Source of the DNA: a virus | Lineage: Duplodnaviria; Caudoviricetes | DNA length: 64,000 bases | Strand: one strand, 5' to 3' | IMG/VR virus record: IMGVR_UViG_3300044991_002130 | Span: 10,406-74,405 of that record | In this document: piece by piece, positions 1 through 64,000 of the stretch | Numbering within the stretch: position 1 is the stretch's first letter | How the letters are laid out: each line of letters starts with the position of its first letter | The notes under the pieces: generated by a model | Told to the model about the DNA's origin: nothing | The model's database searches: none | What the model saw: only the letters and a program-made list of their open reading frames with translations | Position numbers and translations under genes: made by a program

Positions 1-294
1 AACGACATGTTGAAGAATTATAATGAGGGTGGAACCGAGCCGATATTGAGCGGAGGAAAAATCAAGTGGGTTTATCTCAGAGACAATCCATTTGGGTTGA
101 ATGGTATGGCGTTCAAAGATGACGGAAAAGACCCACAAGTAATAATGGATTTTATTTTGACATACATCGACCGAGAAGCTATATGGAACTCGGAATTGGA
201 AAAGAAATTGAAAGCATTCTACGAAGCATTGCGTTGGGATTTTTATTGCGACGAAATTGAGGCCGTTCAACAATTTTTCACATTTGACGATTAA
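1..294 (+). CDS. Family B DNA polymerase, C-terminal fragment (cut by window start)
   Basis: KIKWVYLRDNPFG...YIDRE...FYEALRW resembles large-phage PolB C-terminus; directly upstream of clamp and clamp loader. Confidence 0.7.
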   Translation, partial: NDMLKNYNEGGTEPILSGGKIKWVYLRDNPFGLNGMAFKDDGKDPQVIMDFILTYIDREAIWNSELEKKLKAFYEALRWDFYCDEIEAVQQFFTFDD

Positions 295-339
295 CGTTGA
301 CAAACGTTCTTGGAAATGTAACATCGAACAATATTTATT

Positions 340-1059
340 ATGCAAAAAAGCAGCCTACTACGTTTTATTGAGCTATATAATCTATCCGGCACGGTAGAAA
401 AAGTTAAGTTGGTTTCTGACGGAACCAACCTAAAAGCTAAAATTGTGACCGACGATAAAAGTTTGGCCGGATGCATCGAATACAAAAATTTACCAATCGA
501 GGCCGGGGAATATGCAGTCCATGATACTGCACAACTCAAAAAGATGCTGAGTATTTTCGATGACACATTGAATATCGGAATCGACAAGGTAAACGGAAGA
601 AATGTAAGTTTTTCTTTTAAGGACAAGACAGCAGAATCTTTGTATATGTTGGCCGATTTGTCGGTTATCCCCAGAACAGTGAGTGTTCCAAACACCATTG
701 TATTCGACTTGGAACTTGCACTGGATGATAGTTTTATGGAAAGATTCATTCGGGCTAAGTCCGCGCTGTTGGAGGCCGAAACATTCACCATAATGATGAA
801 TGACAAGGGAGCGGTCGAAGTAATCGTTGGACACAGTAACATCAATAGCAATAGGATTAAGTTGGTGGCAACACCAGTCGGAGTGCCCGCTCCCAAGAAG
901 GATATCACCTTTAATGCCAACTATTTCAAGGATATTTTGTTAAGAAACCGTGGAACGCCAAGTGTATTGAAAATCAACACCGACGGAATCGGACACGTGA
1001 ATTTCACGTGCGCAGATTATGTTGCCGATTACTATTTGTTAAAGACCGCGATTAAATAA
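340..1059 (+). CDS. Sliding clamp (T4 gp45-like)
   Basis: 239 aa, between PolB and clamp loader; FNANYFKDIL...LKIN.DGI...F...DY...YYL ending typical of phage clamps. Confidence 0.75.
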   Translation: MQKSSLLRFIELYNLSGTVEKVKLVSDGTNLKAKIVTDDKSLAGCIEYKNLPIEAGEYAVHDTAQLKKMLSIFDDTLNIGIDKVNGRNVSFSFKDKTAESLYMLADLSVIPRTVSVPNTIVFDLELALDDSFMERFIRAKSALLEAETFTIMMNDKGAVEVIVGHSNINSNRIKLVATPVGVPAPKKDITFNANYFKDILLRNRGTPSVLKINTDGIGHVNFTCADYVADYYLLKTAIK

Positions 1060-1060
1060 T

Positions 1061-2014
1061 ATGAGTTTTATAGAAATAGACGAAACTGCACAATCTCCAG
1101 TAGCACATACTCTCTGGGTGGAGAAGTATAGACCTATTGGACTTGACCAATATGTTGGAAACGACACACTAAAAGCAAAAATAAAACAATATATCGCGAA
1201 TAATGATATTCCACATCTGTTGTTTTATGGAAGTGCGGGAACAGGCAAGACGACATTAGCAAAACTAATTGCTAGCAGCATCAAATGTGATGTAATGTAT
1301 ATCAACGCATCGGATGAAAATGGAATCGAGACGGTTCGCGTAAAAATCAAGAATTTCGCGTCTACAATTGGATTCAACAATTTGAAGATTATTATATTGG
1401 ATGAGGCCGACTATTTTACTCCAGCCGGTCAAGCTGGTTTGCGTAATACGATGGAAACTTTCAGTGAACATACTAGGTTTATATTAACCGCAAACCATCA
1501 CGAGAGAATAGTTGACCCGATTATTTCTCGCTGCCAACTATTCTCAATTACTCCACCGTCGAAAAACGAAGTGGCGATGACGCTATTAAGAATATTGACC
1601 GCAGAAAATGTGAAGTTCGAGAAAAAGGACATCGCGTTAATCGTTCAATCTCATTACCCAGATATCCGGGCGGTGATAAACACAGCCCAGCGGAATGTGA
1701 TTAGCGGCGAATTGAAAGTGGCAACGGAGGATGTTGCGCAGGGCGACCTTAAAACGAAGCTACTGGCACACTTGATGAATAAAGATACGAAACGGGCGTT
1801 CACGGACATTCGGCAATTGATGGCGAATAATTCAATCAAAAGTTATTCCGATTTTTATACATATATGTACGAACAAGTCGAAGTATATGCACCCGAGAAT
1901 GTCGTGGAAGTTGTTGTTATTCTGGCCGACAGCCAGTTCCAAGACGCACAGGTTGTAGACAAGGAAATTTGTTTCGCCGCGTGTATCAGCAAAGTTTTAA
2001 ATTCAACCAAATAA
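1061..2014 (+). CDS. Clamp loader AAA+ subunit (gp44/RFC-like)
   Basis: LWVEKYRP, GSAGTGKTT, INASDENG, ILDEAD and SRC motifs. Confidence 0.95.
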   Translation: MSFIEIDETAQSPVAHTLWVEKYRPIGLDQYVGNDTLKAKIKQYIANNDIPHLLFYGSAGTGKTTLAKLIASSIKCDVMYINASDENGIETVRVKIKNFASTIGFNNLKIIILDEADYFTPAGQAGLRNTMETFSEHTRFILTANHHERIVDPIISRCQLFSITPPSKNEVAMTLLRILTAENVKFEKKDIALIVQSHYPDIRAVINTAQRNVISGELKVATEDVAQGDLKTKLLAHLMNKDTKRAFTDIRQLMANNSIKSYSDFYTYMYEQVEVYAPENVVEVVVILADSQFQDAQVVDKEICFAACISKVLNSTK

Positions 2015-2018
2015 AATT

Positions 2019-2420
2019 ATGTATTCAGCAGTATTATTAGACGAAAAATCTCAACTTGCTCTATCAGCATGGGCAGATAAAAATATCAAAATCAATGGCG
2101 TTAGATTACCCATTGTTGTTCGTGACAATGGTTGGAAAATGATTTGTCATCATATGACAATAAAGTTTGGCGGCACTCCCGAGTTTGTTAAACAATATCT
2201 TGGCACAGAACAAAACCTTGAAATCACTCATTATGGAATGAGTGACAAGGCTGTTGCTGTGCGTGTTGTTGGTTTTCATAGTGAAAACAAAATTCCTCAT
2301 ATCACTGTGGCAGTAAATGTTAAAAATGGTGGAAAGCCAGTTGACAGCAACAAAATCACTGAATGGCTTACAGTTGAAAAAGGACCAACGCTAAAAGGCG
2401 TCGTGACAGAACTACAATGA
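2019..2420 (+). CDS. 2H phosphoesterase (2',3'-cyclic phosphodiesterase-like)
   Basis: Two HxT motifs (HHMTI, PHITVA) plus KPVDSN. Confidence 0.75.
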   Translation: MYSAVLLDEKSQLALSAWADKNIKINGVRLPIVVRDNGWKMICHHMTIKFGGTPEFVKQYLGTEQNLEITHYGMSDKAVAVRVVGFHSENKIPHITVAVNVKNGGKPVDSNKITEWLTVEKGPTLKGVVTELQ

Positions 2421-2635
2421 AAATCAACGACGCTGTATTCTTCACAGACAACACAACTGTTCGTCTGGAAACTGACAAGGGCAACTTTTATCTCACCGAT
2501 AAAGGCAAGTTTTATAACATGCATCCGATAAACGTGATGGCAGATGAAATCAAGGTAGCAGAATTGAAAGAAATCAAATCTGTTGCCAAAAAGGGTGGAT
2601 ATAAAAACGACAAAGAAGTGAAGAAATGGTTATGA
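2417..2635 (+). CDS. Hypothetical protein
   Basis: 72 aa ORF with ATGA overlap. Confidence 0.6.
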   Translation: MKINDAVFFTDNTTVRLETDKGNFYLTDKGKFYNMHPINVMADEIKVAELKEIKSVAKKGGYKNDKEVKKWL

Positions 2636-3534
2636 ATAAAGACAATGTAAGTGGACTAATTATAGGTTCTCTTGTAGGCGATGCACTTGGAGTACCGGTA
2701 GAATTTCGTCCACGGGAAGTTTTGCGTCAAAATCCCGTCGTTGACATGCGTTCGTTTGGCACACATTTTCAACCAAAAGGAACATGGTCGGATGATGGTT
2801 CATTACTTCTTATAACATTGGAGACGCTTATAAACAAGGAACCACCGGTCGAAGCATTGAAAAAGTTCGTGAAATGGGTCAACGAGGGATATTGGACTGC
2901 ACACGGCGACGCATTTGATATTGGAAACACCACAGCAGACGCAATAGCGGGCTTTATGCAGCACGGTAAGCCTTCCGCCCCCCATACGCCACAAAGCAAC
3001 GGAAATGGCGCATTAATGAGGATTGCGCCACTTGCTCTGTTCGTGGATTCAAAGCATACAAAACCGGAAGAGTTATATAAACTCTGTGGAGAATGGTCTG
3101 CACTTACCCATGGACATGAAATATCGGCATTTGCCTGCACTTATTATACAATGTTGATTTCTCTTATTCTAAGTGGATGTTCATTGTCGGAGGCTCACTT
3201 GTATACTTGCTCATTGACTGAAAAATTCGCACCAAAAGAATTTGATAGATTATTGAGTTCGATAAAGCACATCTCAGATTACAACCTAGAAGATATAAAG
3301 TCTGATGGGTATTGTCTACACACACTGGAAGCGGCAGTTTGGGCAGCATTCAATAGTCCATCTTACAAAGACAGTGTGTTGATGGCAGTAAATATGGGAG
3401 AAGACACGGACACGACTGCGAGCGTGTGTGGAGGAATCTTGGGGGCATATTATGGAAAATCTGCAATACCTAAAGAATGGGTACAATCTCTGGCAAGACT
3501 AAATGATATTGAAAACTTAATCGCAAAAATATGA
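2626..3534 (+). CDS. ADP-ribosylglycohydrolase (DraG/ARH family)
   Basis: GDALG, WSDD, SNGNGALMR, THGH and GEDTDT motifs. Confidence 0.95.
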   Translation: MVMNKDNVSGLIIGSLVGDALGVPVEFRPREVLRQNPVVDMRSFGTHFQPKGTWSDDGSLLLITLETLINKEPPVEALKKFVKWVNEGYWTAHGDAFDIGNTTADAIAGFMQHGKPSAPHTPQSNGNGALMRIAPLALFVDSKHTKPEELYKLCGEWSALTHGHEISAFACTYYTMLISLILSGCSLSEAHLYTCSLTEKFAPKEFDRLLSSIKHISDYNLEDIKSDGYCLHTLEAAVWAAFNSPSYKDSVLMAVNMGEDTDTTASVCGGILGAYYGKSAIPKEWVQSLARLNDIENLIAKI

Positions 3535-3830
3535 AATCTAAACTTGACCAAATGTACAATGAGATTGAAACCGGATGGAATGTCGGTCTAAAAAAGCTTA
3601 GAGAAGGAAGCACCCCCTTGACCGAAAGCGCACGAAAGTCGATAGAAGAAACAAGAAATAACGTTGTGGAAGACATGCGCGATGCAAACATATATAGACA
3701 CATTGGAGTTCCGGGTGCAGCGGAATCTTCGGACCCCGGCGATGATATTGAACATTGGCAAGAAATATATGACTGGTGTTCTCGAATATTATCTATAATA
3801 GACGAAATGTTAGCACATAAAACTATATGA
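3531..3830 (+). CDS. Hypothetical protein
   Basis: 99 aa coupled ORF. Confidence 0.55.
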   Translation: MKSKLDQMYNEIETGWNVGLKKLREGSTPLTESARKSIEETRNNVVEDMRDANIYRHIGVPGAAESSDPGDDIEHWQEIYDWCSRILSIIDEMLAHKTI

Positions 3831-4084
3831 ATCGTCGTAGATTTCTAACAACATTGTTTGGGTTGGCAGCGGCTCCTGTTATAGTAGCGAGAGTATTGTC
3901 GGCACCACCCAAGCCGACATTATTGGCTTTCAAAGGAAAGCGGTTTATGGAGACTGGATATGTATATGCTCCATACATTCCAATGCTTATTACACCGATG
4001 ATAGATATAAAACCAATGAGAAACTCACCACTCGGTAAAGTATTTTACATGAATAAGTATTATACAAAACATACAACCTTGTGA
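3827..4084 (+). CDS. Small protein with twin-arginine-like signal and major-capsid-like peptides
   Basis: MNRRRFL plus hydrophobic stretch; FKGKRFMETGYVYAPYIPM and IKPMRNSPLGKVFY resemble gp23 motifs. Confidence 0.55.
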   Translation: MNRRRFLTTLFGLAAAPVIVARVLSAPPKPTLLAFKGKRFMETGYVYAPYIPMLITPMIDIKPMRNSPLGKVFYMNKYYTKHTTL

Positions 4085-4380
4085 TTACTGTCGTAAACAA
4101 ATACAAACACACTCCAACACCAAATGATATTTATATTGGTCGCGGCTCTGCATTTGGAAATCCATATGTGATTGGCAGTGAATATACACGAGATAAAGCA
4201 GTGGATGCATATTGTACATACTTGAATGCCAAGCGGCAATATAATGCACAATTTAGACATGAACTGCAAAAGATTGCCGACAAAGCAAAGATAAGTGACA
4301 TAAACCTCGTGTGTTATTGCAAGCCACAAAGATGTCATGGAGATATTTTGAAAGAATTGTTAGAGTCGGAGTATTTATAG
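4081..4380 (+). CDS. DUF4326 family protein
   Basis: IYIGRGS.FGNPY ... LVCYCKP..CHGD. Confidence 0.85.
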   Translation: MITVVNKYKHTPTPNDIYIGRGSAFGNPYVIGSEYTRDKAVDAYCTYLNAKRQYNAQFRHELQKIADKAKISDINLVCYCKPQRCHGDILKELLESEYL

Positions 4381-4400
4381 AAATATTTCTTTATTATATA

Positions 4401-4428
4401 TTGACAATTTCAATATTTGAAACATAGT
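4401..4428 (+). promoter_or_regulatory. Sigma70-type promoter
   Basis: TTGACA-N16-CATAGT. Confidence 0.6.
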
Positions 4429-4484
4429 TATACTTCGAAGTCACCATTGTGGTGCTAGTAACTAAAATAACAAAAGGTTGAAAT

Positions 4485-5396
4485 ATGTCATATAAACATG
4501 GTATTGGTATGTCCGTTTGCATAAATGGACGAGCAACAAAGGAATATTCTAAAGATGGAACTTCCTTTATAGAAGCAAGGCATGGTACTAATTATACCGT
4601 GAAACTCAAAAACGATAATGGCTATAAAGTAATGGCTGTATTGTCGGTAGATGGATTGGATGTTGTTACAGGCAAACCAGCCGAAGACAGTAACAAAGGC
4701 TATATTCTTGATCCATACAGCAGTGTAGAAATAAAAGGCTACAGAATCAGCGACAAAGAATCTGCGGCATTTATTTTTACAAGCAAAGGCAAGAGTTATG
4801 TACAACAAACAAGCGGAGATGCCAGAAATTCTGGTGTAATTGGTGTAAGAGTATTTGGTGAAAAATCAAAACCTCAACCAATTTCGCAACCATATCCGGT
4901 GAGTCCGTGGAATCCATTTCCATATTCAATATCTTATGCAACAGGTAGTGGTTTTACGCAAACATATACAAACTATGTTTCTACGGGCGGTACAACTACT
5001 TGTGCAACAAATGCCGCAACATACACCACATCCAACAATACTCTTGGATGTTATGGAACAAATGCCGCAACATTTACTACCGAAACCGCAATCACAAGCA
5101 GAAATCTCGGACTAAATACCAGATCGGCAATATCAAATACATTTGATACTCCGTTGAGTTACAAACAATTTGACACTGGTACTGGTTGGGGCAAAAAGTT
5201 GGACGACAGAGTAAAAAAAGAATACTTTGATAAAGGAGAACTTCTTGCCGAGATTGTGTCTTATTATGCTTCACGCGAAGCATTGGAAACTATGGGAATT
5301 GATTTGTCTGATAGTCCAAGAGTTACCGAAGAAGAAAAAAAGCCACAGGCATTTGGTAGCAAATATTGCCAACCACCAACTGGATGGGTCGGCTAA
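4485..5396 (+). CDS. Conserved hypothetical protein
   Basis: 303 aa; VLSVDGLDV...GYIL...GVIGVRVF domain followed by a T/S-rich linker. Confidence 0.7.
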   Translation: MSYKHGIGMSVCINGRATKEYSKDGTSFIEARHGTNYTVKLKNDNGYKVMAVLSVDGLDVVTGKPAEDSNKGYILDPYSSVEIKGYRISDKESAAFIFTSKGKSYVQQTSGDARNSGVIGVRVFGEKSKPQPISQPYPVSPWNPFPYSISYATGSGFTQTYTNYVSTGGTTTCATNAATYTTSNNTLGCYGTNAATFTTETAITSRNLGLNTRSAISNTFDTPLSYKQFDTGTGWGKKLDDRVKKEYFDKGELLAEIVSYYASREALETMGIDLSDSPRVTEEEKKPQAFGSKYCQPPTGWVG

Positions 5397-5425
5397 AAAA
5401 TAAACAATCAAATACAAAACTTTAT

Positions 5426-6118
5426 ATGAAAAAAATTATTCACGCACTAACAATCATCGACAAATCAAGCAGTATGAATCCTTATCGCTCTCGTACCATT
5501 GAAGGGATCAATGAAAATATCAACGCTCTCAAAAAAGAAGTAGATGCCGACACGGACATTCTTAATACTCAACTTCAATTCAGTGCAACTGGAAATTCTT
5601 GGGGATGGAATGGGGGAGCAAAAACCCAAGAAACGGACTTAAAGTTTGTTCGGGTTGGTCAAAAGGTACAAGAATTGACGGATATGACCAATGAACAATA
5701 TGAACCAGCGGGCGGCACTCCATTACTTGATGCTATTGGTCTTGGTATTGAAAAAGTAAAAGATTTCCACGGTGACAAGCTCGGTGAAGATAATCTCAAG
5801 ATCATTGTGACAATCTTTACTGACGGAGAAGAAAACTCGTCCATCAAGCATGATCGCGCAAGTATCAAGAAGATGATTGATCATTTTCAATCTGATGGAA
5901 AGTGGACTTTCACTTTCGTTGGCTGTGGATCGTTTGATAATGTAGCGGCAACATCTGCTGCTATGGGGATAAATGCCGCCAATACGATTGCAGTCGCTGA
6001 CAGTGACGCAGGAAGATCAGTTGCCAATGCTAAAATTGCAACCTCATATACAAACTATGTAAGGTCTGCAAAATTGGGAGTGGTTGACAACGACCTGTTT
6101 ACAGAAAAAAGTCTATAA
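5426..6118 (+). CDS. von Willebrand factor A domain protein
   Basis: IIDKSSSM MIDAS motif, GGTPLLDA, IFTDGEENSS. Confidence 0.9.
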   Translation: MKKIIHALTIIDKSSSMNPYRSRTIEGINENINALKKEVDADTDILNTQLQFSATGNSWGWNGGAKTQETDLKFVRVGQKVQELTDMTNEQYEPAGGTPLLDAIGLGIEKVKDFHGDKLGEDNLKIIVTIFTDGEENSSIKHDRASIKKMIDHFQSDGKWTFTFVGCGSFDNVAATSAAMGINAANTIAVADSDAGRSVANAKIATSYTNYVRSAKLGVVDNDLFTEKSL

Positions 6119-6122
6119 TACG

Positions 6123-6148
6123 AAAACCCACCTTTCGGTGGGTTTTTT
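6123..6148 (+). terminator. Intrinsic terminator
   Basis: AAAACCCACC-TTTC-GGTGGGTTTTTT. Confidence 0.85.
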
Positions 6149-6186
6149 ATTGACTTATTGTTATTTTGGTTCATGGTAATACAATT

Positions 6187-7212
6187 ATGAGTGAACGTAA
6201 ATTAGCATCAATCCAGAAAATAACGGAAATCCTACCAATTGACGGTGCGGATAAGATTGTGTGTGTAAAAATTCTGGGGTGGCAATGCGTGGCACTAAAG
6301 ACTGAATTCAAAGTTAATGACCTTTGTGTTTTTTTTGAAATAGATAGTGTTCTTCCCATCGCACAATGGAATGATCATTTGAGAAAAGAACCAAACAAGC
6401 AATTGCGTATAAAAACTATACGTTTGAGAGGCACATTGAGTCAAGGTCTTGCCATGCCACTTTCTATTCTTCCAGACGGACAATATGAAGTAGGTCAAGA
6501 TGTTACACAATTGGTTGGCGTAACCAAATATGAACCATTTGTTCCAGCACATCTATCTGGTGTGGCCAAAGGAAACTTTCCAGCATTTTTACACAAAACC
6601 GATGAACCTCGTTTACAATCCAGCCCTAATGTCTTACAAGAAGCCATTGACAAAAATCTTGTGCTTGTTGGCACACTCAAAATGGACGGTACAAGTTTTA
6701 CTGCGTATCGAAGAGACGCTGATTTTGGCGTGTGTTCTCGCAACTTGGATTTGACGCAAACAGAGGACAATGCTCATTGGAAGATGGCTCGCAAGATCAA
6801 ACTTGAAGAAATTCTTCGCAGTGAATCTCGCAATCTTTGTGTACAAGGTGAAATGGTTGGTCCCGGTATTCAAGCCAACCGTCTTGGATTCAAAGAAGTT
6901 GAACTGCATTTATTCAATTTGTATGACATCGACACAGGCAAGTATTTTAGTCATAACGAATTGATTGAATTTGGAAAGAAGCACAATATAAAAGTTGTTG
7001 AAACACTTAGTGTTATTCAGTTTAGTAATGATATGGCACCCAGAGATGTTAATTATCTTTTGAACATTGCCAATGAGCTAAACTATTCCAACGGCACTCC
7101 CGCAGAAGGTATTGTTTGGCGTCCAACCGTTGAAACATACAGCGAAGTTCTTAAAGGTCGCATGAGTTTCAAGACCATCAGTAACCGTTACTTGGAAAAA
7201 TACAAAGAATGA
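6187..7212 (+). CDS. RNA ligase, DRB0094/Rnl5 family
   Basis: RKLASIQ..I.PI.GAD, FFEIDS, SQGL, KTDEPR.Q, KMDGTS, QGE..GPGIQ, EGIV, SFKTIS. Confidence 0.9.
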   Translation: MSERKLASIQKITEILPIDGADKIVCVKILGWQCVALKTEFKVNDLCVFFEIDSVLPIAQWNDHLRKEPNKQLRIKTIRLRGTLSQGLAMPLSILPDGQYEVGQDVTQLVGVTKYEPFVPAHLSGVAKGNFPAFLHKTDEPRLQSSPNVLQEAIDKNLVLVGTLKMDGTSFTAYRRDADFGVCSRNLDLTQTEDNAHWKMARKIKLEEILRSESRNLCVQGEMVGPGIQANRLGFKEVELHLFNLYDIDTGKYFSHNELIEFGKKHNIKVVETLSVIQFSNDMAPRDVNYLLNIANELNYSNGTPAEGIVWRPTVETYSEVLKGRMSFKTISNRYLEKYKE

Positions 7213-7463
7213 AAACTTATAAAGGTTTTATCTTTGGACCAAATAAAATACCCAAGAAAGGCGATGCTTTGCTTTGGGTAATAGGAGACAGAGTGATCAA
7301 TGGCGAGTGGCATCTGAAGGTTTCAGCCGACAATCTCACCGCCGTTGTTCCATATACAGGCCAAACTGTTTATAACCTGCGTGCTGCTCCTTATGAGATG
7401 GGCCATGATTATAATGATGTGCTGAAAAGGGTCGAAGCGACTCTTGGCAATCAAACATACTAA
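7209..7463 (+). CDS. Hypothetical protein
   Basis: 84 aa coupled ORF. Confidence 0.55.
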   Translation: MKTYKGFIFGPNKIPKKGDALLWVIGDRVINGEWHLKVSADNLTAVVPYTGQTVYNLRAAPYEMGHDYNDVLKRVEATLGNQTY

Positions 7464-7571
7464 CAAATATCTCTTCATGATATTATGAGCACTGAATTGC
7501 ATGTAAAGTTGTTATAATAAGTGATTTATGTAAAAAAATGCAAAAAAGATGATATTTTTCGAAAAAAGTGT

Positions 7572-7600
7572 TTGACAATTCATTTTTTTCCATACATAGT
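7572..7600 (+). promoter_or_regulatory. Sigma70-type promoter upstream of the leader ORF
   Basis: TTGACA-N17-CATAGT. Confidence 0.65.
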
Positions 7601-7633
7601 TCTATTTATTAAATAACAGTAATAACAAATTCA

Positions 7634-7765
7634 ATGAGACATTATTCAATCAAATCGCAATCCGTGACCTCCAAGTGGAGTGTGCGCTTTAATGCGACAC
7701 AACCTACACTCGGAGCCAATGAAGGCGACTTGTTGGGTGGTCCGGTTGAGGAAAAGATTTTCTAA
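7634..7765 (+). CDS. Putative attenuator leader peptide (43 aa; not in ORF track)
   Basis: MRHYSIKSQSVTSKWSVRFNATQPTLGANEGDLLGGPVEEKIF*; its 3' codons pair with the 5' arm of the downstream terminator. Confidence 0.65.
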   Translation: MRHYSIKSQSVTSKWSVRFNATQPTLGANEGDLLGGPVEEKIF

Positions 7766-7799
7766 ATAAAAATCAAATCCAAAACCTCCGGAACCACCC
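7735..7799 (+). promoter_or_regulatory. Antiterminator hairpin
   Basis: GGGTGG-TCCGG-ttg-AGG (7735-7751) complementary to CCT-CCGGA-a-CCACCC (7785-7799). Confidence 0.7.
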
Positions 7800-7822
7800 T
7801 CTAAAAAAGAAGGTGGTTTTTT
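7792..7822 (+). terminator. Intrinsic terminator (attenuator)
   Basis: AACCACC.TC-loop-GA.GGTGGTT followed by T-run. Confidence 0.8.
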
Positions 7823-8246
7823 AATTTTAGGGAAAGTAAGTAAGAAAAAGTTTGACAGAAGATAAAAAAGAGTCAAGGTGACAGAAGATAAGAAAAAGAA
7901 AGGGTAGCGAAAGAGAAAGTTAAAAAAAGTTCGAAAAGATAGTTGACAGCGAAAGATAAAAGAGTAAGATGGTCAGCGTTGTAGTAGCAAAGGCGAAACA
8001 ACAAAAAGTTTTTTCACAGTACAATTTTGACAGGTAAAAGCGCACCTAGAAAGCGTGCTAAAATAGCCACCGGCCCATTTAGGGACCGTTTTGTGGGAAT
8101 CAATATCAATAAGTTCAGGTAGGGTTGAGGTTAGAGTGAGTAACTTTATTGTGAGGCCGAAGTATAAGTTATTTTTAATAAAGTTGGAGAGATCAACAAT
8201 AAGATACGCAAGTAGCGTATTGAGTTGGCCTCTCCTAACAATTTCA

Positions 8247-8280
8247 AGTCGTTCTACTGACCGACTCTAAATAAATCAGT
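8247..8280 (+). ncRNA. Compact H-type pseudoknot, preQ1-I-like topology
   Basis: P1 AGTCG/CGACT, P2 ACTGA/TCAGT, TTC loop start, A-rich L3. Confidence 0.35.
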
Positions 8281-8285
8281 TATAT

Positions 8286-8364
8286 GGAAGTCAAGCTATT
8301 CGGGACGGGCACCTCCCTCTTAAGGAGAACATTCGTGTGGGTTCAACTCCCACGGCTTCCACCA
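8286..8364 (+). tRNA. tRNA-Lys(CTT), atypical (A at position 8)
   Basis: Cloverleaf, loop CTCTTAA, ACCA end. Confidence 0.8.
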
Positions 8365-8425
8365 TTTTTTCAAAATAATTGATGTTATGTGAGTATATAT
8401 TATATTTATTTTTACACATCAAATT

Positions 8426-8758
8426 ATGAACGACCATAAAGATTTACTTGGAGAATTTCTGTCCGGTGGATGGATTGTAGCAATAATCGGAGCAGCGGGT
8501 ATGATAGCAAGATTGCTGACCGACGATGTAAAGATTACACTGATGCAACAAGTTAAAAGAATACTTGCCGCATCAATATGTTCTGTCATTACATGGTTTT
8601 TATTAGAAAATGTAGATTTAAGTAGTCTGACTAAAGCCGTAACATACGGAGTAGTTGGAGTAATCAGTCCAGAAATTTTAGAAGGTTTGTCGAAGTTGGG
8701 AAAGAGTTTTGCAAAAAATCCTTTCAAATTCTTCAGGCGGACAAAAAAGATTGAGTAA
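8426..8758 (+). CDS. Small multi-TM membrane protein (holin-like)
   Basis: Three hydrophobic segments and a basic C-terminus. Confidence 0.55.
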   Translation: MNDHKDLLGEFLSGGWIVAIIGAAGMIARLLTDDVKITLMQQVKRILAASICSVITWFLLENVDLSSLTKAVTYGVVGVISPEILEGLSKLGKSFAKNPFKFFRRTKKIE

Positions 8759-8762
8759 TAGT

Positions 8763-8839
8763 GCGGGGTTGATGTTTAACGGTTAGCATACGAGTTTTCC
8801 AAACTTGATGTGGGGGTTCGAATCCCCCACCCCGCTCCA
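8763..8839 (+). tRNA. tRNA-Gly(TCC)
   Basis: Cloverleaf, loop TTTCCAA, TCCA. Confidence 0.9.
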
Positions 8840-8916
8840 ATTTGTACTAGGTTTGGTGTTCCAACCATTCCGAAGATATATAGCAAACACTAAATACGCA
8901 GTACAGCAAATTTTTT

Positions 8917-9002
8917 GGCTTATTATACCGCTAAGGACGCGGTTCGCACTGTAAATGCGAAGCCCTCGGGCTGGGTTGGTTCGATACCGACATAAGCCAC
9001 CA
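8917..9002 (+). tRNA. tRNA-Tyr(GTA)
   Basis: Loop CTGTAAA, long variable arm, ACCA. Confidence 0.85.
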
Positions 9003-9009
9003 TTTTTAT

Positions 9010-9085
9010 CCGCTTATAGCTCAATTGGCAGAGCACGCTCTTTATAGGGGCATGGTTGTGGGTTCAACTCCTACTGGGCGGACCA
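9010..9085 (+). tRNA. tRNA-Ile(TAT)
   Basis: Loop TTTATAG, ACCA. Confidence 0.8.
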
Positions 9086-9096
9086 ATTTATAATAC

Positions 9097-9184
9097 GGAA
9101 AGTTGGCAGAGTGGTCTAATGCAGGACTTTGCTAAAGTCCCGATCCGAAAGGGTCCATAGGTTCGAATCCTATATTTTCCGCCA
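9097..9184 (+). tRNA. tRNA-Ser(GCT)
   Basis: Loop TTGCTAA, long variable arm, GCCA. Confidence 0.9.
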
Positions 9185-9249
9185 AATTTAGATTCTTGCA
9201 AGACGGTGTTCCTTTGAATTGCAATTCAATCGAAGTGACCGCAGCTGAA

Positions 9250-9333
9250 GTCAGTGGTGAATGATATAATGGCATTATTTCTCCCATAAAGGAGAATATC
9301 TGGGTTCGACTCCCAGTTTACCGAAAAGCTGAC
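9250..9333 (+). ncRNA. tRNA-like body inside an extended stem, no CCA
   Basis: D loop, TCTCC-CATAAA-GGAGA arm with 6-nt loop, CTGGG-TTCGACT-CCCAG T arm, acceptor extended by GTCAG/CTGAC. Confidence 0.55.
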
Positions 9334-9350
9334 ATGAGGCAAAACTTTAC

Positions 9351-9425
9351 GCCGAATAAACATAAATGGTAATGTGCTAGTCTTGTAAACTAGATAAGCG
9401 GGTTCGATTCCCGCATTTGGCTCCA
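9351..9425 (+). tRNA. tRNA-Thr(TGT)
   Basis: Loop CTTGTAA, TCCA; A8. Confidence 0.85.
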
Positions 9426-9510
9426 ATTTGTAGGTCGCAATATTCTGAATTATAATTCAGCGAAGATATTCCAATTATTGCGTTAGTGGAATTCGCCTAT
9501 AACAATTTAT

Positions 9511-9586
9511 GCCGTGTGACATAGCTGGTTGTGATGACTCCTCTGCAAAAGGATGGAGATTGGTTCGATTCCAATACGCGGCTCCA
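9511..9586 (+). tRNA. tRNA-Cys(GCA), atypical D arm
   Basis: Loop CTGCAAA, U73, CCA. Confidence 0.8.
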
Positions 9587-9594
9587 ATTTATAT

Positions 9595-9668
9595 GCGGGA
9601 TTAGTTTAGTGGTAGAATGTGACATTGCCAATGTCGATACGGGAGTTCGATTCTCCCATCCCGCACCA
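9595..9668 (+). tRNA. tRNA-Gly(GCC)
   Basis: Loop TTGCCAA, ACCA. Confidence 0.9.
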
Positions 9669-9670
9669 CT

Positions 9671-9796
9671 TTGACAGGATGGAATGGGCGTCGTATAGTT
9701 GGTAAATCAACTTGCAGTCCAACGTGAACCAACCCAGCAGCAACGAAGCGTGAGAAAAGTTGAGTTCTCATGTGAAGCTAGTAGAAGTTCTGTCAA
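9671..9796 (+). ncRNA. Unknown structured RNA
   Basis: Terminal stem TTGACAGGA/TTCTGTCAA between tRNAs. Confidence 0.45.
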
Positions 9797-9805
9797 TAAT
9801 TTTAT

Positions 9806-9883
9806 GGCCATGTGACGTAACTGGATAAACGTGTTAGTTTTAGAAACTAAATTCTGTGGGTTCGAGTCCCACCTTGGCTACCA
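9806..9883 (+). tRNA. tRNA-Leu(TAG), short variable loop
   Basis: Loop TTTAGAA, ACCA; no class II arm. Confidence 0.85.
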
Positions 9884-9968
9884 TTTTAGGTCGAAACAAT
9901 GAGTTGCATAAATTCAATGAAACGGTTGGTTAATAACCAACAGCCACTTTTCTTGGCGCGACTTTTAA

Positions 9969-10092
9969 TTTTGATAGTGTATGTGTTTTCGTCTCTAAAA
10001 TCTTACGGCACATGGAAGACGTGTAACGGGTTCAAAGTCCGACCACTTTGCATTGAGCAGAGTGAGTAAGCCAACCATATACATTATCAAAA
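9969..10092 (+). ncRNA. Unknown structured RNA
   Basis: Long terminal stem TTTTGATAGTGTATGT/ATATACATTATCAAAA; internal CGGGTTCAAAGTCCG T-loop-like hairpin. Confidence 0.55.
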
Positions 10093-10099
10093 AATTTAT

Positions 10100-10175
10100 G
10101 GGAGTTTGGTGAAGGCGGTCCTCACGTCGCACTGAAGATGCGAAGAAGTTGGTTCAATTCCAACAGCTCCCACCA
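10100..10175 (+). tRNA. tRNA-Phe(GAA)
   Basis: Loop CTGAAGA, ACCA. Confidence 0.85.
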
Positions 10176-10181
10176 TTTTAT

Positions 10182-10255
10182 TGAGATATGTTGTAGTGGT
10201 AGCAACGGAGTCTTTGAAACTCTTAGTCTTGGTTCGATTCCAAGTATCTCAGCCA
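10182..10255 (+). tRNA. tRNA-Gln(TTG), copy 1
   Basis: Loop CTTTGAA, U1-A72, GCCA. Confidence 0.9.
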
Positions 10256-10398
10256 GTTTGAGAAACCTATACCAATAGGTGTATAAGCCGAACGGCCCGA
10301 GAGGGATGGACGTGAGCTATAGCATGGATGTGTAATCGAAAGAGTATCCACCAAGACTTGTTCTTGGCGCAAAAATCCATTGTGACAACACCTCAAAC
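10256..10398 (+). ncRNA. Unknown structured RNA
   Basis: Terminal stem GTTTGAG/CTCAAAC with several internal hairpins. Confidence 0.45.
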
Positions 10399-10404
10399 AT
10401 TTAT

Positions 10405-10480
10405 CGGAGTGTGGTGACAAAGGTTGTCGATTCGTTTTGGAAACGAAATTATGCAGGTTCGAGTCCTGTCACTCCGACCA
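10405..10480 (+). tRNA. tRNA-Pro(TGG), atypical D arm
   Basis: Loop TTTGGAA, C1-G72, ACCA. Confidence 0.8.
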
Positions 10481-10487
10481 CTTTTAT

Positions 10488-10561
10488 TGAGATATGTTGT
10501 AGTGGTAGCAACGGAGTCTTTGAAACTCTTAGTCTTGGTTCGATTCCAAGTATCTCAGCCA
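10488..10561 (+). tRNA. tRNA-Gln(TTG), copy 2 (identical)
   Basis: Exact duplicate of 10182-10255. Confidence 0.9.
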
Positions 10562-10568
10562 TTTTTAT

Positions 10569-10643
10569 TGCGATATAGTGTTAAGGTAGCACAGCCCGAC
10601 TGTTAATCGGGAAGTGATGGTTCAAGTCCATCTTTCGCAGCCA
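10569..10643 (+). tRNA. tRNA-Asn(GTT)
   Basis: Loop CTGTTAA, GCCA. Confidence 0.85.
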
Positions 10644-10808
10644 TTTTATTATACAACAACTGCGGAGATAGTAATTCCAAAAAAGTTGTTACTGTATGAG
10701 TAGAAGATATCGTGAATTAATTACTATGTCACGTGAAGCGAAAAATATAGGATAATATAAAGGTGAAGCCTCATCTTGAATGGGTTAAATTCCCAAAGGC
10801 ATTTTTAT

Positions 10809-10886
10809 TCTCATCGGGCTGGCATGGTGTTAAGCACGTGACTGTTAATCACGATAAGCGTGGATCGTTACCACGGGTGGGAGCCA
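10809..10886 (+). tRNA. tRNA-Asn(GTT), atypical (T loop ATCGTTA)
   Basis: Loop CTGTTAA, GCCA. Confidence 0.75.
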
Positions 10887-10888
10887 AT

Positions 10889-11009
10889 TTAATGTAGCTG
10901 AGAACGGATGCAAGCGGTATACCGAAACGCCGAAAGGTTGACCTTGGAAACAAGCGGTATGTGTCGATACAAAAGTATCATAACAGAGTGGAACTCACAC
11001 TCTCATTAA
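10889..11009 (+). ncRNA. Unknown structured RNA
   Basis: TTAATG/CATTAA closure with GNRA-capped hairpins. Confidence 0.35.
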
Positions 11010-11020
11010 AAATTTTATAT

Positions 11021-11099
11021 GGAACTAAAGCCACAGTGGACGGGCAGCGGTCTTTTAAACCGTTAATTCGTGTGGGTTCAACTCCCACTGGTTCCACCA
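11021..11099 (+). tRNA. tRNA-Lys(TTT), atypical (A8)
   Basis: Loop CTTTTAA, ACCA; same body style as 8286. Confidence 0.8.
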
Positions 11100-11159
11100 T
11101 TTTGTTAGCTTTTTTGTACATATGAGTTATATTTATAGAAATACCACCATTATTTACAT

Positions 11160-11585
11160 ATGAAAAAAAGCGAACTTAAAGATATTATAGCCGAATGCGT
11201 TACCGAAGTCATTCAAGAACAAGGTTTACCAGAAGGTTGGGGACAAGACATGTTGAAAGGTTTGAAGAAGACCTTCACGGGCGATGGTCCAGACAGTGGA
11301 GCAGCACATTATGATAGAAATGCAAAAATGCACAATAAACGCGTGGATTACAGTAAAGCATCTATCGGAGATAAGTCTAAGATGCGGGCCGGAGCAAGAA
11401 AAACGGTAGAGGCTTCGAAACAAGAATTTGAAACTAAGTTAAAAGAAATGCTGCGCAGTGCATTCGTAGAAGCCGAATCAGTCGGAATGAAGCGCGAAGA
11501 CGTAACAAAAGCATTTCGTTCCGCAATCACGAGTATTTTTAACAAATATAAAAGACTCGAAGAGATAGCAGAAGAACAACAATAA
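11160..11585 (+). CDS. Hypothetical protein with MKKSELK leader (putative packaged head protein)
   Basis: N-terminal motif shared with 18174 and 26102; TATTTAT motif upstream. Confidence 0.7.
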   Translation: MKKSELKDIIAECVTEVIQEQGLPEGWGQDMLKGLKKTFTGDGPDSGAAHYDRNAKMHNKRVDYSKASIGDKSKMRAGARKTVEASKQEFETKLKEMLRSAFVEAESVGMKREDVTKAFRSAITSIFNKYKRLEEIAEEQQ

Positions 11586-11737
11586 TTTTTAGGTGATGTG
11601 TGAGGTTTCACTGACTCACACTTAGTCGAGAAGCTCGATAACCTTTTGGGTGTGAGGGGCGACTATCGTGTCGCCGACATCTTTGGTCCCCACCAATTTG
11701 TCGCAATGGGGCAATACCTCACACATATAATTTATAT

Positions 11738-11820
11738 AGCAGAGACAAGCCAAGGGACGCTGAGTGCGCTCATAACGCATCCGAAAGGTATGATGGATTC
11801 GATTTCCATCTCTGCTACCA
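11738..11820 (+). tRNA. tRNA-CAT (Met or Ile2), atypical, with variable hairpin
   Basis: Loop CTCATAA, CCGAAAGG variable arm, ACCA. Confidence 0.7.
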
Positions 11821-11909
11821 ATTTCGTATTCGTGTTTCGGACCAAAAGAATATAGAGTGACATACGACTCTTTCAATTGGAAAAATCAGAGCACCCAATT
11901 TATTTTTAT

Positions 11910-11985
11910 CAGTGTGTGGTGCAAGAGGTTGGCGATTCCGCTTGGAACGGAAATTATGTAGGTTCGAGTCCTATCACACTGACCA
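11910..11985 (+). tRNA. tRNA-Pro(TGG), atypical D arm
   Basis: Loop CTTGGAA, ACCA; paralog of 10405. Confidence 0.8.
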
Positions 11986-12050
11986 ATTTTTAACATACAC
12001 AGTAGTCCTCTTGATTTATATCAATGTCAATAATGGCTGTGTGAAACTTT

Positions 12051-12127
12051 GGAGTGGGAGCTTATGAAGCACAAGCAATAGATTGTCAATCTATAGAAAG
12101 TCGGTGCAAATCCGATGCACTCCGCCA
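12051..12127 (+). tRNA. tRNA-Asp(GTC), atypical
   Basis: Loop TTGTCAA, T loop TGCAAAT, no GG in D loop, GCCA. Confidence 0.7.
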
Positions 12128-12161
12128 ATTTTACGATTTGAATATGGACGCATATTCATTC

Positions 12162-12240
12162 GTCGCGTCTGATTCAAGGTGACTGGCAGTCCTTGTGGCT
12201 GGGTTCTAGACTAAGTTGTTTCGACTACAACGGCGCGACA
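12162..12240 (+). ncRNA. tRNA-like RNA with 8-bp acceptor stem, no CCA
   Basis: GTCGCGTC/GGCGCGAC, T arm GTTGT-TTCGACT-ACAAC; anticodon unclear. Confidence 0.5.
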
Positions 12241-12254
12241 TATTTAAATTTTAT

Positions 12255-12330
12255 GGTGTTATAGTGTAAAGGTCGCACTGGCTGATTGTCAATCAGCAAG
12301 ACGGGGTTCGAGTTCCCCGTAACACCGCCA
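12255..12330 (+). tRNA. tRNA-Asp(GTC)
   Basis: Loop TTGTCAA, GCCA. Confidence 0.85.
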
Positions 12331-12371
12331 CTTTGAGTCGCAATATGGAAACATATATGCCGATTTTATAT

Positions 12372-12447
12372 GCGCACGTCGTCCAACTGGATAGGACATC
12401 AGATTACGAATCTGAGAATTAGGGTTCGAATCCCTACGAGCGCACCA
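12372..12447 (+). tRNA. tRNA-Arg(ACG)
   Basis: Loop TTACGAA, ACCA. Confidence 0.9.
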
Positions 12448-12453
12448 TTTTAT

Positions 12454-12530
12454 GGAGACGCTGGCAAAGTAGAGCCGACCTCGCTTCGAACGAGTTATAA
12501 CTATAGGTTAGAGTCCTATCGCCTCCACCA
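12454..12530 (+). tRNA. tRNA-Arg(TCG), atypical
   Basis: Loop CTTCGAA, T loop TTAGAGT, ACCA. Confidence 0.7.
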
Positions 12531-12533
12531 ATT

Positions 12534-12691
12534 TTTGAGCGGCAGCGTGGAAGGACATACAGCCTTGAGAAGTTCTATTACGCACAGTATAGTGTACATA
12601 AAGCTGTGCCTCTGAAACGAAGCGATGACTACCTAATAGATCGGGTCAGATTCAATGTCATCAATAGGTATCAATTCCTATCCGACTCAAA
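12534..12691 (+). ncRNA. RNA with a tRNA-elbow-like frame and about 100-nt insert
   Basis: TTGAG.CGG/CCG.CTCAA closure, D-like GCGTGGAAGGAC, T-like ATAGG-TATCAATT-CCTAT. Confidence 0.5.
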
Positions 12692-12695
12692 TTAA

Positions 12696-12903
12696 TTTTG
12701 AATAGCAGCTCGGAGTGTAGAAAAGTTTTTCCCTTTTCGGTACGAGCATGGGGTTAAACCATCAGCGGAAAAATAAGCAACGAAAAGCCTCTAAGTTCAT
12801 AACAATATGTTAAATGGGAAAATAATAACATGTTGGAATTTATGCGCAAACAGGAAACTCGCTATAGTGTAGATATATAAAGCAAAACTACATCTATTCA
12901 AAA
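12696..12903 (+). ncRNA. Unknown structured RNA (about 210 nt)
   Basis: TTTTGAATAG/CTATTCAAAA terminal stem. Confidence 0.5.
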
Positions 12904-12908
12904 ATTTT

Positions 12909-12999
12909 TGGATATGTTGCGGAACGTCTAGACAATTAACGCAAAGCTAGTCAAAGAGAATTAACATTCTTGATTGTAAGTTCAAATCTTACCTATCCA
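12909..12999 (+). pseudogene. Degenerate tRNA-like element
   Basis: TGGATA/TATCCA closure and T arm GTAAG-TTCAAAT-CTTAC only. Confidence 0.35.
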
Positions 13000-13201
13000 A
13001 ATTTTTTAATTTACAGAGAGTTAAGGGTACAGCCATTGGAATATCGCAGTGGGTTCATGTAGCGTAATAAGCACTCTTGACCAAACACTTTCTAATATTT
13101 GGACAGAAGTCTAGTTGTTTGTAAAACAGGAGTCGGTGTAATCATATTGATGTTTTTCAACAGGCAACCGTGCGCGGAATAATCGGGTGCTGTTCATTTT
13201 T

Positions 13202-13277
13202 GGCCCTATAGAATAATGGTTGAGTTCGCCTGCCTTTCAAGCAGGAGAGCCGGGATCGTGACCCGGTGGGGCTACCA
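13202..13277 (+). tRNA. tRNA-Glu(TTC)
   Basis: Loop CTTTCAA, T loop ATCGTGA, ACCA. Confidence 0.85.
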
Positions 13278-13278
13278 A

Positions 13279-13405
13279 TTTGTCATCATTGAGGGCAGAA
13301 ATATGAAATAGCAGTGGTGTAATGGTAGCACAGGGACAGCAAATCTTGCGATATGGTTCGATTCCATGCAGTGAAAAATAAGTCTGAGCGACCTGAAATG
13401 ACAAA
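13279..13405 (+). ncRNA. RNA carrying D/anticodon/T arms without an acceptor stem
   Basis: TTTGTCAT/ATGACAAA closure; GTGTAATGGTAGCAC D arm; TATGG-TTCGATT-CCATG T arm. Confidence 0.55.
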
Positions 13406-13407
13406 AA

Positions 13408-13680
13408 TTTTTGTTGAGGAGGTTGGTCTAGAGGCAGCAATCCTATAATGAGTAGAGTCCGTACTCCAAGCTAGTAAAAGTGCAGCGATGAATTCTCGAA
13501 TTCTGCATTTCCCATTACCAACTATAATGGTTCGCGTGGAGGCAATTCAGACGCGAACCGATAAGAACTACGGAATTGACCTTAGCTCGGTGCCGAAAAT
13601 GTAAGCGCAAATATAGTTGTTATATATTTGGCCGCGAAACGGTGTTAGCTCTTTTGGCGTAATAGCACACTCTTCAAAAA
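13408..13680 (+). ncRNA. 23S rRNA L11-binding (H43/H44) mimic split by about 200-nt insert
   Basis: AGGAGGTTGGTCTAGAGGCAGCAATCCTATAATGAGT ... GCGTAATAGCACACT matches 23S about 1054-1105. Confidence 0.75.
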
Positions 13681-13689
13681 TATTTAAAT

Positions 13690-13768
13690 GGCGATATCGT
13701 CTATGTTTGGAAAGGACAGGATATTCTCAATATTCAAAGGTCGGTTCGACTCCCGACTATCGCCACCA
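13690..13768 (+). tRNA. tRNA-Glu(CTC)
   Basis: Loop TTCTCAA, ACCA. Confidence 0.8.
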
Positions 13769-13770
13769 TT

Positions 13771-15129
13771 TTATGTTTTCCATTTACGAATTAAGTTTTT
13801 CAACTTGATTCTGTGCTCGCGGATTTTTTGCTTACTGCGCAATCTGATATAATTAGCAACTTCCTCCGCGCCACCAAAAGTTAACATTTCAACTATATCG
13901 TTAATATCTTTTGGAATAAATTTTTCTTGGGTCTGTGGGTCGGCGAACATGTATGTTTGATTTGAAGAATTTCGATATGCTTGATATTTTTTCATCGCAT
14001 TCCCTAACACACTTTCTAGATTGAAATCGGATAATCTCACCAAGTTTTCGTAACTAGAATCGTCCAATACACCGCGAACAATATTTGACATTGGTTTGCC
14101 GTAAGTTTTAATATTCACAACGTGTGTTATAGCGTTGGTGATTTGGTCGAGATAATCTCCGTCGTAACTTTTCAAGAACTTGGTCAAATCTTTAGAGAGG
14201 AATACACCATTGTCTCTTCCATGATGAAAGATGCACCACCACGCTAAGTTTTTTCCCAGCGCATCGTAATCTTCGGTTCCTAGATATTCTTCTAGGTCGT
14301 CCTCTATACGACCGTCGTCTAGGATGTTATAATGTTCTGCTATTAGCGTAGACAGTTTAGGAACAAACTCGTCGCCATGATCTTTTACCCACTCTTCGTT
14401 TTTCTTTTCTTCCACTTCTTGCTGTCTGTCTGAAATATTGCTTTCATCGTCATCAAGGTATTCCGTTAATTTTTCCATTGCTTCTTCCGGCAATATTTCT
14501 GATAAATATTCCCCCGGTCTAGACATGGTATGGTCCTGAGAATTATACAATGTCCAATCACGACTGTTCGCCCCGGACGGAGAGAGCAACGCCAATCGAG
14601 CCATTGGTTTTTCAGATTCTCGGTCATGTATAAGAATTACGGTGTTTTCAGAGTAGTAATCCTGCCAATAATCTTCGCTGCTTGAAATACACCAGTTGGT
14701 TTTTCCGGCTGCAAAATTTCCAACTGCATCTTGTGAGCGCGGACCGACAATTAAAAATCTGTCATCTTCGTAAATCAGTTCGGTGTCTGCGGCTAATTTT
14801 TCTCTGTTGCTAAGTTTCTTCGCGGCTTCGTCGGTGGCTCGGACAAACTCTTCATAAGTTTTGTACTTGTTGATGTCAATGCTTGATAGCTTGTTGAAGT
14901 GCACCTTAATTCTCTGTAACAAATCATTAGCGAACACTTTGTTTTCAATTTTGTCGGATACGGTGACGATCTTTCCAAGCCAGTCGAGATACTTCTTGTT
15001 GGCGGTAAAGTCGCCATCTATAAGTAAGTTCTGCATCCATAATGGGAGGTTTACGTATTTCTCTTGAAAGTCAGAAACTCGACTTTCCAGCAATAAATAT
15101 GGCAATAAAGATGATAATTTGATGTGCAT
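13771..15129 (-). CDS. Hypothetical protein with IKL..LL leader (putative head protein)
   Basis: 452 aa; MHIKLSSLL..LLE start; KTNWCISS motif. Confidence 0.75.
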   Translation of the reverse strand: MHIKLSSLLPYLLLESRVSDFQEKYVNLPLWMQNLLIDGDFTANKKYLDWLGKIVTVSDKIENKVFANDLLQRIKVHFNKLSSIDINKYKTYEEFVRATDEAAKKLSNREKLAADTELIYEDDRFLIVGPRSQDAVGNFAAGKTNWCISSSEDYWQDYYSENTVILIHDRESEKPMARLALLSPSGANSRDWTLYNSQDHTMSRPGEYLSEILPEEAMEKLTEYLDDDESNISDRQQEVEEKKNEEWVKDHGDEFVPKLSTLIAEHYNILDDGRIEDDLEEYLGTEDYDALGKNLAWWCIFHHGRDNGVFLSKDLTKFLKSYDGDYLDQITNAITHVVNIKTYGKPMSNIVRGVLDDSSYENLVRLSDFNLESVLGNAMKKYQAYRNSSNQTYMFADPQTQEKFIPKDINDIVEMLTFGGAEEVANYIRLRSKQKIREHRIKLKNLIRKWKT

Positions 15130-15193
15130 TAGTAATTATAAATATAATGCAGTGATTATAATAAACGATTTTACAGAATTTGATTTATAATAT

Positions 15194-15268
15194 GGTGTGG
15201 TAGAACAATGGTAGTTCAACGTCTTGATAAGGCGAAGGTTGTGGGTTCGACTCCCACCCGCACCACCA
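15194..15268 (+). tRNA. tRNA-Ile(GAT)
   Basis: Loop TTGATAA, ACCA. Confidence 0.9.
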
Positions 15269-15272
15269 ATTT

Positions 15273-15348
15273 GAAGAAGTAGCTCAGAGAAAGAGCGCCG
15301 GTGTTTCAACGTCTGTGAGGTCGGTGGTTCAAGTCCACCCTTCTTCGA
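15273..15348 (+). pseudogene. tRNA-like gene with enlarged anticodon arm, no CCA
   Basis: GAAGAAG/CTTCTTC acceptor, D and T arms intact; 20-nt anticodon region containing TTTCAA. Confidence 0.55.
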
Positions 15349-15356
15349 TATTTTAT

Positions 15357-15433
15357 GGGGTCGCATGTACTAAGGATAGCGACGGATACTTGCAATATCT
15401 GTGATGTGAGTTCGATTCTCACCGATTCCACCA
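15357..15433 (+). tRNA. tRNA-Ala(TGC), atypical D arm
   Basis: G3-U70, loop CTTGCAA, ACCA. Confidence 0.8.
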
Positions 15434-15435
15434 AT

Positions 15436-16998
15436 TTAACTTGGATCATATCCAAACTCATGAAGACTATCGCCTGTAGTAAATAAATGCATAGCCGAAA
15501 CAGTCTTTGTTAAGATTTTATAATCTCCCATAAGAGTATTTCTGCCGTGACTAATAGCGTATCTTTTATTTATTGTCACCCAATCACCGGGATTGATTTT
15601 TAAACCTTTCAATTTCTTCGATTTGAGCGCGTCCATCTCAGCAAACAATTTTTCAAGCAAAGCGTCTTTGTTATATTTTAACTCGGGATATAAATCGGAA
15701 TATTTACTGCCTACTGGTAAAAATCCAAATTTCATGATGTACCCGGCAACGGTTGATATATCTTTAATTTTATTATCCGTGTCTTTGTTTAAGTTTGGTA
15801 CTGCCCTGTATATTCTAACTTGCTTGTTGGGGTTTCCTCTTGCACTTTGTATTATAGATACGGTCTCAGCATCACTGTATTCAGTTGATCGATCCCCATA
15901 ATATTGTTCGGCCTTCGATGAATAAACATCGTCTGGATAAATTTTTGTTAAATCGTGCAATGGTGCTCCGCCATCTTTATCTGGCGCACGGTGTTGACCT
16001 TTATAATCTTCTTGTTCAGACAATTTTAATTGGTCACGCTGGTCGTTTGATATAGCGTTTTTACTTTTTAGTTTATCAAAGAACAACTTCACTCTTGGGT
16101 CGGATGATAATAAACTATCGGATGCTGCCTCTTCCATCCAGTGTTCTAATAAAGTTGTCAAATCCTCGCGGTTGACGGCGTTGTTAATCAAAATATTTTT
16201 GTCTTTTATATCACCCTTAAATCTCATTGGAACATTTGATCCCACTTTTTTATATCCAATTTTTTCTAATTGATTGGATATTTTTTCCGGAACTGCAAAA
16301 ATAGCCGGTGTGGATGAGTGTAGCAAATCCAATAGCATATCTATACCAGTTTTACCAGTCTCGGGTGCAAAATGCGAAACGGCAAATGTATCACCGATGA
16401 ATTGACCAACGAGATAATCTTTGGAGTTATATGGATTATAAATAGTCCCATGTCCGCTTTGTAAATGTGAAATTAAATCGGTAGGATTTATACCTGCACG
16501 AACCGCGTATTTTTCGTAGTTATCTTGAATAGTATGTGCTTCTTCTTCACCTGTAACATCTCTAAAATTTGAAGATAGCCGAGTATCGGATTGCGGCAAC
16601 TTAGTTACTGTATATGCCTCAGATACCTTACTTGTATTTATTTTTTCCGATTTTATTATTTTTATTTGCCGTGGAGAAAATACAAAACAGTCAAATTGAC
16701 CATCAGCGTCTTTGAGGATTACTCCATCAAATCCATTACCTTTAATCTGACCAAGACCAAGCTTGTCGTATTCATCCCACCCAGCAGGATTATTAATGGT
16801 GACTTCGGCAGTAATTAGGTAACCTTTACCTTGTGCACCCGCTTCGTTTGACAATATTTTGTTTTTATCAGACGTAAACCATATAATACCTTGAGTAGTT
16901 TTTTTCAAGTCAAACTTTTTAAATTTTGAACCTGTTCCATGATACACAGTCAATGGTTTCGACTGAATCTCGTTAAGTAAATCTTTTAATTTAATCAT
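15436..16998 (-). CDS. Multi-domain protein with two ADP-ribosyltransferase-like domains and MIKLKDLL leader
   Basis: N-terminal VYHGT...FD...GIIWFT; C-terminal IYRAVP...INPGDWVT...YA..HG. Confidence 0.6.
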   Translation of the reverse strand: MIKLKDLLNEIQSKPLTVYHGTGSKFKKFDLKKTTQGIIWFTSDKNKILSNEAGAQGKGYLITAEVTINNPAGWDEYDKLGLGQIKGNGFDGVILKDADGQFDCFVFSPRQIKIIKSEKINTSKVSEAYTVTKLPQSDTRLSSNFRDVTGEEEAHTIQDNYEKYAVRAGINPTDLISHLQSGHGTIYNPYNSKDYLVGQFIGDTFAVSHFAPETGKTGIDMLLDLLHSSTPAIFAVPEKISNQLEKIGYKKVGSNVPMRFKGDIKDKNILINNAVNREDLTTLLEHWMEEAASDSLLSSDPRVKLFFDKLKSKNAISNDQRDQLKLSEQEDYKGQHRAPDKDGGAPLHDLTKIYPDDVYSSKAEQYYGDRSTEYSDAETVSIIQSARGNPNKQVRIYRAVPNLNKDTDNKIKDISTVAGYIMKFGFLPVGSKYSDLYPELKYNKDALLEKLFAEMDALKSKKLKGLKINPGDWVTINKRYAISHGRNTLMGDYKILTKTVSAMHLFTTGDSLHEFGYDPS

Positions 16999-17004
16999 GA
17001 TATA

Positions 17005-17550
17005 TTATTCTTCGTAAGTTATATCAAATTGTCGATTTTGGTCCACTACTTCATCGAGCTTGCCGGACAGTGTTGGTTGGAGACTTGCTGATAATTTCTT
17101 TTTTAGGCCATCTTTTAAAGCTAACAGATGTTTGCAAAGTCCCGGACGATTTTCCGGATTTAACATATCTGCTGGCATTCCATTAGATTTATTCAAACTA
17201 TTGAATCCTAATGGACTTGCTCCTTTTTTATTGTTAGCGTATGCCCAACGAAATTTATAATCTGGACATCCACAATCAACTTCGCACATGAGTCTATCTG
17301 GGCGAGTAACTTCTTTAGATTTTGGAAATGTAATTCTACCTTTCCAAGATTTACCCGTGGTGTTATTATCTGGCGCACTTCTAAAAGAGAAATTCCAGTA
17401 TCTTTCATCTCTGTTAGACAGAACGGGCAATGTTTGTACTTTCATATTCTTCGCTCGGTTCTTTCTGGACGGCGTGGACGAATTGAATAATTGGTAAAAA
17501 CTCATTCTCTCGGTCAATAGGCTGCGAGCAAGGTTTGCTAGTGAAATCAT
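17005..17550 (-). CDS. SWIM zinc-finger protein
   Basis: CGCPDY.FRW...GLCKHL. Confidence 0.75.
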   Translation of the reverse strand: MISLANLARSLLTERMSFYQLFNSSTPSRKNRAKNMKVQTLPVLSNRDERYWNFSFRSAPDNNTTGKSWKGRITFPKSKEVTRPDRLMCEVDCGCPDYKFRWAYANNKKGASPLGFNSLNKSNGMPADMLNPENRPGLCKHLLALKDGLKKKLSASLQPTLSGKLDEVVDQNRQFDITYEE

Positions 17551-17592
17551 ATGTATAAATATAGGTTAGATGTTATAAAATGTAAAGATAAC

Positions 17593-17668
17593 GGGGAAAT
17601 AGCTCAATTGGTAGAGCACCGCATTTGCAATGCGAAGGTTGTGGGTTCGAGCCCCATTTTCTCCACCA
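17593..17668 (+). tRNA. tRNA-Ala(TGC), canonical
   Basis: G3-U70, loop TTTGCAA, ACCA. Confidence 0.92.
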
Positions 17669-17696
17669 TTTATAGTAAACAGTATGCGTGCTTATT

Positions 17697-18014
17697 ATGC
17701 AAAACATATACTATAATCCAAAAGAATGCGGTTTAGAAATTGTCGATGTACTTGACGACCCTCAAGACTACGCGTTTAATACTCTATTGATAGTTCGGGC
17801 GACCGACACCAATCGAGTGTATTACGCAGCAAGTGCGGGGTGTTCTTGTCCCGTCCCGTTCGAAGAATATCATTATGCTTCGGCTGATGATAACGATTTG
17901 AACGAGGTGACATATGAGACGTTAGACAGCTTCATTAATGTAGTGAATAATTTTCCTGTTTCCATTGATGAAAGAAAAGATGCTATCCGCAAGGTTGAAG
18001 CACTATTAAAGTAA
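17697..18014 (+). CDS. Hypothetical protein
   Basis: YYAASAGCSCPVPFE motif. Confidence 0.65.
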   Translation: MQNIYYNPKECGLEIVDVLDDPQDYAFNTLLIVRATDTNRVYYAASAGCSCPVPFEEYHYASADDNDLNEVTYETLDSFINVVNNFPVSIDERKDAIRKVEALLK

Positions 18015-18045
18015 ACATCGGAGTCGAGGGAGAAATCCCTTTTTT

Positions 18046-18121
18046 GGTCTTATAGCTCAATCGGTAGAGCAGGAAGCTTTTAACTTCTTGGTTCGGGGTT
18101 CGAGTCCCCGTGGGACCACCA
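18046..18121 (+). tRNA. tRNA-Lys(TTT), canonical
   Basis: Loop CTTTTAA, ACCA. Confidence 0.92.
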
Positions 18122-18173
18122 TTTACATTAAATATAATAAGTAAATTTAAAATTGAAGTATATATTTATATTT

Positions 18174-18635
18174 ATGAAAAAATCCGAATTAAAATCTTTG
18201 ATAAAAGAAGTAATACAAGAAATCGAGCTTAACCCTGAATATAGTGTGAATTCAGACGAACAGGTAAGAATTGCAATAAGACGCAGTTATAAACCCTTCC
18301 CAAAAGCGAAATTTTCCTCCCCCAACGAGGAATTATTTCAAAAATATCTTCGAGCCGCACAAGCTTGGGCTGCTCAAAATTTAGCGGATTCGAAAAACGG
18401 TGCATTGTTATCAAAGCAAGGAAAATTACACACGAGAATAAGACCAGACGCTAAAGATAGTGACCTAGTTTTACGGTTTGACGACGGATATGAAAATTTT
18501 GATGAGTTTCTATTAGACTACGACCAAAAACAAATAAGTCAGCATGAATATATATGGATTTCGCCGCGACATATTGCAAAATACGTAATGGGAGAAGTGG
18601 CGGACAGAATCGTAATTCCGGGAGAAACAAAATAA
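18174..18635 (+). CDS. Hypothetical protein with MKKSELK leader
   Basis: MKKSELKSLIKEVIQE. Confidence 0.7.
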   Translation: MKKSELKSLIKEVIQEIELNPEYSVNSDEQVRIAIRRSYKPFPKAKFSSPNEELFQKYLRAAQAWAAQNLADSKNGALLSKQGKLHTRIRPDAKDSDLVLRFDDGYENFDEFLLDYDQKQISQHEYIWISPRHIAKYVMGEVADRIVIPGETK

Positions 18636-18646
18636 TAAAATTTTAT

Positions 18647-18722
18647 GCTGGGGTAGCATAGTGGCTAATGCAGCGCGTTTACATCGCGCCTATCGGGGGT
18701 TCGAGTCCCTTCTCCAGTACCA
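18647..18722 (+). tRNA. tRNA-Val(TAC)
   Basis: Loop TTTACAT, ACCA. Confidence 0.9.
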
Positions 18723-18859
18723 ATTTCAATATAAAAAACCAGTATAGCCCAAAGATAATTCAGCGGTCTGGGGTGATGCATCACTTGTCTGTTTGGGATA
18801 TTGAAACTAATTTAATGTGATGAGCCCTAGTTTTTGTATTTGGTATATATTTATATTAC

Positions 18860-19249
18860 ATGATAAAATTGAAAGACTTGATCGGAACACCGTTTGCAGT
18901 GTTTGTTTTAGCCAAAGCAAATGGTGGATATGCTGCTACAACTCGTGCAGCTGATCGCAATGAGCAAGGAAGAATTGGATTGCCCGGTGGAAAAGTTGAT
19001 ATTGGCGAATCGCCAGTTGAAGCAGTAACAAGAGAAGCTAAAGAAGAAGGATGGGAAGTAAAAGTAACAAACACAACACCCATACACACACAATTGGTTG
19101 ATGGAAAACTTGTGCATTGGTATGCTGGAGAATCTGCCATAAAATTGAATAATTTCAAAGAAAAGGGAAGAATAACTCCCATAGTTGCAACTCGTGAACA
19201 GATTTTATCTTCTGGTTATGGAAATGAAAATCTGTACAATCATATATAA
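18860..19249 (+). CDS. Nudix hydrolase with MIKLKDL leader
   Basis: GGKVDIGESPVEAVTREAKEEG Nudix box. Confidence 0.9.
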   Translation: MIKLKDLIGTPFAVFVLAKANGGYAATTRAADRNEQGRIGLPGGKVDIGESPVEAVTREAKEEGWEVKVTNTTPIHTQLVDGKLVHWYAGESAIKLNNFKEKGRITPIVATREQILSSGYGNENLYNHI

Positions 19250-19650
19250 TTTAGCAGTTACGACGTTCTGAAACAAACGATCCAGCCTACTGTTCCGCTG
19301 TAACCCGAGCAGTTGCATTTTTGGTAAACGTGAAAAGAAATAGTAAAGAATAGAACACGAGTCATCGTACTTGTGTCACACTAGGCTATCCATCTAGCTC
19401 CTTAATAGGAATAAATTTACAACCATCTTCTTTCAGTATAACAAGTGCTCAAAACTTGTTCGTTCATATGTTTTCGTAAAAGCATATCAACAGAAGCAGT
19501 GGATTGGTTCAATCGTTAGTTCTTTTGCGTAAAAAGACAATATTTGTCACTCAATGCCTCTTAACAATGCACAATTTTAAGTGAGTTTTACGGCAGTTAC
19601 AGGGGTAGCCCCTTGGGTGGGAGGCGCACACCAAATCACGCCTATTCTAT
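19250..19650 (+). ncRNA. Large (about 400 nt) ORF-free structured region
   Basis: Long-range pairs CTGTAAC/GTTACAG, AACGAT/ATCGTT and many hairpins. Confidence 0.45.
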
Positions 19651-19693
19651 TTTTATTGACATTGCATGATATTTATGTAGTGTTATAGTTTAT

Positions 19694-19769
19694 CGGAGTG
19701 TAGCGTAACTTGGTAGCGCACTCGCTTTGGGAGCGAGCGGTCCGGGTTCAAATCCCGGCACTCCGACCA
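19694..19769 (+). tRNA. tRNA-Pro(TGG), canonical
   Basis: Loop TTTGGGA, ACCA. Confidence 0.92.
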
Positions 19770-19775
19770 TTTTAT

Positions 19776-19851
19776 GGCGTTTATAGTGTAGTGGTTCGCA
19801 CGGAAGTTTGTGAAACTTTCAGGACGATTTCGAATATCGTTAGACGCCCCA
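19776..19851 (+). tRNA. tRNA-His(GTG)
   Basis: G-1:C73, loop TTGTGAA. Confidence 0.88.
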
Positions 19852-19852
19852 A

Positions 19853-19972
19853 TTTGTAAGTTTTATAAGATGTAGCCAATGCTTCCAAGCGAGGATCATG
19901 TGCTGTAAGTTCTTACCTGTCGCAATGGTGCAAAATAGAAACATCGAGCATTAGAGTTGGTAGCTTACAAAA
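19853..19972 (+). ncRNA. Unknown structured RNA
   Basis: TTTGTAAGTT/AGCTTACAAA closure. Confidence 0.45.
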
Positions 19973-19979
19973 ATTTTAT

Positions 19980-20065
19980 AGAGTGGTCGCATAATGGTAT
20001 TGCAGAAGTCTCCAAAACTTCCGTTTTAAAAAACATTGTCGGTTCGAGTCCGACCCACTCTGCCA
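19980..20065 (+). tRNA. tRNA-Trp(CCA) with long variable arm
   Basis: Loop CTCCAAA, GTTTT-AA-AAAAC variable arm, GCCA. Confidence 0.85.
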
Positions 20066-20073
20066 ATTTTTAC

Positions 20074-20149
20074 GCCAATGTAGTCTAAAGAATAGGCACC
20101 AGTTTCCTAAACTGTTTATATGTAGGTTTGAGTCCTATCATTGGCACCA
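20074..20149 (+). tRNA. tRNA-Arg(CCT)
   Basis: Loop TTCCTAA, ACCA. Confidence 0.8.
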
Positions 20150-20157
20150 ATTTATAT

Positions 20158-20248
20158 AGAAAGGTAGCCAAGTGGTTTACGGCACTACATTGGAAGTGTA
20201 GCGGGTTCTAAACAAGCCCCGCGAGTTCGAATCTCGCCCTTTCTGCCA
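20158..20248 (+). tRNA. tRNA-Ser(GGA)
   Basis: Loop TTGGAAG, long variable arm, GCCA. Confidence 0.88.
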
Positions 20249-20293
20249 TTTATATGTTGACACAAGACAAAAAATATCCAAGATAGAAACCAC

Positions 20294-20632
20294 ATGATAA
20301 ATAAAACCAAAAAATTCGAAATTGAGGGAGTTGATTGGAAAATCCAAGTAGAATTGGACTCATTGGTATACACGGACACGGCAACGAGACTATTTGTGGC
20401 AGGCGCGATGGCGATTGAACATATGAGTACCGGGTCCACAGGATGTAATCTAGGTGCAATCGTTTTGGTGACTGAAAAAGACGGAAAGAATATTACGTTC
20501 GGAGTGAATTCGTACATTTGCTTAAATCGTGTGGGAGACTATGAGTCTGCAAAAATTTTAAGAAAAAATTACAGGGATATGTCAGGCCAAGATTTGTCAG
20601 AAGATTTAAAAGGATATCACAAATGCAAATAA
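20294..20632 (+). CDS. Hypothetical protein
   Basis: 112 aa ORF after a TTGACA promoter. Confidence 0.6.
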   Translation: MINKTKKFEIEGVDWKIQVELDSLVYTDTATRLFVAGAMAIEHMSTGSTGCNLGAIVLVTEKDGKNITFGVNSYICLNRVGDYESAKILRKNYRDMSGQDLSEDLKGYHKCK

Positions 20633-20675
20633 ATTCCGCTATTTTTACTTATTATATATATATTTATAACAATAT

Positions 20676-21560
20676 ATGAGTATATTACAATCTACGTTTG
20701 ATAAGCATAAGAAGTTGATGTTGGAGAGTGTTGTACAAGATAGATTGCGTGATGAGGCGGCGCTTGAACAAAAAAAACAGCAACTGCTTGCGAGTGGATT
20801 AAGAGTCGTTCCAATGCAAGGTGGGGAAGACAAAAAATACTTTGCATATACATCGGGGAGATACATTGTGTTGATTGATATGGGAAATATAAAACTTCCA
20901 TTTTATTGTTCTTCCGGAGAAGGAGGAAAAGCAAATGTTCCTTCTGGAAAATGGTATCCGATTTTTGGAATAAGCAAAGCGGGTTGGCTCAACAAGGGCA
21001 CAGAAGAACAAATTAACAATTATTATGGAAGCAGTGCTGCAAAATCTGTGGCCAAGAAGTTAGACGAGGTATTGGGAGATATGCGAGAAATGTTTTCGAT
21101 GAAACATTTCGTGGGTGTAGACAAGGTATTGCCTATTATAAATCAAGATTTGAATCCACCCGACCAACGCCCCACCCCAGAAAGATCAAAAGAATATATG
21201 GAAATATATAGAGCGAATGTTAGAAACGTTTTGCAGAAAATAGGAGGGAACGCGGGACCAGTTCCAATAAAAAATAAGTTAACATTAACACACAACGGTA
21301 AAAATGTTGTGGAAGCAAATATTTCAGCAAACATTGGCCGAGCAATCGTCCAAAAACACGGCGACGACGCCAAATATTTTAGTAGTGAACAATTTCAAAT
21401 TCAAAAACAAAAAGATGATACGTGGAAATTGATTCATAACAAAGCTGCCACGAATATAACAACCATTGATGGTAAAGAAGTAACCGAGCCAACAACACTT
21501 GTCAAAGGAATGAAGATTGCGCTAGGAAAAACTGGCAAATTTCCAATGGAAGTTGGCTAA
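20676..21560 (+). CDS. Protein with C-terminal FHA-like domain
   Basis: IGR...YFSSEQF...ATNIT.IDG...L..G..I.LG. Confidence 0.65.
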   Translation: MSILQSTFDKHKKLMLESVVQDRLRDEAALEQKKQQLLASGLRVVPMQGGEDKKYFAYTSGRYIVLIDMGNIKLPFYCSSGEGGKANVPSGKWYPIFGISKAGWLNKGTEEQINNYYGSSAAKSVAKKLDEVLGDMREMFSMKHFVGVDKVLPIINQDLNPPDQRPTPERSKEYMEIYRANVRNVLQKIGGNAGPVPIKNKLTLTHNGKNVVEANISANIGRAIVQKHGDDAKYFSSEQFQIQKQKDDTWKLIHNKAATNITTIDGKEVTEPTTLVKGMKIALGKTGKFPMEVG

Positions 21561-21565
21561 TATAA

Positions 21566-21719
21566 TTTTCTATAGTGACAAAAAGGGCGGCAGACTCTGA
21601 ATCTGTTGTTTGAAGCGTTGGGGTTGCTCCCAACTCAGTAAACGGCACTGAGGGTGGTTTAACCTAACCACGAAAGATGCTAAAGTGAGATAGCTGTGGG
21701 ACAGCTTGACTATAGAAAA
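21566..21719 (+). ncRNA. Multi-hairpin RNA with an anticodon-like loop
   Basis: TTTTCTATAGT/ACTATAGAAAA closure; GGCGGCAGA-CTCTGAA-TCTGTTGTT hairpin. Confidence 0.55.
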
Positions 21720-21779
21720 ATTTTTGATATAAATAGTAGTGGTTCATCGCTTTTGTCTTGATTCAATATATTTATTGAT

Positions 21780-22538
21780 ATGGAACAAAAAATTTGTGAA
21801 CTTGGGTGTGGTAAAATTGCTATTCATCAACTGAAAAGTGGGAAGTGGATTTGTGATACATCCGCAAACAAATGTGAAGTTATGCGAAAGAAAAATTCTG
21901 ACGCTACCCTTGGAATAGAAAAGCCTTGGATGAGAGGAGAAAACCACCCCAGACCGATGTTAGGAAAAAAATCTTGGAACTCAGGATTAACAAAGGAGAC
22001 GAGTCCAATAGTTATGGCTCAGTCAAATAAAATGAAGGGGACAGTTTCAAAGTTTGGTGGCCGAGCATCAACCGCCGAAAAAGAAAAATTAAGAAAAGAG
22101 AATATTTCTAAATCTATGAAAGGTGTTGGTGGGGGATTTAGAATGAAAAGTGGTAGAGGTAAAAAAGGTTGGTATAAAGGATATTTTTGTAGTAGTTCGT
22201 GGGAATTGGCGTGGGTCATTTACTCATTAGAGCATGGAGTAAAATTTGAGAGAAACAAAATTGGATTTCCATATGAATTTAATGGAAAACGGAAAAAATA
22301 TTATCCCGATTTTATTGTTGATAAAAATTATGTGGAGATAAAGGGATACGATTCTCCACAGTGGGAAGAGAAGAAAAAGCAGTTCAACAATAATTTGATT
22401 GTTCTTGGGAAAAATGAGATAAAACCATACATAGAATACACAGAAACAAAGTATGGAAAAGATTTTGTTAGGTTATATGAAGATGGAAAGGTGGCAGAGC
22501 GGTCTATTGCGGAAATCTTGAAAATTTCTAATCCTTAA
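21780..22538 (+). mobile_element. Free-standing homing endonuclease (NUMOD-like plus PD-(D/E)xK), overlapping tRNA-Ser
   Basis: WNSGLTKET, SSWE, YYPDF...YVEIKG. Confidence 0.75.
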
Positions 22539-22574
22539 ACGGGTTCGTGGGTTCGATTCCCACCCTTTCCTCCA
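22485..22574 (+). tRNA. tRNA-Ser(TGA)
   Basis: Loop CTTGAAA, long variable arm, TCCA. Confidence 0.85.
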
Positions 22575-22640
22575 TTTTATGGCGTCCACTTGAGGATGAA
22601 CCATAGAGTGCGGGTAGATGAATCGCACACGCCAATTTTC

Positions 22641-22716
22641 GCCGCCGAAGTTCATATGGGTGAACGTCTGTTTCGTAAATAGAATGTAGCTGGTTCGATT
22701 CCAGCCGGTGGCTCCA
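22641..22716 (+). tRNA. tRNA-Thr(CGT)
   Basis: Loop TTCGTAA, TCCA; A8. Confidence 0.85.
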
Positions 22717-22759
22717 TTTTACATAATATAGTTCATTGTATATTATATTTATTGGTAGT

Positions 22760-23431
22760 ATGAAAACCAATATTATAATAAACGGTCAGACATTCAACAA
22801 GTCTGATACATTCAATCCAAACACAGAAAATTTACAAACAGATGGATTGTCAGTTCTGTGTTTCAGTCAAAATGATAATTGTAAAGTAAACGACTGTATC
22901 ATAGATGGCGAAGATGCTCGTTGGGGAGGCAAAGCCTCATTGACATTCGATCTTGAATATACCAAATGTACTTTTAAAAATGGTACTGCGCGTGCCTTTG
23001 ACATGGTTCGTGGCGGCAATGTTACATTTACAGATTGTATATTTGAGAACAATGTCAGAAACAAAGTTAAATCTCAATATAGTTTAACAGAGTTGTGTGA
23101 TCTTGGAATCAAAGGTGGTGTGCATGATGTAACATTTCATAGTTGCGTGTTTAATGACATTTTGATTGGCGATTATAGTATTTACGATCAACGAGATAGA
23201 CCAAAAGCTCGTCGCTTTACTTTTATCAATTGTAAGAATATAGATGGCGGTCCAATCATTATTCGTGGCAGATATGTAGATAAAGATTCTATCAGTTTGA
23301 TTGGTACAAATGCAAAAATGTGGGTTTGGCCAACAATTTTTACTAAACTATATTGGATGTATAATCGCAAGTTTGGCGATACTCGCAAGCCAGATGGCTG
23401 GAATGTATATGATCCCAGAGAACTGATCTGA
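22760..23431 (+). CDS. Putative right-handed beta-helix protein
   Basis: Repeated V.F..C.F.N strands. Confidence 0.55.
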   Translation: MKTNIIINGQTFNKSDTFNPNTENLQTDGLSVLCFSQNDNCKVNDCIIDGEDARWGGKASLTFDLEYTKCTFKNGTARAFDMVRGGNVTFTDCIFENNVRNKVKSQYSLTELCDLGIKGGVHDVTFHSCVFNDILIGDYSIYDQRDRPKARRFTFINCKNIDGGPIIIRGRYVDKDSISLIGTNAKMWVWPTIFTKLYWMYNRKFGDTRKPDGWNVYDPRELI

Positions 23432-23863
23432 TCAAGCGTCTTTGGAAAGTTCTCCGCGAGCAATCAAAATCTTTTTATTGGTTTGGTGAGCTTCTTGAAC
23501 CAACTCTTTATTTTCACCAAGATAAGCCACGGCATAGTTGTTTTCAATTAGCCACTTATTTATATTTGTTCCATCGTCTAATATAAACTCTCCAAGAATA
23601 CGACCAAACTTGTCGTCGTTGTTATCATCCTTGGTGGTGTTTATTTTTTGATAGCTACCAATCGGTAGTTTTTCTGTTAATTTTTTCTTGGAAAGCATAC
23701 CACGAGTTTTTTCCTCTTTGTTGTTTGTTCTTGACTCTGGCGTATCTACGCCGGATAGCCTCACACGTTGATTGGATAATATTATATTAAATCCAAGGTC
23801 CAAGTCTATCTCAACGGTGTCGCCGTCGACGATTTTGTTTATTTTGCATTTATATTGATACAT
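23432..23863 (-). CDS. Thermonuclease (SNase) family nuclease
   Basis: IVDGDT, RVRLSGVDTPE, DKFGRILG. Confidence 0.92.
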   Translation of the reverse strand: MYQYKCKINKIVDGDTVEIDLDLGFNIILSNQRVRLSGVDTPESRTNNKEEKTRGMLSKKKLTEKLPIGSYQKINTTKDDNNDDKFGRILGEFILDDGTNINKWLIENNYAVAYLGENKELVQEAHQTNKKILIARGELSKDA

Positions 23864-23887
23864 AGAGTATAATATATATCAATTCGC

Positions 23888-23961
23888 TGGGAAATGATGT
23901 AGTGGTAGCATATTTGTCTCTGAAACAAATCGCGTTGGTTCGATTCCAACTCTCCCATCCA
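23888..23961 (+). tRNA. tRNA-Gln(CTG)
   Basis: Loop CTCTGAA, TCCA. Confidence 0.85.
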
Positions 23962-24077
23962 ATTATTATATCTTATAAAAGCTTATTATAAAAATTTTTG
24001 TCTTGTAAAAGTCATATATATCTGTTCTAATTGAACATATATCGTCCTTGAAAGAGGATGTAATTTGAAAAATAACT

Positions 24078-26012
24078 ATGAATAATAATAAAAATACAAG
24101 AAATAACTCGGTCTGGAACAAGCTTATTGTTTTGTTCTGCCTGTTTGCTACTGTTGCGTTTGGACTGCCGTCCATCGAAACAAGTAATTTACAAGCTACA
24201 CCGGGCGTAACGCTATCACAAGCCGGTACATCGCTAGTGGTCACATCACCAAATAAATCCGTTCTGACGTGGCAGAATTTTGGTAGTGGCACCGATACCA
24301 TCGCCAGCGGAGATAGTATAAATTATACGTTACCATCCTCCAATTCTTCGGTTTTAAATATAGTAACTGGCGGAAACAATACTACTATCAATGGAAGCAT
24401 TTCTTCGAATGGAAATGTATACATTCTGAATCCGAACGGAATAATAATTGGAAGTAATGCTCGTATTGACACCAATGCAATTTATGCAAGTACTGCTGAT
24501 GGTACATCAATTGGCTCTAACTATTTTCTAGCAAATGGAAAATTGCCAAGTCAAGATGGATTGGTTTTGGGCGGAAGCAGCATAACTGTTAAACCCGGCG
24601 CAACAATCACCGCCGTATCTAACAATATTTATTTGGCGTCCAATGGATTGGATTTGCAAGCGGGTTCAATCAATGGAAACTTGACAGTAAATGCAACTGG
24701 GACTGTGGGTCTAAGCACACTCGGAACAACCTTTATCGCGGGAGATTTGACCGTAAATAATTCGTATGGAACAACAACACTTGCCACGCCCGGAAATACC
24801 TTGGCCGTGAGTGGAGTCGCAACCGTCAATACCGTTGCTGGAACTGTGATTAATACGGCAGGAAGTTCTTTGAATGCCCGCTCCGTCGTTATAAATGCTG
24901 GCATTGGCGAAATTTCGGTGGCAAAAGTGGTATCTTCTACTGTAACTGCCACCGGTAAAAATGTTTCCATTACATATGGACAAAATGCGCCGGTCACATT
25001 CGTCGGTTCTGCGGCAAATAACATTTCCGTAAATGCTCCGGGAGCACTGACACTCTCTGATGTATCTAATACCGGAACAGGCACAGCAACTTTTGTTTCG
25101 GGAGATAGATTATCTCTTGGAAAGATTCATCTCAATGGAACCGGCGGCGCATCCTTTACTGGAACTTCCGTGGTCGATACAATTGGTAATGCATTTGTAT
25201 ATGGCGGAACCTCTTTCACTGCAAACTCCGGTGGAGATATTTCTATCACAAAGACCGGAAATAGCTTTGGACCAGTGAGTGTTACCACAACCGGTAATGC
25301 CACCATCAACGAATCCGCGACACTTAATTTGAATGTAATCAATGTTGGAAATGTTCTCGCGTTGTCTAGCCTCGGAGAAAACATTTTTCAAACTTCGACT
25401 ACTGGCACAATCACAAATGCGTCGCCCGTTGTTTCTGCTGTTGGCAGCATTCAATTGCTTGCTCCAAGCAATACATTTAACACAATTGCTGTAAATGGAA
25501 CTGATGTATCGTTGGTCACCGCCAATGCATTAACACTTGATAATATTTCGGCCAACGGTCAATTGTCGATTACAAGCGGCGGAGCAATTTCCCAAAAAGT
25601 TGGAGCGACTGTTAAATCTTTCTCGGATACAACTTTCAATACGACGAATAACAACATTACCTTGGCTAACACCGGCAATAACTTCGGTGGATTGACTTTG
25701 AATGCTGGCAATGGAAACATTTCCGTTGTTGAAAGTTCTACTATAAGACTTCTTGGTGTCGGTGGAAGTACCGTGGTATTGAAGAGTGGTGGAGATATCA
25801 TCAATTCCGGGGCAGGTGCAATTACCACTCGGACATTGAATCTTGAAGCTGGTGTGGGGATTGTCCTGACAAATGCGGCCACAATTTCTACTTCGTTGCT
25901 GTTCAAGGCCGTTGGTACTGTCGATTTGAGTGCTCTAAGTTTGGCAACAAATCTAAATAGCGTAGTTCCCGTGAATAATGGGGCTGGTACTTATACGCCC
26001 CCAACTCCTTAA
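24078..26012 (+). CDS. Secreted filamentous haemagglutinin-like (TpsA N-terminal domain) beta-helix protein
   Basis: Signal peptide; WQNF...VLN.V.G...I.G...SNG.VY..NPNGI TPS motif; G/T/N-rich repeats. Confidence 0.85.
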   Translation: MNNNKNTRNNSVWNKLIVLFCLFATVAFGLPSIETSNLQATPGVTLSQAGTSLVVTSPNKSVLTWQNFGSGTDTIASGDSINYTLPSSNSSVLNIVTGGNNTTINGSISSNGNVYILNPNGIIIGSNARIDTNAIYASTADGTSIGSNYFLANGKLPSQDGLVLGGSSITVKPGATITAVSNNIYLASNGLDLQAGSINGNLTVNATGTVGLSTLGTTFIAGDLTVNNSYGTTTLATPGNTLAVSGVATVNTVAGTVINTAGSSLNARSVVINAGIGEISVAKVVSSTVTATGKNVSITYGQNAPVTFVGSAANNISVNAPGALTLSDVSNTGTGTATFVSGDRLSLGKIHLNGTGGASFTGTSVVDTIGNAFVYGGTSFTANSGGDISITKTGNSFGPVSVTTTGNATINESATLNLNVINVGNVLALSSLGENIFQTSTTGTITNASPVVSAVGSIQLLAPSNTFNTIAVNGTDVSLVTANALTLDNISANGQLSITSGGAISQKVGATVKSFSDTTFNTTNNNITLANTGNNFGGLTLNAGNGNISVVESSTIRLLGVGGSTVVLKSGGDIINSGAGAITTRTLNLEAGVGIVLTNAATISTSLLFKAVGTVDLSALSLATNLNSVVPVNNGAGTYTPPTP

Positions 26013-26035
26013 TAATTAACAAGTTGTAAGACTTC

Positions 26036-26064
26036 AAGCCCAACCATAAAAAGGTTGGGCTTTT
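26036..26064 (+). terminator. Intrinsic terminator
   Basis: AAGCCCAACC-loop-GGTTGGGCTTTT. Confidence 0.8.
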
Positions 26065-26101
26065 CATTTATAATTAATTTTGATATATATTTATTAAACA
26101 T

Positions 26102-26368
26102 ATGACAAAATCAGAACTTAAAGCATTAATCAAAGAAGTAATACAAGAAACTCAGTTTGCAGAAGAAGTGGAATTGAATCCAGAAAAGCAAGAACATATG
26201 ACAACGACCCAGTTGAATGGATTGAATCAAAAATCCGAAAAGATGCTAGAAATAATGCAATCTGAGAATATTAAACTTGAGCCTTGGATGATTGATTTAA
26301 TCAGCCAAGCATATCATAATATTGATGCGGTCGCGAACAAACTCATGTTCGGTCAGAAGAAAGATTGA
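26102..26368 (+). CDS. Hypothetical protein with MTKSELK leader
   Basis: MTKSELKALIKEVIQE. Confidence 0.7.
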   Translation: MTKSELKALIKEVIQETQFAEEVELNPEKQEHMTTTQLNGLNQKSEKMLEIMQSENIKLEPWMIDLISQAYHNIDAVANKLMFGQKKD

Positions 26369-26411
26369 GAAAGTTATTGACTTTGGATAAAATTCTGGCA
26401 CTCTCTTACTC

Positions 26412-26505
26412 AAGAAAAGGGTGGAGTGAAAACGACTCCACGGAGGTAACGGGTAGGATTTCCTCCGAAGGACACGAACCGCAATATGTGCCTTCCTCTA
26501 GCTTA
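26412..26505 (+). ncRNA. Three-hairpin (four-way junction) RNA
   Basis: GTGGAGT/ACTCCAC, GGAGG/CCTCC and GAAGG/CCTTC in tandem. Confidence 0.45.
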
Positions 26506-26533
26506 TTTTGTTGATTGACAGTATTTAGATTTT

Positions 26534-26608
26534 CCTCTCGTAGCTTAATGGTAGAGCTGGCTCTTTATAGGGGCATGGTTGTGGGTTCGAGTCCTACCGG
26601 GAGGACCA
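26534..26608 (+). tRNA. tRNA-Ile(TAT), copy 2
   Basis: Anticodon arm GCTC-TTTATAG-GGGC identical to 9010; ACCA. Confidence 0.8.
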
Positions 26609-26763
26609 TTTGTTCGTTCAGTTCAATGTACCGTGAAAAGCAATGGCCACAATGAGTCAACCGTGCTGAGTAATTTAGCGAGACGCAGGGTAAGGGAAAC
26701 ACTCAAGATAACTTACTATCAGGTATTACGACAACCCCTAAGTTAAAAGGTGGAATGAACAAA
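26609..26763 (+). ncRNA. Unknown structured RNA
   Basis: TTTGTTCGTTC/GAATGAACAAA closure. Confidence 0.5.
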
Positions 26764-26766
26764 AAC

Positions 26767-27023
26767 TTTGAGAATAAAAAAGGCACTTGGCCCGATGATA
26801 ATTGTGACGCTTGCAACCTCGCTAGAGGGAAATTGGTAGGCAAGCTGCGTCAGTCCGAAAGGATTGGTCGTCTAACTACGAGGTAATGCTCATCTTAGAT
26901 GTAGATGTACAAGCACATCGTATAATAGCAGATTTCAGCACAGCCAAGAGGTAGAATGTCTGGCGGTTGATAGACACCTACTGAAAGATCATCATCCTAG
27001 GTTAGCAACTAGGTATTCTCGAA
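26767..27023 (+). ncRNA. Unknown structured RNA (about 255 nt)
   Basis: TTTGAGAATA/TATTCTCGAA closure; GNRA hairpins. Confidence 0.5.
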
Positions 27024-27027
27024 AACT

Positions 27028-27396
27028 TTCGAAGTAAGCGACCTTGCGCTGGTGACTATAGCTGAGTTAAGATGCCATCCATAATACGGTAATCAACCCG
27101 TTGAGACGAATGGATGTAAAATTCTCAAAAATTAAAATTCTATAATTACTAGAGGAAGTTCGCCCCTGCATAACACGGCGAGGCAGAGCAAACGCAGAGC
27201 AGAACACGTTGTTGGGTCTCGGGTCCAACCGAGATAGTTGACAATTGAGGACGCTCGCTCTTAGCGGCTCGTTATCGACCTCACGCAAGCAGCAACCTCA
27301 AAACGTCAAAGTGTGGGTGTTACACGTTGTAAAGGCAGGTAGAGGGCTTAGACAAATGCAAGGATAAAACAGAAGGGCGGCTACGGCTGCTTCGAA
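27028..27396 (+). ncRNA. rnpB: RNase P RNA
   Basis: P1 TTCGAAGT/GCTTCGAA; CR-I GAGGAAGTTCGCCC pairs with CR-V AACAGAAGGGCGGCTA (P4); CR-IV CTTAGACAAATG. Confidence 0.85.
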
Positions 27397-27411
27397 AAAC
27401 TTTAGTAAAAT

Positions 27412-27497
27412 GCAAGGGTAGGTAAGTGGCTAAAACAGGAAGTTTCATAAGCTTTCGCCGTAAGGCTTCGCGGGTTCGAATCCCGCCTCTTGCACCA
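27412..27497 (+). tRNA. tRNA-CAT (Met or Ile2) with long variable arm
   Basis: Loop TTCATAA, GCC-GTAA-GGC variable arm, ACCA. Confidence 0.75.
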
Positions 27498-27506
27498 ACT
27501 TTAGAT

Positions 27507-27581
27507 GCCGACAAAACATAAATGGTGATGTGCGAACTTGGTAAGTTCGAAAAATGGGTCCGATTCCCATTGTTGGCTCCA
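27507..27581 (+). tRNA. tRNA-Thr(GGT)
   Basis: Loop TTGGTAA, TCCA; A8. Confidence 0.85.
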
Positions 27582-27587
27582 ACTTAT

Positions 27588-27664
27588 GCCGATGAAAGAC
27601 ACTTGATTCTGTATGTCAGGTATTCGTCGTAACGTACCCAGTTCGATTCTGGGCATCGGCTCCA
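27588..27664 (+). tRNA. Non-canonical tRNA-like RNA (Thr-like acceptor, anticodon unresolved)
   Basis: Perfect GCCGATG/CATCGGC acceptor, T arm and TCCA; no standard D/anticodon arms. Confidence 0.55.
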
Positions 27665-27668
27665 ATTT

Positions 27669-27848
27669 ATGAAAATTGAAACAATCGAAGATATAGCAAA
27701 AGTTATAGTAAACCTTCCATCCGATTTAAGAGAGTACTTGATAAGTAATGTTACTCCGTCTACTTTTGTGTCATGTCTTCTTTTATTGGGGGCAGGAGGA
27801 AATATAAAAGATTTCGCCTCCGCACTCAAAGAACATATGGTTATATGA
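27669..27848 (+). CDS. Small hypothetical protein (59 aa; not in ORF track)
   Basis: MKIETIEDIAK...HMVI*, ATGA overlap with next gene. Confidence 0.5.
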   Translation: MKIETIEDIAKVIVNLPSDLREYLISNVTPSTFVSCLLLLGAGGNIKDFASALKEHMVI

Positions 27849-28276
27849 AGAAGATACTAATAATGGGACTACCCGGCGCAGGAAAAACAACACTGGCCAA
27901 AGAATTGGCCAAGATGTTGAATGCAGTTCATTTCAACGCCGATGAAATTCGCCGAGAGGTGAACAAAGACCTGAAATTCGAGTTAGTTGACCGTATAGAA
28001 CACGCTAGGCGCATGGGAGTGCTATGTGACATTGTCGTAAGAAGCGGACATTATGCAATTGCAGATTTTGTTTGTCCAACCAGAGAAACGCGAAAGGCAT
28101 TCGGCGCGGACAAATCATTTATAATATGCATGGATAGAATTGAAGCTGGTAGGTACGAGGATACAAATAAATTGTTTGAATATCCAGCAATGTGCAATGT
28201 TCGAGTTGGAAATACAGGAACAGCCGAAGAATGGGTGAATAAAATTTATCATAAATTAGCAAGTGCAGGTCAGTGA
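27845..28276 (+). CDS. Adenylylsulfate kinase-like P-loop kinase
   Basis: MGLPGAGKTT, NADEIR, DFVCPT, FEYP. Confidence 0.8.
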   Translation: MKKILIMGLPGAGKTTLAKELAKMLNAVHFNADEIRREVNKDLKFELVDRIEHARRMGVLCDIVVRSGHYAIADFVCPTRETRKAFGADKSFIICMDRIEAGRYEDTNKLFEYPAMCNVRVGNTGTAEEWVNKIYHKLASAGQ

Positions 28277-28329
28277 TATATATAGTATTTTTATAAGAAC
28301 CAGTCTGTTCTGTTATATTTATTATAACT

Positions 28330-28989
28330 ATGAGCAAACACACCACCATCAGTATAGAAGATTTGGAAAAAACTATTTTGTTTTTAGAAACTCCTCGCCC
28401 AATATTGAAACGGGTGATAAAATTGTGTGAAGTCAGAGAATATCCAACCGGCGTATTCATCATAACGGAAAATGAATGCAGTCAGTTTATGTTTATACTA
28501 ATTTCAGGAACGGTTGACTTGATCAAGGGAAATAAATCAAAGAAGATAGCAACTCTTGGCGCTGGAAGTATAATAGGAGAAGGAACTTTGATTTCTGGTG
28601 CGCCTAGAAGTGCAACAATAGTAACTGCTTCACATGTAAAAGTTGCAATAATCAATAAAGATTCATTTGATAAAATGTTGACTATGCATCCTTCAATTCC
28701 TATTGCATTGATGAAACTACATTCAAGTAGATGCAAGTCTGTTGTGGCAAATGTTAATATATTCAAGTCTTATGGGTTTATGGTTATTGCAGCGTTGTTT
28801 GGTTTGATGACATTGAAAAATTCACATAGTGTTATAGATATAGAGTCAATCAGTCCTGTGTTGAAGCAGTTGGCTGGATTGATACCAGACCAATATATGT
28901 CAGTTTGTGGACCAGCCGCTTTGCTTGCATTCGTAAAATCTCAGAAGATGGATATTAATAGTATACAAGCAAAATTAGAGAAAATTTGA
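28330..28989 (+). CDS. Cyclic nucleotide-binding domain protein with C-terminal TM segments
   Basis: G.V...L.AG...GE......PRSAT cNMP signature. Confidence 0.85.
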   Translation: MSKHTTISIEDLEKTILFLETPRPILKRVIKLCEVREYPTGVFIITENECSQFMFILISGTVDLIKGNKSKKIATLGAGSIIGEGTLISGAPRSATIVTASHVKVAIINKDSFDKMLTMHPSIPIALMKLHSSRCKSVVANVNIFKSYGFMVIAALFGLMTLKNSHSVIDIESISPVLKQLAGLIPDQYMSVCGPAALLAFVKSQKMDINSIQAKLEKI

Positions 28990-29000
28990 TGAAATTGTAG

Positions 29001-29045
29001 TTGACGAACAACAGAATGTGTGTATAGTCATTGTTGTTCTTTTGA
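29001..29045 (+). promoter_or_regulatory. Sigma70 promoter plus boxA-like element
   Basis: TTGACG-N16-TATAGT then TGTTCTTTTGA. Confidence 0.55.
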
Positions 29046-29048
29046 TAC

Positions 29049-29139
29049 GGCTGTGTGGCGGAATTGGCTATACGCACTTCGCTTAGAACGAAGCACCTAT
29101 AAAAAAGGTATATGGGTTCGACTCCCTTCGCAGCCACCA
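29049..29139 (+). tRNA. tRNA-Leu(TAG), canonical class II
   Basis: Loop CTTAGAA, variable arm, ACCA. Confidence 0.88.
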
Positions 29140-29190
29140 AATAAAAATAGTAATCGCGATGATCAAAGATGAATTTTGCTACAAATATAC

Positions 29191-29236
29191 TTGACAGTAT
29201 CAAATAATAATCTATAGTCATTCTTGTTCTTTTAAA
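29191..29236 (+). promoter_or_regulatory. Sigma70 promoter plus boxA-like element
   Basis: TTGACA-N16-TATAGT then TGTTCTTTTAAA. Confidence 0.55.
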
Positions 29237-29239
29237 TAC

Positions 29240-29467
29240 TTTTTTCTGGTCGTAAATACTTTGGGTCTCGTAAACCCATTTACTGGTTGGTATACAATGA
29301 CAAACACGTAGTAAATGTTGATTGAAATTCCTCTGCTTCCGAAGCGCGGGCCTGATATTATAGTTAGGTTAGAGCACTTGAGACATTTACTTGATTGTAT
29401 ATCGAAGGGGAGCATAGCTGCTGTGCATACCGAGAGATTACCAACTCAACAAGCAGTCAGAAAAAAA
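29240..29467 (+). ncRNA. Unknown structured RNA (about 230 nt)
   Basis: TTTTTTCTGG/TCAGAAAAAA closure; TATACAAT/ATTGTATA and AGTAAATGT/ACATTTACT nested stems. Confidence 0.55.
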
Positions 29468-29469
29468 AT

Positions 29470-29545
29470 AAGTGCTGACATTGGGGATGACTCACCTGCT
29501 GATGAACCAATGGCGCGGAGACGCAGGTCACTACCGCCAGCACTT
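29470..29545 (+). ncRNA. Small pseudoknotted RNA
   Basis: AAGTGCTG/CAGCACTT closure, CATTGG/CCAATG stem, loop ACCTGC pairs with GCAGGT. Confidence 0.5.
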
Positions 29546-29553
29546 CACTTTAC

Positions 29554-29639
29554 GGGCATGTGGATAAAGGAAACTGGTCACAACTATTTGTTTTAAAAAC
29601 AAACACCCTCTGTGAGTTCGAATCTCACCATGCCCACCA
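29554..29639 (+). tRNA. tRNA-Leu(TAA), expanded D region
   Basis: Loop TTTAAAA, ACCA. Confidence 0.75.
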
Positions 29640-29644
29640 ATTTT

Positions 29645-29818
29645 ATGGATACTCAAAACACATCAAACTATGATGGTGCAAAAATCGCAAAGCGTGAAGC
29701 AATGCGTAAAGAACTAAAGCGAATGAAGCTGGAAAAGATGATTGCACTAAATCAAACAATCAGTGAGAAGGCTGATGTTATTGCACAGCGTTGGATTACT
29801 GAGTTGAAACAACAATAA
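29645..29818 (+). CDS. Small hypothetical protein
   Basis: 57 aa helical ORF between tRNAs. Confidence 0.5.
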   Translation: MDTQNTSNYDGAKIAKREAMRKELKRMKLEKMIALNQTISEKADVIAQRWITELKQQ

Positions 29819-29825
29819 TTTTTAT

Positions 29826-29911
29826 GGCAGTGTAGGAGAATTGGTATATCCACCCGACTCAAAATCGGAGGGCGCAAGCCATTGTCGGTTCGAGTCCGAC
29901 CACTGCTACCA
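29826..29911 (+). tRNA. tRNA-Leu(CAA)
   Basis: Loop CTCAAAA, variable arm, ACCA. Confidence 0.88.
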
Positions 29912-29917
29912 ATTTAT

Positions 29918-30002
29918 GCGCATGTGGATGAGGGAAGCTGGCACAACCGTTTGACTTAAAATCAAATATCCTATATGGGTTCGAATCCCTTCGTGCGCAC
30001 CA
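29918..30002 (+). tRNA. tRNA-Leu(TAA), expanded D region
   Basis: Loop CTTAAAA, ACCA; paralog of 29554. Confidence 0.75.
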
Positions 30003-30006
30003 AAAC

Positions 30007-30162
30007 ATGAAACAAAAAACAGAATGTGAGCAATTGATTAGAATTATTCTGACCGGTAATGAGGTCGGGCCAAATATCTACCAATTGATGGAGGCAATGG
30101 GAAAGGAACGAGTTCTGGAAAGGATAAAATATTTCCAACAAGTTATGGCATTGACAAAATAG
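30007..30162 (+). CDS. 51-aa protein resembling the GluRS C-terminal anticodon-binding subdomain (not in ORF track)
   Basis: LIRIILTGNEVGPNIYQLMEAMGKERVLERI vs GluRS pattern LR..LTG...GP.L...M..LGKE.VL.RL. Confidence 0.65.
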   Translation: MKQKTECEQLIRIILTGNEVGPNIYQLMEAMGKERVLERIKYFQQVMALTK

Positions 30163-30186
30163 GTAAAATGCCCTATAGTTATAAGC

Positions 30187-30966
30187 ATGAAAAAATTCTT
30201 ATTACTTGTTCTAATGTCAGTTTCATTGTTAGCCGCAGATAAAAAGAACCCGGCGAGCAAAGCGTATATTACTGACGTAGAAGGACAAGCAACAGTTTTT
30301 GTCGGTGAAGGACGAATTGAAGATTCCAAGAAACGCGAAGTTTACGCCGCCGAAGGAATTGTATTAGAAACAGAAAAGAAGTCGAACCAATCTTTAGTTT
30401 TATCGAATGGTACGGGAATTTACATGGACGAAGTTACTCACCTTGAAGTAAAAAAATTTGTACAAGAACCATTTACGCCGAATCGAAGTGACCTTGACAT
30501 GGAACCATCCATTTCTCAAACGGGCGGGCTTATATCACACGGTTACGTTGCTATCTGCACTCCAAAAATTGTGGCAGGAAGCCGAATGGTGTACACTACT
30601 CCACACGGAGAAATTAAACTTTTCAATAACAAGGTTGCAATCAACGTGGGCGACAATGCAACAGAAGTCATCCCAGTCGAAGGTGAATTTAAAGTAGAAC
30701 TGCGCTCTGGTCACTTTGAAATTATAAAGGTTGGTGATAGGGTCATATTTGACGGACAGATAATTACAACGCGCAAAGCCGACAAAAAAGAAATGGACAA
30801 AGCAACCGAGAACGTGGCAATCGCGTGTAATGCACGGAAAACAGTGTACTTTGATGTTGTGAAAAGATATGAATCTGACGGAGTTATTGAAATATTAGTC
30901 GCGTATCCAGTAACCCAGATAAAGCTGCCGACCGAATTTACAGTAAGTCCCGCCACAATCAAATAA
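30187..30966 (+). CDS. Secreted FecR-like domain protein
   Basis: Signal peptide; L.LSNGT.I.....T.L; ..TPHG. Confidence 0.6.
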   Translation: MKKFLLLVLMSVSLLAADKKNPASKAYITDVEGQATVFVGEGRIEDSKKREVYAAEGIVLETEKKSNQSLVLSNGTGIYMDEVTHLEVKKFVQEPFTPNRSDLDMEPSISQTGGLISHGYVAICTPKIVAGSRMVYTTPHGEIKLFNNKVAINVGDNATEVIPVEGEFKVELRSGHFEIIKVGDRVIFDGQIITTRKADKKEMDKATENVAIACNARKTVYFDVVKRYESDGVIEILVAYPVTQIKLPTEFTVSPATIK

Positions 30967-30970
30967 TTTT

Positions 30971-31132
30971 ATGCTAAAATCATTCTGGAGAATATGGGCT
31001 AAATCGCTCGGAGAAAAAGCGAGTGCAAATAATTGCGAAGCAGACAAAGTTGCTTTGGTTCGCACACTTATTGTGCTTTGTTATGTTATTACGAATATAT
31101 TCATTGTTGCTGGTGTAATTAGACATTGGTAA
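30971..31132 (+). CDS. Small membrane protein of a type seen in T4-like phages (53 aa; not in ORF track)
   Basis: WRIWAKSLGEK...EADKVA..RT...ITN..IVAGVIRHW. Confidence 0.65.
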   Translation: MLKSFWRIWAKSLGEKASANNCEADKVALVRTLIVLCYVITNIFIVAGVIRHW

Positions 31133-31133
31133 T

Positions 31134-31583
31134 ATGAATGAAAAGTATTTGGAGAACGACAACCACTGGACGGCTGCACCTTACCCACTACGACCATGTA
31201 CAGAAGAAGTTGAGATATACAAAAATAATTTGTTGTCTGGAAAAACTTTGTTGCTTGGATGCACGGCACCGTTACTTGACATTTGCGACGAGGCAATAGA
31301 TTTAGTTGTAAGAGTTCAGAATCCAAAAATACGACAGGGTGATTGGTATAATATATCTGGATTTTATGACAACATTATTACCGATGGAGCAATCAATCTT
31401 ACTGGCCCATCGCTAATAGATGCCGTAAAACCACATTGCAAACAGCTTATAAGCAGAGTATTTTCTAGGAAATTTTCGTATATGAAATATGCAAAATTAT
31501 TTTATACCGAGTTTCCCAATGCAACAAAAATAGCAGAAATAAACGAATCATGTCCGATTTTCATCTGGAAGTTTACAAGTTAG
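31134..31583 (+). CDS. Hypothetical, methyltransferase-like
   Basis: LLLGCT...D...GDW...YD.II.DG. Confidence 0.55.
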   Translation: MNEKYLENDNHWTAAPYPLRPCTEEVEIYKNNLLSGKTLLLGCTAPLLDICDEAIDLVVRVQNPKIRQGDWYNISGFYDNIITDGAINLTGPSLIDAVKPHCKQLISRVFSRKFSYMKYAKLFYTEFPNATKIAEINESCPIFIWKFTS

Positions 31584-32569
31584 TAAAAGCATTGGAAGAA
31601 AACCAATACAAAGAGCGTGATATATCAAAGTTGATACCAGCGTGCAATATTCTCACTAGAGAAAATTTACAGAAGATTCCAATAGATAAGTCACAGCCAT
31701 TTTGTTCTACTAGCGGCGCAACTGGCCAACCCGTGTTTGTTCAAAAATTTACGGCCCAACATGTTTGGTATTGGGCGACAAACATGCGAGAATTGATTTG
31801 GAGAAAATGGGACACATCATTGACATTGGCAGTCATCAATGCACCGGTTTCAGAAGAAAAAATAACACCTTGGCCAACGAATCCATATTTGTTTCCGAAT
31901 AAGGTTGGAAAATGCCATATGCATCCAACAAGAGGAGATTTGCAAGGATGGCTGAACAGAGTGCAGCCAGATTATTTGCATACATATCCATCAATCGCCG
32001 CCACACTTGATACATCTAAACTAAAAGATGTAAAAACAACAAGTGAAAGAGGTGGTAGTAATTATAGTTCGGAAGAAGTGGGTACGATTGGCCTAGAATG
32101 TCCAGATAATCCAGATGTATATCATATTATGGAGAACATTGTTTTAGAAATCGTAGATGACAATGATATTGTGTTGACCGATCTTACGCACCCATATATC
32201 AAGAGATACAGGATAGGAGACAAAGGAGAGTTTTCTACATGCAGTTGTGGAAGAAAACTGCAAACTATCAACCGAAATGTGCTTGGTAGAGTTCGCAATA
32301 TGGTGAAATATCCAGATGGAACAACCGCATGGCCATTGTTTGCTAGCAATACAATAAGAAATGCATGTGATACAATAAAAAGATTTCAATGCATACAAGA
32401 ATCATACTCGGATATCACAGTAAAGATTCAAGGAACTGTACCAGCTGATAAAATTGAAGATGTAAAAAATTTGATATTGAAGAGACTCAATTATCCGTTC
32501 AATCTAAAGATACAGATTGTTGATAGTTTCCCAGAAGGAAAATTTGAAGAGTTTGTCTGTAAGATATAA
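31550..32569 (+). CDS. Phenylacetate-CoA ligase (PaaK)-like adenylate-forming enzyme, compact
   Basis: STSGATGQP, YSSEEVG, RYRIGD, CSCGR, LGR. Confidence 0.8.
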   Translation: MSDFHLEVYKLVKALEENQYKERDISKLIPACNILTRENLQKIPIDKSQPFCSTSGATGQPVFVQKFTAQHVWYWATNMRELIWRKWDTSLTLAVINAPVSEEKITPWPTNPYLFPNKVGKCHMHPTRGDLQGWLNRVQPDYLHTYPSIAATLDTSKLKDVKTTSERGGSNYSSEEVGTIGLECPDNPDVYHIMENIVLEIVDDNDIVLTDLTHPYIKRYRIGDKGEFSTCSCGRKLQTINRNVLGRVRNMVKYPDGTTAWPLFASNTIRNACDTIKRFQCIQESYSDITVKIQGTVPADKIEDVKNLILKRLNYPFNLKIQIVDSFPEGKFEEFVCKI

Positions 32570-32575
32570 TTTTAT

Positions 32576-32655
32576 GCTACCGTATGCCGTCTGCCTTCTA
32601 AGCAGAAGAAAGCTAATTGGAACACATGTAGGTTCGAGTCCTATCGGTAGCACCA
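32576..32655 (+). tRNA. tRNA-Arg(TCT) lacking the D arm, with D-loop-like sequence in the variable region
   Basis: GCTACCG/CGGTAGC acceptor, 7-nt linker, TCTGC-CTTCTAA-GCAGA, AGCTAATTGGA in variable region, T arm, ACCA. Confidence 0.7.
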
Positions 32656-32659
32656 TTTT

Positions 32660-32751
32660 GGAAGATTAACCAGTCAGGGTCACTGGAACCGCCTCGAAAA
32701 CGGATTGCTCGGCGAAAGCCGAGTGAGTTTCGATTACTCAGTTTTCCGCCA
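32660..32751 (+). tRNA. tRNA-Ser(CGA)
   Basis: Loop CTCGAAA, long variable arm, GCCA. Confidence 0.8.
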
Positions 32752-33064
32752 CGTTGGTCCATGAGTACATGGAGTATGAAATGCATATATATGGAATGGG
32801 TAAAAATGAGAGATGCAATAAACCGTTCCCCAATGAACAATTTCTCCAACTTTATTATAAATCTAGCGTTTTGTTGGCGTTGACATCTTTTATATAAATA
32901 TTAAAGCAATTATATTACATTGATTATAATAAGTAGATAAATTCATCTTATTGTAACAAAATACTTGACTTCTTATAAAGATTGAGTCATAGTTATGAGT
33001 TCAGTTAGAGAACAGCCTCCTATCCTACGGGATGAGGGCTTTAGATATACGAAAGGAACATATT

Positions 33065-33142
33065 ATGGTTATCGCTATAGCATGTTGGACAGCCTTGGGA
33101 TTATTAATCATTACAGAAAGTGATTATCGTCCAAAGAACTGA
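33065..33142 (+). CDS. 25-aa hydrophobic peptide in its own transcription unit
   Basis: MVIAIACWTALGLLIITESDYRPKN*; promoter at 32965, SD-like AAGGA, terminator. Confidence 0.45.
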   Translation: MVIAIACWTALGLLIITESDYRPKN

Positions 33143-33158
33143 TAAAAAAGAAAACTAT

Positions 33159-33191
33159 AAGCGGGGTGGAGAAATCCACCCCGCTTTTTTT
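33159..33191. terminator. Intrinsic terminator (possibly bidirectional)
   Basis: AAGCGGGGTGGA-GAAA-TCCACCCCGCTT then T-run. Confidence 0.9.
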
Positions 33192-33221
33192 ATGCCCAAA
33201 GACATTTGCGGAAAAATAATG

Positions 33222-33935
33222 TTACACCAAAAACGGTAGATAAATTTTTCTCAGGGTTTCGTTGGCCAACGCCAAATCAAATTCATATGTAAATTTTCTA
33301 CTATTATACGATAGCTTAACAGCCGCCTCGGAAGCATCAAACATTTCGTTTAATTTTTCTTTTGTGTACTTCTCTGGCTCGGTTTTTATAGAAAACAAAT
33401 GTGCCCAAGTCTTCTCATCGGCTAATTTTAGATTTACTGGAAAATATCCATGTTGAAAAAGAGTTTTTCCACAAAACGCAAGTCTTAATAGTTGAGTAGC
33501 GTTTTTTGGGGAAAATCCATATTTATCCAATTGTGCTTTACGCTTACTACCAAGTTGACCAGTTCTCTCACCATTTGCCAATCTTCGTTCACCTTGCATA
33601 TAACCAAGTAAGCATCGAAACATCTTGTCTGTGTCAACAAACTTAAACTTGTTGGATCGTATTTCTTCAAATGCATCACTTGTTTGAAGAAAGTCTTCAG
33701 AAAAGAGTATTTCAATCGCACCTGTGTTACCATTGCGCAGAAGTTCAAAAAACTTGCGAAGTTCGTAATAAACTATGTCGTCTGTTTCTTGTTTCTGTAT
33801 ATGATCGAGCTTTTCCAATCCAAGTATCTTGGACGGCTCTGTGTTTATGAATACACCTCTGTAATCAAGATCGGACTCGGGAGTATTAAGTCCATATGCT
33901 GTGCTGCCCCCCAAAGCTTTTACTAACATTTTCAT
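33222..33935 (-). CDS. Pol-beta superfamily nucleotidyltransferase (YcgL/Nuc-transf-like)
   Basis: GSTAYGLNTPESDLDYRGVF, YELRKF. Confidence 0.85.
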   Translation of the reverse strand: MKMLVKALGGSTAYGLNTPESDLDYRGVFINTEPSKILGLEKLDHIQKQETDDIVYYELRKFFELLRNGNTGAIEILFSEDFLQTSDAFEEIRSNKFKFVDTDKMFRCLLGYMQGERRLANGERTGQLGSKRKAQLDKYGFSPKNATQLLRLAFCGKTLFQHGYFPVNLKLADEKTWAHLFSIKTEPEKYTKEKLNEMFDASEAAVKLSYNSRKFTYEFDLALANETLRKIYLPFLV

Positions 33936-33973
33936 ATTATAAATACTGAAATTATTTTTTAAGAAGTCAAGTA

Positions 33974-34483
33974 TCAATTAGCATCCAATCGATATATAAT
34001 TACATCACTGGGATAGTCGGTAAAAGCAACTTCTATTAGACGTTCGACTATTCGGAAATCTCCACCCCCTCTGTCGGAACCCATTTTATAAGGAAATCCA
34101 ACAGATGGAGCCGGAAGATCCATGCCATTTTCTGTCAACTCATTTGCCATACCTTCCAATGCAGAATATAAAGCATCATAATTGGTTTGTCTTGTGCCTT
34201 TTCCAAATAAATTTTGACCATACAAGTTATAGATAAGAGCAATTTGATTGTCGTGTTTATTTGCACCGCTAGTAAATGGAATATAACCAACAGAAAAATT
34301 TCCTAGAGTATTTGTCTTTGATAACGTGGCTGCACAGTCTGCTTTATATGCGTCTGGATACATTTCACGAATAGTACGAGCAATACCACTGCCAAATGTA
34401 TTTTGACAGTTTGCTTGATGGCCAATGACTTGTACATCTTTTGCGAAAAGTAGATTGCCATCTTTATAAATAAGAGATTTCAT
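33974..34483 (-). CDS. Macro domain ADP-ribose hydrolase
   Basis: GNLL...HQANCQ..FGSGIA, NLYGQ, PYKMGSDRGGG. Confidence 0.9.
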   Translation of the reverse strand: MKSLIYKDGNLLFAKDVQVIGHQANCQNTFGSGIARTIREMYPDAYKADCAATLSKTNTLGNFSVGYIPFTSGANKHDNQIALIYNLYGQNLFGKGTRQTNYDALYSALEGMANELTENGMDLPAPSVGFPYKMGSDRGGGDFRIVERLIEVAFTDYPSDVIIYRLDAN

Positions 34484-34563
34484 ATTTTTAAATAATGCTA
34501 AAATTTCATAGAATGTCAACATTTTTTATCGCGTTTTGTTCAATTTTATAATACTTATTGTAT

Positions 34564-35001
34564 ATGAGTATCATACCCGGTCCAAATAACGAATTAATGA
34601 CAGCCTCGGTAGCTCCGTCTTATGGTTCAACAGCGAATGTAGCACAAGCAACGGCGTCTTCCGTGTATGTAAGCTCTTCCTATAGTTTTCCTTATCCAGT
34701 AATTAGTGCGTCGATTACTACAACCGGAAATCCGGTGTTCATAGCCTGTTCTGGCGACGCCAATCCAATTTCAATAGGGGGTCTTGGAACAATCCAACTG
34801 TATAGAGACAGCACTGCTATAGGAACTCGGGTACAATACGAAGGGTCGGCAGCAAATGAAAACAATCCATATTGTTTAACTTGTATAGATAGTCAACCGG
34901 CGGGAACATATACATACTATTTGAAATCGGTGTCTCAGAGCGGACACACTCAATTTGGAGAAGTATCGGGACCAAGTCTTTCGATGGCGGAGTTGAGATA
35001 A
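34564..35001 (+). CDS. Hypothetical (virion beta-domain-like)
   Basis: D.QPAGTYTY.LK...ELR ending. Confidence 0.6.
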   Translation: MSIIPGPNNELMTASVAPSYGSTANVAQATASSVYVSSSYSFPYPVISASITTTGNPVFIACSGDANPISIGGLGTIQLYRDSTAIGTRVQYEGSAANENNPYCLTCIDSQPAGTYTYYLKSVSQSGHTQFGEVSGPSLSMAELR

Positions 35002-35048
35002 TTTTGAAAGTTTACACTATTTATAACATAATAACCACATAACAAATC

Positions 35049-35690
35049 ATGAGTACAACAATAACATACATAACCAACGGGAATCTTGTCTTAACAGAAT
35101 CAAAGGCCGTGACCATATCGTGCGTCGGTGCCGGTGGTCGTGGAAACTTTACAGGAAACGGTGGTTCTGGTGGCGCATTCGCTAAAGCAACTAAAACCTT
35201 ACAATCTGGGTCATATCCCGTAGTAGTCGGCCTAGCATCTGCGCACGACGGCGGCAATTCATATGTAACATCGGCCAGCGTGGTGATTGTTCGAGCGCCG
35301 GGAGGAAAACAAGACGGCACAATTACACACCAAACTGCATTGCTAACTGGTAGCGTAGCAACATACTACGGCGGGCACGGAAGCCCAGATTTTGATGGAT
35401 ATAGTGCATATAATGGTTCCGGCGGCGGAGAAGCTGGTAATGTGCTAGGCAACGGTCAAGATGGTCAAAGCGCATACTATTCCACTGCGTTTGCCCCAGC
35501 TTCCGGGGGATACTCTTACGCCACCGGTAGTGGTGGTGCCGGTGCATACTATTACGCCGGGTCCAAGGTCAATCAAGTATTCGTCGCAGCCGGTGGAACA
35601 TTTCCGGGCGGCGGCGGCGGAGGCTCTTATGACTACGGTACTGACAGTTCTGGTGCCGGTGCCAATGGGTCTGTGGTAGTAACTTACTAA
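35049..35690 (+). CDS. Glycine-rich domain protein (tail/virion-like)
   Basis: VGAGG.G...GGSGG...GGGGGG...G.GANG.V.V.Y. Confidence 0.7.
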   Translation: MSTTITYITNGNLVLTESKAVTISCVGAGGRGNFTGNGGSGGAFAKATKTLQSGSYPVVVGLASAHDGGNSYVTSASVVIVRAPGGKQDGTITHQTALLTGSVATYYGGHGSPDFDGYSAYNGSGGGEAGNVLGNGQDGQSAYYSTAFAPASGGYSYATGSGGAGAYYYAGSKVNQVFVAAGGTFPGGGGGGSYDYGTDSSGAGANGSVVVTY

Positions 35691-35708
35691 TATAAAACAA
35701 CTTAACGC

Positions 35709-35738
35709 AAAAAACCCCGCTATTATGGCGGGGTTTTT
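35709..35738. terminator. Bidirectional terminator
   Basis: AAAAAACCCCGC-loop-GCGGGGTTTTT between convergent genes. Confidence 0.85.
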
Positions 35739-35741
35739 GTT

Positions 35742-36389
35742 TTATACATCCGGACTATGATGATCCGGGGCAACTGCGGTTCTATTCTTTAATTCTCGAT
35801 GAACTTCTTCCCATTCAACTGGCCGACGTTTCCATTCCCAGCCAACGTCCAACCGTTTCAGGCCAACATCCTCTTTAAGATTTCTGTGACAGTGGCCGTG
35901 AATATTGTATCCACCCTTCGACATATGATTCCACGAAGCAATTGGATAGTGCGTTAACACAACCGGAACTTTATCAATGAAGATTTCAGCATAATGGCCG
36001 AGAAATGTAAACGTGGAGTTTGGATAATTCAATGGATACACTTCAATGTCGGCATGAAACTGCATTTCATCCAATGTGGCGTCATACAACTGTTGCATGC
36101 CAGCGTTATGATTGCCCCAAATAAAATATTGATGCTTACACGGCAAACGAATCAACCGCTTTGCATAGTCCAATGAATTTGCGCCAGCACCAATCACTGC
36201 ATCGCCAAGATTGAATACAATATCATTTAATCCAATATGGTCGCTCAACATTTGATATGTGTGAGCATATGCTTCATTGACATTTTGATAATTGCGTGGA
36301 CCAAGAATAAATGGCTTGTCGTGACCTAAATGTAGGTCAGATATAAACCAAATCTTTTGGTCGGTTGATTTTAGACTAATCTTTTTCAT
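35742..36389 (-). CDS. Calcineurin-like metallophosphoesterase
   Basis: SDLHLGH, LGD, GNH, THYP, HGHCH. Confidence 0.9.
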   Translation of the reverse strand: MKKISLKSTDQKIWFISDLHLGHDKPFILGPRNYQNVNEAYAHTYQMLSDHIGLNDIVFNLGDAVIGAGANSLDYAKRLIRLPCKHQYFIWGNHNAGMQQLYDATLDEMQFHADIEVYPLNYPNSTFTFLGHYAEIFIDKVPVVLTHYPIASWNHMSKGGYNIHGHCHRNLKEDVGLKRLDVGWEWKRRPVEWEEVHRELKNRTAVAPDHHSPDV

Positions 36390-36756
36390 GAAAGAATTTG
36401 GGACGATTTATTTTAAAATTTTCGAGATATCCAATGATATTTTCTTTACCAATTGGATTTAAGCTATGAACTTGATATTCTGGCAACGGTAGTTCATATT
36501 CCATGCAATATTCAACCAGCCATTTGGCACATTCATATCCGGTCTTTTCTTTATATTGATTATACCCCGCACCACCAGTATAATGTTCGTCGGCAAGATC
36601 ATGATCAAAGCTCACAAACAATGGTGAGCCATGTTTCATAATATATTTTACAAAATCATCATAGCTTCGCACTATAATCCAAGGACCAAGTGGCATTTGC
36701 ATCCACCTAACATCTTTTGGCAACCGAATATCATCAAGAAATAATTTGTAGCTCAT
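36376..36756 (-). CDS. Cyclic-phosphate processing receiver domain protein
   Basis: LFLDDIR.P, SFDHDL, KTGYE.AKW, VHS.NP.G. Confidence 0.8.
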   Translation of the reverse strand: MSYKLFLDDIRLPKDVRWMQMPLGPWIIVRSYDDFVKYIMKHGSPLFVSFDHDLADEHYTGGAGYNQYKEKTGYECAKWLVEYCMEYELPLPEYQVHSLNPIGKENIIGYLENFKINRPKFFHEKD

Positions 36757-36920
36757 ACTATTGCAGTATTATAGGCATCAAGATACTTGTCAATCAGTAA
36801 TTTTGCAACCTTTACACCTTCTTTATTGCCAGTTTTTTCAAAGTGTGCAAGTTTTTTACGCCAATATTCCAAGTCTTGTTTTATACCAGACTTGGTGTGA
36901 CTTATTTTATCTGTTTCCAT
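36753..36920 (-). CDS. Small hypothetical protein (not in ORF track)
   Basis: METDKISHTKSG...YNTAIV*, fills the gap and overlaps the next start. Confidence 0.45.
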   Translation of the reverse strand: METDKISHTKSGIKQDLEYWRKKLAHFEKTGNKEGVKVAKLLIDKYLDAYNTAIV

Positions 36921-37398
36921 TGGGAATGGGAGTTTGAGAAATCAAAGCGTGTACGAGTTGTCGTTCATATTGATACAAATCTTTGAGATTGCGCTGTAGA
37001 ATATCATGAATTTTAAAGAATCCAACTGGTCCGAGGTATTTGAATTCACGATCATATCCATATGAAGTCCATAGATCGCCTCGCCAAAAGTCAGGACCGC
37101 CGCAGTTGTCCCAATACCAACCAAAGTGAAGATACGGATGAGCGGCCTTGTCATCAGTAACAATTCCAGTTGGTTTGCGAAAGTTTAGCACATAACCATC
37201 TTCTGCAACATTGCCCCACTCGGTAAAGGTCCAGCCATTCTTGTTCAAGAACGATGCAACTTTATCGTTGGCTTTTACTCTGGCGATGGCATCTTTTCTA
37301 GTCATGTCATATCCCAACATGCTGGTAAACCGAGTCACGTTGTTTGATTCTGCCCAAGTGGGCAATTTAAATGTTTTCATTGTTTTCATTGTTTTCAT
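36907..37398 (-). CDS. Hypothetical protein
   Basis: 163 aa ORF. Confidence 0.6.
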   Translation of the reverse strand: MKTMKTMKTFKLPTWAESNNVTRFTSMLGYDMTRKDAIARVKANDKVASFLNKNGWTFTEWGNVAEDGYVLNFRKPTGIVTDDKAAHPYLHFGWYWDNCGGPDFWRGDLWTSYGYDREFKYLGPVGFFKIHDILQRNLKDLYQYERQLVHALISQTPIPNGNR

Positions 37399-37673
37399 TG
37401 CAATCTTCCTCCACCAACCAACACATTACGAAGTGTGCTAGATTGTCCTTTGCGACTGGTCTTGGCTTTGAAGTCGGCAAATGTGTCTGGCAGCATAACT
37501 TGCAAACTTCCAGCCGTCTTGTGTTCAAAGACCATAGCACCCATATATCTAGATTGAGATACGCCACGCTTTGCACAACTTAGGCAAACACGCAGGCCAA
37601 GTTCTGCACGCGCAGACTCAATAGCCTCGGAGCAACAAGAGCAAGGATTTTTATGTAGAGTAAAACCATTCAT
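37395..37673 (-). CDS. DksA/TraR-type C4 zinc-finger protein
   Basis: CSCCSEAIESARAELGLRVCLSCA. Confidence 0.55.
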   Translation of the reverse strand: MNGFTLHKNPCSCCSEAIESARAELGLRVCLSCAKRGVSQSRYMGAMVFEHKTAGSLQVMLPDTFADFKAKTSRKGQSSTLRNVLVGGGRLQ

Positions 37674-37807
37674 GCGATTAATGATGCAGTAAGTATATAA
37701 AAAGTCAACCAGAATCTTAATTTTTTGAAAAAAGTTTTGAATAAAAAAGTTGACAATCGAAGAGTTTGTGATACTTATATTCGTAGTTCTTTGACACAAC
37801 AATTTAA

Positions 37808-37983
37808 GCAGACGGCACTAGCCCCTGAAGGGCGAACAGGATTGAGATTAATGGCTGGATATGTCATATCACAGCACTTCCCCAAAACACTAAGTAGGTA
37901 TCTACGCCATCGGCGTTTTTGATTACCGAAGTTACGGGATAGGATGTTTCCTCCGAAATGGAAACCATTCTTGTGCCGCCTGT
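37808..37983 (+). ncRNA. Unknown structured RNA (about 176 nt) upstream of tmRNA
   Basis: GCAGACGGCAC/GTGCCGCCTGT closure after promoter and boxA-like GTTCTTTGACA. Confidence 0.55.
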
Positions 37984-37992
37984 CTTTTTCAT

Positions 37993-38384
37993 GGGCTCGT
38001 TTTTAGATTCTACTCTATAGAATGAGTACAAGCCGCAAGCACAGAGTCTAATGTCTCTGTATAATACCCGTTGGAAAACATAAATGCTAAGAGAAATCTT
38101 GCAAAGAAGAGCTTCCTCACCGTTCGCAAGAACGCTGAAGTTGAGCTTCTAGCCGCAGCCTAATAAAATAGGCTGTCCGTTGTCCTTGTGACACAGATAA
38201 CAAGTCAACAACGTTCATCATCTGGCCGTTTGTGTGAGATAGAAGATGGTAGCACAAATCAAATACTAAACTTCAACTTCAATATGGTGCTCTACCAAAT
38301 ATTGATGTATTATAAGAGATAAGCTTGTATATGTTTGTAAGCTTTTTATATAGCACCCGGGTGCAACTCCCGGCGAGTCCACCA
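37993..38384 (+). ncRNA. ssrA: tmRNA, tag (A)AKRNLAKKSFLTVRKNAEVELLAAA*
   Basis: GGGCTCG/CGAGTCC acceptor with G3-U70, T arm, ACCA; tag ORF 38086-38163 after ATAAAT. Confidence 0.92.
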
Positions 38385-38465
38385 TTTTTTTATATTGACA
38401 AAAATATTTTTTGTTCTATAGTTATGTCCACTTTGCAATAATCGCAAAGAAAAATATAATAAAAT

Positions 38466-39182
38466 ATGACAAAGAAAATCCTATTAATGATTACGGCATT
38501 AATCGCCGCTGTTACGCTGAGTGCAGCCCCAATCGGGTTGACTGCAAATGCAACATACTATACCAAGTATCTAGATAATGGCTTGGTTGCATTTGAAGAT
38601 GTTGCCGTTGCCGGTGTTACGCTAGAAGCATACAATTTTGTTGCTGGCGTCAACACGTTCAACACCATCAAAGACACAACAACAGGTAAATACACAGCAA
38701 GTGCTGGACTGTTCAAACGTGTTGACCTGTCGCTTGGATACAAGTTTACATCTCCATTGGCAAATTTGACTTTGGGCGGTACATATAAAACTTATAGCAA
38801 GAGTGTATCAAATATTGCAAGTAACACTGAGCCATTTGCGCTATTGAATGGTTCTCTGTTCGGCACCCGTGCAACTTGGGATGCACGCTATCGCGCAGAC
38901 CTAAAGAATCATACCAATAACACAGAAGCAAATCTACGTCTACCATTTGGTTTCCAACATGTAAAGCTTGTTCCAGCAATTGGATATGGCTTTAATGATC
39001 TCGGTGCCGATACGATTGTAAAGTATAGATTTAGCAAGCAATATGCTGTTGTTGGCGCAGGTATTGGCTATTATGCAAAGAATGCCACACTGTCTGTTGA
39101 CTTTACTCAACGCCGCGACGGTTTGTTAACCGCAGGAACAACTGTAAATAGTGTTTCGGGTGGGATTGCAGTAAAGTTCTAA
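38466..39182 (+). CDS. Outer-membrane beta-barrel protein
   Basis: Signal peptide, alternating beta strands, C-terminal Phe. Confidence 0.7.
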   Translation: MTKKILLMITALIAAVTLSAAPIGLTANATYYTKYLDNGLVAFEDVAVAGVTLEAYNFVAGVNTFNTIKDTTTGKYTASAGLFKRVDLSLGYKFTSPLANLTLGGTYKTYSKSVSNIASNTEPFALLNGSLFGTRATWDARYRADLKNHTNNTEANLRLPFGFQHVKLVPAIGYGFNDLGADTIVKYRFSKQYAVVGAGIGYYAKNATLSVDFTQRRDGLLTAGTTVNSVSGGIAVKF

Positions 39183-39200
39183 TACTCGATTAGTTCTATC

Positions 39201-39232
39201 AAAAAGGACACCGTAACTGGTGTCCTTTTTTT
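39201..39232 (+). terminator. Intrinsic terminator
   Basis: AAAAAGGACACC-loop-GGTGTCCTTTTT. Confidence 0.85.
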
Positions 39233-39276
39233 ATTGTACTGTTGACAAGCGCAGATAAAAGTGCATGATCTATTGC

Positions 39277-40218
39277 ATGATTCTACCATCTAACATCACT
39301 CCGTCTCTTTGCTGCATTCACACAGGATTGCAGGAGCAAAGCGTCAAGTTCAATGTCATGACTTATGCTCAATATACTAAACTGGGCAAGGAAACAGCAA
39401 TGAAAATTCTCGCTGACCGTTCGCTGAACAATATCAAAACTATCCACGCCATCATCAAAGAATGCGCAAAAAATGGATGGAATTATCGCATCGGTAGTAA
39501 TGTGTTCCCTCTGATGACACATCCCGATCTAAATTTCACCGTTGATGATTTTTACAATTTCTCAGATATTATGGCCGAGTTTAGCGCATGTGCCAATACT
39601 ATTAGACAAAACAAAGTACGTTGCAGCATGCATCCCGATCAGTTTGTTGTTCCGGCAAGTCCAAAAGACGGCGTTGCCGAAAACTCTATTCGCGACCTTG
39701 AACAACATGCTATGATTATGGATTTGCTTCAACTGCCACAATCATACGAGGCACCAATCAATATTCACATGAACTGTTATAATGACGGCAAGTTTGGTGA
39801 AGTTGTTGATAGATTGGAAAAAGTTCTCAAACGCATGTCAAAATCCGTAACAAGTAGACTTGTCTTTGAGAACGAAGACAAACTAAAAAGTTGGACCGTA
39901 TACAACCTACATGAATATCTTTACAAACGCACTAGTATTCCGATTACATTCGATAATCTGCACCACAAATGCAATCCAGATGCCATGAGCGAACAGAAAG
40001 CATTTGAAATGGCAGTATCCACTTGGCCGAATGGTATTATTCCGTTGTTCCATTTCAGCGAATCTCTCGTCGGTAACAATCCTCGTGCTCATGCCGACTT
40101 TCCAACTTTCCTTCCTGAGATTTATGCTAATTACAAAAGTGATCTACACCTCGACTTCGAGTTCAAGCACAAAGAGCTTGCTATACACAAAGTAAAACAA
40201 GAAAAGGTAATTTTATAA
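39277..40218 (+). CDS. uvsE: UV damage endonuclease (UVDE)
   Basis: YRIGS..FP, SMHPDQF, ENED, FDNLHH, HFSE, HAD, E.K.KE. Confidence 0.92.
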   Translation: MILPSNITPSLCCIHTGLQEQSVKFNVMTYAQYTKLGKETAMKILADRSLNNIKTIHAIIKECAKNGWNYRIGSNVFPLMTHPDLNFTVDDFYNFSDIMAEFSACANTIRQNKVRCSMHPDQFVVPASPKDGVAENSIRDLEQHAMIMDLLQLPQSYEAPINIHMNCYNDGKFGEVVDRLEKVLKRMSKSVTSRLVFENEDKLKSWTVYNLHEYLYKRTSIPITFDNLHHKCNPDAMSEQKAFEMAVSTWPNGIIPLFHFSESLVGNNPRAHADFPTFLPEIYANYKSDLHLDFEFKHKELAIHKVKQEKVIL

Positions 40219-40224
40219 TCGATC

Positions 40225-40431
40225 ATGAAAAATAAACCATTGTCAAAAAAACAACGCAAAGATTTGATTTCTGCTTGGGCAGGAATGAATTGTTTATGTG
40301 CATACCTAAAAGATTACAAGACGAAGCCGGAAAATTTTGGTGACAAGTTTGACCCTCACGCTTATGCCAGAGACATATATAAACTACTTGATTCGGTAAT
40401 AAACAATGTTGATGATTCGGATTTATATTGA
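40225..40431 (+). CDS. Hypothetical protein
   Basis: 68 aa ORF. Confidence 0.5.
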   Translation: MKNKPLSKKQRKDLISAWAGMNCLCAYLKDYKTKPENFGDKFDPHAYARDIYKLLDSVINNVDDSDLY

Positions 40432-40464
40432 CCTTTTATAAAAAGTTGTCATAGTATATTCATT

Positions 40465-41580
40465 ATGAAAATTGATCTACAGTCTATTGATCCTGAGTCA
40501 TTCATGGTTCATCAACATTTTATTGGAGAACATGAATGCTATTTGGTCCAGCCAGTTCATATTGGTACTTCTTGGAACAAGGACAACCTCATTTATCGTT
40601 CGTCTCTTTGGGACAAAGAAGGCAATCCTGTTTCGCTTTCGTTCAAAAAGTTCTTCAATTACGACGAAAAGCCTGATATTTTTCCTGCTCCTTCTAATCT
40701 AACTGATGCGAAGTTGATGGAAAAGTTGGACGGCTCCACTTTGATTTTTTCTCGCTACAAGGGCCAGACTGTTATTCGCACACGCGGAACTGTTGATGCT
40801 CGCAAGCAAGCAAATGGACATGAGATTGACTATTTGTGCAAAAAGTACAAGAAGTTCATTGCATATCTTGAAATGCTAGAAACTAGCAATGAGTCTTTTG
40901 TACTGGAATGGTTGAGTCCAACCAATCGCATTGTATTGAACTATGGCGACGAACCTGACATGGTTTTGACTGCTGTAATCAATCACAATGATTATTCCTT
41001 GATGTGCCAATCTCAATTGGACTATTTTGCATCTGATATTAAGCTGCGTCGTCCCCGCACATTCTCTTACAACTCTGTTGAAGAAATGAAGTCGGCGGTT
41101 GAAGTATTGCGTGATCAAGAAGGTTTGTGTGTATATTATGGTAACGAACAACAAATTCGTAAAGTAAAAGCCGCACAATATCTTTTTTTACATCGTGCAA
41201 AGTCCGAAATTTCTAGTATAGAAAAAGTCATTGATGTGTATATTGATTGGTTTATGGATCGGTACAATCTTTCTCACGAACCAACTGGTTATGTAGAATT
41301 CTTTGAGTATCTTACTGAAAAGTTTGATTTTGAAATTGCTACAATGGCAACTGGACATGCTTCGCGTATCTGTGATGCTATGAAAGAAGTATCAAAGATC
41401 ATGAATGCATTGTTTGAGTTTGCATCTGCTCGTATGTATATTGCTCGTAATATTGCTGCCAAAGAAATCTTACAAGCATATGGCAGCACAGGCAGAAGCG
41501 CAATTATATTCAAGATGTTGGACCGCAAGACCATTGGAGCAGATGATTATAAAAAGTTGTTATACCAAGTATTAAAATGA
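40465..41580 (+). CDS. T4 Rnl1-like RNA ligase
   Basis: KKFFNY.E, EKLDGS, EWLSP.NRIVL.Y, EG, KVK...Y. Confidence 0.85.
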   Translation: MKIDLQSIDPESFMVHQHFIGEHECYLVQPVHIGTSWNKDNLIYRSSLWDKEGNPVSLSFKKFFNYDEKPDIFPAPSNLTDAKLMEKLDGSTLIFSRYKGQTVIRTRGTVDARKQANGHEIDYLCKKYKKFIAYLEMLETSNESFVLEWLSPTNRIVLNYGDEPDMVLTAVINHNDYSLMCQSQLDYFASDIKLRRPRTFSYNSVEEMKSAVEVLRDQEGLCVYYGNEQQIRKVKAAQYLFLHRAKSEISSIEKVIDVYIDWFMDRYNLSHEPTGYVEFFEYLTEKFDFEIATMATGHASRICDAMKEVSKIMNALFEFASARMYIARNIAAKEILQAYGSTGRSAIIFKMLDRKTIGADDYKKLLYQVLK

Positions 41581-41837
41581 TCACTCCATCACAAGGTGCC
41601 GAACGCACACAACTAGTCAAGTGGGCAACTCCGCGCTTGCTCCGTTACTTTAAGTCACGGCGCAAGAGCATGATCATTTACCACAATGCGATTTGTGGTT
41701 GGGATGCTGGCAACGTAAAGATGGAAGATATGGCCACGAAACAAGAGATGCAGACTTGGGCTGCAATGCAAGCCGAACTTGATTTCATTCAGAACATTCT
41801 TTATACTCGCGCACACGTTCAAAAACATAGGGCTTGA
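41577..41837 (+). CDS. Hypothetical protein
   Basis: 86 aa coupled ORF. Confidence 0.55.
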   Translation: MITPSQGAERTQLVKWATPRLLRYFKSRRKSMIIYHNAICGWDAGNVKMEDMATKQEMQTWAAMQAELDFIQNILYTRAHVQKHRA

Positions 41838-41868
41838 CTTTACATAGTTCAAGCCCTATTCTATTTTT

Positions 41869-42192
41869 ATGAATCCAAATAAACAAAGAATTGCTATTGC
41901 GGAAGCGTGTAGATGGACTAGACAATCAGACGATAGCATGTGGTTTGACGACCCAACGAACTCTTTTCAAGTGCATGAACAGGATATTCCAGATTATCTC
42001 AATGATTTGAACGCTATGCATGAGGCGGAGAAGGTGCTATACAAGGGCATCATTAACCAAGAGTATTGGCAAAAGGGATATGGTAGATTTACCACAACCC
42101 TCGCTGAAATATGCGTTACTCCTTATAGCGCGACAGCAGCCCAACGAGCCTAGGCTTTTTTACGAACAATCGGAAAATGGGAAAAACTATGA
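41869..42192 (+). pseudogene. Phage protein interrupted by TAG at 42151-42153
   Basis: IAIAEAC.W...PDYLNDLNAMHEAE...ATAAQRA*AFLRTIGKW: motif continues in frame past the stop. Confidence 0.5.
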
Positions 42193-42575
42193 AAACTTGG
42201 AAAAATAAAATTAACGACCCATTTCATGGAATATGCACGGTTAAAGAATGCACGACCAAGATTGCACCAATCAGTCATGGATTTGTAAATCTATACAAAG
42301 GAAATAAATGGATTGACTTTTGCGGAGTCAACTATGCTAAAAAACATATTATTAAACATAAAATGAAACCTAAGCAACGCCAAAAAGACGGTAGAAAATA
42401 TATGCTTGTTGGTCGTGTTGGTATATTTGGACCAGAACTATTATGGGGCGACACTATTAACGATTTTCGTGCGTGCGATTTAAGCGATGTCAGCGATGGA
42501 AATGCATTGCTATTGGCATCTAAAGATGGTAACGTCGTTAGAATTAAATGCAATGGAGCAAAATGGTACGCATAA
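42189..42575 (+). CDS. Hypothetical protein
   Basis: ORF track. Confidence 0.45.
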   Translation: MKTWKNKINDPFHGICTVKECTTKIAPISHGFVNLYKGNKWIDFCGVNYAKKHIIKHKMKPKQRQKDGRKYMLVGRVGIFGPELLWGDTINDFRACDLSDVSDGNALLLASKDGNVVRIKCNGAKWYA

Positions 42576-42576
42576 T

Positions 42577-42810
42577 ATGAAAATTATAAACAGCAAAGAA
42601 GAATTTAATAAGTTTTACTATTATAGTAAATCCGGTTATAAACCAAAGAAATATCCGACTGAATATCCATGCGTTTGTAAAATTGAAACCGGCGGCGGTG
42701 GATTGGCAGGGGAATATGAAGCACACTATGCTGTTTATTTTCCAAAAACAGAATCGGTAACGGACGCATTTATATCTGGATTAAATACAGAATGGGAATA
42801 TATTTGCTGA
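42577..42810 (+). CDS. Hypothetical protein
   Basis: MKIINSKEEF start. Confidence 0.5.
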   Translation: MKIINSKEEFNKFYYYSKSGYKPKKYPTEYPCVCKIETGGGGLAGEYEAHYAVYFPKTESVTDAFISGLNTEWEYIC

Positions 42811-42822
42811 TATTTATACTAT

Positions 42823-43014
42823 ATGACAAAAACACAAAACTACGTTGAAAAAGCAGCAAAGCGATTGGTTATTGGTGACAAAGTGCTTAGTTCATCAGGT
42901 AAAACACTAACAGTGTCACTTATCGTGAATAAAGGAAACAAAACCATCGTCTTGTTCGACGGCGATATGGAGGTCGATGTTGATCCATACCTTCAAGTCA
43001 AAGTTCTTACATAA
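42823..43014 (+). CDS. Small SH3/KOW-like protein
   Basis: AKRLVIGDKV, beta-rich 63 aa. Confidence 0.5.
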   Translation: MTKTQNYVEKAAKRLVIGDKVLSSSGKTLTVSLIVNKGNKTIVLFDGDMEVDVDPYLQVKVLT

Positions 43015-43085
43015 AGTGTAAGAAAAGTCTTGACTTTTTATAAAAAGCACACCATAGTTATAGGTGTATAAAGGATGTTATAAAA

Positions 43086-43748
43086 ATGAATGTTATCAAT
43101 CAACCAGTATTATCTCTAAATGCAAATTGGATGGCTCTTGGAACCAAGACTGTCAAAGATGCTCTAATCTCTATGCTTGGCGGAGACAGCGGCAATAATC
43201 CGCCAGCCGTTGCCATCGACATGGACTTTGCCGTTGGTGCCGATGGCAATGTTGATTGGGACAATCCAACAAGCACAATTCCGGTTGGTTGGGATGTGTG
43301 GAAAACATTGCCTGTGCGTGATTATGATCTGGCAATTCACACTGCCAATATGGTCATTCGTGCTCCACGGGTCATTATTCAGCCCAACTATGGCAAAATG
43401 CCTATGGTTGAGCCTCGTCCTACAAAAGAAGCCATTCGCAAGCGTGATGGTGGCATAGACCAATACACAGGAAAAGTTCTGTCTTGGAAAGATGGCAACA
43501 TTGACCATGTTATTCCACGTGCTCAAGGTGGCAAAAACACGTTTGAAAACATGGTGTGGTGTCATAAAGATATCAACAGTAAAAAGGCTGATAAAACACC
43601 CGAGCAGGCTGGTCTAAAGCTTATTCGCAAGCCATATGCACCAAAGTCAATTCCTGTCAGCGCAACAATAAATATTGCACATCATCCAAGTTGGGTTTAT
43701 TTCATGGACAATGTAACAGAGGTTCGAGAGCCGAAGTTAAGCATTTAA
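43086..43748 (+). CDS. HNH endonuclease (McrA-like)
   Basis: RD...QY.G, DHVIPRAQGG..FENMV....N..K. Confidence 0.9.
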   Translation: MNVINQPVLSLNANWMALGTKTVKDALISMLGGDSGNNPPAVAIDMDFAVGADGNVDWDNPTSTIPVGWDVWKTLPVRDYDLAIHTANMVIRAPRVIIQPNYGKMPMVEPRPTKEAIRKRDGGIDQYTGKVLSWKDGNIDHVIPRAQGGKNTFENMVWCHKDINSKKADKTPEQAGLKLIRKPYAPKSIPVSATINIAHHPSWVYFMDNVTEVREPKLSI

Positions 43749-43806
43749 GTAGAATAACATTGACAACCACGAAGTGTCGCAATATGATTGCGACACTTCT
43801 TATTAT

Positions 43807-44253
43807 ATGAATAGCAATATAAAATACTACATATCTGGCGCGTTGCTGGGATTTACAATCTTTGCGGCAATACAACTGCCAAGCGTCTGGTTAGCTGATA
43901 TAATCCTACTCGATATTTTGGCAGCACTTTTTTATCTATATTTACAACTAAAACGGAGAATATCCGAAGAGTTTGAGAAATATAACATCAAGTTTGTAGA
44001 GTCGGGAAATGCAATCACAGACACGTTGAAGGTTGCGTTCGACAATATAAAAAAAACAAGTACTGAACAACAAAAATTAAATGCAAAACTTAGGGAATAT
44101 AATTCAAAATTACATCGGGTCGAGCAACACCAGCATAGACTGGCTAGTATCGGAATCAAAAAAGGAATTGACGCCCGAGATAAATTGTCTGAAGAGACGA
44201 GAACTTCTCGCCCGGACGAAGTTCAATCACAGAGACGTGGTCGAACTGAGTGA
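43807..44253 (+). CDS. Membrane protein with coiled coil
   Basis: Two N-terminal TM segments. Confidence 0.6.
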   Translation: MNSNIKYYISGALLGFTIFAAIQLPSVWLADIILLDILAALFYLYLQLKRRISEEFEKYNIKFVESGNAITDTLKVAFDNIKKTSTEQQKLNAKLREYNSKLHRVEQHQHRLASIGIKKGIDARDKLSEETRTSRPDEVQSQRRGRTE

Positions 44254-44318
44254 CCAATTAAAATCTCTTACAAAGCTTTGTAAAAAACTAAACATAAACA
44301 TTGATAATTTATACGTAA

Positions 44319-44534
44319 ATGAAAACAAACTCGGATAGTCCAACAATGGTAGAATTTGGAAAGCTTGATGCCGGAAATAAATTCTTTTTGTCCAACCCAA
44401 TTGGACTCGAAGACCGTGCATCTTATATAAAAATGACAAGTCAAAAAGACAAGGATGGTAGGTGGTCAAACGCCAAGAACCCATTTGGTATAGTAATATT
44501 CGTGCAATATGACAAACGCGTGTGGGTAAAATGA
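44319..44534 (+). CDS. Hypothetical protein
   Basis: 71 aa ORF. Confidence 0.5.
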   Translation: MKTNSDSPTMVEFGKLDAGNKFFLSNPIGLEDRASYIKMTSQKDKDGRWSNAKNPFGIVIFVQYDKRVWVK

Positions 44535-44941
44535 AAATTGTAATAAGCAAATGTTATGGTGGATTTAGTCTTTCACCCAAAGCAGTCAAATGGCTCGCAG
44601 ACAAACGTGGACAACAGTGCCACTTTTTTCAGTCCAAGTATGTCGATGGAAAGCATGCGTATGTTCCATTTGATGGCGAATTCCCAGAGGGTTTGTTCTG
44701 GGTTGCTTTTAGTACAGACAATCCAACAAATGAAAATTATAGCAAATATCGTTTGGACAATCACCCACGTGACCGAGCCGACCCATTACTTGTCCAAGTT
44801 GTTGAAGAGTTGGGCGAAGAAGCAAATGGTTCTGCCGCAGAACTAAAGGTTGTTGACATACCAGATGGTATTGAATATACAATTGAAGAATATGATGGCA
44901 TGGAAACTATCCACGAAGCCCATCGCGTGTGGGGAGATTGA
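44531..44941 (+). CDS. Conserved phage hypothetical protein
   Basis: CYGGFSLS...R.DP.LVQVVEELG...YDG.E. Confidence 0.7.
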   Translation: MKIVISKCYGGFSLSPKAVKWLADKRGQQCHFFQSKYVDGKHAYVPFDGEFPEGLFWVAFSTDNPTNENYSKYRLDNHPRDRADPLLVQVVEELGEEANGSAAELKVVDIPDGIEYTIEEYDGMETIHEAHRVWGD

Positions 44942-45752
44942 TCGGTTCAGATTTGGGAATTTTGTGATTGTGCCTGTATTTTGTATGGCAAGAAGACCCG
45001 CAAAACAAAAACTTCCCGCCTTTATTCCAAGACTTCAATACAGTTTTTTCTTTCCCACAACAAATACATTTATAAGTTAGATACGCTGTTTCTTTTTTGT
45101 ATTGATTGAAACATTGTCGGTCACAAAAATGATCTTCATTTGGTCCTTTATACCTATTCTTTTCTATATTTTTTGTTTTTCCACACATTTTACACTGAAT
45201 ATCTATTCTTGCGTTTTTTTGTTTTAGTTTTATTCCACATGGTTTGGAACAGCATTTTTGAGTTTTTACTTTATTATGAGATGATGGAATAGTAAATGTT
45301 TTCCCGCATATTACACAATCAGATGTATAGTATTCTGTTGTTGATTCAACCGATTTTCTATAACAAGAAAAACTACAAAACTTTGTTTTTTCTTTATTAT
45401 GTCTGCTTTCTGTAACGTTGAATAGTTTTCCACAATAATCACAAGTTGAATGAACCCGCTTGAATAGTTTTTTGCGAAGCCATCCATAAAGTTTGTTATT
45501 CCTTTTTTGACCCCCATTCGCCGTACACATCATATTGGCAGCAAACAAGATATTGCGATTGTCTGGATATATTTTTACCAAAAGTTGATGGCATACATAA
45601 TGTTCTTCGGGTGTGAGTGATACTATGTTTTCACCTTCATCATTTCCTCCCAAACATTTCGGTATTATATGATGCTGTTCATACAAATCTTCGTTTGGAC
45701 TTCTCGACTTTGCTCTTTCAACTATTCGGTGATATATTTCGGGGTAGTTCAT
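44907..45752 (-). mobile_element. HNH homing endonuclease (Mob-like) with zinc-ribbon repeats
   Basis: YEQHHIIPKCLGG.D...N...LTPEEH...H.LL; four C..CGK...CS..C repeats; opposite strand to neighbours. Confidence 0.85.
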
Positions 45753-45994
45753 TTTTTGTTTTTTAGTTCATAGTATTTTTGTAACTTTTTCTTTTTTATC
45801 TCTTCCTTGTGGAGTTGATAATATTTGTTGGCGCGAACACGACTTTCTTCAAGAACTTGTTCGTAGGTTTTGTTATGTGATTTTCTTCCCATGTGAATAA
45901 ATATAAAATAAAAAAAGAAAAACGCAGGAAAATGCTATTTATAACAAACATCTTGTTGACATATATCCGCACTATTGTATAGTTGGTAAATAAT

Positions 45995-46459
45995 ATGGCA
46001 AAAATAAAAAATGAAGTTGACAAAAAACCAAAGACTAAAAGTTTATTTGATCACCTCAATGAAATCCGTGTGGGAAAAAATCCTAAATACTTTGAAACTC
46101 TGTCTGAAACGGATAAAAAGACTTGGAGTAATTATATGGTATGCAGATTTTTAAGCATGCAACCATTGCTGGTAGAAACGATAAATGATATGCAATCATA
46201 CCAAGATAAGTTAGAGCCTAAAGATTTCTATCGACTGTGTTCGGAGACAGTGCCGCGAGGCCGGGGATATTATCCATATATAAAAAACACAGCGGAAAAA
46301 TATAATAAATCTTTGCTGTCATTGCTTTGTATACATTTTAAAGAATGTGAGAGAAATGTGTTGCAGTATATTGGACTCCTGACCCAAGAGGATTTGCGGG
46401 CGATAGTAAAATTGTACGGATATTCAGACAAACAAGCAGATGAGTTAATTATAACTTGA
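45995..46459 (+). CDS. Clamp loader small subunit (gp62-like)
   Basis: LFDHLNEI...NYMV.RFLSM...Y.PYIK. Confidence 0.6.
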   Translation: MAKIKNEVDKKPKTKSLFDHLNEIRVGKNPKYFETLSETDKKTWSNYMVCRFLSMQPLLVETINDMQSYQDKLEPKDFYRLCSETVPRGRGYYPYIKNTAEKYNKSLLSLLCIHFKECERNVLQYIGLLTQEDLRAIVKLYGYSDKQADELIIT

Positions 46460-46490
46460 CGTTATTCGTGTGCTCTGTACCATTTGATAT

Positions 46491-47129
46491 ATGAGTAATA
46501 AACGTGTAATTGGGATAGGAGGCGTGGCAAGGGCTGGAAAAGACACCTTCGCCTCTATATTAACCAATCAATTGAAGGCGGCGGGAAAAACGGTAGATAG
46601 GTTTGCGTTTGCGGACGCATTGAAAGAGGACTGTGAGGCGTTTTGTGTAGAGAAACTCGGAGTGACCGCGTTCACGCAAATACCAGAGGAAAAGATTTTA
46701 ATTCGGCCATTGCTTGTTTGGTATGGCGATGCAAAAAGAAAGCAGACCAATGGAAGATATTGGGTAGATATTATAGATAAACAAGTGAAAGCGTCAACCG
46801 CCGATTTTTGTATTGTTACCGACGTTCGTTATGACTTCTACGAGCGTGATGAAATCAATTGGGTCAAACAAGAGTGTCATGGTCTTGTGGTGCACGTGAG
46901 TCGGTGGAGCAGGCCGAGCATTCTAAATGCAATCGGGGATAGAACTTTGAGATACTATGTGCAACCAGCCAATGACCACGAAAAAGAGAATAACCCAAAG
47001 GTAAAAGCCAAAGCTGATCGCGTCGTTGAATGGGAAAACGTAGACGGTTTAACTATGGAACAACTGACATTTGCTCCGTCCCTAGTAGCCCACGTAGACG
47101 AGTTTATATTTAAATCCCGACTGGTTTAA
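46491..47129 (+). CDS. dNMP kinase (T4 gp1-like)
   Basis: GVARAGKDT, AFADALK, R..L...G...R, TDVRY. Confidence 0.8.
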   Translation: MSNKRVIGIGGVARAGKDTFASILTNQLKAAGKTVDRFAFADALKEDCEAFCVEKLGVTAFTQIPEEKILIRPLLVWYGDAKRKQTNGRYWVDIIDKQVKASTADFCIVTDVRYDFYERDEINWVKQECHGLVVHVSRWSRPSILNAIGDRTLRYYVQPANDHEKENNPKVKAKADRVVEWENVDGLTMEQLTFAPSLVAHVDEFIFKSRLV

Positions 47130-47557
47130 TCTTCGTCGGAATCTTCGTCGGAATCTTCTCCGTTGTCAAATTCCTCATTCAATTTTAAGAAATCTTGTTG
47201 TGTTAATTTTAAGTTGTGTATAATAGCGGTAATTAACATAGCAAGTTGACGGGTATCAAACTTTTGCGATTTAATACTTTGACAAAATTTTTCGGATATT
47301 CCGATAATTTTTTTGTCAAGTTTTGCTCCACCCGACGGGTATATTATACCGGGGATAGGATTATTCGCATCGTGCATATCAGACAACTTATCCAGTTCCT
47401 CTTTGAGTAACTGATTATATTCGTCCTCACTCGCCGCGACTGTCTTTATTAATTTTTTCAACTCGTCTATATCATTTTTCTTGACAATCTTAGCAACAGA
47501 GAAATTTTTTAGTATCCCGGATTGCTGCAAAACGTGGGTGTAAGTTTGATTTGACAT
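47126..47557 (-). CDS. Hypothetical protein with acidic tail
   Basis: MSNQTYTH start. Confidence 0.55.
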   Translation of the reverse strand: MSNQTYTHVLQQSGILKNFSVAKIVKKNDIDELKKLIKTVAASEDEYNQLLKEELDKLSDMHDANNPIPGIIYPSGGAKLDKKIIGISEKFCQSIKSQKFDTRQLAMLITAIIHNLKLTQQDFLKLNEEFDNGEDSDEDSDED

Positions 47558-47632
47558 TATTATACTGTATTTAAGATAAATATAAACGTATTTCGTTTGA
47601 CACCAAAGATTATCGGTATATTGTGATTGAAT

Positions 47633-48640
47633 ATGGCAACAGAAGAATTCCTCGTAGAAGACGCTGCAACTCCACCCGAACCTACAAAAGTAGTCGCGGA
47701 GAAGAAGCAAAAACATGTCAGTTTTAGCCAGTATGCTAAATGGTTGAAATGTCCCCAAGATTGGAAGTTGTCGTACATCGACAAACTTTCTCCGTACGAC
47801 TCAACCATACACACAGTATTTGGAACTGCCATTCATGGTGCGATTCAAGCGTATCTTAAGATTCTATATACTGTGGGAGCGCCGGAGGCGGATGAATTTG
47901 ATACAATTGGAGAGTTTAAGAAGGGATACAAGAAAGAACTACTGCAATTGAAGATTGCCACACCGGAACAAGAGAAGCTATCCGAAGAAGAATTGAAATC
48001 GCTGAAATTAGTGACTGAGGCAACCATATCAGAATTTGAATCGGACGGAAAAACGATACTCAATCACATGCTCGACTATTCCACCAGAACAAAACATTTC
48101 CCGTCCAAGCGATACGAACTGGTAGGCATTGAGCTTCCGTTGGAAATCCCACTGAGAAAATCAACTCTGTTATATAAAGGATTCTTGGATATTGTGCTCA
48201 AGGATAAACAGACCAACAAAATATTGATATTGGACTTTAAGACCTCAACCAATGGATGGAATAAGTACCAGAAGGTTGACCGAACCAAGATTGACCAGCT
48301 ATTGCTGTATAAACGGTTTTACAGCCAAACGTTCAAAGTTGCGATGGACGAGATAGAAGTTGAATTCTTTGTGCTTAAACGCAAGCTGATGGAGGATGTG
48401 ACGTTCCCACAACAACGCATTCAACGTATATCTCCACCGGACGGAAAAAAGAGCATGGCCGAAGTTGAGGCATCGTTTTTAGATTTTATAAAAAGTGGAT
48501 TTGACGACCAAGGAAATTATAACAAAGACGGGGCGTTTCCTAAAACTCCCGGCAAAGCAAAAAAGAATTGTAAATATTGCTTTTTCAAGACCCACAAGAA
48601 TGAAAAGGGAGAATTGTATTGTAACGGAAAGGAAGGCTGA
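47633..48640 (+). CDS. PD-(D/E)xK nuclease (Cas4/RecB-like)
   Basis: SFSQ...CP, FGTAIH, E, GFLD, DFKT, QL..Y, CKYC. Confidence 0.88.
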   Translation: MATEEFLVEDAATPPEPTKVVAEKKQKHVSFSQYAKWLKCPQDWKLSYIDKLSPYDSTIHTVFGTAIHGAIQAYLKILYTVGAPEADEFDTIGEFKKGYKKELLQLKIATPEQEKLSEEELKSLKLVTEATISEFESDGKTILNHMLDYSTRTKHFPSKRYELVGIELPLEIPLRKSTLLYKGFLDIVLKDKQTNKILILDFKTSTNGWNKYQKVDRTKIDQLLLYKRFYSQTFKVAMDEIEVEFFVLKRKLMEDVTFPQQRIQRISPPDGKKSMAEVEASFLDFIKSGFDDQGNYNKDGAFPKTPGKAKKNCKYCFFKTHKNEKGELYCNGKEG

Positions 48641-48641
48641 C

Positions 48642-48884
48642 ATGACCATCAATTACGGTATCATTGCATATACATTAAAGGGCGAAAAAGAATCACCCAC
48701 GCTATCAATTCTGCATTTTTGCGGATATGCGGAACCTCCCACACAAGCAGACATTGAATCGTTGTCCAAAGAATTAAACACCGACCCCGAATTTGGATTG
48801 GTAGGAAAGATTGGAACCGAGACATTTTTGATGGAAGCAACTCCCGATATTATAAAAAAGTTTAAAGAATTGCCGCCAGTTTGA
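48642..48884 (+). CDS. Hypothetical protein
   Basis: MTINYG start. Confidence 0.5.
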   Translation: MTINYGIIAYTLKGEKESPTLSILHFCGYAEPPTQADIESLSKELNTDPEFGLVGKIGTETFLMEATPDIIKKFKELPPV

Positions 48885-48941
48885 TTTTTATATATATGGA
48901 AAATCTAATTTCATATATATGTATATAGGAAATATCATACT

Positions 48942-49151
48942 ATGAAATTAAAATCAAATCACGAAACTAGCTTCACTTCCGTCCATGTGTTCAAGGACAA
49001 ATATACCCTATTCAAAGAATCTGGTGTAAGTAGCGGAATGACGCTCCAAAAATTGGTCAATCGTTGCGTATATCTTTATATCAACGACCCCGAATTCAAA
49101 AAGAAGGTAGACGGAGAATCTGCATTACAAAGCAGTGGATCAGCATTTTAA
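48942..49151 (+). CDS. Small putative DNA-binding protein
   Basis: TSV.V...Y..FK...TLQKLVNR (RHH-like). Confidence 0.55.
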   Translation: MKLKSNHETSFTSVHVFKDKYTLFKESGVSSGMTLQKLVNRCVYLYINDPEFKKKVDGESALQSSGSAF

Positions 49152-49197
49152 TTATAAGTTGACAAACGCAAAAATTAAAGCATAATACGAAAATTAT

Positions 49198-50673
49198 ATG
49201 GTAAAAGATTATATTCCACAAAAAGATAGAAAAAAAATAATACTATTATGCGACGATTTGCGTATGCATTCTGGTATTGCCACAATGGCTAGAGAATTTG
49301 TCACTGGTCTTGCTCATAAATATAATTGGGTACAATTGGCCGGAAGCGTTCAGCACCCAGACAAAGGTAAGATTTTTAATCTCGATGCCGCCACAAATGC
49401 AACCACCGGATTAACGGACTCTTATGTGCGACTATACCCTATTGATGGGTACGGCAACTCAGACGTATTAAATGAAGTTATAAAACTAGAAAACCCCGAT
49501 GCTCTCCTACATTTTACAGACCCTAGATTCTGGATTTGGTTATATCAAATCGAGCGTGAGTTGCGTCAAAAGCTACCTATTGGCTTTTATAGTATATGGG
49601 ACGACCTACCATATCCTATGTATAATAGACCTTATTATGAGAGTTGCGATTGGATAGGTTGTATCAGTAAGCAGACCGAGAATATCGTAAAGGGAGTTCT
49701 TGGCTCCAATCTAAACAAACCGACCACGGTGACTTATGTTCCACATGGAATGAACACGAAAATGTTCAGACCGCTCGTCACAGAGGCGGAGCTAAAGGAG
49801 CTTGATATAGTTAAGAAGCAAATTCTAAAGAAAGAATATAGCTACGTTATTTTCTATAATAATAGAAACATTCGTCGCAAGCAAACTTCCACGATAATGT
49901 TGGCCTATCGCAATTTCTGCGATAACCTATCAAAAGAAGAAGCGGCCAAATGTGTGTTGCTCATGCATACACACCCGATAGATGAAGCTGGTACCGATCT
50001 GCTAGCAGTGAAGGAAGCATTTTGTAAAGAATATGACGTAGTATTTAGCACGGATAAGATTGCCCCGGAGCGGTTGAATCAATATTATAATATCGCAGAC
50101 GTAACGGTAAATCTCTCCGACAATGAAGGATTTGGAATAGCCACAGCAGAAAGTCTTGCGGCTGGCACGCCGATTATAGTTTCTGTAACCGGGGGTTTGC
50201 AAGATCAATGCGGGTTTACAGACGCCAACGGTAAGCCAGTGGAATTCAATGAGAGTTGGGGCAGTAACCACGATGGTAGATATAAAAATCACGGTAAATG
50301 GGTAACCCCAATATATCCGGGAGCCAGAATGTTGCAAGGTAGCATTCCGACGCCATACATTATCGCAGACTACGCTAGATGGGAAGACTGCGCCGAAGCG
50401 ATGATGTATTGGTATATCTTGGGCAGAGAAAAGCGTAAAGAATGCGGTGAGGCTGGACGTGATTGGCTGAGTGGAGATGGTGGATTAAGTTCCGAGAGCA
50501 TGTGTGAAAAGATGGCGGACGGTCTAGACTCTATGATTGCAAACTGGAAAGGTCGCGAGAGATTTAATCTACATCGCCACGACGAGCACGTCGGACATAC
50601 TATGCCTAATAATCAACTCGGAATTATCTTGCCAAAGATAGATAAAGCTGTAGTATTGAGCAAATACAATTAA
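49198..50673 (+). CDS. GT-B (GT4) glycosyltransferase
   Basis: SGIA, VPHG, NRNIRRK, EGFGI...ES..AG.P. Confidence 0.9.
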   Translation: MVKDYIPQKDRKKIILLCDDLRMHSGIATMAREFVTGLAHKYNWVQLAGSVQHPDKGKIFNLDAATNATTGLTDSYVRLYPIDGYGNSDVLNEVIKLENPDALLHFTDPRFWIWLYQIERELRQKLPIGFYSIWDDLPYPMYNRPYYESCDWIGCISKQTENIVKGVLGSNLNKPTTVTYVPHGMNTKMFRPLVTEAELKELDIVKKQILKKEYSYVIFYNNRNIRRKQTSTIMLAYRNFCDNLSKEEAAKCVLLMHTHPIDEAGTDLLAVKEAFCKEYDVVFSTDKIAPERLNQYYNIADVTVNLSDNEGFGIATAESLAAGTPIIVSVTGGLQDQCGFTDANGKPVEFNESWGSNHDGRYKNHGKWVTPIYPGARMLQGSIPTPYIIADYARWEDCAEAMMYWYILGREKRKECGEAGRDWLSGDGGLSSESMCEKMADGLDSMIANWKGRERFNLHRHDEHVGHTMPNNQLGIILPKIDKAVVLSKYN

Positions 50674-50679
50674 AGTAGT

Positions 50680-51033
50680 ATGAAACAACCAATGATGAAC
50701 GATGAAGAGTTTGCGACTATGATGCGGAAGCGCAAAATAGAATTTAAGGGGCCAAAATCCGAAATTTTGGACTACATGAACAAAACGTATCCATTGAAAT
50801 CGACTCGACCAATGGAGATTGCGGCGGGAGACCGGTGGATTATTGATGATAACCTCACATACGAGAAACAGTTGGAGAACAACACTCGCAATATTGTGTT
50901 TCTGTTCTTTTTGGAATACGCGTCAATTAAGAAGTCTTCCGAGAATGAGGTGACGGAGACGTGGGACGTGGCGAGGGAATATATGCCGACCATATCGCTC
51001 ATGTTGCAATCGGTAATCGTGGAAATTGTTTAA
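50680..51033 (+). CDS. Hypothetical protein
   Basis: ORF track. Confidence 0.5.
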   Translation: MKQPMMNDEEFATMMRKRKIEFKGPKSEILDYMNKTYPLKSTRPMEIAAGDRWIIDDNLTYEKQLENNTRNIVFLFFLEYASIKKSSENEVTETWDVAREYMPTISLMLQSVIVEIV

Positions 51034-51048
51034 TTAAATATAAATTGT

Positions 51049-51351
51049 ATGAAATCATCGACTAGAAGTGTTCCGGGGAGAATTAAAGAGTGGGTGATGG
51101 GAGTCTGGTGGAATATTAGATATTATAGATTGCGCAAGCGTTTCATTCGAAATGTAAATCATGTTGCCGGAACTGCACAATCCCCCATCACAATAAAAAT
51201 GGTTGATGGACAACGGCACAGTGTGCGGACTTATGATGCAACCGCCGCAATCGGGTATAATCAACGGAAACAATGGTTGGACCAAGTTAGTAAGCGAGAC
51301 CGAGAGCTTTCAGCGATAAGAGAAGAATACAATTCAAAGAACTTAAACTAA
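51049..51351 (+). CDS. Hypothetical protein
   Basis: ORF track. Confidence 0.5.
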   Translation: MKSSTRSVPGRIKEWVMGVWWNIRYYRLRKRFIRNVNHVAGTAQSPITIKMVDGQRHSVRTYDATAAIGYNQRKQWLDQVSKRDRELSAIREEYNSKNLN

Positions 51352-51357
51352 AAAATT

Positions 51358-51549
51358 ATGTCAAAAACATTAACTAAAGACGAAGCAGAAGCAAAAGTAT
51401 ACGAGCTAACAAAACAGCTCGCCGAAATCAAGAAGGAAAAGAAGATGGCAAATGCCGATTTCAAGGACCGTATCAACGATGTTGAGGCGGAAATCGAAGC
51501 TGTCATTCAAGAACAAGAAGATCAGAATACTCCCGGCACGGCTCCATAA
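51358..51549 (+). CDS. Small coiled-coil protein
   Basis: Heptad-rich 63 aa. Confidence 0.55.
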   Translation: MSKTLTKDEAEAKVYELTKQLAEIKKEKKMANADFKDRINDVEAEIEAVIQEQEDQNTPGTAP

Positions 51550-51552
51550 TAA

Positions 51553-51861
51553 ATGAAGAAAACGCCGTTTACGGACGATCAATTGAGGTATGCCGCCCGC
51601 TCCCGCTGTGAATGCGGAGCCGGGTTGGCGTATCCAAACAATCCCACAATGCGACAAATGAAAGAGTGGGAGAATGAAAACAGTCCATTTGCAATGTGGA
51701 GTTTTTGGGACTGTTCGGATATATTAACGGGAAGAGCAATTCTAAAGGGACAAGAAGGATCAAAGATGCATACCGGTAGATTACCATTTGCATTTTATGA
51801 AATAAAGAGTGAAGACCAACTATCGGCTAATGGGACAACGACGCGACCAACGGGAAAGTAA
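51553..51861 (+). CDS. Hypothetical protein (Cys/His motif)
   Basis: RCECGAGLAY...WDCS...H..LPF.FYEIKSE. Confidence 0.6.
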   Translation: MKKTPFTDDQLRYAARSRCECGAGLAYPNNPTMRQMKEWENENSPFAMWSFWDCSDILTGRAILKGQEGSKMHTGRLPFAFYEIKSEDQLSANGTTTRPTGK

Positions 51862-51938
51862 AAAATACCAGAGTAATACTGCTTGACAAACAATCTAATG
51901 TATAGAATAATAACAGAAACAAATTCGAATATAAAACT

Positions 51939-53240
51939 ATGAGTAATGAAATAAAACCTGTATGCGTGATCCAAGGACCAGTGGCTTCTCGGAGTGGTTA
52001 TGGCGACCACACTTTTTCTATTTGTGACGCATTAATCAACAGTAACAAGTTTGATGTAAAGATCATTCCTATGCGTTGGGGCGCATGCCCTAACACAATG
52101 CTTGATGATGAAACTGTACCAATGGTAAAAGAAATCAAGAGAAGAATTATAAACAACTTGGCGACACAGCCAGAGTTATTTATTCAAGTATCTATTCCCA
52201 ACGAGTTCAAACCAATTGGAAAGTATAATATTGGCGTCACAGCTGGTATCGAAAGTACCGTACCAAAGGCCGAATGGATCGAGGGAATAAATCGCATGAA
52301 TTTAACAGTGGTTCCTTCAAACTTCACGAAGTCTGTGTTCTTAGATACTATCTATAATAAGAGACACGACAATGGACAGGAAGAAAAAATATCGGTCACG
52401 CGACCGATTGAAGTGGCATTCGAGGGAGTAGATACCTCGATATATAAGAAAACCTCAGAACCATCTCCAGAAATAGATATTGCAATCAATGCTATTCCAG
52501 AAGATTTTTGTTATTTGTTCGTTGGACACTGGATTCAAGGTGAGCTAGGAGCGGACCGCAAAGATATTGGTATGTTGGTAAAGGTATTTAGTGAAGTATT
52601 CAAGAACAAAAAGAATAAGCCAGCATTGGTGTTGAAGACCAGCGGAGCTACATTCTCCAAGATGGATAAGGCGGAAATATTAAAGAAAATTGACGACATT
52701 CGAAAGCCGTTGTCCGGAGATTTGCCCAACATATATTTGATTCATGGTGAGTTGACTCCCGGAGAATTGAATCGTTTATACAATCATCCGAAGATTAAAA
52801 ATCACGTGAGTTTCACTCACGGTGAAGGATTCGGGCGTCCATTGTTGGAATCCACTTTAAGTGGAAAGCCGCTATTGACTACCAATTGGAGCGGACATGT
52901 GGATTTCTTGCCTCAAGACTTGGCAAATCTACTGCCGGGGACTCTTGGAAATATACCGCCTAGCGCATGCAATGAATGGCTGATAAAAGAGGCAAGATGG
53001 TTCAATGTGAACTATAGCGTTGCGGCACAAAAGTTGGAAGACATGTTCACTAATTATATTAACTATATTCCAAAGGCCGAGAAGCTGCGGCAACAAAACA
53101 GTGAAAAGTTTACACTTGAAGCAGGAAACGAAGTGTTCATGAACATTTTGAACAAGAACTTGCCGACATTTGAAAAGAAAGTGGCAATTACTCTTCCAAA
53201 GTTCAAGAAAATTACACCAACAGCACCAGTCACAGGATGA
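51939..53240 (+). CDS. GT-B (GT4) glycosyltransferase
   Basis: RSGYG, RKD, GEGFGRPLLE, WSGH.DF. Confidence 0.9.
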   Translation: MSNEIKPVCVIQGPVASRSGYGDHTFSICDALINSNKFDVKIIPMRWGACPNTMLDDETVPMVKEIKRRIINNLATQPELFIQVSIPNEFKPIGKYNIGVTAGIESTVPKAEWIEGINRMNLTVVPSNFTKSVFLDTIYNKRHDNGQEEKISVTRPIEVAFEGVDTSIYKKTSEPSPEIDIAINAIPEDFCYLFVGHWIQGELGADRKDIGMLVKVFSEVFKNKKNKPALVLKTSGATFSKMDKAEILKKIDDIRKPLSGDLPNIYLIHGELTPGELNRLYNHPKIKNHVSFTHGEGFGRPLLESTLSGKPLLTTNWSGHVDFLPQDLANLLPGTLGNIPPSACNEWLIKEARWFNVNYSVAAQKLEDMFTNYINYIPKAEKLRQQNSEKFTLEAGNEVFMNILNKNLPTFEKKVAITLPKFKKITPTAPVTG

Positions 53241-53920
53241 AAATCAGTTATTTAGTGACTGTTCACAACGAGACACTTGAGCTTCTTCAACTGATTGAGA
53301 AGCTCAAGACTCATATCGACTTTGTTACTCCAAACGATGAAGTTGTTATATTGGACGATTTCTCCGACAATCCAGACACCATAAAAATTTTGGATAAAGC
53401 AAAAAGTTATGGGTTCGCCGTGGTTCAACATGCACTAAACAAAAACTTTGCAGATCACAAGAACTATGGTAGTAAGCGTTGCGTGGGTGATTATATTGTA
53501 CAATGTGACGCAGACGAATATTTGTATCCGGTACTATTAAATAATATGCACGAGTTGATAGAGTCGAATCCAACGGTTGAATTGTATAGAGTTCCAAGAG
53601 TCAATATTGTACGAGGTGCCACAGACGATGATGCCAGAAACTGGGGATGGCACATGATGAGACTGCCAGAGTTTGGTGACTTACCTATTATAAATTGGGG
53701 CAATGGAGGAGACTATCAATCTCGCATTTATAAAAATAGTTTAAAGATACAATGGCAAAAATCATTACACGAAACAATTGTGGGAGCATCTATTGTGGCA
53801 CATCTTCCAAAAGATGTGGAATGGTCAATAATACACGATAAAACGATTGACAGGCAGAGAGCACAAAACGAATTTTACAACAAAAATTGGTCAATAAAGG
53901 CCAATATGGGACAAGGATAA
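53237..53920 (+). CDS. GT2 glycosyltransferase
   Basis: DDFS, F...KN, DADE, DYQ.R, LHE. Confidence 0.9.
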   Translation: MKISYLVTVHNETLELLQLIEKLKTHIDFVTPNDEVVILDDFSDNPDTIKILDKAKSYGFAVVQHALNKNFADHKNYGSKRCVGDYIVQCDADEYLYPVLLNNMHELIESNPTVELYRVPRVNIVRGATDDDARNWGWHMMRLPEFGDLPIINWGNGGDYQSRIYKNSLKIQWQKSLHETIVGASIVAHLPKDVEWSIIHDKTIDRQRAQNEFYNKNWSIKANMGQG

Positions 53921-53924
53921 ACTT

Positions 53925-54497
53925 ATGGCACATCACTTCTTAGACATTGGCGCAAACAGTGGAAACACTTTCGGGTTATTTTTAAATAATAACCCTAAAT
54001 ATCATGGAAGCACCGTATGGTGTTTTGAACCATCTCCTCAGCACTTTAATGCATTACTGATGAACGCGAGGATTGCTTCTAATCTATATCAAGTAATAGT
54101 ATGTCCGTTTGGCGTGGGCGGCAAGACAGAATTGCTTCCATTCTATGAAATGGTGAATAATACGGTATCGGATTCATTGTTCAAGGATGTTGGTGGAACT
54201 ATTGACCCAAATCCAAGATATCAAATATTGGCATCTGTCGTATCTATATCGGATTTCATATCTAAATTTATACCAGAAGGAGATACGATTACAATGAAAG
54301 TGGATTGTGAAGGAGCGGAGTATGACATATATGAATCGCTTATACAAAATCCACATCTACTCAATAAAATTGAATGTATTTACAATGAGTGGCATCCGGG
54401 ATGGGACGGTATGGATAATTCTAGAAAGCAGAGGATTCTGTCCATCGTTACACGGCTGGCGGAGCACGGTAAAGTGTTAAAAGATTGGGCATTTTAA
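53925..54497 (+). CDS. FkbM family methyltransferase
   Basis: DIGAN.G, FEP, KVDCEGAE. Confidence 0.88.
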   Translation: MAHHFLDIGANSGNTFGLFLNNNPKYHGSTVWCFEPSPQHFNALLMNARIASNLYQVIVCPFGVGGKTELLPFYEMVNNTVSDSLFKDVGGTIDPNPRYQILASVVSISDFISKFIPEGDTITMKVDCEGAEYDIYESLIQNPHLLNKIECIYNEWHPGWDGMDNSRKQRILSIVTRLAEHGKVLKDWAF

Positions 54498-54500
54498 TTT

Positions 54501-55145
54501 ATGATATACAACGAAAAAATAACAAAAATAGAGAGAAAATTCCCACTCGATTACATCAAAAATCTTAGGGATAAAACCCCAAACTTTACGTTGATTGATG
54601 TTGGAATATGTGCCAATGCATGGACTAGAGAATATGCCACGCACGGAGTTGACATCCAAAAATATGATATAAATATTAAACAATTTACAGGAAATATATC
54701 AGACTTCACCGTTTGGGATGAAATATTGGATTATGTTAAAGAACATGGAAAATTTGATTTTTTGACATGCACTCACACTCTTGAAGATATATCTTCTGCG
54801 GTTATGGTATGTAACATGTTTTCTAGAATAGCCAAGGAAGGATTCATAGCAGTTCCAAGTAAGTTCTGGGAACTCAATAGGCACGAAGGACACTGGCGAG
54901 GATTCATTCACCATCGTTGGGTATACGAGGTAAAAGATGGAAAATTTAAAGGTTATCCTAAGCAATCTTTCTTGGAAAATTCTGACTATATAGAATCGTG
55001 GACAAAAAGTAATCCGGCACGACCTGAAAATCTAGAATTGCAGTTCTTCTGGAAAGACGAAGTCAAGCTTGATGTCGTAAATCAAGATTTGCTCGGTCCG
55101 TCGATTGACCATGTAATTCAATATTATAGAGAATTGGTAAAATGA
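54501..55145 (+). CDS. Class I SAM methyltransferase-like protein
   Basis: IDVG, FDF..CTHTLED, G.I.VPS, HHRW. Confidence 0.75.
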   Translation: MIYNEKITKIERKFPLDYIKNLRDKTPNFTLIDVGICANAWTREYATHGVDIQKYDINIKQFTGNISDFTVWDEILDYVKEHGKFDFLTCTHTLEDISSAVMVCNMFSRIAKEGFIAVPSKFWELNRHEGHWRGFIHHRWVYEVKDGKFKGYPKQSFLENSDYIESWTKSNPARPENLELQFFWKDEVKLDVVNQDLLGPSIDHVIQYYRELVK

Positions 55146-56083
55146 AGATAGGTCTGCACGCAAACCAACTCGACCACAGGGGAAATAGCACGGTTATTTA
55201 TGATTATGCAAGCGCATTGAAGAATTATTTTGGATATGATGTTCATATTATAACATCGAAACCGAAGTCCACTCATCCTATGGATAAGTTCTCAAAGTTT
55301 GGATATTCAATGTACGAAAATGTATCGGAACTAGAGTGTCTGGTAGACAAGGAAAAAATAGATGTATTATATATGACAAAGGCCGGAAACATTGATAAAA
55401 TATGTCCGACCAACTGTAAAACTGCGATACATTGTGTGTTTGACATGAGAGAGCCTCATGGTTCCGTGTATGCGGGAGTAAGTGAATGGCTGGCACAATA
55501 TTATAAAAAAGAACTATGGGTTCCTCATATAATTGATATAAAAAAGACTAATAGCACATTGCACCACGAACTTGGTATTCCAAAAACCGCGTTTATTGTT
55601 GGAAGATTAGGCGGCTACGAGCAATTTGATCTACCATTCGTGCATTCTGCTATAAAGTCAGCTTTGAATGCTCGCCAAGACCTTTATACAGTGTTTCTTA
55701 ACACCAAACCATTCATCGACCACCCAAGAGCCAAATTCATCCCATTTCAACCAGAATTGGAATTTAAAGGTAATTTTATCAGCACTTGCGATGCCATGAT
55801 TCATGGTAGGTCCGACGGTGAGACATTTGGGTTGGCGGTGGCAGAATTCTCTTCGATGAATAAACCGATTTTGACTTATGATGCTCCGTATTGGTGGTAT
55901 ATGCGCAGCCATTTACATATTTTGGGAGAAAAAGCAATAACATATAAAAACGAGGAAGAATTACTTTCATACTTATTACAGATTGACAAAGAGTATGTAA
56001 GAGATATAGACTGGGATTGTTACTCAACCAGATTCTCTCCTGCGAATGTAATAGAGAGATTTAATACTATATTTATCAAATGA
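55142..56083 (+). CDS. GT-B glycosyltransferase
   Basis: RG....YDYA, DAM.H.R..GETFGLA..E. Confidence 0.85.
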   Translation: MKIGLHANQLDHRGNSTVIYDYASALKNYFGYDVHIITSKPKSTHPMDKFSKFGYSMYENVSELECLVDKEKIDVLYMTKAGNIDKICPTNCKTAIHCVFDMREPHGSVYAGVSEWLAQYYKKELWVPHIIDIKKTNSTLHHELGIPKTAFIVGRLGGYEQFDLPFVHSAIKSALNARQDLYTVFLNTKPFIDHPRAKFIPFQPELEFKGNFISTCDAMIHGRSDGETFGLAVAEFSSMNKPILTYDAPYWWYMRSHLHILGEKAITYKNEEELLSYLLQIDKEYVRDIDWDCYSTRFSPANVIERFNTIFIK

Positions 56084-56649
56084 TATTAGCAAAACAATTT
56101 TTATCGAGCCTTCCAATGAAGAGTTCGCATATCGACAAACATCTATCCGAAATGGCGATGTATTATTCCAGCGCAATTGGAATGGAGCATTATAGATTAT
56201 TGACCGCGTTGAGTATGATGAATAGAAACTCTATTATATTGGATATAGGTACATACAAAGGAGCATCGGCACTTGCGCTGAGTACAAATCCAACCAACAA
56301 AGTTATATCATACAATATAGTTAACCAACTCGATGTTGACTTTTCCGATATTCCAAATATAGAATTTAAGATTAAGGACATATACACGGAATCCAAGGAG
56401 TTGATTTTATCGTCGAATTTTATTTTATATGACATTTCACCACATAATGGAAAAGACGAACTCCGCTTCTACGAATTCGTGAAGGGCTTGGGATATACCG
56501 GAACAATTATATTTGATGATATTCATTTGAATGGTGGAATGAAAGAATTTTGGACAAAAGTCGATTCAAATAAATCCGACTTTACGTGTGTTGGGCATGG
56601 GTCTGGTACCGGCGTAGTGTTTTTTGGGGAAGAAATTATAATACAATGA
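56080..56649 (+). CDS. SAM methyltransferase (Methyltransf_24-like)
   Basis: DIGT..G.S, D..H.G, DDI. Confidence 0.75.
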   Translation: MILAKQFLSSLPMKSSHIDKHLSEMAMYYSSAIGMEHYRLLTALSMMNRNSIILDIGTYKGASALALSTNPTNKVISYNIVNQLDVDFSDIPNIEFKIKDIYTESKELILSSNFILYDISPHNGKDELRFYEFVKGLGYTGTIIFDDIHLNGGMKEFWTKVDSNKSDFTCVGHGSGTGVVFFGEEIIIQ

Positions 56650-57194
56650 TTGTTGGTAAATACACATATGGTACAGAATTTATTGATGCTAGGGATTACG
56701 GGTCCAACTCTCAGTTAATTATTGGTGGTTTTTGTAGTATAGCACATAATATTACTATATTTCTTGGGGGAAATCATAGAAGCGATTTATTTTCGACATA
56801 CAAGTTTGGATTGGATGGGCAAAATAATATTTTTAATAAATTTGGACCCGAGGGCTCGGACGGAAAAGGAGTGTTGACTTCGAATGGTGATGTTATTATT
56901 GGAAACGACGTTTGGATTGGATTTGGTTCTACAATTATGTCTGGTGTGACTATTGGAGATGGTGCGATAATAGCTGCAAAATCGGTTGTAACAAAAAATG
57001 TAGAACCGTATACAATCGTAGGAGGAAATCCAGCCAAGCTTATTAAAAAAAGATTTTCTGATGAATCTATAGAAAAACTTTTAAAAATAAAGTGGTGGGA
57101 CTGGCCAGATGCTAAAATAAGCAATAACATGAGAGAAATATGTTCTAATAATGTAGAAAATTTAGATAAGCTTTTATTGGAATCAACTATATGA
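56646..57194 (+). CDS. CatB/Vat-like hexapeptide O-acetyltransferase
   Basis: IG.FCSIA, IGNDVWIG, GGNPAK, WWDW. Confidence 0.9.
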   Translation: MIVGKYTYGTEFIDARDYGSNSQLIIGGFCSIAHNITIFLGGNHRSDLFSTYKFGLDGQNNIFNKFGPEGSDGKGVLTSNGDVIIGNDVWIGFGSTIMSGVTIGDGAIIAAKSVVTKNVEPYTIVGGNPAKLIKKRFSDESIEKLLKIKWWDWPDAKISNNMREICSNNVENLDKLLLESTI

Positions 57195-57808
57195 ATTATT
57201 TTATACATTTACTTGGGCGTCTTAAGTCCAGAGGAAACTACCCGAAGGTATTGTTTGACGTTGGTGCCCATTTTGGGGAAACCAACGAGATGATGCGGTC
57301 GGCATTCCCCGACAGCAGAATTATATCATTTGAGGCGAATCCAAATTGCATCCCAATCCTAGAGTCAAGGGGAATTGAATTCGTGCCGTGTCTATTAGGA
57401 CGAGAGAACGTGGAAAGTGTAAAATTTTACACAAACCCGGATGACCCGGTGTCTACGGGATGTTCTATATTTAAAGAGAATACCGTTCACTTTTCTAATG
57501 CCAAAGTAATAGAACTCCCAATGTATCGACTGGATTATATAGTTCCGCCCGAAATAGTGCCAGAGTTTTTGAAAATGGACGTACAAGGGGCGGAACTGTC
57601 TGTGCTGGATGGGGCGGAAAAACTTTTGCCGTCTATTCGTTGGATTTACTTGGAAGTGTCATTCGTGAGTTGTAACGACGGGGCTCCAATGTTCAAGGAA
57701 GTCGCCGACCACCTATACGCCCGTGGCTATAGCATAACTGATATGTGCGATTCAACGTACATAGACAATCAATTGGTGCAGTCTAATTTCCTATTTGAAA
57801 GAAAATGA
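57191..57808 (+). CDS. FkbM family methyltransferase
   Basis: DVGAH.G, FEAN, KMDVQGAEL. Confidence 0.9.
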   Translation: MNYFIHLLGRLKSRGNYPKVLFDVGAHFGETNEMMRSAFPDSRIISFEANPNCIPILESRGIEFVPCLLGRENVESVKFYTNPDDPVSTGCSIFKENTVHFSNAKVIELPMYRLDYIVPPEIVPEFLKMDVQGAELSVLDGAEKLLPSIRWIYLEVSFVSCNDGAPMFKEVADHLYARGYSITDMCDSTYIDNQLVQSNFLFERK

Positions 57809-58680
57809 AGGTTTTATTTATATCCAAAGGCGATTTGCCGGACTACCAGTCGGACACTATTATTCACGGGGGGAGAAGTGTATTGGGAGAAAATTTTGTT
57901 GATGCCAATTTTCCTTGGTACATGTATAAGAAAGAAAAGGTTAAGTTCTGGAATACACGCGTGCCGGATGGTGGCAATAGTTATGGTAGAGGATTCACTC
58001 TACATGGTACCCTAGACGACATAAAAATAGACCGAGAGGATATCCGAGATAAAATATCAGCCAGATTCTTTGATTACATAATATATGGGTCAATTACTCG
58101 GTGTGACGATTATGTAAACGAGGTGATAGCGCACTATCCCAAAGAAAAGATATTCATAGTTGATGGCGAGGATGGTCAGCAAATAAGACATCAAAATCCA
58201 AATACCGTAACTCTGTTCAAGCGTGAACTGGACGTTGGTGGATATTGGGTCAGACCGATAAGTTTCGGTGCCCCGAAAGAGAAGATTGTGAATTCTGTTC
58301 CCATCAAGACACAAGAATGGGGGAGTGTGATTCCCGGAAAAATTGAGACATATACTTTTACCGAAGAATCTTCTTATTATGCAGATTATCAAAAGTCGTA
58401 TTTTGCATTGACTCATAAAAAGGGTGGGTGGGATTGTATGCGACATTATGAAATATTAATGAACGGATGTGTTCCATACTTCCCAGATATCGACGGTTGC
58501 CCAGCAAGAACACTCGCGGACTTTCCAAAGGATTTGTGCCGCGAGGCGAACCTTATGGTAAAATCTGGGGAATTGTCGGACGATTTATACTATACATTAG
58601 CTGATAAATTTTTAAAATATACGAAAGAAAGATTGACAACCGACGCAGTTTTCTCTAATATGTTAAGTATATTAAAATGA
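57805..58680 (+). CDS. Glycosyltransferase-like protein
   Basis: DGED, FKRE, KKGGWDCMRHYEI. Confidence 0.65.
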   Translation: MKVLFISKGDLPDYQSDTIIHGGRSVLGENFVDANFPWYMYKKEKVKFWNTRVPDGGNSYGRGFTLHGTLDDIKIDREDIRDKISARFFDYIIYGSITRCDDYVNEVIAHYPKEKIFIVDGEDGQQIRHQNPNTVTLFKRELDVGGYWVRPISFGAPKEKIVNSVPIKTQEWGSVIPGKIETYTFTEESSYYADYQKSYFALTHKKGGWDCMRHYEILMNGCVPYFPDIDGCPARTLADFPKDLCREANLMVKSGELSDDLYYTLADKFLKYTKERLTTDAVFSNMLSILK

Positions 58681-59477
58681 ATAAAATAGTATTGTATTGT
58701 AAATCATACAGGGGGGATGTGAATCGAATCAAAGTTCTGTTTGAAAGTATTCAAAAATATAATAGAGATAATATACCTTTCTATATCTCATGTCCAAACA
58801 ATGACATTGGCATTTTCAAACAAGCGTTGGGTTCTTCCGGGTACACCATAATATCGGACGAGAGTATATGCGGACAATCCGGAGTAGAAGATTGGACAAG
58901 TCAACAAATTGTGAAAAGTTCGCTCTGGAAAATAGACGTGTGTGAAAATTACTTAGTGTTAGACAGCGATAGTTATTTCATACGCCCGTTCTATGTAAAA
59001 GATTTCATTGCTCCGAATGGAGAACCCTACGTTGTAATGCACGAGCAAAAAGAATTGTTCAATTGGACCTGCAACAAGGCCCACTTATTAGGATTTGACC
59101 CGTCAATAAGCTTTGGGGAATGTAGACAAAAAGTCATGGATGTGTTCGGGAGAGTTGGGAGATATTATGATTTTGGTCCCAGTCCGGTTATATGGAACTG
59201 TAACATTTGGAAACAATTTAAAGACAATTACCTCGTCCCAAATAAATTAACAATGAGTGATGTTATAAGAATTGTACCGAGCGAATTTTCTTGGTATGGC
59301 GAATGGTTGATGACATACGAGAAGCACATGCTGCCAATTGAACCACTGTTCAAAGTGTTTCATTATGGAGCACAATACCACGAACTAAAGTATCAGGGAT
59401 ACACCGAACAAAATCTTTCGACTATTTACATGGGAATTGTCATGCAAAGCAATGCTTCAATCCCGCTAAAATATTAA
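58677..59477 (+). CDS. GT-A-like protein (DUF6492-like)
   Basis: W..QQIVK, LDSD.YF, EF..YG. Confidence 0.65.
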   Translation: MNKIVLYCKSYRGDVNRIKVLFESIQKYNRDNIPFYISCPNNDIGIFKQALGSSGYTIISDESICGQSGVEDWTSQQIVKSSLWKIDVCENYLVLDSDSYFIRPFYVKDFIAPNGEPYVVMHEQKELFNWTCNKAHLLGFDPSISFGECRQKVMDVFGRVGRYYDFGPSPVIWNCNIWKQFKDNYLVPNKLTMSDVIRIVPSEFSWYGEWLMTYEKHMLPIEPLFKVFHYGAQYHELKYQGYTEQNLSTIYMGIVMQSNASIPLKY

Positions 59478-59480
59478 ACT

Positions 59481-60071
59481 ATGGAAACACTTCAACAAAT
59501 ATATGATAAGTTAATAAAAGAATACCCAACTCGACTCACGGATAAGGGTGCTGGTGCGTATGGACCAATTGAAGGTGGGCCGGGGCACACTTATGCCCAA
59601 TTCTACGACATACTATTCGGTAAATTTAGAGACAAGCCGATAAATATCCTCGAAATAGGCGTAAATAGAGGCGGCAGTTTGATGATGTGGCGTAGATTCT
59701 TCAATAATCCAGAAACTCGCGTATATGGAATTGATATTGTTAAGTCATTTGACGACTTTCCACCGGAAGAGAACATAAACGCGTATGTGTTCGACGCCGG
59801 AAGTCCGGGATTGTTTCAACAACATCTACAAGACACAAAATTTGACATTATTATAGACGATGGAGCACACGAAAAAGAGTCTCAAGTCAAGATATACAAT
59901 CTGTTGAAAAATAGAGTGAAGTCGGATGGATTATATGTCATCGAAGATATCTTTGAGGTACACAATAACATAGAATATTTCTTGGAGAGAGTGACGCCGG
60001 TGCCAACTGTGATAGATAGACGTTGGATAAATGAGCAATTGGACGATGTTATGTTAGTATTCAGGTTTTGA
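59481..60071 (+). CDS. SAM methyltransferase (sugar O-methyltransferase-like)
   Basis: TDK...H.Y...Y, LEIG...GGS, DIIIDDG.H, G.YVIED. Confidence 0.85.
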   Translation: METLQQIYDKLIKEYPTRLTDKGAGAYGPIEGGPGHTYAQFYDILFGKFRDKPINILEIGVNRGGSLMMWRRFFNNPETRVYGIDIVKSFDDFPPEENINAYVFDAGSPGLFQQHLQDTKFDIIIDDGAHEKESQVKIYNLLKNRVKSDGLYVIEDIFEVHNNIEYFLERVTPVPTVIDRRWINEQLDDVMLVFRF

Positions 60072-60086
60072 TATCGGCAAATATCC

Positions 60087-60127
60087 GTGGACATTGGTAT
60101 TGACATCTGTGGACATTGGCGTATGAT
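60087..60127 (+). promoter_or_regulatory. Promoter flanked by 11-bp direct repeats
   Basis: GTGGACATTGG at 60087 and 60109; TTGACA-N16-TATGAT. Confidence 0.55.
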
Positions 60128-60138
60128 TTGTTCACATT

Positions 60139-61494
60139 ATGGCAAAAATCAACTTAAGCATGTTCGATTCGTTCAAGAAACTGGACGAATATAAAAGCCT
60201 GACGAAGCTTCAACAAAAGTTCTTTAAGGATTTTTTCTCTGGCCGCAATATTTTTCTTACCGGCCCCGCTGGAACAGGCAAATCGTTCTGTGTGAATCTG
60301 TTATTCAAGTTCTTGGACCTACATTCCATATTTTATGGAAAGACCGCAACAACTGGCGTGGCGGCACTAAATATAGGAGGAACCACACTCCATTCTTGGT
60401 CTGGAATGGGATTGGCCGAAGAAGACGGCATGGATTTGCTGGATAAAGTATCGGAAAACAAGAAAGCCGTAGACCGTATAAAAAGTTCCAAGGTTTTGAT
60501 TGTTGATGAAATATCAATGGCGCAGTCTAATCTGCTAGATAAGCTTGATATTGTATGCCAATTCATCAGAAATAAAGAGAAACCATTCGGTGGTATGCAA
60601 GTTGTATTTGTCGGAGATTTCATGCAACTTCCGCCAGTATTCAAGAACTATCAGAACGAGGAATTTGCATTCGACTCGCAGGCATGGAAGGACGCGGGGG
60701 TTAAGACAATTCACTTGACGGAGATTGTTCGTCAACACGACGAGCCACATTTTGCAAAACTTTTGAACGAAGTTAGACTCGGTTCGGCCAAAGATTTTTC
60801 ATTATTGTTGGGATGTGTTGGTCGGGCATTCCCGGACGATGGTATTGCGCCGGTTAAATTATACTGTAAAAACGTCGATGTTAGTCGATATAATCATGCT
60901 GAATTAGCTAAAATTAAGTCCGTCACTAAATATTATCATGCGAGCGATTCTGGTGGCGATTCATGGAAGCAGTTCTTCGACAAAAACTGCCCAGCGCCGA
61001 CTAACCTAGAATTAAAAATTGGCGCTCAAGTTATATTGTTAAAGAATATTGACCCAAAAATTGGGTTGGTCAATGGCAGTGTAGGTATAGTAAAAGAACT
61101 TTACGACTCCTGTGCCGTGGTTGACTTTGTCACAGCCGGGTCACAAGTAATCGAGGTCCAAAAATGGGAAGTTAAGCAGAATGAATATGATAGTTTAAGT
61201 GGCGGAATGAAGAAAGTCGTTCTGGCATCTCGCGCACAACTGCCACTGAAACTTGCTTGGGCAATAACAATTCACAAAAGTCAGGGCAGCACACTTGATA
61301 GAGCAGAAATTGATGTAAGTGAAGCATTTGCTGCGGGACAAGTATATGTAGCATTGAGCAGAGTGCGTAATTTATCTTCACTTAGTATAAAGTCTTTTTC
61401 TCCACACAAAATCAAAACAAATAAAAAGTGTTTGGATTTTTATAACTCGCAAATTGATGAAAAAGAGATAGAGTTCTTTATTGACGAGGACTGA
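60139..61494 (+). CDS. PIF1 family helicase
   Basis: GPAGTGKS, DEISM, PFGG.Q...GDF.QLPPV, AWAITIHKSQG, YVALSR. Confidence 0.95.
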   Translation: MAKINLSMFDSFKKLDEYKSLTKLQQKFFKDFFSGRNIFLTGPAGTGKSFCVNLLFKFLDLHSIFYGKTATTGVAALNIGGTTLHSWSGMGLAEEDGMDLLDKVSENKKAVDRIKSSKVLIVDEISMAQSNLLDKLDIVCQFIRNKEKPFGGMQVVFVGDFMQLPPVFKNYQNEEFAFDSQAWKDAGVKTIHLTEIVRQHDEPHFAKLLNEVRLGSAKDFSLLLGCVGRAFPDDGIAPVKLYCKNVDVSRYNHAELAKIKSVTKYYHASDSGGDSWKQFFDKNCPAPTNLELKIGAQVILLKNIDPKIGLVNGSVGIVKELYDSCAVVDFVTAGSQVIEVQKWEVKQNEYDSLSGGMKKVVLASRAQLPLKLAWAITIHKSQGSTLDRAEIDVSEAFAAGQVYVALSRVRNLSSLSIKSFSPHKIKTNKKCLDFYNSQIDEKEIEFFIDED

Positions 61495-61502
61495 AAACAA
61501 TT

Positions 61503-61922
61503 ATGACTACACAGAAAAAAGGTTTGTATTATTATATTATAACAGTTTTATGCTTTTTGCATATTGTACTCACTGCTACTGCCATCTGGGCACTGAAGCA
61601 TTTGTGGGACAATGGGCAGTTGATGACTGATTATGTTTCAACTTTAAGAGCGGTATTTACAATATGCGGACAATTTTGGTTTATCAGAGAGATGCTTTGG
61701 CATGATTCTGGATATACTATCATAACAACTACGGAATATAAATTGTTCAAGTGTAAAGAAAGTGGCAAAGAAGAAGCATTTATGATGTTTGCTGATAGCA
61801 CAGAAGAACTAGAACACTTCTTTGAGGTTACTGAACCAACCAAAAAGATTTATATTGAAGAGGCAGAAATGACTGGTAAAAGTATCCAAATGAAAGTATT
61901 CAACGGAGATGATGTAAAATGA
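61503..61922 (+). CDS. Membrane protein
   Basis: N-terminal TM segments. Confidence 0.55.
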   Translation: MTTQKKGLYYYIITVLCFLHIVLTATAIWALKHLWDNGQLMTDYVSTLRAVFTICGQFWFIREMLWHDSGYTIITTTEYKLFKCKESGKEEAFMMFADSTEELEHFFEVTEPTKKIYIEEAEMTGKSIQMKVFNGDDVK

Positions 61923-62170
61923 ACAAAGTTGACAAAGATTGCAATCATGTTTGGAGAATATATGGTAATTACATGGACGAGGAAGTCGAGCCATCGTGGC
62001 CAGACCGAGGCTTTGTGGAATGCACAAAATGCAAAGGAATTAAATTGGCAAATCTGTGGAAATTAATTAAACGGGTTCCTCCAACTAGACCGAAGGCCGT
62101 TTGGAAATCGACTCGTGGTCTAGAAGATATGCCTAGTTATGATACAATCGTGGAGATTTTAGAATTATGA
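61919..62170 (+). CDS. Hypothetical zinc-ribbon protein
   Basis: C.H.W...CTKC. Confidence 0.5.
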   Translation: MNKVDKDCNHVWRIYGNYMDEEVEPSWPDRGFVECTKCKGIKLANLWKLIKRVPPTRPKAVWKSTRGLEDMPSYDTIVEILEL

Positions 62171-62409
62171 AAAAAACACAAATTGAAATAAAGAAAACTG
62201 GTAAATTGTTCGATGTGAAATATCTTATTGATGGTTATGTCGGAGTGACATATACCGTGGTGGTGAATACAAACATAGCAGATTATGTTGGTTGGAGCGA
62301 AACGAAGTTTGAAAGCTATCTTCGTAAGTCGTTTCGCCATTTTTATAATTTGGACAAAAATTTGAAGCCAAACAAACGTAATGGTAGATTATCAATAAAC
62401 AAACTATGA
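62167..62409 (+). CDS. Hypothetical protein
   Basis: Coupled ORF. Confidence 0.5.
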   Translation: MKKTQIEIKKTGKLFDVKYLIDGYVGVTYTVVVNTNIADYVGWSETKFESYLRKSFRHFYNLDKNLKPNKRNGRLSINKL

Positions 62410-63185
62410 GCAAAACAGCAGCATTCATTCTAAACCATAATCTACCCGATTACACGGACATGTTATATGAGTCGCTCAAACCCTATGAGCGAACTGACTA
62501 TGACTTGTTTGTTATAGACAACGGTTCTACACCAGAAGGCAAGAGCAAACACACCTCATTTGAGTTGGGTGAGAATGTGTATTTTGGTGGTGGTTTCAAT
62601 GCTGCCATGCAATATACATTGGAAAATAAAAAGTATGATAGCATGATGTTTTTGAACAATGATTTGACAGTTCATCCATACAACTTTGTGAGGTCTTTGC
62701 GTGAAGAGATGTTTGAAGAAGTTTTCATGGACAAATATTGTTCTCAAGAACAACGCTATGATATTGTGTCACCTTCTTTTTATAATATTGAACCCAAAGG
62801 CCAATGTCATTGGAAGAGTATGCACAGTTGGAGTGCCAAAGAAACCAGACCTGTTGATTATATTGATTTTCAATGTCCATTGATCAGCGGAAGATTGCTT
62901 GAACAAGTCAAAGAAATCGACGGTGATTTGTTGTATGGATGGGGCATTTGTTTCTATTTTGCTTTGTTGGCAAAACACAACGGTTGGAAACTTGGTATGG
63001 TGGACAGATGTTGCGTACTGCATCATAACTCTCTCACCGTGAAACGAGGTGTAGCTGGGTTGGATATTCCAACATATTGCATGCGAGCCGAAACTGGACA
63101 AAACAACTTTTTCTCAAAGAAAAATATGATGAGAGAATATATTGAATTGAGAAAGAAAGCAGAAACATATGAATACAACAACTGA
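62406..63185 (+). CDS. GT2 glycosyltransferase
   Basis: IDNGS, N..F.GG.N, LNND. Confidence 0.85.
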   Translation: MSKTAAFILNHNLPDYTDMLYESLKPYERTDYDLFVIDNGSTPEGKSKHTSFELGENVYFGGGFNAAMQYTLENKKYDSMMFLNNDLTVHPYNFVRSLREEMFEEVFMDKYCSQEQRYDIVSPSFYNIEPKGQCHWKSMHSWSAKETRPVDYIDFQCPLISGRLLEQVKEIDGDLLYGWGICFYFALLAKHNGWKLGMVDRCCVLHHNSLTVKRGVAGLDIPTYCMRAETGQNNFFSKKNMMREYIELRKKAETYEYNN

Positions 63186-63429
63186 AACACAACTTACACT
63201 TGATTTGGGCAAAGAACATCAAACATTGATTACCATACAGCCAGATTTGAGCATGACTTTTCATGATGGTAAAAATGCGATTGGAAAACTTGATTGGAAT
63301 GATGGCACAATGAAGTTTAGCGGCAGTGTTGATGAAAGTGCGCAACTATTCTTTGCTTGTATTATACAAGCACACACTCAAGACACATTGTTTGAACAAA
63401 AGAAAAATAATACGGAGATGAAATCATGA
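63169..63429 (+). CDS. Hypothetical protein, paralog of 63677
   Basis: MKFSGSVDESAQLFF. Confidence 0.6.
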   Translation: MNTTTETQLTLDLGKEHQTLITIQPDLSMTFHDGKNAIGKLDWNDGTMKFSGSVDESAQLFFACIIQAHTQDTLFEQKKNNTEMKS

Positions 63430-63680
63430 ATATTACACTATGCCATTGTGGTACTGCAACCAAAAGGCCACATCAAATCGAAAAGTTTGGATGTAGTAGA
63501 TTTATTGCTGCTGCTCCTATTTTTAGAGGTAAACACCCCGAATTGGGATGTGATATGTGGGATACCGGCGACGGTAGCCCTATAACGGATTATACCCTAC
63601 GGCATCAACGCGGTTATAAAAAACATGAAAATGGTATATGGTCGAGGTGGCAGGGTAGCACAAATTCGATTGAAGCGTGA
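63426..63680 (+). CDS. Hypothetical protein
   Basis: Coupled ORF. Confidence 0.5.
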   Translation: MNITLCHCGTATKRPHQIEKFGCSRFIAAAPIFRGKHPELGCDMWDTGDGSPITDYTLRHQRGYKKHENGIWSRWQGSTNSIEA

Positions 63681-63871
63681 TTATGAAAAAAAGAAATATA
63701 TTTAATATCATTTTAGACGGTGAAGAAATTGCTAGTCTTGTCATGGAGAATGGAAAAATGAAATTCACAGGCAATGTCGATGAAAGTGCAAAGATTTTTT
63801 TTGAACAAGTCATTAAGCACTACAGTAATGACAGCGGAGACGCCGATTGGTGGAAAAAATGTGATGAATAA
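63677..63871 (+). CDS. Hypothetical protein, paralog of 63169
   Basis: MKFTGNVDESAKIFF. Confidence 0.6.
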   Translation: MIMKKRNIFNIILDGEEIASLVMENGKMKFTGNVDESAKIFFEQVIKHYSNDSGDADWWKKCDE

Positions 63872-63875
63872 TTTT

Positions 63876-64000
63876 ATGAACGAGCCTTTATTCACTTGGG
63901 TTATAAATACTTATAAAAGCACTCCGTATTTGCGGCTCGCGATTGAGTCCATTCGTGAAAATGCTTATTATAAAAATCAACCCATTCTTGTGTATTGTGA
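63876..64000 (+). CDS. GT2 glycosyltransferase N-terminus (cut by window end)
   Basis: FTWVINTYK..PYL..AIESI. Confidence 0.6.
   Translation, partial: MNEPLFTWVINTYKSTPYLRLAIESIRENAYYKNQPILVYC

Follow-up and report, generated by a model that had tools for sequence, protein, structure and literature searches.

The DNA analyzed here, a stretch of 64,000 nucleotides referred to as the window, holds an accessory island of a freshwater (lake-water) jumbo phage of ~300 kb. The island is bordered on the left by a gp44-like clamp-loader large subunit and on the right by a candidate clamp-loader small subunit, which is kept in 51 of 62 related loci, and the tRNAs, the RNase P RNA, the tmRNA and the RNA-mending enzymes are all found inside this one 44-kb interval (Table 1). 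By completeness estimate the contig of the window covers ~34% of the genome, which limits claims that a gene is absent from this phage; a complete relative of 297,258 bp (G001, CheckV 100%) was compared with it.

Table 1. Features of the island and its borders (window positions unless marked as contig)
Feature	Position	Strand	Evidence or remark
Clamp-loader large subunit (gp44-like)	1061..2014	+	phrog_168 267 bits; Pfam AAA + DNA_pol3_delta2; left island border
Compact 2H phosphoesterase (CNPase / tRNA-ligase-CPD type)	2019..2420	+	HxT motifs and predicted fold
ADP-ribosylglycohydrolase (ARH/ARG)	2626..3534	+	Pfam 230.5 bits
DUF4326 protein	4081..4380	+	Pfam 72.7 bits; closes ARH insertion
DraRnl/Rnl5-type RNA ligase	6166..7212	+	TIGR02306 156.3 bits, cutoff 151.15
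tRNA array	8286..32652	+	46 genes, all 20 amino acids, protein genes interspersed
Phage's own ADP-ribosyltransferase (ART-PolyVal)	15436..16998	-	Pfam 47.4 bits
NUDIX hydrolase	18860..19249	+	Pfam 36 bits; 84% identity in G001
Endonuclease	21780-22538		Inside island (profile searches)
SNase nuclease	23432-23863		Inside island (profile searches)
Divergent class-A-like RNase P RNA	27027..27399	+	Full-length; P3 expansion ~85 nt
APS-kinase-like P-loop kinase	27773..28276	+	Pfam APS_kinase 55.6 bits; PDB APS kinases E 1.4e-8
RlaP nucleotidyltransferase	33222..33977	-	Pfam PF10127 61.1 bits, cutoff 23
Macro domain protein	33974..34522	-	Pfam 23.8 bits, cutoff 22; phrog_335 133.8 bits
Bidirectional intrinsic terminator	35710..35738		13-bp stem and T run; fold z-score -2.97
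Calcineurin-like metallophosphoesterase	35742..36389	-	phrog_547 'phosphoesterase' 116.9 bits
cREC (cyclic-phosphate-processing receiver)	36376..36756	-	Pfam PF20274 78.2 bits, cutoff 27
Small C4 zinc-finger protein, possibly TraR/DksA-like	37395..37802	-	CSCC-x15-CLSC motif
tmRNA	37993..38384	+	Rfam RF00023 77.8 bits, gathering score 47
Rnl1-type RNA ligase	40465..41580	+	Pfam RNA_lig_T4_1 52.4 bits, cutoff 28.3
Candidate clamp-loader small subunit	45983..46459	+	Phage_clamp_A 20 bits, below cutoff 27; right island border
Pnkp-type 5'-kinase	contig 7675-8121		Just outside window; AAA_33 85 bits

An earlier note on this DNA, made from the letters alone, had counted about 47 tRNAs for 20 amino acids. 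ARAGORN detected 44 tRNAs representing all 20 amino acids, and two further tRNAs (12051-12124 and 32576-32652) were seen only by Rfam at gathering score, giving a total of 46; a relaxed ARAGORN run gave 50. The tmRNA that the note had listed was missed by ARAGORN in the window, and was identified by its Rfam score together with a G3-U70 pair in the acceptor (an alanine-type stem) and a tag frame ending in LLAAA and two stop codons, the last two read by eye. Homologs of this tmRNA are present in 38 of the 62 related loci, and ARAGORN calls tags in 27 of the 62. Genes for SmpB and RnpA were found neither in the contig of the window (~34% complete) nor in the complete G001, and the RNAs of the island must therefore use host proteins.

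The RNase P RNA is divergent enough that the bacterial class A model (RF00010) gave zero matches in the window, its gathering score thus not being reached, and the sole Rfam match for the region was RNaseP_arch with 22.3 bits vs a gathering score of 84. Rfam alignments of this RNA drop much of the S-domain. A clear signal was obtained with an nhmmer profile built from 12 relatives, which had one match in the window (27130-27395, E 1.9e-26). This was further supported by base pairing: the P4 pseudoknot, which joins CR-I to CR-V and has a bulged U, forms with 8 of 8 pairs, as it does in all 20 RNase P RNA loci among those listed (a list filtered at 7 or more pairs), and the two variable P4 pairs show seven compensating combinations. 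The P2 helix pairs 6/6 in the window's RNA; across 15 sequences it does so in 12, in 11 different combinations (the exceptions are L006, L007 and L068). The P1 duplex of the window's RNA has a predicted energy of -15.2 kcal/mol, and the spacing from CR-I to ACAGAA is 217 nt as compared to 140-280 nt in relatives. Profile and pairing together uphold the assignment as RNase P RNA made in the earlier note, although the RNA is below the Rfam gathering score. Like class A RNA it has P1, P2, the bulged U of P4 and the conserved regions CR-I, CR-IV and CR-V, and the RNAs of relatives align with RF00010 end to end. Unlike class A RNA, those of the relatives score 30-45 bits vs a gathering score of 100, the S-domain appears reduced or divergent, P3 in the window is larger, and the gene is phage-encoded and lies within a tRNA array. 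Our literature search found no paper describing such a phage RNase P RNA family.

The second large group of genes encodes predicted RNA end-healing and sealing enzymes. The 2H protein scored 21 bits with Pfam tRNA_lig_CPD, below the cutoff of 23; its two motifs (HMTI at residue 45 and HITV at 94) have the HxT invariant in 21/21 homologs, and its AF2 model (pLDDT 95.2) gave CNPase catalytic domains as best Foldseek matches (probability 1.00, TMq 0.64-0.72), which argues for the 2H phosphoesterase proposed before. KptA/Tpt1 (PF01885) was found in 0/2 records (the ~34% complete contig and the complete G001), with a control search positive in 3/14 genomes, so the phage would encode nothing to take away the 2'-phosphate that a CNPase-type 2H enzyme leaves. 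Both RNA ligases of the earlier note were recovered. The Rnl5-type enzyme passes an equivalog cutoff and combines an N-terminal PHA02142 OB fold with a C-terminal RNA_ligase nucleotidyltransferase domain (Pfam) and KMDG at residue 172. The Rnl1-type enzyme passes its Pfam cutoff and has KLDG at residue 87, and unlike T4 RnlA it remains below the NCBIfam equivalog cutoff for that protein (58.5 vs 242.25 bits); it is a member of the family, although functional equivalence to T4 RnlA is not implied. The kinase inside the island resembles APS kinase and not polynucleotide kinase. The 5'-kinase just outside the window matches PDB chains 4gp6/4jst, which we take to be a polynucleotide kinase domain, with E 1.4e-16, and in addition Pnkp1 (4xrp).

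Four further genes of this group lie together on the minus strand. RlaP, with the GGS...DLD motif, accounts for the Pol-beta nucleotidyltransferase named earlier, and the cyclic-phosphate receiver domain was confirmed as cREC far above cutoff, with an acidic pocket (DD 8-9 and DHD 51-53, by-eye reading). The cREC gene shares 14 nt with the phosphoesterase gene and has the phosphoesterase and the macro domain as neighbours and no histidine kinase; homologs of it occur in 140 phage records. The macro domain claim held just above the Pfam cutoff, with weak PDB matches (E 0.002-0.004) to YmdB and ADP-ribose-1''-phosphate phosphatase and DarG as best NCBIfam match (25 bits vs a cutoff of 250). The metallophosphoesterase was borne out in part, by phrog_547 and the metal-binding motifs DLH, GD, GNHN and GHCH (by-eye reading), whereas it had no Pfam match at E<=0.01 and no PDB sequence match. 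Among the 62 related loci Rnl1 was found in 58, the phosphoesterase and cREC in 32 each, macro in 28 and RlaP in 17. In locus L210, RlaP, macro, phosphoesterase and cREC are contiguous on one strand within 2.3 kb, and macro directly adjoins the phosphoesterase in 8/25 of the loci listed, so that the four genes appear to be an ancestral operon. The data show what most of the island's parts are, and that linkage among the repair genes is conserved.

Phage T4 Pnkp and Rnl1 repair tRNA-Lys cut by PrrC, a case also cited in PMC7824862. Like T4, the present phage encodes a set for heal-and-seal repair: a kinase for 5' ends, a phosphoesterase for 3' ends and a KxDG ligase of the Rnl1 family. In contrast to T4 Pnkp, the phage has its kinase and phosphatase on separate genes, with a phosphatase of the calcineurin-like and not the HAD type and a kinase similar to that of bacterial Pnkp. 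With bacterial Pnkp (4gp6, 4xrp) it shares a homologous kinase domain and a metallophosphoesterase as predicted 3'-end healer; the bacterial protein unites kinase, metallophosphoesterase and ligase-like domains, and in the phage these are split into separate genes. No Hen1 methyltransferase was found in the Pfam scans.

The ADP-ribose enzymes show a different distribution. The ARH, which the Pfam score supports as identified before, opens a four-gene insertion that, judged from gene order, G001 does not have. The phage also encodes its own ART, a part absent from the list in the earlier note. Neither ARH nor ART was found in relatives G001-G005. According to PMC9503650, ARG occurs in just ~5% of jumbo phages, phage macro domains are proposed to prefer soluble ADPr derivatives and ARG domains macromolecular adducts, and DUF4326 is predicted to process ADPr phosphates. 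These proposed preferences, the presence here of both ARH and ART and their absence from all five relatives searched, the arrival of ARH as a cassette with DUF4326, and the DarG and ADP-ribose-1''-phosphate phosphatase matches of macro suggest that ARH, macro, DUF4326 and NUDIX may form an NAD+/ADP-ribose conflict network rather than act as translation de-modifiers, a serious possibility that we place somewhat short of even odds. ARH would then pair with the phage ART or reverse macromolecular (including DNA) ADP-ribosylation; the task of macro, DUF4326 and NUDIX would be the disposal of soluble ADP-ribose derivatives or of by-products from repair. However, macro is located within the cREC-phosphoesterase-RlaP operon, a link to the chemistry of RNA ends, the co-occurrence of ARH and ART compares one genome with one complete relative, and there are ADP-ribosyltransferase toxins that act on structured RNAs and on tRNA (PMC12340436, PMC13617354).

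The earlier note had read the parts that it listed as a single translation-rescue system, integrated and layered, with an attenuator gating its expression. Since it gave no coordinates for the attenuator, leader-like Rfam matches were taken as candidates, namely Trp_leader at 35645-35741 (26.5 bits vs 41) and L20_leader at 33112-33198. Both matches are weak and both sites are bidirectional terminator hairpins between convergent genes; the likeliest 'attenuator' is the terminator under the Trp_leader match. Attenuator gating found no support in these matches, and the proposed rRNA/tRNA mimics had no Rfam match at E<=1 in the window. The DksA/TraR-like finger shows a CxxC-x15-CxxC motif and an atlas lead (zf-dskA_traR, 0.89) and had no Pfam (PF01258 DksA/TraR included) or NCBIfam match. 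The HMM check proposed for each domain was hence positive for most families, with the 2H protein sub-cutoff, the phosphoesterase without Pfam match and the finger without any.

Comparison with relatives gave a similarly divided result. Bounded by the same clamp-loader genes as here, the island of G001 retains 2H, Rnl5, 30 tRNAs, tmRNA, the operon genes and Rnl1; the operon, tmRNA and Rnl1 also keep their synteny across dozens of viral contigs related to this one. G001 has neither ARH nor ART nor RNase P RNA, and it lacks ~16 of the tRNAs (30 in its island vs 46 here). G003, a distant relative, has genes for the phosphoesterase, Rnl1, a Thg1-like enzyme, Rnl5 and RlaP clustered in ~8 kb, RlaP being ~0.95 kb downstream of Rnl5 with three small ORFs between, and no tRNA was found within 40 kb of this cluster. 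The location of all parts in one island, and of the shared parts in the same interval in G001, fits a single integrated system, but with leader-like matches on terminators, genes on both strands, parts with their own terminators and parts that vary independently among relatives, we consider such a system highly improbable. Because of this independent variation the island appears to be a mosaic of at least four separately inherited modules, co-located without co-regulation. The first would be the translation RNAs (the 46-gene tRNA array with the embedded divergent RNase P RNA, and the tmRNA), the second RNA end-healing and sealing (2H, the cREC-phosphoesterase-macro-RlaP operon, the Rnl1-type and Rnl5-type ligases and the Pnkp-type 5'-kinase), the third the cassette from ARH to DUF4326 for ADP-ribose processing and the fourth a cassette with the phage's own ART.

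Structured RNAs are known targets of RNA-directed ADP-ribosyltransferase toxins. Conceivably, the island works as a portable tRNA kit, almost complete in itself, in which RNase P RNA and ~16 extra tRNAs were gained together in this lineage and ARH and macro de-ADP-ribosylate structured RNAs, but we regard this as quite unlikely. If true, the kit would span the tRNA life cycle, with tRNA genes, a ribozyme for 5' maturation, the repair of ends and the rescue of ribosomes, the RNase P RNA would have been gained since the host enzyme is limiting for the array or a defence target, and the substrates of ARH and macro would be tRNA, RNase P RNA and tmRNA.

The best explanation, to which we assign a probability of about 0.7, is a modular accessory island with separately inherited parts, in which tRNA supply and RNA end repair would act as counter-defence. 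Should infection leave tRNAs cleaved or in short supply, the phage would provide its own, whose 5' leaders would be trimmed with the help of its own RNase P RNA. Termini bearing a 2',3'-cyclic phosphate could be opened by 2H or cREC and the phosphate then removed by the calcineurin-like phosphoesterase, 5'-OH ends would be phosphorylated by the Pnkp-type kinase and lost nucleotides restored by RlaP, breaks would be resealed by Rnl1 in loops and by Rnl5 at nicks in duplex, and stalled ribosomes would be freed by tmRNA. All substrates, the sequence in which the steps follow each other and the role in counter-defence are what we infer. The step assigned to RlaP is in line with a report that it adds 1-2 nucleotides at damaged RNA 3' ends, by which tRNA aminoacylation is regained (bioRxiv 10.64898/2025.12.29.696909).

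That jumbo phages would combine the supply of tRNAs with repair of RNA and processing of ADP-ribose to counter defence has already been proposed in print (Iyer et al. 2021/2022; PMC7824862, PMC9503650). The part of the earlier note that sees translation RNAs replaced, matured, repaired and rescued agrees with how such jumbo-phage gene sets are read there. The systems described there share with the present island 2H, cREC, a calcineurin-like phosphoesterase, RlaP, ATP-dependent RNA ligases, macro, ARG, NUDIX, DUF4326, many tRNAs and the same proposed role. The terms 'tmRNA' and 'RNase P' are absent from the text of the 2021 paper (PMC7824862), and compared with the systems in the main text of these papers all parts are here in one island. 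The island is thus a rich example of a predicted jumbo-phage strategy and not a new single regulated system. Phage tRNAs are also reported to evade tRNA-targeting defences (PMC10264068, PMC11555353); the large set found here could likewise replace cleaved host tRNAs, although the arrays in those reports belong to T5-like and other coliphages.

Alternatively, the tRNAs and repair genes may serve the phage's own programme, by codon supply and by replacing host tRNAs that are lost as the phage breaks down the RNA and DNA of its host. The SNase and endonuclease encoded in the island, a tRNA set that covers all 20 amino acids, and the classical view of codon compensation, as summarised in PMC10264068, are consistent with this. 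Ligases, cyclic-phosphate enzymes and RlaP, however, mend endonuclease damage and are not tools of supply, and the same gene sets recur beside conflict systems in PMC7824862 and PMC9503650, which makes it unlikely as the main role. The phage's own programme and counter-defence are not mutually exclusive.

The contig that contains the window (as its bases 10406-74405) is 74.4 kb long with an estimated completeness of ~34% (CheckV). No match was found at the DNA level when the island was compared with the phage collection by megablast and blastn, and placement of the phage is therefore based on protein-level relatives and viral contigs. Among named records, those closest in their clamp-loader protein belong to an uncultured 484-kb phage (49.7% identity), to Microcystis phage Mel-JY01 and to Agrobacterium phage Atu_ph07; a close clade was recovered in scans of viral contigs. 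Since one member of this clade, the relative G001, is a complete genome of 297,258 bp (100%, CheckV), we assign the window to a jumbo phage. The stretch 27000-36900 is present in 20 DNA runs labelled lake-water metagenome, and no RNA run containing it is listed. The island is a 44-kb insertion between the gene for the large clamp-loader subunit and the candidate gene for the small one; in T4 these two genes are neighbours.

Features of the island and its borders (window positions unless marked contig)
Feature	Position	Strand	Basis	Remark
Clamp-loader large subunit	1061-2014		Pfam, PHROGs	left border of island
ARH			230 bits	first gene of 2626-4380 insertion
Rnl5/DraRnl-type RNA ligase			TIGR02306 156.3 bits (cutoff 151.15); OB fold, KMDG motif	
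44 tRNAs	8286-30002	+	ARAGORN	
tRNA-Ile (UAU)	9010-9085			
Further tRNA	12051-12124		Rfam gathering score	
tRNA, anticodon UCA	15272-15348	+	Rfam 44 bits as tRNA	ARAGORN label SeC
ADP-ribosyltransferase (ART-PolyVal)	15436-16998	-		phage's own
tRNA-Ile (UAU)	26534-26608			
RNase P RNA	~27027-27399		relatives' profile, P1/P2/P4 pairing	extent with P1
APS-kinase-like P-loop kinase	in pair 27773-28989	+	Pfam, PDB	
Further tRNA	32576-32652		Rfam gathering score	
RlaP			61 bits; GGS...DLD motif	
Macro domain			23.8 (cutoff 22)	barely above cutoff
cREC			78 bits	
Putative zinc-finger protein	37395-37802	-	CxxC-x15-CxxC motif	
tmRNA	37993-38384		Rfam 77.8 bits (gathering score 47)	
Gene 3' of tmRNA	38466-39182	+	language-model features	
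Rnl1-family RNA ligase			52.4 bits; KLDG motif	
NUDIX, DUF4326, SNase, UvdE	within window		Pfam/PHROGs/NCBIfam scans	
Candidate clamp-loader small subunit	45983-46459		sub-threshold match, conserved in relatives	right border of island
Pnkp-type 5'-kinase	contig 7675-8121		AAA_33 85 bits; PDB 4gp6/4jst E 1.4e-16, also Pnkp1	just outside window

The earlier note had read the island as one integrated, attenuator-gated translation-rescue system, and most of the RNA-repair enzymes it listed were recovered. The Rnl5-type ligase was identified above its family cutoff and the Pol-beta nucleotidyltransferase proved to be RlaP, while the Rnl1-type ligase stands as a family member that lies far under the T4 RnlA equivalog cutoff (58.5 vs 242). 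The 2H phosphoesterase held up despite a sub-threshold Pfam score (21 bits vs cutoff 23), as both HxT motifs are invariant in 21/21 homologs and its predicted structure (pLDDT 95) matched CNPase catalytic domains with probability 1.00 in a fold search; comparison with PDB by sequence, single or as profile, gave no meaningful match. For the proposed pair of a metallophosphoesterase and a cyclic-phosphate receiver, the receiver (cREC) was confirmed, and its neighbour is a probable calcineurin-like phosphoesterase, from a phrog_547 match and calcineurin-type motifs seen by eye, with no match in Pfam or to PDB sequences. Judged from its sequence, the Pnkp-type kinase would fill the kinase step missing among the parts listed in the earlier note. 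Cleavage of tRNA by an anticodon nuclease produces 2',3'-cyclic phosphate and 5'-OH ends. UvdE and the APS-kinase-like kinase were likewise absent from that list. The latter is paired with a cyclic-nucleotide-binding (CRP-like) protein, and the pair recurs in relatives, with 62% and 42% identity to the G001 proteins.

The island proteins were mapped onto 62 related viral loci, many of them so short that a miss does not equal absence. A conserved block was observed, comprising macro, phosphoesterase, cREC, zinc finger, tmRNA, an uncharacterised gene, UvdE, Rnl1, HNH, the candidate small clamp-loader subunit, dNMP kinase and a PD-(D/E)XK nuclease. Of the 62 loci, Rnl1 was present in 58, phosphoesterase and cREC in 32 each, macro in 28 and RlaP in 17. 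In locus L210 the cREC, phosphoesterase, macro and RlaP genes form an uninterrupted same-strand run of 2.3 kb. Among the 25 loci shown, 8 have macro directly adjoining the phosphoesterase, and in the window and many relatives one or two opposite-strand genes are inserted at the junctions of these genes. From this gene order we read cREC-phosphoesterase-macro-RlaP as an ancestral four-gene operon. G001 carries an equivalent island between the same clamp-loader genes, with 2H, Rnl5, 30 tRNAs, tmRNA, the operon genes and Rnl1. The distant relative G003 has a phosphoesterase, an Rnl1-type ligase, a Thg1-like enzyme of the tRNA 5'-end repair type, an Rnl5-type ligase and RlaP within ~8 kb, and the 40 kb retrieved from it are devoid of tRNA genes. 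This cluster (L262:10438-19658, L263:40-7793) also encodes NAMPT, LAGLIDADG and GIY-YIG endonucleases and a ClpX-like ATPase. In the relative G002 (C1:76421-78928; L255, L257) the match to the Rnl5-type ligase is split into two parts separated by ~1.4 kb, and a single in-frame TAG interrupts the first part; an intron, the insertion of a homing endonuclease or disruption of the gene may account for this.

Taken together, the synteny in the 62 loci, the absences in G001 and the tRNA-free repair cluster of G003 indicate genuine linkage among the repair genes. The island is shared by further, separate modules: the genes for tRNAs, tmRNA and RNase P RNA, and the ADP-ribose cassettes. The proposal of a single integrated system was thus not upheld, as the modules vary apart: G001 is without ARH, ART and RNase P RNA.

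The tRNA module was described fairly by the earlier note, which had counted about 47 tRNAs for all 20 amino acids. ARAGORN and Rfam together give 46, relaxed ARAGORN settings give 50, and the ARAGORN set covers 20/20 amino acids. Two of the tRNAs are tRNA-Ile with anticodon UAU, an uncommon bacterial way to read AUA. The tRNA with anticodon UCA, which reads UGA, resembles an opal suppressor; the window genes read normally under code 11 with no sign of recoding, and the late genes are off this contig. The tmRNA was also borne out, by an Rfam score well clear of the gathering score; it was not called by ARAGORN on the window. On visual inspection, G3 pairs with U70 in the acceptor stem, and the tag reading frame closes with LLAAA and a double stop. 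Homologs occupy the same position in 38/62 related loci, and in 27 of these 38 ARAGORN assigned tags, which start AKRNLAK and end LAAA, LVAA or VAVA; such a tag is also found in the G001 island. The conserved gene directly 3' of the tmRNA was considered as an SmpB-like partner and rejected, since its language-model features indicate TorF-type beta-barrel porins (0.96) and no Pfam match was found.

The least expected element of the window is the RNase P RNA, and literature searches, at the level of titles and abstract openings, listed no paper on a phage-encoded one. In the window no RNase P model reached its Rfam gathering score, the best permissive score coming from the archaeal model (22.3 bits, gathering score 84, 27230-27394). 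Motif scans of viral contigs, filtered for CR-I, for ACAGAA and for 7 or more of the 8 P4 pairs, returned 20 loci with 15 distinct core sequences. In 20/20 of these, P4 has 8/8 pairs with a bulged U, with seven compensating combinations at two variable pairs. When 18 loci were submitted to Rfam, 11 gave significant, sub-threshold, end-to-end RNase P matches (RNaseP_bact_a 30-45 bits, gathering score 100, E down to ~1e-11, or RNaseP_arch 23-36 bits), and all 11 adjoin tRNAs; for the remaining 7, no RNase P model matched at E<=0.1. An nhmmer profile of 12 relatives, built with the window excluded, found a single match in the window (27130-27395, E 1.9e-26). P2 is perfect in 12/15 sequences, in 11 distinct combinations; the exceptions, under the anchoring used, are L006, L007 and L068. 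The 5' strand of P2 lies 110 nt upstream of CR-I in the window compared with 16-33 nt in relatives, which implies that P3 is expanded by ~85 nt in the window member; the expansion folds into a 104-nt hairpin. Including its P1 duplex (-15.2 kcal/mol), the RNA extends over ~27027-27399. The profile match and the pairing of P1, P2 and P4 bear out an RNase P RNA that scores below the Rfam gathering score.

As RF00010 was silent even on the window's own contig, its silence in the relatives is uninformative, and the CR-I motif was used instead. The exact motif occurred in the window's contig only, and one-mismatch matches elsewhere occurred at the control rate. The profile matched neither the 60-kb island stretch of G001 nor any of the 62 related loci, and the whole of G001 lacks an exact CR-I motif. 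The gap from tRNA-Ile to tRNA-Met, the latter directly 3' of the RNase P RNA in the window, is 803 nt in the window vs 92 nt in G001. Part of the ~710-nt insertion relative to G001 is a stretch of 418 nt without ORF (26609-27026) that separates the RNase P RNA from tRNA-Ile(UAU), with a fold z-score of -1.43, no Rfam match and a 24-nt word without exact match in viral contigs.

The domains of both putative ADP-ribose erasers of the earlier note were confirmed, ARH clearly and the macro domain narrowly; the ADP-ribosyltransferase, NUDIX, DUF4326 and SNase had not been on its list. ARH and ART were each absent from 5/5 relatives searched, a peptide-pattern scan of viral contigs found no ARH relatives, and DUF4326 and SNase were not found in the fetched 60-kb G001 island stretch. 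Relative to G001, ARH, two small uncharacterised genes and DUF4326 form a four-gene insertion between the h2417 and h4485 homologs, which may be a mobile ADP-ribose-processing cassette. Inside the tRNA array, a three-gene block (13771-17550, minus strand) that is not present in the G001 island encodes two uncharacterised proteins (452 aa and 181 aa) and the ART-PolyVal protein, for which a match to a ParB C-terminal PHROG was also recorded. For three modules, namely RNase P RNA, ARH cassette and ART cassette, G001 offers a natural "minus" genotype.

SmpB, RnpA and KptA/Tpt1 were found neither in the contig, at its ~34% completeness, nor in the complete G001, with control searches positive. The tmRNA and the ribozyme would therefore rely on host proteins, and removal of a 2'-phosphate left by the CNPase-type 2H would fall to a host enzyme or take some other path.

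Other parts of the earlier reading were not confirmed. The DksA/TraR-like finger has its motif and an atlas lead (0.89) with no HMM match, and the rRNA/tRNA mimics found no Rfam match in the window at E<=1. The gating attenuator had been given no coordinates; the sole leader-like matches are weak and fall on bidirectional terminator hairpins (35710-35738 and 33159-33186) between convergent genes.

The observation of the earlier note is largely right and its broad interpretation reasonable, yet already in print as a prediction. Iyer et al. 2021 (PMC7824862) describe how jumbo phages combine a supply of tRNAs with RNA ligases, 2H, cREC, polynucleotide kinases, phosphoesterases, RlaP and macro as an answer to attacks on the translation apparatus. 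Iyer et al. 2022 (PMC9503650) report cREC neighbourhoods with a T4-like ligase, kinase and calcineurin-like phosphoesterase, cREC in up to 18% and ARG in ~5% of jumbo phages, and DUF4326 as a predicted ADPr-phosphate-processing domain, and take phage macro domains to act mostly on soluble ADPr derivatives. The four-gene operon neighbourhood may already be within the figures or supplements of these two papers. RlaP is reported to put one or two nucleotides onto damaged RNA 3' ends (2025 preprint, bioRxiv 10.64898/2025.12.29.696909), phage tRNAs that escape tRNA-targeting defences are documented (PMC10264068, PMC11555353) and RNA-directed ADP-ribosyltransferase toxins exist (PMC12340436, PMC13617354). 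The window is a rich further example of this predicted strategy with useful natural variation, and an unusually complete natural case for testing the published, unproven predictions: that cREC and the calcineurin-like phosphoesterase heal cyclic-phosphate RNA ends, with RlaP and two ligase types completing repair, and that tRNA supply and repair jointly counter tRNA-directed immunity.

The replication genes are flanked by two extended clusters (49198-63185 and L001:2296-7644) that encode glycosyltransferases, methyltransferases of FkbM and other types, and an acetyltransferase, the targets of which may be surface polysaccharide or DNA.

What the first reader, a model, noticed from the sequence alone, without database searches (positions are those of the whole stretch)
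7572..7822. Codon-sampling leader-peptide attenuator at the head of the phage tRNA/ncRNA array
Seen: a promoter (7572-7600), then a 43-codon ORF (7634-7765) missing from the ORF track that uses 19 of 20 amino acids (no Cys) and, by hand count, 34 different codons. Its 3' codons GGGTGGTCCGGttgAGG (7735-7751) pair with CCTCCGGAaCCACCC (7785-7799), which is the 5' arm of an intrinsic terminator (7792-7822), so the two hairpins are mutually exclusive. Downstream lies a dense block of tRNAs and ncRNAs. Established: trp/his-type attenuators use this geometry with runs of one codon, and the whiB7/wblC uORF senses general stalling. Inference: a ribosome that translates freely masks the antiterminator, so transcription stops. 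Stalling on almost any depleted or cleaved tRNA would allow read-through, switching on replacement tRNAs only when the host destroys its tRNA pool. I know of no description of this in phages.
Basis: partly seen in the sequence, partly recalled or inferred. Interest (0 to 1): 0.92.

Follow-up and report, generated by a model that had tools for sequence, protein, structure and literature searches.

The report
Leader-peptide attenuator heading phage tRNA array
A large uncultured lake phage puts a tiny translated "test" gene, which uses nearly every amino acid and ends inside a stop-or-go RNA switch, in front of its block of tRNA genes, so it probably makes more tRNA when ribosomes read slowly.

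Summary
The window has a promoter at 7572-7600, a 43-codon ORF at 7634-7765, an antiterminator at 7735-7799 and an intrinsic terminator at 7792-7822. These lie 464 bases upstream of 44 same-strand tRNA genes.

I found 23 further sequence variants of this module in related IMG/VR and metagenome contigs.
- The ATG and the reading frame are kept in all variants. All indels are multiples of three.
- In relatives the stop codon sits in the 5' strand of the antiterminator.
- In 24 of 24 variants the nascent RNA folds so that the terminator's 5' arm pairs with the end of the ORF.
- The window, L178 and L126 reach this pairing with different letters.
- Of 23 long variants, 22 encode 19 or 20 of the 20 amino acids in 37-43 codons. 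Single-copy residues (Tyr, His, Cys, Arg) sit at different positions in different lineages.

Best reading: a trp-type ribosome-mediated attenuator whose leader samples all amino acids.

Caveats:
- A second promoter-like site lies downstream of the terminator in 21 of 22 variants, so the attenuator is not the only gate.
- The link to host tRNA destruction is inference.
- Nothing was tested experimentally.

The scan's notes list similar unverified findings on other DNA. Five literature searches found no published case.

The parts
7572..7600 (+). Promoter P1: TTGACA (7572-7577), 17-nt spacer, CATAGT (7595-7600)
   Evidence: 10 of 12 consensus matches. TTGAC is invariant and CATAGT at least 90% conserved in the 21-variant alignment A1, while the upstream genes differ between variants.
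7603..7609 (+). TATTTAT motif shared with the start regions of many genes of this phage
   Evidence: Invariant in A1. The same motif lies 3-8 nt upstream of the ATG of many ORFs of the window. Phage genes lack Shine-Dalgarno sites (6 of 61).
7634..7765 (+). Leader ORF, 43 codons, 19 of 20 amino acids, 34 distinct codons
   Evidence: The frame is open in 21 of 21 variants, against 34 and 54 stops in the other two frames. Indels are in frame. Residues are kept through synonymous changes, including Ser AGC<->TCG.
7631..7658 (+). Region 1: predicted partner of region 2 in the full-length minimum-energy fold (anti-antiterminator)
   Evidence: Unconstrained folds. Predicted only. In relatives a different early-ORF stretch pairs with region 2.
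7651..7732 (+). Central hairpin inside the ORF
   Evidence: Present in all folds of the window and in the relatives' folds. Its role is unknown; it may be a pause hairpin (inference).
7735..7799 (+). Antiterminator element: 5' strand 7735-7752 (codons 34-40), apical hairpin 7756-7774, 3' strand 7778-7799
   Evidence: It forms when the terminator's 3' arm is withheld (-25.2 kcal/mol for 7729-7803). Duplex -23.3 kcal/mol, against -15.8 on average with the other variants' 3' strands; 7 of 500 shuffles reach the observed value.
7792..7822 (+). Intrinsic terminator: stem 7792-7802 / 7808-7818, loop AAAAA; T-run 7817-7822 (its first two T close the stem)
   Evidence: (-11.7 kcal/mol alone). It is one of only three strong + strand terminators between 1 and 34000.
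7943..7970 (+). Promoter-like site P2 downstream of the terminator (TTGACA, 16 nt, TAAGAT). A weaker TTGACA lies at 7852.
   Evidence: 10 of 12. An equivalent site is present in 21 of 22 variants and absent in L031/L036.
8026..8285 (+). Conserved structured RNA of unknown family, first product downstream of the attenuator and P2
   Evidence: RNAalifold on 8 variants gives 56 pairs, 31 with compensatory changes. No Rfam match.
8286..32652 (+). tRNA array (44 genes by ARAGORN up to 30002; one more Rfam match at 32576-32652) with interspersed ORFs
   Evidence: All are on the + strand and downstream of the leader.
33159..33190 (+). Next strong + strand intrinsic terminator, possible end of the unit
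   Evidence: Custom hairpin plus T-run scan, -24.0 kcal/mol.

Best explanation
This is a ribosome-mediated (leader-peptide) transcription attenuator at the head of the phage's tRNA region.

Transcription starts at P1. The leader ORF is translated from the extreme 5' end of the transcript. As RNA polymerase moves on, the last codons of the ORF (region 2) pair with the 5' arm of the terminator (region 3). This builds an antiterminator that is more stable than the terminator hairpin.

- If a ribosome has already reached the end of the ORF, it unwinds or blocks region 2. Region 3 then pairs with region 4 and transcription stops at 7822.
- If the ribosome is delayed anywhere in the ORF, the antiterminator persists. 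Polymerase reads through into the structured RNA (8026-8285) and the tRNA array.

The leader holds about one codon for nearly every amino acid. The delay could therefore come from a shortage of almost any charged tRNA. That would give negative feedback between translation capacity and expression of the phage's complete tRNA set.

Shown: the anatomy, its conservation, the signs of translation and the amino-acid coverage. Inferred: that ribosome position decides termination, that any codon can trigger read-through, and the physiological trigger. A second promoter (P2) probably gives attenuator-independent transcription.
For: **Conserved anatomy**
- There are 24 unique variants: the window, 20, and 3.
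- All have the promoter, an ATG, an ORF of 37-43 codons (one 23-codon deletion form), a terminator and a U-run.
- In the nascent-transcript fold, region 3 pairs with the ORF end in 24 of 24. In 5 of 24 the antiterminator is even the full-length minimum-energy fold.
- The antiterminator element is more stable than the terminator hairpin in 24 of 24 (window -25.2 against -11.7).

**Different letters, same pairing**
- Window: GGGUGGUCCGG with CCGGAACCACCC.
- Most relatives: GGGUGUGGCUU with AAGCCCCACCC.
- L178: GGGUGUGG with CCACACCC, and it has a different terminator stem (CCCGCC/GGCGGG).
- The window's region 2 binds its own region 3 at -23.3, against a mean of -15.8 for foreign ones. For L178 the figures are -24.1 against -18.1.

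**Signs of translation**
- 0 in-frame stops in 21 variants, against 34 and 54 in the other frames.
- Indels are 3, 3 and 45 nt.
- The stop alternates TAA/TAG at the same place.
- Ser3 switches AGC<->TCG. Phe, Ile, Ala, Pro and His columns vary only synonymously.
- The start context matches that of bona fide genes.

**Ribosome masking**
- Modelled ribosomes at codons 5-30 leave the antiterminator intact. At codons 35 and 38 they abolish it.

**Position**
- The upstream genes differ between variants, but the downstream RNA and array are constant.
- 5 of 5 related records hold the module.
- In a complete 297-kb relative it precedes 30 tRNAs.
- All tRNAs of this record lie downstream.

**Amino-acid coverage**
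- Of 23 long variants, 10 have 20 amino acids, 12 have 19 and 1 has 18.
- The background for 37-38 residues is a mean of 16, with P(20) = 0.004-0.006.
- Tyr is present exactly once in 23 of 23, at three different columns. His is present once in 23 of 23, at two columns. Cys is present once in 21 of 23, at two columns.
- In the column shuffle, 1 of 5000 trials reaches the observed mean coverage.
- Codon diversity has P < 0.05 in 16 of 21 variants.
Against: - A conserved promoter-like site lies downstream of the terminator in 21 of 22 variants. The array need not depend on read-through.
- Among close relatives the antiterminator core never varies. RNAalifold on the MAFFT alignment finds only 7 pairs, 1 of them compensatory. 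Covariation support therefore rests on a few lineages and on energy calculations. In about half of the 21 variants (the L005-type ones), the cognate duplex is no better than the mean non-cognate one.
- In the full-length fold the terminator form is favoured in 19 of 24 variants whatever the ribosome does. The switch must therefore be kinetic, and this is not shown.
- In the window the stop codon lies 14 nt beyond region 2. A ribosome at the stop blocks the antiterminator only sterically, and the simple masking model still draws the outer helix.
- The short L011-type leader (23 codons, 13 amino acids) shows that full coverage is dispensable in one lineage.
- The coverage statistics are post hoc and the variants are related. 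The conditional tests give P from 0.007 to 0.68.
- The window's own coverage is unremarkable (P = 0.11).
- Codon adaptation is ordinary.
- No expression data exist.
Confidence: 0.68

Rival explanations
1. The module is a stand-alone micro-gene or dual-function small RNA. P1, the small ORF and the terminator form a self-contained transcription unit. The peptide or the RNA is the product, and the array is transcribed from P2.
For: P2 is conserved in 21 of 22 variants. Several residues are kept at the amino-acid level through synonymous changes (Ser3, Phe20, Ile21, Ala22, Gln24, Pro25). The terminator is well formed.
Against: pN/pS between clade representatives is 0.43-1.2, which is far from a constrained protein. 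A structure that competes with the gene's own terminator, and is more stable than it, would be counter-productive for a simple gene, yet it is kept in 24 of 24 variants. In L031/L036 P2 is deleted while the leader and the downstream RNA remain. The module always travels with the downstream RNA and array, not with the upstream genes.
Confidence: 0.12
2. The module is an attenuator driven by a nascent-peptide arrest or pausing motif rather than by codon supply. The conserved Trp...Phe-Ile-Ala-Gln-Pro...Gly-Ala-x-Glu-Gly-Asp stretch stalls the ribosome in response to a specific signal (a small molecule, a factor, or the state of the tunnel). The stall position decides termination.
For: Trp16, Gln24, Pro25, Ala29, Gly32 and Gly37 are invariant in 23 of 23 variants. 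Phe20, Ile21, Ala22 and Pro25 are kept through synonymous codon changes. The N-terminal third of the peptide is free to vary.
Against: Part of this conservation is at the nucleotide level with no synonymous change (GGA GCC, GAA GGC GAT). It lies in the central hairpin, so RNA constraints may explain it. The L011 lineage deletes the whole motif and keeps the switch. I ran no test against known arrest peptides.
Confidence: 0.1
3. The module is an untranslated RNA switch that binds a ligand, protein or tRNA. The ORF is incidental.
For: The structure is strong (z = -4.7). There is no Shine-Dalgarno site before the ATG.
Against: The frame is kept open only in frame 0 (0, 34 and 54 stops). Indels are in frame. 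Ser switches AGC<->TCG. No gene of this phage uses a Shine-Dalgarno site (6 of 61). No Rfam family, including T-box, reached E <= 10 on 7560-8440.
Confidence: 0.05
4. The terminator simply ends the upstream RNA ligase operon (6166-7463), and the complementarity is chance.
For: No other + strand terminator lies between 6143 and 7817.
Against: The module keeps its own conserved promoter and occurs behind at least four unrelated upstream genes. The complementarity is kept with different letters in several lineages.
Confidence: 0.03

Closest known systems
Leader-peptide transcription attenuators of enterobacterial amino-acid operons (trp, his, leu, thr, ilvGMEDA, pheA leaders). Named from established knowledge. 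General theory: PMC1183508, seen only as a search listing and abstract start.
   Same: A promoter-proximal short ORF. Regions 1-4 with mutually exclusive 2:3 (antiterminator) and 3:4 (intrinsic terminator) pairing. The end of the ORF lies in or next to region 2, so a ribosome that finishes the leader favours termination.
   Different: The regulated genes are tRNAs and a structured RNA of a phage, not biosynthetic enzymes. There is no run of one regulatory codon; instead the leader has roughly one codon for each of 19-20 amino acids. There is no Shine-Dalgarno site. A second promoter follows the terminator.
Translation-stress or antibiotic-responsive leader attenuators: bmrB-bmrCD (PMC4191407), vmlR (PMC9226507), whiB7 uORF (10.1101/2023.06.02.543512), and toiL of topAI-yjhQ (PMC12121999). 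All four were seen only as search listings and abstract starts.
   Same: A short uORF whose slow translation, from many possible causes, switches on the downstream genes. The logic is 'general translation trouble leads to read-through'.
   Different: Those elements control resistance or stress genes of bacteria. None is reported for tRNA genes or in a phage. Amino-acid saturation of the leader is not a described feature of them (my knowledge, not checked in the texts).
T-box riboswitches (RF00230)
   Same: They sense tRNA charging and act through an antiterminator/terminator choice upstream of translation-related genes.
   Different: T-box elements bind tRNA directly and need no translation. 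No T-box match was found here, and a conserved translated ORF is present.

Membership tests
Ribosome-mediated (leader-peptide) transcription attenuator | Short ORF at the 5' end of the transcript, downstream of a promoter and upstream of the regulated genes | tested here: met
   P1 at 7572-7600 and the ORF at 7634-7765. Conserved in 24 variants. The array lies downstream.
Ribosome-mediated (leader-peptide) transcription attenuator | Intrinsic terminator whose 5' arm can alternatively pair with an upstream strand (mutually exclusive structures) | tested here: met
   (24 of 24 variants).
Ribosome-mediated (leader-peptide) transcription attenuator | The antiterminator's 5' strand overlaps or abuts the end of the ORF, so ribosome position selects the structure | tested here: met
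   In relatives the stop codon lies within the 5' strand. In the window codons 34-40 form it. Modelled ribosomes at codons 35 and 38 abolish the pairing, and ribosomes at codons 5-30 do not. This is geometry only.
Ribosome-mediated (leader-peptide) transcription attenuator | The ORF is translated | tested here: inconclusive
   Comparative signs are strong (in-frame indels), but there are no ribosome or peptide data. No RNA run is listed.
Ribosome-mediated (leader-peptide) transcription attenuator | Run or enrichment of regulatory codons cognate to the product of the regulated operon | tested here: not met
   No run of one codon. Instead 19-20 amino acids appear, mostly once each. This matches an array with tRNAs for all 20 amino acids, so the principle may hold in an extended form.
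Ribosome-mediated (leader-peptide) transcription attenuator | Read-through responds to ribosome stalling | not testable with these tools
   Needs reporter fusions, coupled in-vitro assays or Term-seq.
T-box riboswitch | Match to the T-box covariance model (stem I specifier and T-box antiterminator bulge) | tested here: not met
   No Rfam match to the leader at E <= 0.1 on 7000-31000, nor at E <= 10 on 7560-8440.
Nascent-peptide arrest leaders | Conserved C-terminal peptide motif that is required for stalling | not tested
   Conserved residues exist, but I made no comparison with known arrest peptides and no assay was possible.

The most novel reading that the evidence does not exclude
The leader is a universal sensor of charged-tRNA supply. 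It is a roughly 38-codon test message that selection keeps saturated with all 20 amino acids: single-copy residues are replaced elsewhere when lost. A stall at any codon class therefore opens transcription of a complete phage tRNA set plus an unknown structured RNA. This would be a virus-run homeostat of translation capacity, and the first attenuator known to control tRNA genes.
Probability: 0.4. Interest if true: 0.9.

Novelty: new variant of a known kind. Interest (0 to 1): 0.78.

Why it matters
How phages time and dose their own tRNA genes is largely unknown. Large tRNA arrays are usually discussed only in terms of codon usage or escape from host tRNA nucleases.

A leader-peptide attenuator in front of such an array would be a direct feedback loop from decoding speed to tRNA supply. 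It would extend trp-type attenuation from 'one amino acid, one pathway' to 'all amino acids, all tRNAs'.

It is testable with simple constructs. In a reconstituted translation system, each amino acid or tRNA can be left out in turn, and the prediction is read-through for each.

It also gives a search image for annotating phage genomes: a short ORF with near-complete amino-acid coverage that ends in an antiterminator.

Tried and rejected
- **Phage DNA search.** blastn of 7000-8400 against the phage collection gave no match.
- **First blastn against the relatives' loci.** It found only the promoter and the downstream RNA, not the ORF. The leader was found by eye and tblastn and later by pattern searches.
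- **Pattern GGAGCCNNTGAAGGCGA.** Of the 40 metagenome stretches from the longer pattern, most were unrelated GC-rich genes. I dropped every hit without the AT-rich promoter-ORF-terminator context before counting. L071 and L080 were chance matches.
- **Incomplete variants.** L180, L184 and L192 were cut by contig ends and were not counted.
- **RNAalifold on the MAFFT alignment of the nascent segments.** It recovered only the invariant core, because the window is misaligned. I therefore used per-sequence folds and duplex energies.
- **Codon adaptation.** The leaders have ordinary codon adaptation, at the 5th-76th percentile of the background. There is no sign of deliberate rare codons.
- **Matching leader codons to phage anticodons.** This is uninformative by inspection, because the phage has a near-complete tRNA set.
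- **Public sequencing runs.** No RNA holder is listed, and I laid no reads.
- **T-box and other Rfam families.** None matched.
- **Host assignment.** I left it open. The promoter-like sites are sigma-70-like, yet the genes lack Shine-Dalgarno sites and carry a TATATTTAT motif.
- **Scan notes by place and by sequence.** Nothing was returned.

Full report
**What is there**

The window is part of a 74-kb IMG/VR viral record estimated at 34% complete. The stretch 7560-7830 contains the following, in order.
- A sigma-70-like promoter: TTGACA 7572-7577, 17 nt, CATAGT 7595-7600.
- A TATTTAT motif at 7603-7609.
- An ATG ORF of 43 codons at 7634-7765.
- A terminator hairpin at 7792-7818 followed by a T-run that ends at 7822.

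The ORF's codons 34-40 (7735-7752) pair with 7778-7799. This overlaps the 5' arm of the terminator, so the two structures exclude each other. The region folds far better than shuffles do: z = -4.7, and 0 of 200 shuffles fold as well.

Downstream come:
- promoter-like sites at 7852 and 7943;
- a conserved structured RNA at 8026-8285;
- 44 tRNA genes on the same strand.

All 40 Rfam tRNA matches of the record lie downstream of the leader. Between positions 1 and 34000, the only strong + strand intrinsic terminators are at 6143, 7817 and 33185.

**Relatives**

The RNA ligase gene just upstream (Pfam RNA_ligase) led to 23 related loci at 74-82% protein identity. DNA patterns from the leader and from the downstream RNA gave more loci in viral and metagenome contigs. 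Searches of five related records found the module in 5 of 5.

After I dropped chance hits and truncated copies, there are 24 distinct variants of the module. The upstream gene differs between variants, with at least four unrelated C-termini. The downstream RNA, a small membrane-protein gene and the tRNAs stay the same. In a complete 297-kb relative the order is leader, structured RNA, small gene, then 30 tRNAs within 15.5 kb. The module therefore belongs to the array, not to the gene before it.

**Is the ORF translated?**

- The ATG is invariant.
- Frame 0 has no stop in 21 of 21 variants. The other two frames hold 34 and 54 stops.
- Length differences are 3, 3 and 45 nt.
- The stop codon alternates between TAA and TAG at one place.
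- Ser3 is encoded by AGC in 15 variants and TCG in 6. Phe20, Ile21, Ala22, Pro25 and His6 change mostly synonymously.
- The phage's genes do not use Shine-Dalgarno sites (6 of 61). Many carry the same TATATTTAT-type motif a few bases before the ATG. The leader's start therefore looks like a normal start in this genome.
- Overall pN/pS is 0.43-1.2. That fits a translated sequence whose product is not a constrained protein.

I have no direct expression data.

**Is the switch conserved?**

I folded each transcript up to the terminator loop, which is what exists before the 3' arm is made. Region 3 pairs with the ORF end in 24 of 24 variants. In 5 of 24 this is also the full-length minimum-energy fold. 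The antiterminator element is more stable than the terminator hairpin in all 24.

In relatives the stop codon lies inside the 5' strand (GGGUGUGGCUUAA).

The letters differ between lineages while the pairing stays:
- window: GGGUGGUCCGG with CCGGAACCACCC;
- most relatives: GGGUGUGGCUU with AAGCCCCACCC;
- L178: GGGUGUGG with CCACACCC, next to a different terminator stem;
- L126: a bulged version.

Own-partner duplexes beat foreign ones for the window (-23.3 against -15.8) and for L178 (-24.1 against -18.1). They do not do so among the near-identical L005-type relatives.

A MAFFT/RNAalifold run recovers only seven invariant core pairs. Formal covariation is therefore thin, and it rests on three or four lineages.

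**Model of action**

With the 3' arm withheld, modelled ribosomes at codons 5-30 leave the antiterminator intact. Ribosomes at codons 35 and 38 remove it.

In the full-length RNA the terminator form, plus a pairing of region 2 with early ORF sequence (region 1), is thermodynamically best in 19 of 24 variants. This is the classical four-region layout, and any regulation must be kinetic.

In the window the ORF runs five codons past region 2. A terminating ribosome would then block the helix sterically rather than by covering it, which is a weaker geometry than in the relatives.

**Amino-acid sampling**

- The window's 19 of 20 amino acids is not unusual for 43 residues (P = 0.11). Its 34 distinct codons are unusual (P = 0.01).
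- The family is more telling. Of 23 long variants, 10 hold all 20 amino acids in 37-38 codons, 12 hold 19 and 1 holds 18. The background mean is 16, with P(20) = 0.004-0.006.
- Tyr occurs exactly once in every long variant, but at three alignment columns. His occurs once in each, at two columns. Cys occurs once in 21 of 23, at two columns. Arg occurs at seven columns.
- Shuffling residues within columns reaches the observed mean coverage in 1 of 5000 trials. This control ignores relatedness.
- I also replaced the differing positions between lineages with random residues. Coverage then falls 0.2-2.8 residues below the observed value, with P from 0.007 to 0.68.
- The 23-codon L011-type leader has only 13 amino acids, so full coverage is not indispensable.

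I take pan-amino-acid sampling as a supported lead, not as shown.

- A promoter-like site lies between the terminator and the array in 21 of 22 variants. Only L031/L036 lack it. The attenuator would then tune one of two inputs rather than act as the sole switch.
- Nothing here ties it to host tRNA destruction. The nearby RNA ligase is compatible with tRNA repair, but it is not evidence for that link.

**Comparison and novelty**

The element meets the structural definition of a leader-peptide attenuator, but it has no run of one regulatory codon. It works like the general translation-stress leaders of bacteria.

Rfam has no family for it. Five full-text searches found no paper that joins phage tRNA genes or tRNA arrays with leader peptides, attenuators, antiterminators or uORFs. 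I saw only listings and abstract starts, and supplements and non-open papers were not searched.

The scan's own notes list 18 similar, unverified findings on other genomes. I reached my reading before seeing them and did not test them.

**Verdict**

This is a real, conserved, very probably translated leader attenuator at the head of a phage tRNA region. It is a new variant of a known mechanism, with an unusual all-amino-acid leader.

Noticed in passing
window 8026-8285 (+); also L005:5562-5835, L152:8745-9015, L178:2222-2500 and others: A conserved structured RNA of about 260-280 nt with no Rfam family lies between the attenuator/P2 and the first tRNA. RNAalifold on 8 variants gives 56 pairs, 31 with compensatory changes. 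In L154/L193 its 5' half is replaced by other sequence.
   Followed up: partly
window-wide, e.g. 8403, 18848, 20661, 21769, 26088, 28316, 42811, 56070: Genes of this phage lack Shine-Dalgarno sites (6 of 61 starts). Many have TATATTTAT 3-8 nt upstream of the ATG. This suggests near-leaderless mRNAs or a special -10/-7 promoter element, and it bears on the unknown host.
   Followed up: partly
window 6187-7212 (+): An RNA ligase (PF09414 plus the PHA02142 OB-fold domain) lies directly upstream of the leader. Next to a tRNA array this may be a tRNA-repair function. In relatives other genes are inserted between the ligase and the leader.
   Followed up: partly
window 15272-15348 and 9255-9324 (+): A tRNA with anticodon TCA, called SeC by ARAGORN, is a possible opal suppressor. 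A second tRNA-like gene has an aberrant anticodon loop.
   Followed up: no
window 7852-7970 (+): There are three tandem copies of a TTGACAG/GTGACAG-AAGATAA-like unit between the terminator and the structured RNA. Relatives have a single TTGACA...TAGAGT site there.
   Followed up: partly
window 15436-16998 (-) and 24078-26012 (+): ORFs inside the tRNA region match Pfam families: an ADP-ribosyltransferase of polyvalent proteins (ART-PolyVal), and a TPS secretion domain with DUF5649 repeats.
   Followed up: no
L011:5241-5895 (and L012-L014): In one lineage a Gly/Pro-rich gene with its own copy of the TTGAC promoter is inserted before the leader. In that lineage the leader is cut down in frame to 23 codons.
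   Followed up: partly
window 33159-33190 (+): A very strong intrinsic terminator (-24 kcal/mol) lies just after the last tRNA match (32576-32652). It is a possible end of one long tRNA transcription unit.
   Followed up: no

What the first reader, a model, noticed from the sequence alone, without database searches (positions are those of the whole stretch)
8841..29545. About 20 unannotated structured RNAs interleaved with tRNAs, each closed by a terminal helix
Seen: many inter-tRNA spacers of 70-270 nt have complementary ends flanked by A/T runs like the tRNAs, including 8843-8905, 9428-9502, 9671-9796, 9887-9963, 9969-10092, 10256-10398, 10889-11009, 12696-12903, 18724-18807, 19853-19972, 21566-21719, 26609-26763, 26767-27023 and 29240-29467. 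RNase P RNA and the 23S mimic are packaged the same way, which suggests these are discrete genes cut from the same transcript. Established: large phage and tRNA-linked ncRNAs exist (GOLLD, ROOL), but I cannot assign any of these by eye.
Basis: seen in the sequence. Interest (0 to 1): 0.75.

Follow-up and report, generated by a model that had tools for sequence, protein, structure and literature searches.

The report
Helix-closed RNA modules between phage tRNAs
An uncultured lake-water phage carries about thirty small folded RNA modules wedged between its tRNA genes, a much larger set of the "stable RNAs of unknown function" long known from the tRNA regions of phages T5 and T4.

Summary
Spacers between the + strand tRNAs are bounded by the same T-rich linkers as the tRNAs, and their two ends pair more than chance allows. 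For 13 whole tRNA-to-tRNA gaps, own ends gave -8.75 kcal/mol against -6.08 for mismatched ends (permutation p=1e-4). For 42 gap families across the clade, 0 of 20,000 permutations matched the observed value.

The helices act in RNA on the + strand: G-U 14 against A-C 3. Ten of 19 units with relatives show compensatory pair changes, including U16 with 7 and U32 with 14. Four units show them in the terminal helix itself.

Units come and go between related phages as whole cassettes cut at the linkers. None matches an Rfam family.

The layout matches T5 RNAI/III/IV/1/2/3 (6 of 6 fold with paired ends) and T4 RNAC. I therefore file this as a large new instance of a known, still unexplained kind.

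Expression and processing are inferred, not shown. Folding-energy z-scores are weak, and about 11 of my 33 units lack a clear closing helix.

The parts
8844..8909 (+). U1, 66 nt, between tRNA-Gly and tRNA-Tyr
   Evidence: 6-bp end helix plus inner pairs. 92% homologue in L002 with no informative change.
9191..9350 (+). U2, 160-nt cassette holding a CCA-less tRNA-like core (ARAGORN 'tRNA-???' 9255-9324)
   Evidence: A contig variant skips exactly 9191-9350, and the cassette is absent in G001. T-arm-like hairpin at 9300. No clear closing helix; z=-0.67.
9430..9504 (+). U3, 75 nt, three-way junction shape
   Evidence: End helix -10.4 kcal/mol. 97-99% conserved in L002 and L179.
9673..9798 (+). 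U4, 126 nt
   Evidence: 9-10 bp end helix with one G-U. No relative found. Promoter-like site at 9671-9699.
9888..9962 (+). U5, 75 nt, cloverleaf-like, no CCA
   Evidence: Identical in L002 and 84-87% in the L171/L172/L178 group. 2 compensatory pairs and 0 of 38 cells broken.
9973..10089 (+). U6, 117 nt
   Evidence: 13-bp end helix, 17 bp counting the flanking U-run paired with the A-run, -20 kcal/mol. z=-4.2 and -3.15. 98-100% identical in 6 related loci, some overlapping or near-identical. Covered by an RNA-library contig.
10260..10398 (+). U7, 139 nt
   Evidence: 7-bp end helix. No relative found.
10654..10800 (+). U8, 147 nt
   Evidence: 97-99% conserved in 5 loci. No clear closing helix.
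10894..11011 (+). U9, 118 nt
   Evidence: Short TTAATG/CATTAA end helix. The L002 homologue has a replaced centre.
11592..11730 (+). U10, 139 nt, after the 141-aa ORF
   Evidence: 11-bp end helix; MFE -56.3 kcal/mol; z=-4.83.
11820..11901 (+). U11 cassette, about 80 nt
   Evidence: A contig variant skips exactly 11820-11901. Absent in L002 and L054. 99% in L176.
11994..12047 (+). U12, 54 nt
   Evidence: 8-bp end helix. 7 distinct sequences, 1 compensatory pair, 6 of 105 cells broken.
12134..12241 (+). U13, 108 nt, T-arm-like hairpin next to the 3' strand, no CCA
   Evidence: T-arm-like hairpin at 12215. Identical in L054 and L177.
12537..12691 (+). U15, 155 nt
   Evidence: End helix -13.2 kcal/mol. 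5 sequences, 1 of 215 cells broken, no compensatory change. Covered by an RNA-library contig 12533-12714.
12700..12903 (+). U16, 204 nt
   Evidence: 7 distinct sequences, 53 pairs, 7 compensatory, 99.7% of cells paired; slid controls give at most 1.
12910..13000 (+). U17, 91 nt, tRNA-like (acceptor-like helix plus T-arm), no CCA
   Evidence: T-arm-like hairpin at 12976. End helix -10.3 kcal/mol. 99% in L179.
13013..13197 (+). U18, 185 nt
   Evidence: 94% homologues; 1 compensatory pair.
13282..13406 (+). U19, 125 nt: tRNA-like core inside a long closing helix
   Evidence: 10 compensatory pairs of 31 against L002. Two are in the closing helix and three in a T-arm whose loop is invariant. Weak Rfam tRNA hit at 13308-13376 (17.8 bits).
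13412..13689 (+). U20, 278 nt, the most widely conserved unit
   Evidence: 7 distinct sequences at 90% identity or more; 76 pairs, 2 compensatory. Found in 10 IMG/VR contigs by an exact 21-mer. Covered by RNA-library contigs.
18727..18805 (+). U21, 79 nt
   Evidence: The closing helix changes from CAATAT/ATATTG to CAATGC/GCATTG in L002, which is two compensatory pairs.
19545..19650 (+). U24, 106 nt
   Evidence: 70% homologue in L002 with 5 compensatory pairs. No closing helix.
19856..19972 (+). U25, 117 nt
   Evidence: 10-bp end helix. Absent between His and Trp in L054, and replaced by another helix-closed unit in L002.
21570..21717 (+). U26, 148 nt
   Evidence: 11-12 bp end helix; z=-3.1 and -2.5. 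94% homologue in G008 with 0 of 82 cells broken.
22581..22634 (+). U27, 54 nt
   Evidence: 6-bp G+C-rich end helix, -9.7 kcal/mol.
26612..26763 (+). U29, 152 nt
   Evidence: 11-bp end helix with 1 compensatory pair against G008; 4 compensatory of 24 pairs. Absent in L054.
26771..27022 (+). U30, 252 nt
   Evidence: End helix -12.6 kcal/mol. 97% homologue with 0 of 140 cells broken.
27030..27400 (+). U31, RNase P RNA-like cassette, packaged like the others
   Evidence: Full-length match to Rfam RNaseP_arch at 27030-27394: 25.9 bits (gathering 84), E=1.1e-5 in a 451-nt search. 12-bp end helix.
29246..29460 (+). U32, 215 nt
   Evidence: 3 sequences at 76-79% identity; 68 pairs, 14 compensatory, one of them in the closing helix.
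29469..29547 (+). U33, 79 nt
   Evidence: 8-bp end helix, -12.8 kcal/mol. Homologues at 100% (L054, L182) and 87% (L181).

Best explanation
The tRNA array of this uncultured phage also carries about 30 non-tRNA RNA modules. Each module is a separate cassette on the tRNA strand, bounded by the same U-rich linker that separates neighbouring tRNAs. About two thirds are closed by pairing of their own 5' and 3' ends.

Most likely the array is transcribed as long precursors. An endonuclease that prefers A/U-rich single strands (RNase E type) would cut the linkers. RNase P would trim tRNA 5' ends; it could be the host's enzyme, or one built on the phage's own RNase P-like RNA. The freed modules would persist because their paired ends shield them from exonucleases.

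This is the same arrangement as the stable RNAs of the T5 and T4 tRNA regions.

The modules are a mixed set. A minority are tRNA-like, with an acceptor-like helix and a T-arm but no CCA. These probably engage tRNA-binding factors, for example as decoys for tRNA-targeting host nucleases. Most are unrelated folds of unknown function.

Shown here: module boundaries, end pairing beyond chance, strand-specific RNA pairing, conserved structure with compensatory changes, and cassette turnover. Inferred: transcription, the cutting enzymes, stability and function.
For: - End pairing beyond chance with tRNA-defined boundaries. It recurs in the relative L002 (15 gaps, 0 of 5000 permutations) and in two other arrays fetched by tRNA pattern that share no non-tRNA units with the window: L051 (p=0.0008) and L127 (p=0.007).
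- In closing helices scored symmetrically, G-U outnumbers A-C 14 to 3 (p=0.006). That fits RNA on the + strand.
- Using structures predicted from the window alone, changes on both sides of a pair keep pairing 18 times and break it 4 times. Slid controls give 28 and 39 (Fisher p=0.001).
- Consensus folds of 19 units: 678 pairs, 37 compensatory, 17 of 2345 cells broken; slid controls give 0-6 compensatory pairs.
- Best single cases: U16, U32, U19.
- Compensatory changes lie inside the closing helix of U19, U21, U29 and U32.
- Cassette behaviour: units are present or absent between the same tRNAs in relatives, always at the linkers. Contig variants skip exactly 9191-9350 and 11820-11901, and one joins U20 directly to U12.
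- No + strand terminator-like site lies in 8840-13770, and promoter-like sites are not enriched (63 against 56.6 +/- 7.5).
- T5 record: 8 annotated stable RNAs of unknown function among its tRNAs. 6 of 6 folded have paired ends. T4 RNAC folds with an end helix plus a T-arm.
- T-arm-like hairpins occur in 6 of 42 gap families against 0.38 expected.
Against: - No direct proof of transcription, ends or stability. The RNA-labelled libraries are contigs and may hold DNA.
- Folding-energy z-scores barely differ from coding controls: mean -1.23 against -0.71, p=0.035, with 5 of 32 at or below -2 in both sets.
- One-sided changes in window-only structures keep pairing no more often than slid controls: 29 of 80 against 251 of 614.
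- About 11 of 33 units lack a clear closing helix.
- 9 of 19 units with relatives are too conserved to test, and 14 of 33 have no informative relative (none found, or only identical or partial copies).
- Several alignments hold only 2-3 sequences, and RNAalifold favours covarying pairs.
- G directly after the T-run, expected for an RNase P site, is not enriched: 15 of 37 against a 42% background.
- Three other arrays show no excess end pairing: L062, L132 and L163.
Confidence: 0.7

Rival explanations
1. The modules are mostly structured spacers or decayed tRNA copies with no function of their own. Their end helices only keep each spacer folded on itself, so that neighbouring tRNAs fold and are processed properly. 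After cutting, the spacers are degraded.
For: - Weak folding-energy z-scores.
- Rapid gain and loss of cassettes between close relatives.
- Some units carry tRNA remnants such as T-arms.
- About 11 of 33 lack a closing helix.
- No antisense target of 15 nt or more elsewhere in the contig, apart from the units' own hairpins.
Against: - Internal helices, not only the closing one, keep pairing through compensatory changes: U16 has 7, U32 has 14, U19 has 10.
- U20 and U6 stay 90-100% identical across lineages whose neighbouring units differ or are replaced.
- In T5 and T4, RNAs with this layout are annotated as stable RNAs.
Confidence: 0.15
2. The units are DNA-level mobile elements (MITE-like) with terminal inverted repeats that insert into the A/T-rich linkers. 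The end complementarity would be a transposition signal, not an RNA helix.
For: - Cassette presence or absence at identical sites.
- Inverted ends flanked by similar A/T-rich linkers.
- Nuclease-like ORFs sit in relatives' arrays. This I read by eye only and did not test.
Against: - G-U 14 against A-C 3 in the end helices shows strand-specific RNA pairing.
- The families share no common end sequence; mismatched ends pair worse than own ends.
- No unit recurs elsewhere in the 74-kb contig.
- Internal covariation is present.
Confidence: 0.05
3. The units are working but odd tRNAs, for example tRNAs with insertions or introns, that tRNA finders miss.
For: - A subset has an acceptor-like helix plus a T-arm.
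- U5 is cloverleaf-like.
- Two CCA-ending tRNA-shaped genes missed by ARAGORN exist at 27588-27664 and 29554-29639.
Against: - Only 6 of 42 gap families have a T-arm-like hairpin.
- In the window's spacers Rfam's tRNA model gives only the 17.8-bit hit inside U19.
- The units lack the encoded CCA that 43 of 45 tRNAs here carry.
- Sizes reach 278 nt.
Confidence: 0.08

Closest known systems
Phage T5 stable RNAs of the tRNA region (RNAI, RNAIII, RNAIV, RNA1, RNA2, RNA2H, RNA3, RNAX; annotated in NC_005859)
   Same: - They lie among the tRNA genes on the tRNA strand, often abutting a tRNA.
- They are a mix of tRNA-like and non-tRNA-like RNAs of 73-719 nt with unknown function.
- 6 of 6 that I folded pair their 5' and 3' ends, with 5-12 bp.
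   Different: - No sequence similarity.
- About 30 units per genome here against 8 in T5.
- T5 has annotated promoters inside its array, whereas here promoter-like sites are not enriched.
- The T5 RNAs were detected as RNA according to the record's annotation; these have not been.
Phage T4 RNAC and RNAD (species 1 and 2 RNAs)
   Same: - They sit next to tRNA-Arg in the tRNA cluster, separated by linkers of a few bases.
- RNAC folds with an end helix and a T-arm next to its 3' strand, like U13, U17 and several units in relatives.
- Their roles are still called unknown (passages read in PMC3014915 and PMC9697503).
   Different: Two RNAs against about 30. No sequence similarity. Most units here have no T-arm.
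GOLLD and ROOL RNAs
   Same: Large structured RNAs of phages and prophages, often near tRNA islands, with unknown function (passages read in PMC12286853).
   Different: No Rfam match at gathering score or at E<=1. The units here are 54-371 nt and numerous, not one RNA of 500-800 nt.
Bacterial Y RNAs (YrlA), which are tRNA-like modules on a long stem
   Same: U19 has a tRNA-like core with a conserved T-loop carried on a long closing helix. The comparison with YrlA architecture rests on recall and on a search listing of PMC4201824 only.
   Different: No Rfam match of any kind. No Ro60-type protein among the 30 ORFs I scanned, though not all ORFs were scanned.
Small RNAs cut from bacterial tRNA operon spacers (such as 3'ETS-leuZ)
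   Same: RNA released from a tRNA precursor by the tRNA-processing enzymes. This is recalled, and also named in an earlier scan note seen.
   Different: Those are short, mostly unstructured sponges. These are folded modules with closing helices and covariation.

Membership tests
T5/T4-type stable RNAs of phage tRNA regions | Lies inside a phage tRNA gene cluster, on the tRNA strand, next to tRNAs | tested here: met
   All units lie between + strand tRNAs and are separated from them by linkers of 3-10 nt. T5 and T4 have the same layout.
T5/T4-type stable RNAs of phage tRNA regions | Not a canonical tRNA and not a protein gene | tested here: met
   No ARAGORN or Rfam tRNA call at threshold, except a tRNA-like core in U2 and a weak one in U19. 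Substitutions follow RNA pairing. The ORF 9899-10069 crosses the U5/U6 border, and that border is not kept in G001.
T5/T4-type stable RNAs of phage tRNA regions | 5' and 3' ends paired in a closing helix | tested here: met
   About 22 of 33 units, and beyond chance. T5: 6 of 6 folded. T4 RNAC yes; RNAD only 2 pairs near its ends.
T5/T4-type stable RNAs of phage tRNA regions | Accumulates as a discrete stable RNA during infection | not testable with these tools
   Only contigs of RNA-labelled metagenome libraries cover U6, U12, U15 and U20. This is not proof.
T5/T4-type stable RNAs of phage tRNA regions | Sequence homology to the T5 or T4 RNAs | tested here: not met
   blastn of 33 units against the T4 and T5 regions gave one 18-nt hit at E=0.009, outside rnaC and rnaD. 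The kind is defined by layout, not by homology.
GOLLD / ROOL | Match to the Rfam covariance model | tested here: not met
   No hit at gathering score in the window, nor at E<=1 in 7500-31000.
tRNA | Cloverleaf reaching the Rfam tRNA gathering score, with an encoded CCA as in the other tRNAs of this phage | tested here: not met
   The units give no tRNA hit at E<=1, apart from the ARAGORN tRNA-like core in U2. U19's core scores 17.8 bits against a gathering score of 29. The units end in A-rich tails, not CCA.
MITE-like DNA element | Terminal inverted repeats that act at DNA level, with many dispersed copies | tested here: not met
   G-U 14 against A-C 3. No second copies in the contig.
RNase P RNA (for U31 only) | Match to an Rfam RNase P model at gathering score, with the conserved core | tested here: inconclusive
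   Full-length alignment to RNaseP_arch at 25.9 bits against 84. The conserved GAGGAA..UC and ACAGAAGG stretches are aligned at high posterior probability.

The most novel reading that the evidence does not exclude
The tRNA array is an exchangeable RNA cassette island. It would be a library of dozens of independently folding phage RNAs: at least 42 spacer families in this clade, including CCA-less tRNA mimics and the phage's own RNase P-like RNA. All would be released by the tRNA-processing machinery. Together with the neighbouring RNA ligases, RlaP and tmRNA, they would form an RNA-based toolkit against host tRNA-targeting defences. The mimics would act as decoys or sponges, and the phage RNase P RNA would secure processing.
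Probability: 0.2. Interest if true: 0.8.

Novelty: new member of a known kind. Interest (0 to 1): 0.45.

Why it matters
The stable RNAs of the T4 and T5 tRNA regions have had no known function for decades. Only a handful of examples exist, with little comparative data.

This clade offers about 30 such modules per genome and at least 42 spacer families, several with clear covariation-supported folds. It also shows that they evolve as swappable cassettes. That gives a far richer data set for defining families, building covariance models and looking for shared motifs or partners.

The phage is uncultured, so its direct experimental value is limited. The RNase P-like cassette and the CCA-less tRNA mimics are the parts most worth following.

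Tried and rejected
- blastn of 8200-13800 against GenBank phages found only tRNA-sized matches.
- The metagenome-contig scan with the 452-aa ORF gave 10 loci, and 0 of 10 had tRNAs.
- The search for related loci with the 644-aa ORF found nothing. With the 141-aa ORF it found only two 35-residue matches.
- With the 520-aa ORF it returned 27 loci. Only L003 (the same contig as L002) and L005 had tRNAs, and L005 is too distant to use.
- The first tRNA-plus-linker pattern was too strict, with 1 window match.
- blastn of the units against the other phage loci held at that point (169 loci, 1.6 Mb in all, relatives included) found nothing outside the relatives.
- Rfam at E<=1 or E<=5 gave no family for any unit except U31 and a weak tRNA hit in U19.
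- An RNase P-type G directly after the T-run is not enriched, so I dropped that argument.
- Folding-energy z-scores do not discriminate units from coding DNA.
- There are no antisense targets within the contig.
- Promoter-like sites are not enriched.
- Coverage by RNA-labelled library contigs, and parts without cover, are not used as evidence of expression or silence.
- Arrays L062, L132 and L163 showed no excess end pairing.
- Literature searches listed no paper describing dozens of structured RNAs inside one phage tRNA array, or a phage-encoded RNase P RNA. I saw titles and abstract openings only. Subscription journals and supplementary files were not searched.
- One search call failed on a too-short term and was corrected.

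Full report
WHAT THE WINDOW IS

The window is 64 kb of a single 74.4-kb virus contig. ARAGORN finds 44 tRNA genes, all on the + strand, between 8286 and 30002. Rfam adds tRNAs at 12051-12124 and 32576-32652, and a tmRNA at 37993-38384.

Of the 45 tRNAs that I tabulated, 43 end in an encoded CCA. Of those 43, 39 are followed within 3 nt by a TTT run. Where two tRNAs abut, the whole linker is 6-8 nt of the type (A/T)TTT(T)AT.

Genes around the array include:
- two RNA ligases (6166-7212 and 40465-41580);
- an RlaP-type nucleotidyltransferase (33222-33977, - strand);
- an ADP-ribosylglycohydrolase (2626-3534);
- an ART-PolyVal protein (15436-16998, - strand).

16 lake-water DNA runs hold at least 94% of the sampled words of 8763-13768.

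CHECKING THE OBSERVATION

In 10 of 14, at most 5% of 200 dinucleotide shuffles reach the observed number of end pairs.

Those borders were picked by eye, so I repeated the test with borders set only by ARAGORN.
- For 13 whole tRNA-to-tRNA gaps, the duplex energy of the first 25 nt against the last 25 nt averaged -8.75 kcal/mol. Each 5' end paired with another gap's 3' end gave -6.08 (n=156; Mann-Whitney p=0.0017; permutation p=1e-4). This control keeps the shared U-run/A-run pairing, so the excess is specific to each unit.
- Over the window and 11 related loci, 73 distinct gaps of 50-300 nt collapse into 42 families. Own ends gave -9.22 against -6.14, and 0 of 20,000 permutations reached that. 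24 of 42 families are at or below -9 kcal/mol, against 15% of mismatched pairs.

My own delineation gives 33 candidate units (U1-U33). About 22 have a clear closing helix.

RNA OR DNA, AND ON WHICH STRAND

I scored end helices symmetrically, with G:T and A:C mismatches penalised alike. The 25 best helices then hold 200 Watson-Crick pairs, 14 G-U pairs and 3 A-C pairs (binomial p=0.006). A DNA-level inverted repeat would show no such bias. The helices are therefore selected in RNA made from the tRNA strand.

RELATIVES AND CASSETTE BEHAVIOUR

GenBank phages gave only tRNA matches. IMG/VR gave relatives by three routes:
- the 452-aa ORF (L001, L002);
- a tRNA-plus-linker pattern (L054);
- an exact 21-mer of U20 (L170-L172 and L175-L179).

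I fetched further stretches of those contigs.

The arrays are mosaics. The same tRNAs are separated in one genome by a bare linker and in another by one or two non-tRNA units, and the units always start and stop at the linkers. Examples:
- U19 is absent between tRNA-Glu and U20 in G001.
- U29 is absent between tRNA-Ile and U30 in L054.
- U25 is absent in L054 and is replaced by a different helix-closed unit in L002.

Contigs of other runs confirm the borders. One skips exactly 9191-9350 (U2). One skips 11820-11901 (U11). One joins the end of U20 to the start of U12.

CONSERVED STRUCTURE

I first used structures predicted from the window sequence alone, which is not circular.
- Changes on both sides of a predicted pair keep pairing 18 times and break it 4 times. 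Partners slid by 1-3 nt give 28 and 39 (Fisher p=0.001).
- One-sided changes are no better than the control: 29 kept and 51 broken, against 251 and 363. This is partly because single-sequence folds contain wrong pairs.

Consensus folds of the 19 units with non-identical relatives give 678 pairs. Of these, 37 have compensatory changes, and 17 of 2345 cells are broken. Slid controls give 0-6 compensatory pairs. Ten units carry at least one compensatory pair: U5, U12, U16, U18, U19, U20, U21, U24, U28 and U32.

Best cases:
- U16: 7 distinct sequences, 53 pairs, 7 compensatory, 99.7% of cells paired; slid controls give at most 1.
- U32: 3 sequences at 76-79% identity, 68 pairs, 14 compensatory.
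- U19: 31 pairs, 10 compensatory against L002.
- U29, aligned later with G008: 4 compensatory of 24 pairs.

The closing helix itself covaries in four units: U19 (2 pairs), U21 (2 pairs), U29 (1) and U32 (1).

Nine units are 92-100% conserved and therefore uninformative. 14 of the 33 have no informative relative.

Folding-energy z-scores are weak evidence. Units average -1.23 against -0.71 for coding controls (p=0.035), and 5 of 32 are at or below -2 in both sets. U6 (z=-4.2; -3.15) and U10 (-4.8) stand out.

WHAT THE UNITS ARE

None reaches any Rfam family, with two partial exceptions.
- U31 (27030-27394) aligns over the full length of the archaeal RNase P model at 25.9 bits, against a gathering score of 84. 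E is 1.1e-5 in a 451-nt search, and the conserved core stretches are aligned at high posterior probability. It is packaged like the other units: a U-run linker, a 12-bp closing helix and an A-run.
- U19 holds a weak tRNA-like core (17.8 bits). Its T-arm keeps an invariant T-loop through three compensatory stem changes.

T-arm-like hairpins occur in 6 of 42 gap families, against 0.38 expected. Four of the six lie 18-23 nt from the 3' end of the gap, as in a tRNA. So a minority of units are CCA-less tRNA look-alikes, and most are unrelated folds.

ORFs do not explain the units. For example, the ORF 9899-10069 crosses the U5/U6 border, and that border is not kept in G001.

HOW IT MOST LIKELY WORKS

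Within 8840-13770 there is no + strand terminator-like site. Promoter-like sites are not enriched: 63 against 56.6 +/- 7.5. This fits long precursors.

The linker directly after CCA, or after the units' A-rich 4-5 nt tail (51% A), is U-rich and single-stranded. That is the kind of site cut by RNase E-type enzymes in polycistronic tRNA precursors. This last point is recalled knowledge and was not tested here.

In many units the upstream U-run pairs with the downstream A-run, for example in U6, U16, U25 and U26. One cut per linker would then leave a nearly blunt, closed RNA that resists exonucleases.

An RNase P-type G directly after the T-run is not enriched: 15 of 37, against a background of 42%. 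I therefore make no claim that RNase P cuts the units.

Transcription itself is not shown. Short contigs from a freshwater and a marine RNA-labelled library cover U6+tRNA-Phe, U15, U20 and U12, but such libraries can hold DNA.

COMPARISON WITH WHAT IS KNOWN

The T5 record annotates 8 'stable RNAs with unknown functions' among its tRNAs, three of them marked tRNA-like. All 6 that I folded pair their 5' and 3' ends.

T4 RNAC and RNAD lie next to tRNA-Arg. RNAC folds with an end helix and a T-arm next to its 3' strand. Their roles are still called unknown (passages read in PMC3014915 and PMC9697503).

GOLLD and ROOL also sit near tRNA islands (passages read in PMC12286853), but they do not match here.

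The units share no sequence with the T4 or T5 RNAs.

Two earlier notes of this scan, on other genomes, reached the same comparison. I checked the T5 and T4 claims myself. The end-pairing excess also recurs in two other phage arrays that share no non-tRNA units with the window, L051 and L127, but not in L062, L132 or L163.

VERDICT

The finding is real, and it is best read as a large new instance of a known but unexplained kind.

What is new:
- the scale, with about 30 units per genome and at least 42 spacer families in the clade;
- the clear covariation;
- the cassette-like turnover;
- an RNase P-like RNA packaged as one of the cassettes.

Function remains unknown. Supplementary files of the papers were not seen and might list further such RNAs.

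Noticed in passing
window 27030-27400 (+): An RNase P RNA-like gene sits inside the tRNA array. It aligns over the full length of the Rfam RNaseP_arch model with the conserved core, but scores only 25.9 bits against a gathering score of 84. It is absent at the same place in L054. One literature search listed no paper on phage-encoded RNase P RNA.
   Followed up: partly
window 27588-27664 and 29554-29639 (+): Two tRNA-shaped genes with a T-arm and an encoded CCA that ARAGORN missed. The second gives a weak Rfam tmRNA-type hit (E=0.0011) and has an A/U-only anticodon-loop region.
   Followed up: partly
window 15272-15348 (+): A tRNA with anticodon UCA, which would read UGA. ARAGORN calls it SeC and Rfam's tRNA model scores it 44 bits. 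It lacks the encoded CCA that nearly all other tRNAs here have. A look-alike sits at the matching place in L002.
   Followed up: no
window 32724-32740 (+): A T-arm-like hairpin just downstream of the tRNA at 32576-32652, possibly another tRNA-like unit outside the reported range.
   Followed up: no
window 6166-7212, 33222-33977 (-), 40465-41580, 37993-38384: RNA-repair and ribosome-rescue genes flank the array: two RNA ligases, an RlaP-type nucleotidyltransferase and a tmRNA.
   Followed up: partly
window 2626-3534 and 15436-16998 (-): An ADP-ribosylglycohydrolase and an ART-PolyVal ADP-ribosyltransferase-domain protein. The latter sits inside the array on the opposite strand.
   Followed up: no
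window 24078-26012 (+): A 644-aa ORF with a TPS (two-partner secretion) domain and DUF5649 repeats lies inside the tRNA array. No relative was found in IMG/VR by pattern search.
   Followed up: partly
window 9671-9699 (+): A near-consensus sigma-70-type promoter-like site (TTGACA, 17 nt, TATAGT; 11 of 12) lies at the 5' end of U4. It may be chance.
   Followed up: no
L054 (reverse complement) 2618-3329; L002 (reverse complement) 17335-17684; L169 (reverse complement) 5202-5721: ORF-bearing insertions between tRNAs in relatives' arrays look by eye like homing-endonuclease genes, as segB does in T4 and the heg genes do in T5. I did not scan them against Pfam.
   Followed up: no
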